A stretch of DNA of 28,291 nt, taken from positions 1 through 28,291 of IMG/VR virus record IMGVR_UViG_3300007985_000050; one strand, written 5' to 3'. How positions within the stretch are numbered: position 1 is the first letter of the stretch; each line of letters opens with the position of its first letter. Below are positions 1 through 28,291 of the stretch, in pieces. The translations under genes were made by a program, and so were the position numbers. The stretch comes from a virus (taxonomy: Duplodnaviria; Caudoviricetes). Below the pieces are notes generated by a model that was given only the letters and a program-made list of their open reading frames with translations, ran no database searches and was not told where the DNA came from.

Positions 1-179
1 CAGAATGGGGAAGAAAGATGAGAATTATTCTCAGGAAATGGTGCAGAATGGGGAAGAAAGATGAGAATTATTCTCAGAAAATGGTGCAGAATGGGGAAGA
101 AAGGTGAGAATTATTCTCAGAAAATGGAGCAGAATGGGGAAGAAAGGTGAGAATTATTCTCAGAAAATGGAGCAGAATG
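1..179. repeat. 43-bp tandem repeat (4 full copies + 7 bp, runs off the window start); each unit contains the palindrome TGAGAAT-T-ATTCTCA
   Basis: Units start at 1, 44, 87, 130, 173: CAGAATGGGGAAGAAAGRTGAGAATTATTCTCAGRAAATGGWG, with three variable positions. Confidence 0.97.
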
Positions 180-343
180 CAAATTCTTCACAAAATAAGT
201 AAGCCTTCCTTACCCATTCCTGTCAACCTCTTTTCATTCATCTTTAAGAATTGTTTCAGGTTGGCAGAAAAATATTATACTTCAAACTCCCCTAAAAAAA
301 GTACAAAATACTTCTAAAAAGGGGCATTTTTTCATAATCTTTA

Positions 344-372
344 TAGACAAATAAGATAAATAATATTATAGT
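344..372 (+). promoter_or_regulatory. Putative sigma70-type promoter
   Basis: TAGACA (344-349), 17-nt spacer, TATAGT (367-372), upstream of ORF 408. Spacer resembles that of the promoter at 3884. Confidence 0.6.
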
Positions 373-407
373 AAATAAATATTATAGAACAACAAAAGGA
401 GAAACAA

Positions 408-656
408 ATGAATATAACCTGGAATGATTGGGTAGAAGAAACAACTCATATTAAAAAAATGAACAAAAAAAATATAGATGGATATATTATAGAAGAAACA
501 AATGAAACCATAAATGATATTGTAATAAAAACAGACAAGTTTATAACACCAAACAAAAGAACATATATAATAAAACAAACATTTAAATACTTTAAGCCAA
601 AAAATAAAAAGGATTGGTTATTATTACCAATAGAAAAACAATGCTGGGTTGAATAG
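408..656 (+). CDS. Hypothetical protein, 82 aa
   Basis: AAAGGAG SD before ATG, promoter upstream, terminator downstream; no recognisable motif. Confidence 0.75.
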   Translation: MNITWNDWVEETTHIKKMNKKNIDGYIIEETNETINDIVIKTDKFITPNKRTYIIKQTFKYFKPKNKKDWLLLPIEKQCWVE

Positions 657-734
657 TTATTATATTGGTTGAGGTGATTTTAAAAGCACACATATCATCA
701 ATAATAGAACTCACATACACACCATTGAGTATTA

Positions 735-762
735 AAAAAAGCCCCAAAAAAGGGGCTTTTTT
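735..762. terminator. Bidirectional intrinsic terminator
   Basis: AAAAAAGCCCC-AAAAAA-GGGGCTTTTTT, a perfect inverted repeat with T-tracts on both strands. Confidence 0.75.
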
Positions 763-901
763 CACCATCATTATAGTAGACACTGGGGAAGGAAATATCA
801 AAAAATATGCTATTGATTTTATTGATAAATATCTGGGGTTTTTCTGCTGTTTCATGGGTAAGGTGCAGTGCCCATCTTTCTCTGGCCTTAGGCCTTCCTT
901 C

Positions 902-986
902 ACTGGTCTTAACCTGACTGGACTTCACCTGACTGGTCTTAACCTGACTGGACTTCACCTGACTGGTCTTAACCTGACTGGACTTC
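902..986. repeat. 15-bp tandem repeat, about 5.7 copies, alternating A/B units (30-bp period)
   Basis: ACTGGTCTTAACCTG (902, 932, 962) alternates with ACTGGACTTCACCTG (917, 947, partial at 977). Confidence 0.95.
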
Positions 987-1013
987 CCATCAACTCACTG
1001 GGCTGAAAGCCCT

Positions 1014-1272
1014 ATGCTGACAATGTTGACAATGTTGACAGGGGTACTTTTTATTTTTATTTATAACTTGAGTGATTGAGTGATTTATTAATAACCCATT
1101 GAAATATATATAAAAATAAAAATATACAATTTTATCTTATATAAGAAAAAAATGTCTGCATGAGTTAGGGTGTCAACATTGTCAACATTGTCAACATATG
1201 GTAAATATCTATATAAATCAACAACTTACTATGCTGACAATGTTGACACCACCTGTCAGCATATGTCAGCAT
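1014..1272. promoter_or_regulatory. Putative replication origin: ten 9-bp iterons ATGYTGACA, an AT-rich core and an IHF site
   Basis: Forward copies at 1014, 1023, 1032, 1231, 1240; reverse copies at 1171, 1180, 1189, 1254, 1264. AT-rich core about 1047-1152. AATCAA-CAAC-TTA at 1216-1228 matches the IHF consensus WATCAANNNNTTR. Lies directly upstream of the primase. Confidence 0.8.
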
Positions 1273-1388
1273 ATAAATTACAAAAAATGGGTTATTTTTA
1301 ACCCTAAATTAGAAACAAACATAAATAGTATTGTAGGTAAACTACAAAGCAGTAAAAGCTTTATTTTACAAAAGAAAGGAAATTACAA

Positions 1389-2351
1389 ATGATGTATTCA
1401 TTTATGACCAGCTTTTATTCTAAAAAAGCAAACAGATGGTTACCAAGTCCCAAAATAGAGAATGTCACAACAAATGGCTGGATTGGCTTTGTATGTGACA
1501 TGTTAGAAGAAGCAACCCTATCTTATCCAGAAAAAACAGTTGCACCATTAATTAGCCCAGCATTTTATAACACAACATTATACAGAAAAAATGAAAATGT
1601 TTCTGGATGGAGTTTTATTTGTTTGGACTTTGATGGTGGAGTATCATATTTGGATATCATTAACACTTATTTCTTAGAACCCAAAGAAAACATTTCATTT
1701 TTTGCTTATCATACAGCATCAAGCACCCCTGAACTGGAAAAATTTAGAATCATTATTCCTGTTGACAGAGTAATACAACCTTTGGAAATACCGGATGTAT
1801 GGCATGGTGTATATACTTTATTCAACCAACAAACTGATAAACAATGTTCTGACATGAGCAGAGGATATTATGTTCCTTGGGGATATGATATTTCAAAATT
1901 AGAAACTTTAGTATTTGGTGACAAAAACATTTATTCATTAAAAGGAAATAACAGAATAACTTTTAATATTGAAGGAAGCCCATTAAATGTGGATGGATTA
2001 CTTTTAATAAACCCCTTACCTAAATTAAGGCCTATTTCACCACCAACCAGCCAAATTACACAATTGAGATCAAAATTAACCCAAATAACAAAACAAAAAT
2101 TAGTTAAGTCTGATTGGCAAAAAGAATATTGGATGGCTGGTAATAAAATCAATGGAGGGTATCATAGAGAATTTTACAAATATCTATTAAAAATAGTTTT
2201 AAGAGCTAATTATTTTGGCATTGAATTAACAGAAAATGAATTAATAGAATTTGCCAGAGAATTGGATATAAAAGATCATGGTGGCCCTTATTATGATGAA
2301 CATGAATATAGAAGGCAAGCAAAAAATGCTCTATCAAAAGGAGCAAAATAA
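1389..2351 (+). CDS. AEP-superfamily primase/primase-polymerase with helical C-terminal domain
   Basis: LISPA..RKNENV..ICLDFDG (DxD motif I), YHTASS..KFRIIIP (motif II region), DKQCSDMSRGYYVP (motif III); AAGGA SD. Confidence 0.85.
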   Translation: MMYSFMTSFYSKKANRWLPSPKIENVTTNGWIGFVCDMLEEATLSYPEKTVAPLISPAFYNTTLYRKNENVSGWSFICLDFDGGVSYLDIINTYFLEPKENISFFAYHTASSTPELEKFRIIIPVDRVIQPLEIPDVWHGVYTLFNQQTDKQCSDMSRGYYVPWGYDISKLETLVFGDKNIYSLKGNNRITFNIEGSPLNVDGLLLINPLPKLRPISPPTSQITQLRSKLTQITKQKLVKSDWQKEYWMAGNKINGGYHREFYKYLLKIVLRANYFGIELTENELIEFARELDIKDHGGPYYDEHEYRRQAKNALSKGAK

Positions 2352-3727
2352 TGAAGGATATATTTATAGATGATGTTTTAGCTGTTCTTCCTGCAGATTT
2401 AACACAAGTAATTGAAGCAACACACAGTCACAAGGGGTTTGATAAAGAACATATTTTAACAACAGCATTGGCAGTAATAAATTTTGCTGCTCAAAGAACA
2501 CACAATGTTAACCCTGTTAGATTTTCACCTAAGCCCTTAAGTGAGTTTTTCATTATACTTCAAGAAAGAAGTGGTGGTAAAAGCAGTTTATGGAGTGATT
2601 TTTTATCACCTATTGAAAAAAACATACAGGATTTATCAGTTAGATATGCTAAAGAATTAGAATTTTATGACTATGAAATGGCCTTATATAATAAAGCCTT
2701 AAAAAAAGCAGATGATAACAGTATAATTCCTTCTAAACCCAAAAAACCCAATAAATATAATCCTTTTGTTCAAAATCCAACCTTAAATGGCATTATTAAA
2801 CATTTGGAACATACTTCTGTTGCTGGAGTGTTTACTCAAGAAGGTGCTATGCTGTTAAACTCACATGATACAAGGGGTGATTCAAGCAGCATTAGTTTTA
2901 CTACAGGGTTAGCAATGTTATGGAGTGCTGAACCCTTGCAAAAACAAACAGGATTAGAAGAAGTATATCTACCAGGTAGAAGATGTAATATGTTGGTTAT
3001 GGTACAAAAAGATTTAGCAAGTGATCTGTTTAGTAAAAATAACAAAGTTCAAGGATTATTTAGTAGATTCTTATTGGTGGATCACAAAAAATGGATTAGA
3101 AGAACTGAGGATGAAGCAGATGCTACAAGACAGGAATATAATCAAAAAATGACTGTTTTTCAACAAAAGCTACAAACTATGCTTAACAAATCTGTAAAGA
3201 CACAAGGCTTTGATAATAAAGAATTAATTTTAGAAGAAATAACCTTTTCTGCCTGTGCTGAGCCCCATAGAAAATCCTATTCCAATTTAATAACTGAACA
3301 AATCAATAATACACCTGACCATGAAAAAGGACTTGAAATAGAAATGTTGGGAAAAATATATGAACATGCTTGCAGGTTAGCTGGAACTATTGCAGTATAT
3401 TCTGGAAAAAACCAAATTGGTGTTGATGAATGGATGGCTGGAGTTATGTTAGCTCAATTTTATCAAACTAATTTAAAGTATTTGGTTGAACCACTAAATG
3501 GTGATGAACACATTGTTAATACTGCTGAAGATACAGTAATAGAATGGATAAAGAAAAATAGGAAAAAGGGTGATCAAATTTCTATGAGAGATTTAAAAAT
3601 GAATATAAGAATATTGAGAAAATTAACAGGCTCACAAATAGATGAATTATTTAAAAATTTAGAACTTGAAAAGTTAATTAAAACCAGTTTAGGTGCTAAA
3701 GGTGGAATTATAGTTGAAATATTATGA
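2351..3727 (+). CDS. DUF3987/YfjI-family AAA+ helicase-like replication protein
   Basis: PLSEFFIILQERSGGKSS (Walker A-like), NPTLNGI, GVFTQEG (Walker B-like), GRRCNMLVMVQ, GLFSRFL (Arg finger), C-terminal winged-helix-like tail; TAATG overlap with the primase. Confidence 0.85.
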   Translation: MKDIFIDDVLAVLPADLTQVIEATHSHKGFDKEHILTTALAVINFAAQRTHNVNPVRFSPKPLSEFFIILQERSGGKSSLWSDFLSPIEKNIQDLSVRYAKELEFYDYEMALYNKALKKADDNSIIPSKPKKPNKYNPFVQNPTLNGIIKHLEHTSVAGVFTQEGAMLLNSHDTRGDSSSISFTTGLAMLWSAEPLQKQTGLEEVYLPGRRCNMLVMVQKDLASDLFSKNNKVQGLFSRFLLVDHKKWIRRTEDEADATRQEYNQKMTVFQQKLQTMLNKSVKTQGFDNKELILEEITFSACAEPHRKSYSNLITEQINNTPDHEKGLEIEMLGKIYEHACRLAGTIAVYSGKNQIGVDEWMAGVMLAQFYQTNLKYLVEPLNGDEHIVNTAEDTVIEWIKKNRKKGDQISMRDLKMNIRILRKLTGSQIDELFKNLELEKLIKTSLGAKGGIIVEIL

Positions 3728-3739
3728 AAGGAATAAAAA

Positions 3740-3898
3740 ATGAGTTATGAAAAATGGCTAAAAGATAAATTTAATCTAACTGATGAAGAAATTTCAGAAG
3801 TTATACAATATGAAAAAGAAAAACAAGAAAGGATATTACAAAGAGATAAGGAAGCAAAAGAATACTTAGACTCAATTAATAAATTGACAAATAAATAA
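3740..3898 (+). CDS. Small hypothetical protein, 52 aa (MSYEKWLKDKFNLTDEEISE...), not in the ORF track
   Basis: GAAAGGA SD; fills the gap after the helicase; charged helical composition. Confidence 0.7.
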   Translation: MSYEKWLKDKFNLTDEEISEVIQYEKEKQERILQRDKEAKEYLDSINKLTNK

Positions 3899-3914
3899 TA
3901 ACCTATTATAAATA
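3884..3914 (+). promoter_or_regulatory. Near-consensus sigma70 promoter whose -10 overlaps a TATAAATA box
   Basis: TTGACA (3884-3889), 17 nt, TATAAA(TA) (3907-3914). Confidence 0.7.
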
Positions 3915-3917
3915 TGG

Positions 3918-3995
3918 AATACTTGTAGCAGAGTATTTGTTTCTATTATAATCCTTCAATGAAGGGCTGGGAAGTTAAATTCCTGGCCCTTTTTG
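3918..3995 (+). ncRNA. Candidate small RNA of about 78 nt
   Basis: Bounded by the promoter and a terminator, no SD-led ORF, 5' hairpin AATACT..AGTATT (3918-3937). Confidence 0.4.
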
Positions 3996-3998
3996 TTT
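3962..3998 (+). terminator. Intrinsic terminator
   Basis: AAGGGCTGGGAA-GTTAAA-TTCCTGGCCCTT stem (two G-U pairs) followed by TTTGTTT. Confidence 0.8.
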
Positions 3999-4042
3999 GT
4001 CATTTTTATAAAAAAAGATAAATAATAATAAAGGAGATTAAA

Positions 4043-4438
4043 ATGTATAAAATTACTAAAAAAGAACCAATTAAAAAAGATTTTACTTACAAATATTCAA
4101 ACAGCAGATTTTTAATTGATCATAGACATATATGGGGTGACATTGGTGAAGAAATTTCATTATATTATTACAATGCTAATATTGATGATGTTGAAGAAAT
4201 AAAAACTATTGAACATTTTGAACCCATATATGTTATTAAAGGCAAAGGCATTCCCAAAGAAGAAATAAACAACAGTCATTATCATTACAATAAATTATTG
4301 GACACACTAATTTATGATGAAATGGGTAAATTTTCTATTCATAATTCAATTTTATACATATATCCCCAACATATTTTATATTTGAAATTAAAATATGGAG
4401 AATTATTTAATGAAGTTGAAGTTGAGGAAATAACATAA
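4043..4438 (+). CDS. Hypothetical protein, 131 aa
   Basis: AAAGGAG SD preceded by an ATAAATAATAATAA cassette. Confidence 0.8.
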   Translation: MYKITKKEPIKKDFTYKYSNSRFLIDHRHIWGDIGEEISLYYYNANIDDVEEIKTIEHFEPIYVIKGKGIPKEEINNSHYHYNKLLDTLIYDEMGKFSIHNSILYIYPQHILYLKLKYGELFNEVEVEEIT

Positions 4439-4462
4439 ATAATAATAAAGAAGGAGAAGTAA

Positions 4463-4768
4463 ATGAAAAAAACCGGAACATCCAGTCCAAAAACACTAAC
4501 TGATGAAGAAAGACTGAGAAGAAGTATCCATGCCAAAAAATTGGGTGATGCCAACAAAGGATTAAAAAGAAGTGAAGAAACAAAACAGAAAATGAGATTT
4601 GCTCATCTGGGTAATTTTCAAGATGAAGAATGGAAAGAAAAAAGAATATCTCAATTAAGAGGTAGAATTGTTTCAGAAGAAACTGTAGCAAAAAGAAAAA
4701 AGACTTTAATGGAGAAATATGGTACAACCAATATACATCAAATTAAAAAAATAAAGGAAAATTTATGA
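4463..4768 (+). CDS. NUMOD3-repeat DNA-binding protein without a nuclease domain
   Basis: KGLKRSEETKQKMRFAHLG and RGRIVSEETVAKRKKTLMEKYG resemble NUMOD3 motifs of GIY-YIG/HNH homing endonucleases; AAGGAG SD. Confidence 0.75.
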   Translation: MKKTGTSSPKTLTDEERLRRSIHAKKLGDANKGLKRSEETKQKMRFAHLGNFQDEEWKEKRISQLRGRIVSEETVAKRKKTLMEKYGTTNIHQIKKIKENL

Positions 4769-5079
4769 ATAAAAAATTACTATTACAAATGCTGGATGAA
4801 GCAATGGTTTCAAGAAAAACTATAGCTCATACTGACACTACAGGAAAATATCAAATAATACATCAATTGTTTGTTGATGTGTATGATGATTATCCCCTGC
4901 CATTTAGACTAAATTATTATGTGTTAATTGGGGGACAAGAATATCCCATTTATACATCAAAATATGCTGGTAAGATAAATAATAATAAGGAGATAACTGT
5001 TGACTCTTTTAAGGAATGGGAAGTAAATGGTATTGAATACAGCAAATGGAACTTGTATAACAGAGGAATTATTTTATAA
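4765..5079 (+). CDS. Hypothetical protein, 104 aa
   Basis: ATGA overlap with the upstream gene; AAGGA SD. Confidence 0.75.
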   Translation: MNKKLLLQMLDEAMVSRKTIAHTDTTGKYQIIHQLFVDVYDDYPLPFRLNYYVLIGGQEYPIYTSKYAGKINNNKEITVDSFKEWEVNGIEYSKWNLYNRGIIL

Positions 5080-5171
5080 AGACTATGTTGTTTTGAGAAG
5101 AATTTCAAATAAAGAGAAAATACAAATGGAGAAGTATATGAAATATGGGTTTTTAAACATAGTATGGAGTA

Positions 5172-5708
5172 ATGATGAATTTACCTGGATTAGTACACCA
5201 GGCAGCATCTTACCAGTTGACAGATCAAGAATTGAAAATTGTGTATCAGAATACAATAGATCAATTAGGGGGCTTCAGCCATGGCAAAAGAGATGCAGCT
5301 TTGGGAGATAACAATAATTATTTTAACAGAATATTTTCCGGCAATGTTGGTGAATATGTAATAGAACAAACTACAGATTTAATAAAAATACCATCAGTAA
5401 AAAAAGCACCTGATTTTATGTTAGCCAATATACCAAACTTGTTTTTTCAAGTAAAAACACATACAGTGAAAAAATGGCCATTAAAGCCCTGTTTTCATTG
5501 GTATATTGAAACTACAGATGATGTGTTTTTTTATGAATATCATTTTGTTGTTCCTCTACTCTATGTTGAGGATATTAAAACAGTTTTTGTTCCTGGCTTT
5601 TTAGAACCAGATGATATTTATCCTGTATTGGGGGCTGGATTACCCAATAAACCCAGCAAAAAAAGATTTAATTGGAGTGACATATGTGCAAAGATAATCC
5701 CCCTATAA
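5172..5708 (+). CDS. PD-(D/E)xK restriction-endonuclease-fold protein
   Basis: GNVGEYVIE ... APDFML ... FQVKT matches the E..PD..(Q/E)xK catalytic pattern; GGAG SD (start 5172 or 5175). Confidence 0.65.
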   Translation: MMNLPGLVHQAASYQLTDQELKIVYQNTIDQLGGFSHGKRDAALGDNNNYFNRIFSGNVGEYVIEQTTDLIKIPSVKKAPDFMLANIPNLFFQVKTHTVKKWPLKPCFHWYIETTDDVFFYEYHFVVPLLYVEDIKTVFVPGFLEPDDIYPVLGAGLPNKPSKKRFNWSDICAKIIPL

Positions 5709-6133
5709 AGAAAAAATACTTACCAAAATGGAAGAGACCTGGTGAAGAACCCAGACTACAACAAGCCAAAGCACCATTCAAGAGATTAACAAGACATAAT
5801 TTTATAGCTGGTAGCAGATACAACCCAGAACAGAGAGCAAAGAGATTCTTTGGTAAACCAGAAGATGTAGCAGAAATGAAAAAACTATTTTGGTCTCAGA
5901 GGGAAAAAAGTTTAGCAAGAGCCATAAAAAGAAGTAAGAGAACCAGACCACCCCAATATAATCATCAAAGTGTAAAATTAAATTGGAGAGATGTAGTAAA
6001 AATAAAGGATTTATTGAGAGAGGGTAATTTAACAATGAGGAAGATTGCCAAACTATATGATATTAGTCATACTACCATCTGGAAAATAAAACACAATTTA
6101 TTATGGACTGAAATTGGAGAAAATTTAATATGA
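5684..6133 (+). CDS. Basic protein with a C-terminal helix-turn-helix (homing-endonuclease type)
   Basis: KLNWRDVVKIK..LTMRKIAKLYDISHTTIWKIKHNLLW; GGAG SD; no HNH motif seen. Confidence 0.7.
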   Translation: MCKDNPPIKKKYLPKWKRPGEEPRLQQAKAPFKRLTRHNFIAGSRYNPEQRAKRFFGKPEDVAEMKKLFWSQREKSLARAIKRSKRTRPPQYNHQSVKLNWRDVVKIKDLLREGNLTMRKIAKLYDISHTTIWKIKHNLLWTEIGENLI

Positions 6134-6534
6134 GAGGCAGTTGGGGTGGCATTAAAACTTTACCATTAGTTCCCCTAAAAAAGGTACAAACTACTTCTGG
6201 TAAAAAAGCCAAAGGCAGAGCATTGGTAATTTATGTTAAGCAGAGACTACTTCATTATTTTGGATTTGACTCAGATGACATAATATTGCCCAGTGTTAGT
6301 GCACCAGGTGAAGATTTAAAGTTTTCCAGTTCAGTTAGAGCAGTTTTTCCTTATTCTGTTGAATGTAAGAATCAGGAAATCAGCAAAGCACTTTATGATT
6401 GGTATGATCAAGCTAAATCAAATGCTGGTAATTATGAACCCATTGTAGTGCTAAAAAGAAGTAGACAAAAACCACTTGTATTGGTTGATTTAGACCATTT
6501 TTTAAGTGTAGTAAAAGGAAATGAAAATGAGTGA
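6130..6534 (+). CDS. Putative Holliday junction resolvase (T5 D14-like, PD-(D/E)xK fold)
   Basis: KAKGR .. GEDL .. FPYSVECKNQE .. QAKSN..YEPIVVLKRSRQKPLVLVDLDHF. Confidence 0.85.
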   Translation: MRGSWGGIKTLPLVPLKKVQTTSGKKAKGRALVIYVKQRLLHYFGFDSDDIILPSVSAPGEDLKFSSSVRAVFPYSVECKNQEISKALYDWYDQAKSNAGNYEPIVVLKRSRQKPLVLVDLDHFLSVVKGNENE

Positions 6535-6640
6535 AAATGAAAAGATTGCCCAAGCTCTTATTGAGATAAGGTATGTGTTGTTTGACATAAAAGAATTATT
6601 GGAAGAAATAAATGAAAAATTAGGAGAAAAAGATGTTTGA
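6527..6640 (+). CDS. 37-aa coiled-coil peptide (MSENEKIAQALIEIRYVLFDIKELLEEINEKLGEKDV)
   Basis: AAAGGA SD; overlaps both neighbours; heptad pattern. Confidence 0.6.
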   Translation: MSENEKIAQALIEIRYVLFDIKELLEEINEKLGEKDV

Positions 6641-6686
6641 AGTTTTAGTGATAATATTGTTGCTTTGTATTTTAATCAAAATATAA
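6633..6686 (+). CDS. 17-aa hydrophobic micropeptide (MFEVLVIILLLCILIKI)
   Basis: AGGAG SD 6 nt upstream; fills the gap exactly. Confidence 0.5.
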   Translation: MFEVLVIILLLCILIKI

Positions 6687-6714
6687 ATACTGTTTTAACC
6701 TTAGGAGGCCACCT

Positions 6715-6876
6715 ATGAATACTGTAATTAATTTCTTTAAATCCAATAAAATTGTCACCCTAATTGGTGCAGTTGTAATTGCTGCTATTGCTTATTTTGT
6801 TCCTGGTTCAGAAGAATTGGCAGACAAGATATTGGATAATGTTCCTGGTGCTGTAGTTGAGCAACCAGCTGAATGA
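6715..6876 (+). CDS. 53-aa single-pass membrane protein (possible holin/lysis accessory)
   Basis: AGGAGG SD; TATAAATA at 6682; hydrophobic stretch IVTLIGAVVIAAIAYFVP followed by an acidic tail. Confidence 0.75.
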   Translation: MNTVINFFKSNKIVTLIGAVVIAAIAYFVPGSEELADKILDNVPGAVVEQPAE

Positions 6877-7009
6877 CATTAAAAACTTCCTTGAAAGCAC
6901 AATAATATACTTAAACAAGGAAGAAGAGAAAGTAGTCAAACAACTAATTGATATGATTGACATATATAATAAAAAACAACAGATAAAAGCTAAAATGAGG
7001 GGGAAGTAA
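6857..7009 (+). CDS. Possible 50-aa coiled-coil protein (TTG start)
   Basis: Open frame LSNQLNDIKNFLES...KAKMRGK ends in the terminator loop; weak SD. Confidence 0.4.
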   Translation: MSNQLNDIKNFLESTIIYLNKEEEKVVKQLIDMIDIYNKKQQIKAKMRGK

Positions 7010-7020
7010 TTTCCCCTCAT
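6985..7020 (-). terminator. Terminator hairpin at the convergence of + and - strand operons
   Basis: ATGAGGGGGAA-GTAA-TTTCCCCTCAT (6995-7020); followed by TTTAGCTTTT on the - strand; contains both stop codons. Confidence 0.75.
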
Positions 7021-9944
7021 AAATTATCTATAATTCTTTTCCATTCAGCAAAGCTCATACCCAATCCCTGTTTTGTAGAACTTTGACCTCTTGAATCAGG
7101 AAGACTTACCCATTTTTTAGATATTTTATCCATCAATTGTTCTTTTGAAATTTTACCAGCTCTATAATCACTTAATCCAACTTCTTCTAACATTGTAATA
7201 AACAATTTATCTTGAACATCAGCAGTAAATTTAGTAGTATTTGGATCAAAACCAGCTTTTTCAACATATTCTCTTAATGTACCTTCAATAAATTGCCATC
7301 TTCCAACAGCAGAACTTGGCAACATTCTACCTGCACCATTATCATATCTGTTATTTGGGTCCTTCTTTAAATCATCTTGATAATTATAAACTTCAGATAT
7401 TGTCATTTCAGTTAATGGTTTGTTTCTTAATTCTGGTCTAATTGCAGCTCTGTGTCTACCATAACCAATTTCAATATCATAATCACTTGTAGCACCAGGT
7501 TGTCTTCTATATGTATTTGTAGTACCTTCTGCCATTGATATTGCATCAATTAATCTAAGTTCACCTGTACTTACACCCTTCAAAGCATCTGACCTTTCAC
7601 CTGTTCCTCTTGTTCCTCTTGTTCCTCTTCTGGCTCTTCTTCTCTGTTCTGTGTATTCTCTGGATTTAGCTACTTGAGCAGCCAAATAATCATTACCCTT
7701 TAATATGTTGAGTGTATCTTCAAAACTTACTCTTATTATGTTGGGAACACCATTACCATTTTCATCAATGAATATTGCTTCTTCACCAGCTAAAACAGAA
7801 GTGCCATCAGCATTGGTAATAATCATACCCATTCCAGATTCATCACTTTGAAATCTTAAATTTTCTCTTAATTGACCCCATTCTTCATCAGTAAATTCAC
7901 CCATTCTGGCTTCTATTTCTGGTCTAATTTTATCCATTAATAATAAAGTGCTGTCTTTGTTGTTTAAAGCATTGTTTAAGAGATTATAATCTGTTGGGTT
8001 GCTGTTAAATTGAGTTTTAGCTATTGCCACATTATTATATTTTGTAATTAACACATTATTATTTAAATCTTCAACACTTTTTGTGAGTAATGTTTCAAAA
8101 TTATTAATATTACCTCTTGAAGCAACTATTGCACCATTTACTATGGATTCAGCTAAAGCATAAGATTGTTCTGCATAAGCAACATTATCTCTGCTAACAC
8201 TAATTACACCCATAATATCTGTTAAATTAGCAGCCACAGTTTTAATTCTATCTTCTTTGTTAATACCCAATAATGAAACACCACTTTTAATTGAATCTTC
8301 TGTAGCAGCTTGACTATTGGCAATAACTGTTTGAATATTTTGACCACTTGCCATTAATGCTGCTAATGGAGGCATACCTCTTTCTTCTAATTGTCTCCAT
8401 ATAATAGTTTGAACTTTGTCTCTGTCATAAGCTCCTTCAATGTCACCCAATAATTGATTAATACCAGTTTTTAGAAAAGCAAATGCTTGTTCTGGATTTT
8501 CTCTGGAAGCAATTTGAAATGTTTGTATTAAGGGATCTAATTCCTCACCTGTAAATAATCTTGGAGAAATACCAGTGCTTAATAGATTACCTTGAACAAA
8601 GAAAAAGTTAGCTCTATTTATTGGTGTATCATCTATACCCATTTTACCCAATGCTTCAACTATAACATCAGCACCATCTGGACTATTTAATCTCTTTAGT
8701 GTTTCACTGGCTTGTGTTCTTAATAACAGTTTGGCTTTTTCTATACCTTCAGGCATTAAATCAGGATATTTGGTTGTGTTAATTGTGTCATTAATAAAAC
8801 TATCCCATTCAGTAAAAGGAGTACTCAACAATGTGACAAAATTAGTACCAATAGCTTTAGCAATATCCATATCCTGTTTAGCAATTTTATAGTCTTCTGG
8901 GTCAGGATATCTGTCCTGTAATGCTTGGTCTAATTGGGCATCATCAACTCTTGCCTTACCAAAAAGACTTAATTCCTGTCTATATATTTCCAGTTCTCTA
9001 TCCATTTCAGCCATTTCTCTTTTTTCAATGGCTTCTCTGTTTTTATCTAATCTATCAATATATTGTACTAATTCTATTCTTTCTTCAAGAGTATAATTAT
9101 TTAAAATATCACCTGCAGGAGGACTAATAATATTTCTTTTTAATTCATCAACTGAATTATTTGGTAGTGCATTTTCAAAATATAATAGTGCAAAGTCAGC
9201 TTTGACTGCTTCAAATTGTAAATCTCTCTTTCTAATATCAGCTTCCTGTTGGGTGATTAATCCATTTGACACTTGATCCTGTATCATTTGATTACCCAAT
9301 TCAATTTTATTTAATACTTCCTGTTTACCATCAGCACTGGTAATTGCTGTGGGATTGGAAATTAAAACATCAATTGATCTTAAATTATCATTAAAACTTA
9401 AATTGAATTCATCAGCAGCTAATTTCATTTTCTTTTGATAAGCAGCATTAAAAAATTGATTTGTTTTACTACCAATCAATCTTTCAGAATAAGCAGAAAT
9501 TCTTTGGGCAGTGGCACTTTGGGCACCTTCTGTCCAACTTTGGCTGGCTAAATTTGTTCTTTCTTCAAAACTACTCAACCATTCCATTGGGTCAGCATCC
9601 AGAGGAAGAGTTAAAAACTCTCTTTCTGCTTGATTAAAATATTCATCAATTTCTCTCTGCTTTTGTAATAGAAATACTTGTTCACCAGCAGCATTATAAG
9701 CTCTTTGAGCTGCTGTGGGTATGGCAGTATTACCAACTTGTGTTTCTGAACCTTCCTGATCAATAGCACCCTGTTCTGTTGCTTTGGCTACTTGAGCATC
9801 AACAAATTTATCTGCTAATGCACTAGCCATTCCTGAAAATAAATTGGCAGCACCTGTGCTGACTGTAAATCCACCCAAACTTAATTGGGGATTACCACCA
9901 GCAACCCTGTTAACATCCTGAGCATTTCCTCTTACATTTACCAT
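7017..9944 (-). CDS. Internal virion (ejection) protein with a C-terminal lambda-lysozyme-like muramidase/lytic transglycosylase
   Basis: Long helical body and position after the small ejection protein; C-terminal LIDAISMAEGT..LTEMTISEV..SSAVGRWQFIEGTL..FTADVQD..KWVSLP. Confidence 0.85.
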   Translation of the reverse strand: MVNVRGNAQDVNRVAGGNPQLSLGGFTVSTGAANLFSGMASALADKFVDAQVAKATEQGAIDQEGSETQVGNTAIPTAAQRAYNAAGEQVFLLQKQREIDEYFNQAEREFLTLPLDADPMEWLSSFEERTNLASQSWTEGAQSATAQRISAYSERLIGSKTNQFFNAAYQKKMKLAADEFNLSFNDNLRSIDVLISNPTAITSADGKQEVLNKIELGNQMIQDQVSNGLITQQEADIRKRDLQFEAVKADFALLYFENALPNNSVDELKRNIISPPAGDILNNYTLEERIELVQYIDRLDKNREAIEKREMAEMDRELEIYRQELSLFGKARVDDAQLDQALQDRYPDPEDYKIAKQDMDIAKAIGTNFVTLLSTPFTEWDSFINDTINTTKYPDLMPEGIEKAKLLLRTQASETLKRLNSPDGADVIVEALGKMGIDDTPINRANFFFVQGNLLSTGISPRLFTGEELDPLIQTFQIASRENPEQAFAFLKTGINQLLGDIEGAYDRDKVQTIIWRQLEERGMPPLAALMASGQNIQTVIANSQAATEDSIKSGVSLLGINKEDRIKTVAANLTDIMGVISVSRDNVAYAEQSYALAESIVNGAIVASRGNINNFETLLTKSVEDLNNNVLITKYNNVAIAKTQFNSNPTDYNLLNNALNNKDSTLLLMDKIRPEIEARMGEFTDEEWGQLRENLRFQSDESGMGMIITNADGTSVLAGEEAIFIDENGNGVPNIIRVSFEDTLNILKGNDYLAAQVAKSREYTEQRRRARRGTRGTRGTGERSDALKGVSTGELRLIDAISMAEGTTNTYRRQPGATSDYDIEIGYGRHRAAIRPELRNKPLTEMTISEVYNYQDDLKKDPNNRYDNGAGRMLPSSAVGRWQFIEGTLREYVEKAGFDPNTTKFTADVQDKLFITMLEEVGLSDYRAGKISKEQLMDKISKKWVSLPDSRGQSSTKQGLGMSFAEWKRIIDNL

Positions 9945-9953
9945 TTTATATCC

Positions 9954-10370
9954 TTATGAAGCAAAATAACCTTCAGCTAATTTTAGCCCAGTGTTTAATG
10001 CAGTTCCAGCAGCTTGAGCATAACCTTGGTTGAGTGCATTTTGACCTTCTGCTTTTTTCATATCAGCATTTAATCTGGCATTTAATTGATCAACATAATC
10101 TTCATTAGCAAATTGAGCAGCAGTTGAATCAAATACACCTTGAAAACTTTCAACAGTTGCACCACTAACACCAGCTCTTGCTCTTTGACTGGCAATAACT
10201 CTCTGTCTCTGTTTTGACCTATCTTCCTGTCTTAAAGCAGCTTCTGTTTTAATAGTTTGTGCTTGAGCATTGGCAATTTTTTGTTGTGTTTTGGCAGCAC
10301 TTATTTGGCTCATTACTGAAAAGCCAGCACTTGCAACACTTAACACACCTAATAATATTGGAGCACTCAT
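9954..10370 (-). CDS. Small internal virion (ejection) protein, T7 gp14-like
   Basis: Hydrophobic N-terminus, Ala/Gln-rich helix, QRARAGVSG motif; start set at ATG 10370 (ATGA overlap, GAGG SD). Confidence 0.8.
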   Translation of the reverse strand: MSAPILLGVLSVASAGFSVMSQISAAKTQQKIANAQAQTIKTEAALRQEDRSKQRQRVIASQRARAGVSGATVESFQGVFDSTAAQFANEDYVDQLNARLNADMKKAEGQNALNQGYAQAAGTALNTGLKLAEGYFAS

Positions 10371-10810
10371 CTTTCCCAAACCTCAATTCTTATATCATTA
10401 TATTTATATGAACTTCCTGTTGGATGATACCCTAAACTTTTTAACCATCTTTTTGTAGTTTTATTATGTTCTAACACTTGAATTAAACTTCTTTTTGGAT
10501 ATTCCATTATAGCAACTATATCCATAAAATGTGTAGTGTATTTTGTAAAACTTTTAATATATTTGTAAACATCAGGTGTAGCATAACTGGCAAACCAAAT
10601 ACAACCTTCTGTGACATTAGCACCAAATATTAAGAATGGCTTATTATCTGCTGAAACACAATAACAATATGGTAGATCAATAAAATCTTCATAGCCTTTA
10701 TCACCCAAAAGACTTAATTCATTTTTATCACATTCTCTAACATTATCCCAAACAGCTTGAAGATCTTCCTTTGTTGCTGCTTTAAAACTAAATGGTTCTG
10801 GTAAAATCAA
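10367..10810 (-). CDS. GNAT-fold protein, T7 gp13-like
   Basis: NVRECDKNEL .. VLEHNKTTKRWLKSLGY; canonical position after the nozzle; TTG start overlaps the upstream stop. Confidence 0.8.
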   Translation of the reverse strand: MILPEPFSFKAATKEDLQAVWDNVRECDKNELSLLGDKGYEDFIDLPYCYCVSADNKPFLIFGANVTEGCIWFASYATPDVYKYIKSFTKYTTHFMDIVAIMEYPKRSLIQVLEHNKTTKRWLKSLGYHPTGSSYKYNDIRIEVWER

Positions 10811-12852
10811 TAGTGTACCTCCATTGTGTATCCCAAAAATGTCATTCTAACTGGATCACTTGTCATAAATGTTAATTGGGGATCTCTACCTTTCTTTAAC
10901 ACTCTACTCCAATACAATCCACTTTCAATGGGATAAAATCCATCAAAATTATCAAAGTCATATTTTAATGTTATTAATTCATTGCCTTCAACTGCAAATT
11001 GACTGGTGTTAAATACCTGTGCCCATACTCTAAGTATTTTCATAGGTTGACCTTTTCTCATGGTAAGTTCATTAACCAACCCTGTTAAGGGAAGGGTTCT
11101 AACAGTAGTGATATAGGGCAGACCCACATAAGCAGAATTTATAAAATTGTCTTCTGTTGTAAACACCCCATCACTGCCTGAAATTTCCTCATCTATAATT
11201 ACTTCTTTTGTCACATTATTTTGGGTACTGTCAAGAGTAATCAGTTGAGCTCCATTTGGATAATTTGTTATAATGTCATCACCATGAGAAAAGGTAGCAG
11301 TGTTAGCAGTTGAACTGGTTTCCTTCCTCCAGAAATCTAAATAAATGTCATCTTGACCAAACACCTCTATGTAGTATTTGTTCCCTCTTTGGACTGTAGC
11401 ATAGAGAACATATGCTGTATCACTGGAATCTGGATTGTATTTTGTTTTAGCAACAGTCACATATTTAAAACTGCCATTTGTAATCCATCTACTCCAACCC
11501 AATATTCTTCTACTTCTGTCAGTAACCATACAAGCTAATTCTCCATTTGAATTAACTATAAATGCTAAAGTTGTTTGACTGTTTTTGTAGTTTTGAAGTA
11601 TAGCCATATCAACTGGACTTAACAATTTGCCAGTATGAAGTAGTGAATAATTTTTGGATATATAATCATCCTGTTCAATGTCATAAGCAAATGCTCTAAT
11701 TTCTTCATCATTTTCTGTAATGTAGAGACTTTCATTGTCAACAACATAACTTTTAACTGAGCTAATACCATTATTGGTTTTTTGTGTAATTTGAACATTG
11801 CTGGGTGTTATGGGATTATTGTTGCCACCAAACCCAATAAACTCACCTCTGGAAGTATGAATAATTAAATTATCATCAGAGTGCATATCTCTAATTGTAT
11901 GCACATTGTCTGTGCTGAGTGTAAAACTAAAACTTGAACTGTCTAATGTAGTGTTTTCATTTTTAAAATTAAAAAAGTCACCTGTTTGGCTGGCATAAAG
12001 AACATTGGGTGTAGTTCTACCACCACCTAAATATAATCTCTGTTGGTGAAATACTAAAGTTCTTGGATATCCTCTAACATCACTAAATGCTTCTTCAGCA
12101 AAAACAGGATATGATGAAGTAGAAATAGGTGCAGAATATGCTGAAGCTGCTGTATACCAAGTGACATTAACTTCTGTAGTTGGTGCTGTTCCAATTAAAC
12201 TGGTAATAGTGCCATAATGAAAAGTAGTACCTTTTATTAATTTTAAACCAACTCCCACATGATCATCAATAAAATATGGGGTTGCTGTAGCACTGGCAAG
12301 AGCACTTACTTTTGTTCTATATCTTGCTGTATTAGCAGAAACATATAGTTCAGCATTTTGAAATTCAGGAAAATTAAAATACACTCTTTGATCTGGGCTA
12401 ACAGTTTCAAAAAGTGTTTCTATTTCAAAAGTTCCAGCATCAGTTCTGAATAATTTCCAACTACCATAGTTAAAATGAGTAATAATCATAACATCATTAC
12501 TTTGAACATATCTAACAAATTTAACATCAGAAGCTGTCCAACCAAATCCAGAAAATGTTTCTTTTGTTAAAGTATCCCAATTGGTAATAACATCAATACT
12601 GTCTGTGTAAAAAGCAACAATATATTGCTGTTCATTATTAAAATCAAATACACCAATTTTGGGTATTTCTGAACCATAATCAGCCCAAGCATAGCTGCCA
12701 CTTCTTCTAACTATACCACCTTGACTTAATGGCACAGCATTTTCAAGTAAGTCAACTGAAGCTTTGTATACATCATTGTCAGCCCTAAATTTGGCTAAAT
12801 CACTTATTTCACCAACATTTAAATTAAACTGACTAAATCTAAACTTTGCCAT
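10807..12852 (-). CDS. Tail nozzle / tail tubular protein B
   Basis: QFNLNVGEIS, QGGIVRRSGS, YVQSNDVMIITH, GYPRTLVFHQQRLYLGG, SQTGDFFNF, GWSRWITNGSF, YVGLPY. Confidence 0.92.
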   Translation of the reverse strand: MAKFRFSQFNLNVGEISDLAKFRADNDVYKASVDLLENAVPLSQGGIVRRSGSYAWADYGSEIPKIGVFDFNNEQQYIVAFYTDSIDVITNWDTLTKETFSGFGWTASDVKFVRYVQSNDVMIITHFNYGSWKLFRTDAGTFEIETLFETVSPDQRVYFNFPEFQNAELYVSANTARYRTKVSALASATATPYFIDDHVGVGLKLIKGTTFHYGTITSLIGTAPTTEVNVTWYTAASAYSAPISTSSYPVFAEEAFSDVRGYPRTLVFHQQRLYLGGGRTTPNVLYASQTGDFFNFKNENTTLDSSSFSFTLSTDNVHTIRDMHSDDNLIIHTSRGEFIGFGGNNNPITPSNVQITQKTNNGISSVKSYVVDNESLYITENDEEIRAFAYDIEQDDYISKNYSLLHTGKLLSPVDMAILQNYKNSQTTLAFIVNSNGELACMVTDRSRRILGWSRWITNGSFKYVTVAKTKYNPDSSDTAYVLYATVQRGNKYYIEVFGQDDIYLDFWRKETSSTANTATFSHGDDIITNYPNGAQLITLDSTQNNVTKEVIIDEEISGSDGVFTTEDNFINSAYVGLPYITTVRTLPLTGLVNELTMRKGQPMKILRVWAQVFNTSQFAVEGNELITLKYDFDNFDGFYPIESGLYWSRVLKKGRDPQLTFMTSDPVRMTFLGYTMEVHY

Positions 12853-13436
12853 TAATGAGTGTACCTTGATTGAATTAATCTGGAGTTTGATGTTGAAATA
12901 ACAGTTGGAGGAGGATTACTTTTCATATCTAATAGTTTGGCTTTAGCATCTAATCTCTGATACATACCCATTAACAAATTTAATTTACCCACATCTTCAG
13001 TTAATGCTATAACTATTTGAGTTGCTAATTTAGCAGCAAGAGCATTGGCAAAATAAGCTGGTAAATCTGTTGTTGTCACATTTTTTAAATATTTTACTTT
13101 GATGTTGTTTACATTGGCACATATTCTATTGTTTGCTTCATAAGCCCAATCAAGTGGATGACCATATTCATCTACAACTGCTATTACTCTTAAATATGTG
13201 GAATTTAATTGGAATTGATATTCAAAATCAGGATTGCCTGGTACTTCTACTAAAGGACTTAAATTACTCCATTCAACAGCAAAGTTCCAGGGATACTCAG
13301 CCAACATGCTTAATTTAACTGTATCAAATACTGTTGATATAACACCAGCTTCTTCTGATGCATCTTCAAAACTTGATATTGTGTCAACTATACCACAATG
13401 AATGAGTGCTATATTCGAAATTTCTATATCATTCAT
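12852..13436 (-). CDS. Tail adaptor / tail tubular protein A
   Basis: DIEISNIAL, YPWNFA, LPAYFANALAAKLA; start moved to ATG 13436 (AAGGAG SD). Confidence 0.9.
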   Translation of the reverse strand: MNDIEISNIALIHCGIVDTISSFEDASEEAGVISTVFDTVKLSMLAEYPWNFAVEWSNLSPLVEVPGNPDFEYQFQLNSTYLRVIAVVDEYGHPLDWAYEANNRICANVNNIKVKYLKNVTTTDLPAYFANALAAKLATQIVIALTEDVGKLNLLMGMYQRLDAKAKLLDMKSNPPPTVISTSNSRLIQSRYTH

Positions 13437-13464
13437 GATTACTCCTTTATTGTTATTTATAGAT

Positions 13465-13492
13465 AAACAAAAGGCCCCCAATTAAGGGGGCC
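13465..13492 (-). terminator. Intrinsic terminator after the capsid/decoration genes
   Basis: GGCCCCC-TTAATT-GGGGGCC followed by TTTTGTTT on the - strand. Confidence 0.85.
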
Positions 13493-13537
13493 CTAAATTC
13501 AACTTCTTGTGTGAGCAATCCTATTTATTGGTTAATA

Positions 13538-13957
13538 TTATAGTGAAGTTGAATTGTCTGTATAACCCCAAACAAACACAGTGATGGAACTTACTGTGAC
13601 ATTTGATGCAGCACTTACAGTCACATCAATTGTGTCTTGAGTTGAGTATCTAAAACCAATATTAGCATTGGTTGCTTCTGTGTCACCATCTACACCCCAA
13701 GTTCTGGTTTGAACACCAGAAGTTTCAGCTGTGATAAATCTTGTTGGGGAATCACCATCACCAACAGAAATTGTAAATTCACCAGTACCCAAAGTTGTTG
13801 AATACAAACCTACCTTTAGAGGTGTGAATCCCTTGGGAACACCCAACCAAGGATAAGTGACATCAGCACTTAATGTGACATTATCTTTTGTATATGAAAA
13901 TACCTGTAAGGGATTTCCACCTTGTTTTGCAATACTTGCACTTTTTGTTTCAGCCAT
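13538..13957 (-). CDS. Putative capsid decoration/cement protein
   Basis: 139 aa, beta-rich, directly after the MCP and before the terminator; AAGGAG SD. Confidence 0.7.
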   Translation of the reverse strand: MAETKSASIAKQGGNPLQVFSYTKDNVTLSADVTYPWLGVPKGFTPLKVGLYSTTLGTGEFTISVGDGDSPTRFITAETSGVQTRTWGVDGDTEATNANIGFRYSTQDTIDVTVSAASNVTVSSITVFVWGYTDNSTSL

Positions 13958-13970
13958 TTTTCATATCTCC

Positions 13971-14792
13971 TTAGTTTGTGATGTCTGCATAAAATACAGC
14001 ATCAGGTAGAATTGTACATGCACCAACATGCATTTCACCCAATACTTGAGTTGTGTTTCTTTCTGGGATTCTTTCAACCATTAGCTTCATAGTATTGCCA
14101 AGAGCAACACCAACTGATTTCTTGTACCAAGCATAGTTTCTGTGAGTACCAGCAGAAGTAACAGGTAATAGTGAGTTATCAGTGTAAATTAATGTGAAAC
14201 CCATAAAGTTGGATACAACACCATCTTGAAGAGCACCTTTTTCTAAGTAGTCTTTTGAAGTTAGAGTTGTGTCATTTAAAAGGTCTTCTAAACCAGATTC
14301 ACCAATTAACATAAATCTGTTTTCATAACCCATTGGAACTTGAGCAGCCATTAATGATTTGTTGAAAGCAATCATACCAGCTTTGTTTAGGGTATTTGAC
14401 ATTGAAACAGCAGTTGGGTTAGCATTTAAGCCATCATCAACTATAATTTCATCCCATTTCCTACCAACAGCCATCATAATTGATTGGGTATATTCTCTTC
14501 GAAGATCCAAGTTTGTTCTTAGGCTATCAAAATCTTCAACCCATTCAGGTGCTTCAATTCTCTTTAGCACACAATCAACAGTTGAATGACCAACATTCAT
14601 TGGTGATAGTGTAGCATTTCTGCTTCTATTAACTGTTGCTTCACCTTCACCAATTTTGTGGAATTTGTGAGTTTGAGCATTTGCTCGAGCAACTCTAACA
14701 CCACTCATTAAGGTTGTTTGTTTTCTTTGTAGCTCATGTTGAGCTTCCATATTCCACTCTACAATAAGAGCATTATCTACATTTGTTGACAT
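13971..14792 (-). CDS. Major capsid protein (HK97 fold, BPP-1/T7-supergroup type), 273 aa
   Basis: MSTNVDNAL..QHELQ..LMSGVR, AVGRKWDEII, LQDGVVSNFMGFTLI; follows the scaffold; start at ATG 14792 (AGGGAG SD). Confidence 0.92.
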   Translation of the reverse strand: MSTNVDNALIVEWNMEAQHELQRKQTTLMSGVRVARANAQTHKFHKIGEGEATVNRSRNATLSPMNVGHSTVDCVLKRIEAPEWVEDFDSLRTNLDLRREYTQSIMMAVGRKWDEIIVDDGLNANPTAVSMSNTLNKAGMIAFNKSLMAAQVPMGYENRFMLIGESGLEDLLNDTTLTSKDYLEKGALQDGVVSNFMGFTLIYTDNSLLPVTSAGTHRNYAWYKKSVGVALGNTMKLMVERIPERNTTQVLGEMHVGACTILPDAVFYADITN

Positions 14793-15016
14793 ATTAGTCT
14801 CCCTAATCATTTGTTAATGTTTTTTGTTTTTAATTTGATTTGGGTGTTTGATTTTATTTTAAGGGGTGTCCAATGGAGCCCTATTATTTTTATCAAAGCC
14901 TCTTCTACCATTTTACATCTGGGTGGATACTGTTTTAATGAAGCCTATGATTAGGGTATCATTGTTTTTATTTATGTTAGAAATATTTGAGCCCCCAATA
15001 TTTCTACTGGAGGCCC
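14793..15016 (-). promoter_or_regulatory. Structured intergenic leader of the capsid gene
   Basis: GAAA-capped 12-bp hairpin (15016-14989), ATAAATA box (14975-14969), GATAC/GTATC helix enclosing CCTA-ATCA-TAGG, AGGG-C-TCCATTGGA-CAC-CCCT hairpin (14882-14862). Confidence 0.55.
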
Positions 15017-15043
15017 TATCTTTTAGCTAAATCATATTACTAT

Positions 15044-15940
15044 TTATAATAAATTAACACCAGCAGTCATTGCTTTGCTAATCATTTCTCTAACTCTTGC
15101 TTGATATTCAGCATTTGAAGGATCAGTAGCAGAACCCTTATATCTTGGATCATTCATCATTTCAAATATTTGTCCCTTTGATGGAACAGTTGAAGCTGTT
15201 GGTGTTGTATCAACTGCTGTGGGATTACTGCCCAATTTTTGACTTAATTGATAAACCCATTTCATTCCAGCAGCACTGTATCTCAAACTATTGTTCCAAA
15301 CATCAGGTGGAATACCAACTACATTTTTGGCAAAATTAAATGTTGCATCCAATTTGCTTTGAACATCACTGCCCCATTCTTTTTCAAGAACTGCTCTTTC
15401 AGCAGCTACATCATATCTTGGACCTTCATTAGCCATTAAGCCAGTTGCTAATTGCCCAGCCATATCCATAACAAAATTAAATTGATCTTGACTAAAGCCC
15501 TTTTCTTTAAATTGACCTAAAACACCTTCAAATTGTTCTTTGTCTTGAAATTCCAAACCAGCATTTTTTACTACTTCTTCATATTCATATGCTTCAGGTA
15601 TATTAGTTTTACCTTCTTGGGCTGCTTTTAAATCATTTTGTGTTTTCATATAAGAAGTTTGTAGTTCCTTATATGCTTTAGCAAATTCACCAACATTGGT
15701 GTATTTACCCAATAATTTATCATCTTTAACTAATTCTTCAACACCTTGGAAATACTTTTCAAATACTAAAGGTCCTTTTGGTACATCTGGTGTGGCTGGT
15801 ACAGGTATTTCACTGGTAGTATTTTGTTGTAGTGGATTTGAATTTGGTAAAGCATCACTACTAAAGCCATCATTTGCATATTGGCTTACCACTTGATTGG
15901 TAGTATTTTCCATTGCTGGAGCAATTGTTTGGTCAGTCAT
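15044..15940 (-). CDS. Capsid scaffolding/assembly protein
   Basis: Disordered N-terminus, LLGKYTNVGEFAKAYKELQ, IPEAYEY, LEKEWG, MMNDPRY; lies between portal and MCP. Confidence 0.88.
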   Translation of the reverse strand: MTDQTIAPAMENTTNQVVSQYANDGFSSDALPNSNPLQQNTTSEIPVPATPDVPKGPLVFEKYFQGVEELVKDDKLLGKYTNVGEFAKAYKELQTSYMKTQNDLKAAQEGKTNIPEAYEYEEVVKNAGLEFQDKEQFEGVLGQFKEKGFSQDQFNFVMDMAGQLATGLMANEGPRYDVAAERAVLEKEWGSDVQSKLDATFNFAKNVVGIPPDVWNNSLRYSAAGMKWVYQLSQKLGSNPTAVDTTPTASTVPSKGQIFEMMNDPRYKGSATDPSNAEYQARVREMISKAMTAGVNLL

Positions 15941-15952
15941 TTAGTTTTCCCC

Positions 15953-16198
15953 TTATATTTTCTGTTTCTTATTATAAGCTAATATTTTATTTTCAATAGT
16001 TTCCAGAACAGCTTGTTGTGCTAATCTATAAATTGCTGAGTTTGGGTTTGGATCTTTAGCATCTAAACCTGTTCTACCAACAATTTCCCATAAATCATTT
16101 AACACAATTTCACCATCTGGAGTATTAAAAACATTGAAATAAGCAGTTATTGTTTTAGTATATTTACTATTTTCATTTACTTCTGGCATTTTATTCAT
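15953..16198 (-). CDS. Small conserved post-portal protein (Bbp19-like)
   Basis: YFNVFNTPDGEIVLNDL..AIYRLAQQAVLETI; start uncertain (16198 or 16189). Confidence 0.75.
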   Translation of the reverse strand: MNKMPEVNENSKYTKTITAYFNVFNTPDGEIVLNDLWEIVGRTGLDAKDPNPNSAIYRLAQQAVLETIENKILAYNKKQKI

Positions 16199-16205
16199 TT
16201 TCTTT

Positions 16206-17786
16206 TTACTTTCTTGTTTGTGTGAACAATTGTAATGCTTGTTGCAATTGTGCTTGTTCTGCTTCATCCTTTGCTAATGCTTCAAGTTCTTTTTCACTTC
16301 TTAATAAGCTGTTGCTAAATCCACTGTCTTCCAATATTTTTCTGGTAAATTTATTTACATCAACTACTTTGAAAGCATTATCTGGACCAACTGTTTGAAT
16401 TACTTGCCCAAACAACTGTATTTCATTAAATACTTCCTGTTGTTTTCTGGATAAGGCAGCAGCAGAAACTACTTTATATTTAATTTTATTTTCCCAATCT
16501 TTTGGATAAGGTTCTAATAAACCTTTTTTCTTCATTCTATACACCAAAGAATTGGCAAAAGGTTCTAAAAATTCCTTTTGTAATCTTAGTGCTGGTTGAC
16601 CAATTTTTCTTAAAAACATTTGTCTTCTGGCAATAACTTCTTCTCTGGTCATATAATTTGGTTGAGTTGCTGGGGGAAGTTCATTTGAATAAATGCCTTC
16701 TTTTACTTGAAATCTAATTTGGTTTAATAATTCAACAGCAAATCTTAAATCACCAGAAGTATCCAATTTAGCTAATTCACCTTCTGTGGGTAATACTTTG
16801 CCTGGACCAAAATACTTTTTAATTATTTCTTCATCAAAGAATTCAGCTGGCATTTGGAAGCTGGGAAATGCTTGATATTCAGTAAACACCAAAATGTTTT
16901 TCATAAGTTCATTTAACACTTTAATGTCAGGTAATGCTCTTCTAACTGGACTATCACCATAATCATCACCAGCTATTTTACTCCATCTATAAACTAAAAG
17001 AGGAATTTGTTCTTTATCTATCTCCTGATAACAGATTTCACTCATGCTGCTCATATCAACAGTAGCACCACCACCTTTACCCAACATAAGTGAATAATGA
17101 TATTTTCCAATTCCAAATGGATATACACCTTCAATTAATGTATATTCCTGTTCTGGTGCTTCTACAGCTTTTGCTTTAAATTCATCACTTAATTTATATT
17201 TTGGATCAGCACCCCAATCCTGAATTATGTCTTTTGCTTTTCTAACAAATTCTCTGAATATAACATCAATTCTATTACAGCCATTTTGTAGGAAAAACAC
17301 ATTACCAATAGGAATACTATAAGTGTCAATAAATAGATCCTGGTCTTTAAAGGCAACTGCACCTTGACCAGTAATAATACAATCCATTAAACTTTCACTG
17401 GCAGTTAAACTTACATTACCATCTAATAAGTTTTTTTGTATTCTTTTATTGTTTTCATCCATTACTAATTTAACATCAGATGGAATTGATTGACCAACTT
17501 TTAAATTAACTACTTCTGCTTCAAGCCATCTCTGTGTTTCTGGCATAAGCAGATCCATCATTGAGTTAGCTAAATCCTGAATTCCAGCCATAGCAGTAGT
17601 ATCATATAATTCTTCTCTGTTATTCAAATTATAAACTGCATTTGAATAACTGCCTTGGTTAAAAGTATACACTGAGTTTCTGTGAGGAAAAGTATATCTA
17701 AATGCTGAATCCCATTCAGTTTCATGTATTGCTCTTTTTTCCTTAGCAAATTTTAATAGTTTATTGCTATACCTGATTCTATCCAT
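16206..17786 (-). CDS. Portal protein (head-to-tail connector)
   Basis: LYDTTA..LANSMMDLLMP..W, RWSKIAGDDYGDSPVRRALPDIKVLN, MTREEVIAR..RLQKEFLEP; 526 aa. Confidence 0.95.
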   Translation of the reverse strand: MDRIRYSNKLLKFAKEKRAIHETEWDSAFRYTFPHRNSVYTFNQGSYSNAVYNLNNREELYDTTAMAGIQDLANSMMDLLMPETQRWLEAEVVNLKVGQSIPSDVKLVMDENNKRIQKNLLDGNVSLTASESLMDCIITGQGAVAFKDQDLFIDTYSIPIGNVFFLQNGCNRIDVIFREFVRKAKDIIQDWGADPKYKLSDEFKAKAVEAPEQEYTLIEGVYPFGIGKYHYSLMLGKGGGATVDMSSMSEICYQEIDKEQIPLLVYRWSKIAGDDYGDSPVRRALPDIKVLNELMKNILVFTEYQAFPSFQMPAEFFDEEIIKKYFGPGKVLPTEGELAKLDTSGDLRFAVELLNQIRFQVKEGIYSNELPPATQPNYMTREEVIARRQMFLRKIGQPALRLQKEFLEPFANSLVYRMKKKGLLEPYPKDWENKIKYKVVSAAALSRKQQEVFNEIQLFGQVIQTVGPDNAFKVVDVNKFTRKILEDSGFSNSLLRSEKELEALAKDEAEQAQLQQALQLFTQTRK

Positions 17787-17794
17787 TTTTTACC

Positions 17795-17977
17795 TTAAAA
17801 TATTGCTGGGCCTAATGCATTTTGTGATGATCCTAATCCAGCTTTAAATACTCTACCAGCTCTTAATGCTTCAGCAAACTGGTTTTGAGCATTTTGTTCT
17901 TTTTTCTTTGTTAAGTCCACTTCAGGAGTAGTTGCTACTGGAGCAGGTGCTGCTTTTGGTTTTGATGGTTTGCTCAT
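17795..17977 (-). CDS. Small pre-portal virion protein (T7 gp6.7/7.3-like position)
   Basis: MSKPSKPKAAPAP Lys/Pro N-terminus; AAGGA SD. Confidence 0.7.
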   Translation of the reverse strand: MSKPSKPKAAPAPVATTPEVDLTKKKEQNAQNQFAEALRAGRVFKAGLGSSQNALGPAIF

Positions 17978-17986
17978 AATAATTCC

Positions 17987-18190
17987 TTAAAATCCTGGAC
18001 TTAAATATTCATCAGATGTTGCTACACCAAGTGCTCCACCTCTGGTTTTTAAAGTAGCCAATACACCTTGTCTCTTTTTGGCTGCTAATTGTTCTTCTGC
18101 TGCTGCTGAACTTTCTTCTTTAGCTCTTTCAGCTTTAGCTTCTGCTTCTGAAGGTACTCTTGGTACTTTGGGTGATTTAAACATACTCAT
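17987..18190 (-). CDS. Small pre-portal virion protein
   Basis: MSMFKSPKVP..AKKRQGVLATLKT..GALG; AGGGA SD. Confidence 0.72.
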   Translation of the reverse strand: MSMFKSPKVPRVPSEAEAKAERAKEESSAAAEEQLAAKKRQGVLATLKTRGGALGVATSDEYLSPGF

Positions 18191-18242
18191 AATAATATCC
18201 CTAATAAATAGATAATAAAGTATTTATTAAAGGTATTTATAT
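18191..18242. promoter_or_regulatory. Divergent control region with inverted ATAAATA boxes
   Basis: TAATAAATA (18202-18210) and TATTTATTA (18221-18229) form an inverted repeat; a further - strand TATAAATA at 18241-18234. Confidence 0.65.
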
Positions 18243-21200
18243 ATGTCAAAATATACTATGTCTAATAGGCTTGATGCCAAACAATATGCACAGGATTTGT
18301 TAAACAAACCATCAACAAGTGATTATTTAGGTAGTGTTTGGGATCAAGCAGCAACAGAAACTCCATGGAAAAATATTGAATATTTAAAGGACAGGGGATA
18401 TTCCACAGAATCAATATTGCCTGAAGACTTTTATAAATCAGAAGATTATAGGCCTGGACAGGAATATAGAAGAGGTATGACTAAAGGTCAACAGAGATTA
18501 TTAGCAGAAGACTATGATGAAACTGTTAAAAGAGCAGAAATAATGAGAAAATACCCAGACTTTTATGGTAGAGGGTTAGTTGAATTTGGTGTTGGTGCTG
18601 CTGCTCATATGGCTGATCCTATTAATTTAGGTGTTGGTGTTGCTCTTGGATTAGTGCCAGGTATTGGTTGGGCCAGTTTGGGTGCAAGACTTGGATTAGC
18701 AGGAAGTACTGCTCTTGGAACTATTGGTAGAGCTGCTGTTGCTGGTGCTGTTGAAGGTGTAGTTGGTAGTATTTTAGTTGAACCCATAATATTTGCTGGT
18801 CAAGAAAAAATGCAGAGAGATTATACTCTATTCAATTCCCTACAAAATGTCATGTTTGGTGCTGTGGGTGGTGGTATTATTGGTGGTGGTGTGGGTGGTA
18901 TTGGCTATGCTCTTGGGGGATTTGGCAATAGATTAGCTGCTTCAAATAAAATACAACCAAATGATACACCATTATATAATGGATATAAACCCAAAGATGT
19001 TGCCCAAAATGTATCAAATGCCATATTAGCAATTGAAACAAATCAAATAAACAATTTTACTCCAGTTCAAGGAGGCAAACCTCAATTAATTCAGTTAAGT
19101 GATAAAAATTTAGTTGATGAATTATTTACAACTGAATTTAACCAATTACAAAATATTAATCAACCAACTGGTCAAATGACTTATGCAAGTGAGTATGATC
19201 TTTGGTTAAACAAGTATGAAAGATTGGGATATACAAATGAATTAAATGCTGGTAAAATTAAATTAAATGAATTAGTCAGTGATGAAAACAAATTAATTTA
19301 TCCAACTCCAGAAATTGAAAGTTTAATAAGACAATTTGTTGATGATAAAGTTCAAGCAAAAGTTAAAACAGGTTCTGAAATTAATGATCTTGGATTACCT
19401 GAAGACACATTTAAAACTGTTGATTCAATAATATTTAGAGGACCTCCAGGAACAGGTAAAAGTTCAATTGGTGATATTTTGGTTGCCAAATATGGTGATA
19501 ACACAAAGTTTTTACCACCAGAAGACATAACACCAGAAAATATTGAAAAACTATTGAGTGGTGGTTCAGTACCAAAATATTTAATAATTGATGAATTTGA
19601 CAAATTAAGCAAAAAACAAATGGATTCATTAAATCAAGTTTTGGGTTTTTACAAAGGCAAAACAAAGTTTGTATTTACAACCAATGCTGATCTAAAAAAA
19701 TTAGGACCTGAATACAGCCAAATAATTAATTCATCTGAAGATGTAGTTATGGATGGATATACCAAAGAACAAAAAGCTGCTTATGCTGTATCATTAGCTA
19801 AAGAAAGTGGTATGATGGGCAAACCCATTGATGAACTACTTAAAATAGCAGAAATGAAAGATGAGTTGGGTAATCCAATTAGTTTAAGAGGTATTAAAAC
19901 CAATCTTGAAAGTTTATTAGAACAAAAAGGCAAAAAGAACATAGTAAAATATGATCAGGGAGCCAGTTTGTTTGGATTTGATGATGCCCCAGTTAAAAAG
20001 CCCATTGAAGAAAGTATTGCTGAATTACCCCTAAAAGAAGACCAAAGTAAAACACTTATTGAATTTATGGAAAATGCTGGTGATAAAAGCATATTAATAC
20101 TTCAAGGACCCAACAAAGATCTAAAAAATAAGGTGCAAAAAGCAATTCAAGATGGCACATTTGATTATGACAAAGTAAAAATTGGGGGTCAGGAAGTTAT
20201 TTCAACATTTGATAGAAATACACTTGCTTCAATACAAACAGCACTTAAAAATCCCTACCAAGGTGAAGGGTATGGATGGCTTATTCAAATAGAAGGCACT
20301 TCAACAAACATAGCCCAATTAGCAAAATACAATAATCAATTGGAAAAAATAGTTAATGCAAGTCCAACAAGAGCAAGAATAGTAATAAATGTTGATAATG
20401 TTAAAATGGATAAACAAATATTAGCTTCCATTTATGACAGAGCTAAAACTATTACACTTGATAAAAAACAAACTGGTAAGGGTTATGTTCCAAACACAAC
20501 AAGAAGAGGTGTACCAAATTCCAAATTAAGAACAAGAAGTGCTGTTGCATCAGAAGTATTAAATGATGATGCACTAAAAACAACATTAATAAATGCTCAA
20601 GCTAATCCAGAACTACAACCTGTAGCACAAAGTATTATTGAACAAATGAAACAATTTTCAGATGATCCACTTTTGGATGTTCAACCTGAATTAATTCCAA
20701 ATGTAGCTATAACAAAGGAAATGGTTGAAAATTTAAATCAAAAAATAAATGGTGTATTTGATGGAACACTTGATCCAGAAAAAGTAAGTATTGATGCAGC
20801 CTTATTACAACAAAAATTAATGGCTGATATTGGTACTGCACTAAACAATTTAATTGATGAATTACAACCACAAACCAATGGTGATTTGTTAGCTGTATAT
20901 GATAAAGTAGCCAGCCAATTTCCAGATATGAGTACAAAAATTACCCAAAGTTCTGCTTATCAAGATGTATTAGCAAGAGCTAATTTGGAAGGAAAACAAA
21001 CTAAACCCACATTGGATGAATTAATTACTGTTAAACCCATAGATGATGTACCAAATGTATTAGCACAAAAAGCAGAAGATTCAAGAATAAGATTAAATAT
21101 GATTAGACAAAAGCTAATTAATGACAAACAATTACTTAAAAACTTTGATGATGCTGTGGAATTAGCACCCATTGAAGCACAACTAAAAGATGTAGATGAA

Positions 21201-21272
21201 ACAATAAATTTGATGAATGATCCTGACTTTATAAGAGCAGCAGCAAATGCAATCAAATGTTTGAGGACTTAA
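18243..21272 (+). CDS. Internal virion (ejection) protein with inserted tandem clamp-loader-like AAA+ modules
   Basis: Gly/Ala hydrophobic N-terminal region (ADPINL..), C-terminal AAANAIKCLRT abutting the MxxC start of the next ejection gene; GPPGTGKS (aa 400-407), LIIDEFD, FVFTTN. Confidence 0.8.
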   Translation: MSKYTMSNRLDAKQYAQDLLNKPSTSDYLGSVWDQAATETPWKNIEYLKDRGYSTESILPEDFYKSEDYRPGQEYRRGMTKGQQRLLAEDYDETVKRAEIMRKYPDFYGRGLVEFGVGAAAHMADPINLGVGVALGLVPGIGWASLGARLGLAGSTALGTIGRAAVAGAVEGVVGSILVEPIIFAGQEKMQRDYTLFNSLQNVMFGAVGGGIIGGGVGGIGYALGGFGNRLAASNKIQPNDTPLYNGYKPKDVAQNVSNAILAIETNQINNFTPVQGGKPQLIQLSDKNLVDELFTTEFNQLQNINQPTGQMTYASEYDLWLNKYERLGYTNELNAGKIKLNELVSDENKLIYPTPEIESLIRQFVDDKVQAKVKTGSEINDLGLPEDTFKTVDSIIFRGPPGTGKSSIGDILVAKYGDNTKFLPPEDITPENIEKLLSGGSVPKYLIIDEFDKLSKKQMDSLNQVLGFYKGKTKFVFTTNADLKKLGPEYSQIINSSEDVVMDGYTKEQKAAYAVSLAKESGMMGKPIDELLKIAEMKDELGNPISLRGIKTNLESLLEQKGKKNIVKYDQGASLFGFDDAPVKKPIEESIAELPLKEDQSKTLIEFMENAGDKSILILQGPNKDLKNKVQKAIQDGTFDYDKVKIGGQEVISTFDRNTLASIQTALKNPYQGEGYGWLIQIEGTSTNIAQLAKYNNQLEKIVNASPTRARIVINVDNVKMDKQILASIYDRAKTITLDKKQTGKGYVPNTTRRGVPNSKLRTRSAVASEVLNDDALKTTLINAQANPELQPVAQSIIEQMKQFSDDPLLDVQPELIPNVAITKEMVENLNQKINGVFDGTLDPEKVSIDAALLQQKLMADIGTALNNLIDELQPQTNGDLLAVYDKVASQFPDMSTKITQSSAYQDVLARANLEGKQTKPTLDELITVKPIDDVPNVLAQKAEDSRIRLNMIRQKLINDKQLLKNFDDAVELAPIEAQLKDVDETINLMNDPDFIRAAANAIKCLRT

Positions 21273-21273
21273 A

Positions 21274-23805
21274 ATGGATGTATGCTATATTAATATAAAA
21301 GATGCCTTTAAAGATGCTGGCTTAACTGAAAAGGGGTTAAGTGAAAAGAAAGCAGAAGCACTTTATAATAAAATTAAAAAAGTAGTTGATTTAGAAAAAA
21401 CAGATCCAAGATGGGTTAATTCAACAGTTGATCAAAGTGTTCAAAGAATATTGCAGGAACAAATAGATGACTTATTGAGAGAGAAAACTTTCTTTCAAAA
21501 TGAACTTATATTAAATGAATCTGCATATACAAAAATGATTGATTATGTGGAAAAAAGAGTTGAAGAAAGATTAGCTGCTGGTGAAAGAGAAAGCAGAACA
21601 TTGGGTTTTACTAAAAAATCCAGAAAAAGACTTTATTCAGATTCAGTTAAAGATTATTTAACCAATGCTGATCTTCAACAACAAATAAGAGTTAAAGACT
21701 TTTTTAATAAAGTTGGTATTATTATTGAAAATAATCCAAAAGGATATAAAAAAGTACAAAGTGGACAATTTGATGAACAATTATTGGAAATAATGAAGGG
21801 TAATCCAGTTGAAGTTGATTCTGATGTAAAACAATTTGGATTACAACTTAAAAAAATAAATGATGAAATAAAAGCCAGGAGACAGGATTTAGGTCTTGAT
21901 ATAGATGATAGTCCTTTTGTTATCAGTCAAAGTAAATTAATGAATTGGAGTGGTGCAAGAAGTTTAGCAGATAATTTTAGTGAATATAAAAAGATTATTA
22001 GAAACAAATTTGATCAACATGTTGATAAAGTGAGTACTTTAAAAAGACTTAAACTTTATCCAGAAGAAGGTGAAACTTGGGATGATTTATGGGATCAATT
22101 TATATCTTCAACTGCTGAAAATGCTTGGTATGGAAAAAATGAAGCTTGGAATAGTTATGGTAAATCAGGCAGTAAATTTGATGCTTTTACCAAAAGAATT
22201 GGTATGGGTGAAAGAATAATACAATTTAAAAGTTCTGCTGATGAAATTGCTTATATGAAGGGTGTCAATCCAGTTAGTGACAGAATTGATAAAATAGCAA
22301 AACAATTTGGTGGTAATGCCCAAACTACTTTCTTTACCAAATATATTGAGGAATTAGAACACCAAGGTAAAACATTTGGCAGCATATATGAATTGGGAAC
22401 AAAAGGCAGAAGTACCTTTGACATGTTTAGAACTTATATTAGAGACAAATATAAATTAGATGATGATGGTGTTGCTGAACAATTTAAAAATGATCAAAAT
22501 GCTTATTTAGATTCCATGCTCAACATTATTACAGGTAGAAACAATGTTCCAACTAATTTTACTGTATCAAATATAGTTAGTGAAATAAAAGCATTTAACA
22601 ATTTAGCTTTCTTGGGTGGTGCTGCTGTATCCAGTATTACTGATGTGCCATCAGTTATGGCTGAATTAAGTAGACAGGGAATTAATCCACTAAAAGCTAT
22701 TGATGGAGTATTGCAAAACACCAGCAAAGAAGTCAGAGAATTATTTGGTGAATATGCTGTTGCTGTTCAAGATAATTCATGGAATAGATTTGGTGATACA
22801 ACAAGTGGAACTGGATTATTTAGTTCACTACAAACTCCTTTCTTTAAAGCAACACTTTTAACTGGTTGGACAAATATGAATACCCATGCTTATATTAGAA
22901 CATTGGGAAAACATTTGGGTGATTTAAAAGGTAAAAGTTGGGATGAGTTGGGTAATGATATAAAATGGCAAATGGGTAGAAGTGATATTGGTCCTGAAGA
23001 TTGGGATATTTTAAGATCAAATATGATTAAAAATATTAACAATAAAGATTATATGGCACCTGAACCAGATTTTGAAAAATTAACTGATCCAAAACTACAA
23101 ATGGTTAATAGAAAATTGGAGAATTATTTACTTGATTCCAGTCAAAGAGCTATTCCTCAAACTGCATTAAGACAAAGAGCTATGATTGAATTTGAAAGTC
23201 CTGGATCAGTTGTTGGCAGTTTAAGTAGATTATTCTTTCAATTTAAAACATTTCCTCTTAAAATGAGTCAAACACTACAATTTGATTTAGAAAATCCATA
23301 TGGAGCAAGTAAATTAAAAGCACTTACTATCAGCATAGTTGGTATGACTGCTCTTGGTGTATTAGCTCAACAAGCTAAAGGATTAATTTCAGGTAGAGGT
23401 TATAAACCTGTAGAGGAATATACTGCTGAAGATTGGAGAAGTGCTTTAGCTCAAGGTGGTGCTTTGGGTATAGTTGGTGATTTTACACTTAATGCTTTTG
23501 GTGAACCCAGCAGATTTGGTGGACAGACCAGCCTTGGTTCAGTGATGGGACCCACATTTGGTAGAGTTGAAGGGCTTTACAATTTAGCACAAAAGTCAGC
23601 ACAGGGAGAAACAACTGCCAATCAATTAATTAATATTGGTAAAAGTTATGTTCCTGGTAGTAATATATGGTGGGGTCAATATGCCATAAATGCTGGTGTT
23701 GTTAATCAATTACATGAATTAGCTAATCCAGGATATATTAGAAGAATGGAACAAAAAGCCAGAGAGGAAGGTAGAATTAATAGTGACCTTCTTGGATTGC
23801 AATAA
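21274..23805 (+). CDS. Large internal virion (ejection) protein, epsilon15/BPP-1-like
   Basis: LGGAAVSSITD, FFQFKTFP, ALAQGGALGIVGDF, VMGPTFG, PGSNIWW, LHELANPGYIRRMEQ. Confidence 0.88.
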   Translation: MDVCYINIKDAFKDAGLTEKGLSEKKAEALYNKIKKVVDLEKTDPRWVNSTVDQSVQRILQEQIDDLLREKTFFQNELILNESAYTKMIDYVEKRVEERLAAGERESRTLGFTKKSRKRLYSDSVKDYLTNADLQQQIRVKDFFNKVGIIIENNPKGYKKVQSGQFDEQLLEIMKGNPVEVDSDVKQFGLQLKKINDEIKARRQDLGLDIDDSPFVISQSKLMNWSGARSLADNFSEYKKIIRNKFDQHVDKVSTLKRLKLYPEEGETWDDLWDQFISSTAENAWYGKNEAWNSYGKSGSKFDAFTKRIGMGERIIQFKSSADEIAYMKGVNPVSDRIDKIAKQFGGNAQTTFFTKYIEELEHQGKTFGSIYELGTKGRSTFDMFRTYIRDKYKLDDDGVAEQFKNDQNAYLDSMLNIITGRNNVPTNFTVSNIVSEIKAFNNLAFLGGAAVSSITDVPSVMAELSRQGINPLKAIDGVLQNTSKEVRELFGEYAVAVQDNSWNRFGDTTSGTGLFSSLQTPFFKATLLTGWTNMNTHAYIRTLGKHLGDLKGKSWDELGNDIKWQMGRSDIGPEDWDILRSNMIKNINNKDYMAPEPDFEKLTDPKLQMVNRKLENYLLDSSQRAIPQTALRQRAMIEFESPGSVVGSLSRLFFQFKTFPLKMSQTLQFDLENPYGASKLKALTISIVGMTALGVLAQQAKGLISGRGYKPVEEYTAEDWRSALAQGGALGIVGDFTLNAFGEPSRFGGQTSLGSVMGPTFGRVEGLYNLAQKSAQGETTANQLINIGKSYVPGSNIWWGQYAINAGVVNQLHELANPGYIRRMEQKAREEGRINSDLLGLQ

Positions 23806-23813
23806 ATAAGATT

Positions 23814-25430
23814 ATGAGTTATACAGATGAAATAAGAAGAGTAAGTTATGTAGGTAATGGCAGTACAAGTGTATTCACTGTGCCATTTACTGCTACCTCC
23901 ATAAATGATATAAGTGTATATATAAACAACCAGCTTCAAATTCAAGGGGGTGGGGCAGATTATACAGTTCAATTTAATGGAGATCTAATAGATACAATAA
24001 CAACAACCAACAATGTTGCCAATAACAGTATAATTGTTATTCAAAGTAATGTACAGCCATCAAGATTAACTGAATTTACTAATAATACAGTTATAAGATC
24101 CAGTGCTTTTAATACTGAATTAAATAGAGTTTATTCCATAATAGATGAATTAAAAGAAAGATTGGATAGAAAATTTGGTGTAAGTGATGGTGCAATATTA
24201 AGTGCTTCAACTGTATTTCCCAGCCCAAATTCTGGATTTGTAATTGGTTGGAATGCCAATAATCAATTAGTAAATGTTCAAGCAGCATCAGCAGTAAGTC
24301 AATTACCAAATATTGGTTCTGGTGATGCTGGTAAATTTGTGTCAGTAAATTTAGGTGAAACTGGTTATGAACTTGCTACATTGGGTGTTGATACAAATGG
24401 CAACCTTACTATTGAAAATAATACAGATCCATTCATAATTATCAGGGAATCAACAAATGATGTTAATTCATATTTTAGATTAAAAAATAATGATGATACT
24501 ATAAGCCAAATAAGTCATATAGGAACAGGTGAAGCTATTATTGAAATAGACCCTATAAGTTTAGATCAAAGTGCTGGTAATGTTAGATTTTTTAAGAACT
24601 CCAATTCAGGTGGTCCAAAAAGTGTATCTTTATATAATGTATCAGGAACTGTTGACAGTGAAATAGGAATAAGTGGAGTTAACACTTATTTTAATACTAC
24701 TGGTGGTAATTTTGGTATTGGATCATCAACTCCACAAAGCAGTTTAGATATTAGCAATAGAACAGATGGTATTTTAATTCCAAATGGTACTACAGCACAA
24801 GCAATAACCAGTGCCAATAGTGGTGTAATTAGATACAACTCATCAAAACAATATAATGAAGTATACAATCCAACTACTTTATCATATCACAGTATGGATA
24901 GTTGGACATTAATTAATTCAGTGGATTTTGCTACTACTTCATTATCAGTATGGGAAACAACTGGATTAGATAAATTTGATGAAATAAGAATAGTAATGTT
25001 GAATGTTGGTCCTGATTCAGGCACTGCTAACATCTCATTTAATATTCAATCAAATAACAGCACTTGGATAACAACCAGTTCTTATTCAACATTTTTTGCT
25101 ACATTTAATAATTCAACAACAACCACCCAATTTAACAATACTCAAGCTGTTTCTATTCCATTAAATTTAACTTCATTACCAATAGTTAGTAATTATAATG
25201 GTGAACTTAATATTTTTAATAGACCAAAATTTGTATCATCTGGAACTTTAACAGCTGGGTTTGGTAAATTTTATTATTTAATAAGTGGGTCTTGGGTTCA
25301 TGGTTCTGGTGGATTTAGAATTACAGGAATTACCAATTTTATTTCTGGATTAAGGTTAACACTGAGCAGCAGCACATTTAGAAATGATGGTAATATATAT
25401 GTTTATGGCAAAACATTACCAAAAGGATAA
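23814..25430 (+). CDS. Tail fibre 1 with T7 gp17-like N-terminal anchor
   Basis: YVGNGSTSVFTVPF..DISVY..DYTV..FNTELNRV; fibre motif GNFGIGSSTPQSSLDI..GILIPNGTTAQ..GVIRYN. Confidence 0.88.
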   Translation: MSYTDEIRRVSYVGNGSTSVFTVPFTATSINDISVYINNQLQIQGGGADYTVQFNGDLIDTITTTNNVANNSIIVIQSNVQPSRLTEFTNNTVIRSSAFNTELNRVYSIIDELKERLDRKFGVSDGAILSASTVFPSPNSGFVIGWNANNQLVNVQAASAVSQLPNIGSGDAGKFVSVNLGETGYELATLGVDTNGNLTIENNTDPFIIIRESTNDVNSYFRLKNNDDTISQISHIGTGEAIIEIDPISLDQSAGNVRFFKNSNSGGPKSVSLYNVSGTVDSEIGISGVNTYFNTTGGNFGIGSSTPQSSLDISNRTDGILIPNGTTAQAITSANSGVIRYNSSKQYNEVYNPTTLSYHSMDSWTLINSVDFATTSLSVWETTGLDKFDEIRIVMLNVGPDSGTANISFNIQSNNSTWITTSSYSTFFATFNNSTTTTQFNNTQAVSIPLNLTSLPIVSNYNGELNIFNRPKFVSSGTLTAGFGKFYYLISGSWVHGSGGFRITGITNFISGLRLTLSSSTFRNDGNIYVYGKTLPKG

Positions 25431-25433
25431 TTT

Positions 25434-27212
25434 ATGAGTTATACAGAACAAATTAGAAGAGTTGAATATATTGCTAATGGAATCACCAGTGATTTTGTGG
25501 TAAGTTTTGATTGTACAAATAAAAATGATATTTCTGTTTATGTAGATAGTGTTCAACAAATAGTTGATGTTAATTTTTCTGTCACATTTGATGTTAATGG
25601 GTTAGCTGATTATATTACTCTTTTTATTACACCATCAAATAATTCAATAGTTATTATTCAATCAAATGTTTTAATTAATAGAGCAACTGATTTTAATAAT
25701 AATACAAGAATTAAAAGTTCTGCATTAAGTGTTGAATTTGATAGATTATACAGTTTAATTGATGAATTAAAAGAAAGATTAGATAAAAAAGTTGGGTATA
25801 ATGAAGCAATTATTACTTCTGCAAGTAATATAATGCCAAATGCTCAAGAAGGATTTGTTATTGGGTGGGAAAATAATCAATTAGTTAATTTACCATCAAC
25901 ACTTGTAAGTGCAGCTATTCAATTACCAAATATTGGTGGTAGTGATTCAAGTAAAGTAATATCTGTTAATTTAGCTTCAAATGGTTATGAATTATCAACT
26001 TTAACAGACAAATATACTACTTCAGCATGGGTTAGTTCAAGATTTACAACATCAGCATATGTTAGTGCTAATTTTGGTGCTATTGGAAGAAGTATTAATT
26101 TTGTCACACCAGAACAATTTGGTGCAGTTGGTGATTCAACTGTTGATGATACTACTGCTGTTGTTGCTGCTTTAGCTACTGGTAAGATTGTAATATTAAA
26201 TGGATTATACAGAACTACCAGCACAATATCTGTTGAATTAAGTGCAGGAAGAAGAAGTTTAAGTATTTTTGGTGCTGGCAAACAACAAAGTGGATTTTAT
26301 ATTACCCATTCTGCTGTGGGTTTTGATATTACCATGAAAGATGTTTTTGTACCAATTGGACAATTTGCTCAAGATATTTGTTTAAGAGATTTCAGCATTG
26401 TATCAAATGGAGCTCATGATGCAGGTGTTGGTATTAAAGTAAGTGGGCAACCAGGTATTGGTAGCAGTGACCCAACATTTAGAATTGATAATGTTGCCAT
26501 AAGACCAAATTCAACATCACATTATTTTGCCAAAGGTATGCAATTAAATAATATTAGAAATGGTACAATCAGCAATTGTGATGTTTTTGGATATTGGAAT
26601 TTTTATAATGGTACTGGTATTGAATTAGCTGCTGTTGGCAGTGCTGCTCCAATTCATATTCATATAACAGATTGTAATATATCAAATTGGGATTCTGGTA
26701 TTAGATTATTGCCAGCTAATGTTGGTCAAACAACCAGTGATATACAGGGTGTTCATATAAGAGGCAATAATATTATTGCTGTTAACAGAGGAATTTATGC
26801 TGAAACAACAGACAAACAAAGTGATCAAATAATGATAAATGAAAATCACTGTAATTTTAGAGTATCTGGTATACAAATTGAAGATTGGAAAAGAGTATTT
26901 GTTGATAATAATTTCTTATTAGCAAATGGTACAGTAAGTGCCAGCACTGCTCATGGTATATTGTTAATAACAAACAGTGTTAATTCAATATATGGGTTTG
27001 TAAGTAATAATTGTGTGGATTTTAGCAGCCCAACAAATGTAAGTTCAGATGAAAGAGGAATAAGAGTCATTCAAGTTGGTGGTGCTGCAAGAGTATTAGT
27101 AAATAACAATATGATTATTACAGCAGATATAGCATATGAATTACCTGCTGATAATATATTAACAACAAGTGCTGTATCAGTAATTGGTGGAATCAATAAT
27201 TATTCAGCTTAA
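25434..27212 (+). CDS. Tail spike 2: anchor domain plus right-handed beta-helix (putative polysaccharide depolymerase)
   Basis: Paralogous anchor; FVTPEQFGAVGDSTVDDTTAV pectate-lyase-3-type start; repeated ISNC/ITDCNI/IRGNNI/VDNN strands. Confidence 0.88.
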   Translation: MSYTEQIRRVEYIANGITSDFVVSFDCTNKNDISVYVDSVQQIVDVNFSVTFDVNGLADYITLFITPSNNSIVIIQSNVLINRATDFNNNTRIKSSALSVEFDRLYSLIDELKERLDKKVGYNEAIITSASNIMPNAQEGFVIGWENNQLVNLPSTLVSAAIQLPNIGGSDSSKVISVNLASNGYELSTLTDKYTTSAWVSSRFTTSAYVSANFGAIGRSINFVTPEQFGAVGDSTVDDTTAVVAALATGKIVILNGLYRTTSTISVELSAGRRSLSIFGAGKQQSGFYITHSAVGFDITMKDVFVPIGQFAQDICLRDFSIVSNGAHDAGVGIKVSGQPGIGSSDPTFRIDNVAIRPNSTSHYFAKGMQLNNIRNGTISNCDVFGYWNFYNGTGIELAAVGSAAPIHIHITDCNISNWDSGIRLLPANVGQTTSDIQGVHIRGNNIIAVNRGIYAETTDKQSDQIMINENHCNFRVSGIQIEDWKRVFVDNNFLLANGTVSASTAHGILLITNSVNSIYGFVSNNCVDFSSPTNVSSDERGIRVIQVGGAARVLVNNNMIITADIAYELPADNILTTSAVSVIGGINNYSA

Positions 27213-27221
27213 GGAATTTAA

Positions 27222-28291
27222 ATGAGTTATACAGATGAAAATACAAAAATACAGTATATCAGTGTAAGTGGTCAAACAGCATACACAGTTCCATTTACTG
27301 TTTATCAAACTTCAGACATTCAAGTTTGGAAAAACAGTTCTGAGTTGATTGATTTAACTGATTATAATGATGTTTTAAATGTTGATAATGAAATAAGTTC
27401 AATTACACTTGTTGTTCCTGCAACTACAGGTGATGTTATTACCATATTAAGAAATACTGAAGTTAACAGAGCAACAAATTTTACAAACAATATTAAAATA
27501 TCAACCAATTCATTAAACACTGAATTTAACAGAATATATAGAAAATTAGATGAACTTGGTGATAAACAAAGTCTCAAGTTTGCTGATTATTCAACTGCTT
27601 CAGCAGCTTTAATATTGCCAGAACCTCAATCAAACAAATGGTTAGTTTGGAATTCAGCCCAAACTGCCTTAGTTAACAGTACTATAACTTTATCTGATTT
27701 AGGTGATTTAAGTGGCAATTTGCAGGAAGATTATGAAGAATACAGTGCTTTTTTAAGTTCACAAACTGTCACACACATAATCAATTTAAATGATGAATAC
27801 ACAGAATTAAATTTAGCATTAACTTCAACTGGAACTTTTTATATAAATGAAGTAAGTGCTGTTGGACAAAGTTTTATTGATTTATTTCAAAACAGCCAAT
27901 ATGCTCAATTAAGTGCTATAAACACTTTTACAAACCCCATAATCAGCACTGCACCCAATAATTTAGCAACAAATTCTATGCCAATAACAATTGGTGAAAA
28001 TGGAAACAGAGGTATTACTGGTATTGGTACTACTCAATTGGGTTTTATAGTTGCTAATGAAATTGCTGCTGCTGTTGGTAGTGCTGGTACAACATTATCA
28101 AACACATATTCCATAGTGACCAGAGAAAAAGGTGATGCAAGATACATGCTAATTGGTGGGTCTGCTGGTGCTGTATTTACAGAAACTTCAGCTGATGCAA
28201 AATACTGGCAAATAACCAAATTAAGCAGTTTAAGTCAATTAAACAATACTCCAGGATATGTTTCAGCAGGTCAATTAACTGCATATGCTAC
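27222..28291 (+). CDS. Tail fibre 3 with anchor domain, truncated by the window end (not in the ORF track)
   Basis: AAGGA SD; MSYTDENTKIQY..YTVPFTVYQTSDIQV..RATNFTNN..LNTEFNRIY..LPEPQSNKWLVWN; frame stays open to the end. Confidence 0.88.
   Translation, partial: MSYTDENTKIQYISVSGQTAYTVPFTVYQTSDIQVWKNSSELIDLTDYNDVLNVDNEISSITLVVPATTGDVITILRNTEVNRATNFTNNIKISTNSLNTEFNRIYRKLDELGDKQSLKFADYSTASAALILPEPQSNKWLVWNSAQTALVNSTITLSDLGDLSGNLQEDYEEYSAFLSSQTVTHIINLNDEYTELNLALTSTGTFYINEVSAVGQSFIDLFQNSQYAQLSAINTFTNPIISTAPNNLATNSMPITIGENGNRGITGIGTTQLGFIVANEIAAAVGSAGTTLSNTYSIVTREKGDARYMLIGGSAGAVFTETSADAKYWQITKLSSLSQLNNTPGYVSAGQLTAYA

Follow-up and report, generated by a model that had tools for sequence, protein, structure and literature searches.

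The CG dinucleotide has been almost completely lost (>99%) from the window, the whole 28,291-nt stretch of phage DNA analysed here, and the loss is best explained, at a probability of roughly 0.4, by selection from a putative host restriction-like defence that would recognise CG in unprotected DNA. The window (1..28291, 32% GC, CG ratio 0.008) was assigned by its gene families to an HTVC010P-like podophage genome, of which it is a fragment: the record is linear, 56% complete according to CheckV, and without a terminase match. A minimum of 5.3 kb of genome sequence, perhaps much more, lies outside the window, whose right end falls about 5.3 kb short of the end of contig Ga0210043_1000733 (33,561 bp); searches did not recover this missing right end. 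A major capsid protein of family PF19821 (13971..14792, minus strand; family match), which was used for placement of the phage, a T7-like portal, tail tube proteins A and B, and internal virion proteins were all present. These capsid, portal, tail-tube, and internal virion families are common to the window and HTVC010P-type podophages at 22-30% identity, which suggests membership in a loose HTVC010P-type group and supports no genus-level claim. The nearest capsid proteins had 76% and 57% identity, and scans for relatives with DNA returned only the same phage or loci at 21-30% identity. When 401 genomes from the class around G003 were sampled, 81 contained capsid homologues, and others were named proteins of Magnetovibrio and Ferrovibrio; none of them is close. 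The host is probably not a member of the Bacteroidota.

Extent and reach of the CG loss

An exact count over the window gave six CG dinucleotides against ~720 expected from base composition (observed/expected 0.008), the lowest CG ratio among everything measured in this analysis. The ratio for GC was 1.19 and the ratios for C-N(k)-G with k = 1 to 8 were 0.69-1.26, which confines the loss to the adjacent CG pair. The near-total absence of CG reported in the initial annotation was therefore borne out, and its six positions, 1792, 4474, and 5339 (in CCGG) and 13416, 14500, and 14686 (in TCGA), were all exact, with the longer palindromes around two of the TCGA sites present as written. The comparison with related phages that had been proposed as a check placed all 99 distant-relative loci at CG ratios of 0.30-0.87, so that the deficit is far deeper in the window; HTVC010P itself has a ratio of 0.31 and retains CTAG, which is purged from the window.

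Codon bias, already discounted in the initial annotation, was ruled out as the cause. Synonymous-codon shuffles of 28 genes gave 228 ± 11 CG (the lowest of 200 shuffles had 199) against 6 in the real sequence, and CG was also removed from codon junctions (C|G, 2 against 233 expected) and from non-coding DNA (0 against 50 expected). Only 2 of the 351 Arg codons are CGN, GCG and ACG codons do not occur, and the three codon classes (junction, XCG, and Arg CGN) are left with 2, 2, and 2 CG. An alternative genetic code was rejected, as table 11 gave the full gene set and table 4 added nothing needed. An assembly artefact was excluded by the same CG sites in separately assembled records of the phage: L180 has exactly the same six CG over 15.3 kb, and L002 and L003 have the 3 and 5 sites that they overlap and no further CG. 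The identity of these records to the window is 99.94-99.97%, a value that is silent on long-term conservation.

Two other words have been purged, namely CTAG, a second, ordinary-looking site that occurs once (9823..9826) against about 70 expected, and GTWAC, with 3 against 30 expected, which indicates that site-directed selection acts on the genome.

Surviving CG sites and methylation

Three survivors lie in CCGG: at 1791..1794 in a Pro codon (CCG) of a primase-like gene (1389-2351), at 4473..4476 at a Thr-Gly codon junction of a homing-endonuclease-like gene (4463-4768), and at 5338..5341 at a Ser-Gly junction of a nuclease-like gene (5175-5708). The remaining three lie in TCGA, one in a Ser codon (TCG) at 13415..13418 in a tail/adaptor gene (12852-13436, minus strand) and two in Arg CGA codons of the capsid gene, the nearly invariant R104 within a 10-bp palindrome at 14496..14505 and R42 within a 12-bp palindrome at 14681..14692. 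A silent change from CGA to AGA would create CTAG at R42 and CTTAG, an under-used word (CTTAG/CTAAG, 13 against 35 expected), at R104, so that at two of the three TCGA sites an Arg codon is held because its sole silent escape makes another avoided word.

In a post hoc analysis of the six survivors, their bias towards CCGG and TCGA was stronger than random placement would give (P 0.0004-0.006). Shielding of these words by other methylation, as suggested in the initial annotation, is a plausible candidate reading, but both words are still depleted (CCGG, 3 against ~30 expected; TCGA, 3 against ~66). The loss spans all ten contexts, and five strand-collapsed contexts (ACGA, ACGC, ACGG, CCGA, and GCGA) have 0 sites against ~477 expected, so that the target is the core CG itself rather than any group of palindromes. 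All six survivors are also YCGR (P ~0.002 with frames held fixed, post hoc), and they fit a YCGR rule as well as a CCGG plus TCGA rule.

The YCGR pattern bears on an explanation by methyl-directed restriction, in which CG would be methylated in some hosts and cut in others by type IV enzymes resembling McrBC, McrA, or Mrr, so that selection would act against CG. According to the available portions of PMC12707154 and PMC3874153, McrBC targets RmC and McrA targets (Y>R)mCG; recognition of RmC would leave precisely YCGR untouched, and the CG-poor phage cr111 has an excess of this context (347/683 against a share of 0.34). However, YCGR is neither neutral nor common in the window (6 of ~185 expected, with CCGA/TCGG at 0 of 89), the flank bias is opposite in the CG-poor phage DAC17 (YCGR 4/57), and prokaryotic CpG C5 methylases are, in the available part of PMC9465063, described only in Mollicutes. 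A CpG methyltransferase, named among the candidates of the initial annotation, did not appear in the phage fragment either: searches of the 28,291 nt (56% complete) detected neither a C5 nor an N4/N6 methylase, matches to defence or methylase families were absent with PADLOC and NCBIfam, and none of the five closest relatives tested had a methylase. Methyl-directed restriction was considered unlikely.

Selection, mutation, and other explanations

CpG deamination (hypermutation) and direct selection against CG were compared by codon class in a simulation that leaves out selection via mutational load, a force that could act in a phage population of very large size. Direct selection with S = 4-6 reproduced the observed 2, 2, 2 residue and hypermutation did not; unlimited CpG deamination left 97-144 of the 351 Arg codons as CGN, against the 2 seen. 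Persistence of CGN is expected under decay of methylated CpG because the decay products of CGN change the protein. The simulation supports a model in which each CG would cost ~4-6 units of scaled selection, like a fully avoided restriction site. Among related loci, the CGN share of Arg codons was 14-54% in 48 loci and 15/230 in HTVC010P. Most likely, the CG loss reflects natural selection rather than mutation, and the shuffles, the codon data of the relatives, and the simulation all support the earlier inference of selection against a 2-bp target.

It is quite unlikely that the phage has a CG-methylating, CG-poor host in which 5-methylcytosine decay empties silent CG and mutational-load selection empties the CGN Arg codons. 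Consistent with such a host are the TG/CA and TA ratios of the window (1.33 and 0.79), the symmetric excess of T before G and A after C (2.1 and 2.3), which neither simple model reproduces and which, with both measures taken together, places the window above all six low-GC3 relatives, and the CG ratios down to 0.28-0.33 in low-GC alphaproteobacterial loci with the PF19821 capsid family. TG/CA is, however, just 1.12 once the CG cell is removed, and the TG/AG ratio is 1.43-1.68 in the closest clade (CG 0.56-0.76) against 1.33 in the window. This TG/CA excess appears to be a trait of the lineage rather than a methylation scar; being larger in CG-rich relatives, it was rejected as a diagnostic of deamination. 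Deamination as the main cause, which the initial annotation had listed, is not supported, for this reason and because it cannot empty the CGN Arg codons in the model. No CG-free bacterial locus was found among those measured (none below 0.22), and Mycoplasma phage P1 has a ratio of 0.36. M. agalactiae, with CpG methylase genes, is at 0.46-0.5 in the available part of PMC9465063, and the deficit of the window is ~50-fold deeper.

Self-avoidance, in which an early phage nuclease would cut host DNA at CG and the phage would be spared by lacking the site, was judged improbable. The candidate nuclease is the product of an orphan gene (5175..5708, plus strand, 177 aa) in the early replication cluster, in which a PD-(D/E)xK-like motif was read by eye. 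The candidate's closest Atlas entries are phage proteins without a name (0.95), and the nearest named ones are T4 endonuclease IV (0.92), a cytosine-directed nuclease for host-DNA degradation, and a Bsp6I-like protein (0.90), a link of mixed families that serves as a lead only. Against this role, searches found no homologues of the protein, the CG-poor crAss-like loci examined contained no match, and one surviving CG lies inside the gene. The single-sequence fold model had a pLDDT of 29.5, too low for use. An Atlas search of 4043-4438 gave no match.

It is very improbable that several ordinary type II enzymes, each with a site containing CG, jointly empty the genome of nearly every CG. The purging of CTAG and GTWAC agrees with it, and HTVC010P loses single contexts in this manner (ACGG 0, CCGG 0, GCGC 1), but in the window it is CCGG and TCGA, both classical palindromic targets, that survive, and non-palindromic contexts are at zero; 4-base cutters are not known to us for most of these non-palindromic contexts. 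A constraint acting on RNA or on translation (through an RNase that cuts at CG, or through inefficient decoding of CGN), which strand symmetry cannot exclude since CG is self-complementary, is highly improbable: junction and non-coding CG were lost as fully as CGN codons, the capsid gene contains both CGA codons, and hairpins around the survivors gave no signal of unusual stability (1 of 24 folds below the 5th percentile).

Proposed host defence keyed to CG, and known systems

Under the preferred explanation by host defence, some host strains would cleave entering DNA, or stop it, at CG that carries no modification, their own DNA being marked, and a lytic phage that encodes no methylase would escape by silent rewriting of CG. 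CCGG, and perhaps TCGA, might be hit less, either through common host methylase marks or because the agent dislikes these flanks, the weakest step of the scheme; flank bias differs between CG-poor phages, as host-specific enzymes would give. We know of no enzyme with a 2-bp CG site, and no restriction agent specific for CG was described in the papers found by literature searches. For a two-letter word to be purged genome-wide, the selective agent must be much less specific than the restriction enzymes familiar to us. More tentatively, an undescribed CG-targeted restriction-like defence, blocked by CCGG-type marks, may be present in more than one bacterial phylum, with unrelated phages having rewritten their genomes independently. 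If so, it would be a prokaryotic counterpart of CpG sensing, with the podophage of the window and several crAss-like phages as escapees, and a CG-specific, methylation-blocked nuclease, if real, would be of practical use as a reagent in mapping methylomes. The purge contrasts with the view in the available text of PMC11282364, in which phage CpG tends to follow that of the host and an origin in defence systems is unlikely, a view that counts against the host-defence explanation; supplement values from that source were not used, as an O/E CpG of 1.14 for M. penetrans contradicts the paper's own text.

Near-complete elimination of sites is, in the available part of PMC6286503, typical of non-temperate dsDNA phages facing type II systems, and the window resembles them in having lost a short word almost entirely through silent changes, far past the codon and composition nulls. 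It differs in that the word is a 2-bp core lost in every context, with several hundred sites removed, no 4-8 bp site, classical type II palindromes surviving, and no cognate enzyme known for CG. Type IV systems (McrBC, RmC; McrA, YmCGR; Mrr) recognise targets of 2-4 bases, methylated CG among them, and YCGR survivors fit the blindness of McrBC, but McrBC alone would leave YCGR intact and the required CG-methylating source was not found. Mollicutes with the CG-specific methylases M.MpeI and M.SssI have in common with the window a CG deficit across the whole of an AT-rich prokaryotic genome; the window differs in having no C5 methylase in the fragment, a standard genetic code, and no fit to mutation alone.

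Bacteroidota crAss-like phages, which are unrelated to the window, have CG ratios of 0.02-0.10 and no methylase, and CCGG is spared in some of them. Five complete CG-poor crAss-like/Flavobacterium phages (crAss001, DAC17, cr85, cr111, and FpV4-1.1; ratio 0.019-0.22) all lack methylase families and resemble the window in having few CGN codons, with CTAG purged in three and CCGG spared in three. The sparing of CCGG is 6.8x in crAss001, 2.3x in cr85, and 1.7x in cr111; its absence in DAC17, FpV4-1.1, and phi14:2, and the window's count of only six survivors, viewed post hoc, speak against the host-defence explanation. Unlike the window, the CG-poor crAss-like phages have unrelated virion genes, Bacteroidota hosts, and no TG/CA excess, and Shine-Dalgarno sites precede 0-0.18 of the genes in the crAss-like/Flavobacterium set against 0.65 in the window. 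With the window, the CG purge now includes a lineage that has no relationship to crAss-like phages, and the cultured phage-host pairs with the same loss (crAss001 with B. intestinalis and DAC17 with B. thetaiotaomicron) make the cause of the missing phage CG directly testable.

Extent and distribution of the CG loss

An exact count returned six CG dinucleotides in the window against about 720 expected (observed/expected ratio 0.008), at positions 1792, 4474, 5339, 13416, 14500, and 14686, and every CG coordinate and flanking context listed in the initial annotation was correct. All remaining dinucleotides occurred at 0.79 of expectation or above, and C and G spaced 1-8 bases apart at 0.69-1.26. 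That codon bias does not account for the loss, as had been proposed, was borne out by 200 synonymous-codon shuffles of 28 genes, in which 228 +/- 11 CG were expected. In the same genes, CG at codon junctions numbered 2 versus 233 and CGN made up 2 of 351 Arg codons, and the 2.2 kb of non-coding DNA contained 0 CG versus 50. L180, a separately assembled record of the same phage, carried the identical six sites and none besides, and two more records had CG at whichever of the six each overlaps.

CG ratios of 0.30-0.87 were obtained for 99/99 loci of distant relatives (many of them redundant), 0.31 for the cultured podophage HTVC010P, and at least 0.22 for bacterial loci with related phage genes; the window is at least 35-fold lower than its known relatives. 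Strong CG loss is not unique to it among phages. CrAss-like and Flavobacterium phages, measured over 78-98 kb each with ARAGORN-found tRNAs masked, gave 0.019 (DAC17), 0.022 (crAss001), 0.065 (FpV4-1.1), 0.10 (cr85), and 0.22 (cr111), and phi14:2 gave 0.42 (36 kb). A Rickettsiales-labelled locus, L118, had a GC ratio of 2.06 and a CG ratio of 0.28 and was without CCGG or GCGC, and GATC was wholly absent from many distant relatives that kept CG (L008, L041, L052, L054, and others).

Mutation and selection

Raised TG/CA together with lowered TA is the pattern expected of CpG decay, and values of 1.33 and 0.79, respectively, were found in the window. However, TG/CA fell to 1.12 with the empty CG cell set aside, and TG/AG was higher, at 1.43-1.68, in the closest clade (12 of the 48 relative loci of at least 9 kb; CG at 0.56-0.76) than in the window (1.33). 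Decay of CGN alters the amino acid and is therefore unable to clear Arg CGN codons. When unlimited CpG hypermutation and a direct per-CG penalty were compared in a simulation that held proteins fixed, CGN persisted at 97-144 of the 351 Arg codons under the former, and the latter, at a scaled selection (S) of 4-6 per CG, left 0-9 in each class, in agreement with the 2, 2, and 2 observed. Not included in this model is selection by way of mutational load, to which a population of very large size could be sensitive. Arg was encoded as CGN at 14-54% in the 48 relative loci and at 15/230 codons in HTVC010P. On this modelling, selection, all variants together, probably caused the CG loss. Some CpG decay in addition is possible, because the excess of T before G and of A after C in the window (2.1 and 2.3) exceeds both models and the 0.4-1.5 measured in crAss-like phages.

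Surviving sites and candidate agents

The purge of CG is accompanied by a context bias among the survivors. Against a null of silent mutational opportunities with reading frames fixed, all six were palindromic (P ~0.0004), all six were YCGR (P ~0.002), and they fell in at most two of ten classes (P ~0.006), all values being post hoc with n=6. Sparing is relative only, with 3 of ~30 CCGG and 3 of ~66 TCGA left. Two of the TCGA each hold a conserved CGA codon for Arg in the capsid gene (PF19821; 13971-14792, minus strand), and the sole silent escape from it, AGA, makes CTAG or CTTAG, both avoided, so these two sites require no shield. The three TCGA are clustered within 1.3 kb (P ~0.006, by hand and post hoc) and two of the six survivors lie inside perfect palindromes of at least 10 bp; a search for unusual hairpins at the survivors found none. 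CTAG occurred once, at 9823, versus ~70 expected, and GTWAC three times, at 1439, 11522, and 14158, versus ~30, with GTSAC plentiful (27), as restriction-site avoidance would give.

CCGG was likewise spared in crAss001 (18/65 CG sites, 6.8x, P 8e-11), cr85 (39/326), and cr111 (57/683), and sparing was absent from DAC17 (3/57), FpV4-1.1 (0/106), and phi14:2 (1/350). TCGA was in excess in cr111 only among the phages compared. DAC17 (L106, L181, L182) had the opposite flank bias, with YCGR at 4/57 and ACGT and GCGC in excess. Flank bias in some CG-poor phages is real and differs among them, and because it varies from phage to phage, it is better accounted for by host-specific enzymes than by some physical feature of DNA.

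The leading candidate cause, at a probability of roughly 0.4, is a defence of the host that targets CG and would most likely act on unprotected DNA. Methyl-directed restriction is unlikely: an McrBC-type RmC rule would spare precisely YCGR (PMC12707154, PMC3874153), but a CG methylase is required, an activity described in prokaryotes for Mollicutes only (PMC9465063), and such a rule does not account for the 97% loss of YCGR. No C5 or N4/N6 methylase was found in the fragment, in any of the five closest relatives tested, or in any of the five complete records of CG-poor phages. A CG-methylating host is somewhat less likely still. The phage's own nuclease is an improbable agent; a 177-aa orphan at 5175-5708 (plus strand) looks nuclease-like, its closest named Atlas clusters being T4 endonuclease IV and a Bsp6I-like family, and a search for its homologues found none. 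Stacked type II enzymes, which fit poorly because the survivors are precisely the palindromes, are more doubtful again, and RNA-level causes are very improbable.

The phage, its host, and known systems

The window is a linear podophage fragment (CheckV 56%) with zero terminase matches. A primase-like gene, a DUF3987 helicase, small nucleases, and a resolvase occupy the left part, followed by capsid, portal, tail-tube, and internal virion genes and then tail fibres. Its relatives in culture belong to the HTVC010P type and share 22-29% identity with it. A metagenome contig of this phage measures 33,561 bp and, judged by its coordinates, extends ~5.3 kb beyond the right end of the window. Less may be missing than CheckV implies, since its two nearest IMG/VR relatives with a completeness rating of 90% or more measure 30-31 kb. 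The virion genes lie in two divergently transcribed arms, 7017-18190 (minus) and 18243-28291 (plus), with back-to-back starts near 18200, whereas those of HTVC010P form a single run. Within 1014-1272, the 9-bp repeat ATGYTGACA occurs ten times, in both orientations, on the flanks of an AT-rich stretch directly before the primase-like gene, and this is likely a replication origin; a 43-bp tandem repeat (4.2 copies) occupies 1-179 at the left end of the contig, and 902-986 holds an array of 15/30-bp repeats. The internal virion protein (18243-21272, plus) has an AAA+/clamp-loader-like domain inserted at about residues 392-490, unusual in an injected protein, with a second, degenerate copy visible by eye downstream.

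Shine-Dalgarno motifs precede 13/20 long window genes and 0-18% of genes in five Bacteroidota phages, and the capsid family was found in 81 of 401 genomes sampled from the alphaproteobacterial class around G003; together these hint that the host may be proteobacterial. The family occurs in 11/12 small genomes of one order (L129-L147; G003, G006-G015), three of which have an in-frame TGA at the same position; these copies are possibly a domesticated, gene-transfer-agent-like element or reflect a changed genetic code.

No description of CG-free phages or of a CG-specific restriction agent was found in the literature searched (largely non-subscription; listings and abstract starts), and the tables of a phage-CpG study cited in PMC11282364 could already include such outliers. 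Supplementary Table S1 of PMC11282364 gives M. penetrans an O/E CpG of 1.14, at odds with the paper's own text, and that column may be mislabelled. CTAG is purged from crAss001, cr111, and FpV4-1.1 as it is from the window. The CG purge of the window is classed here as a variant of restriction-site avoidance, and its cause, if confirmed, would be new.
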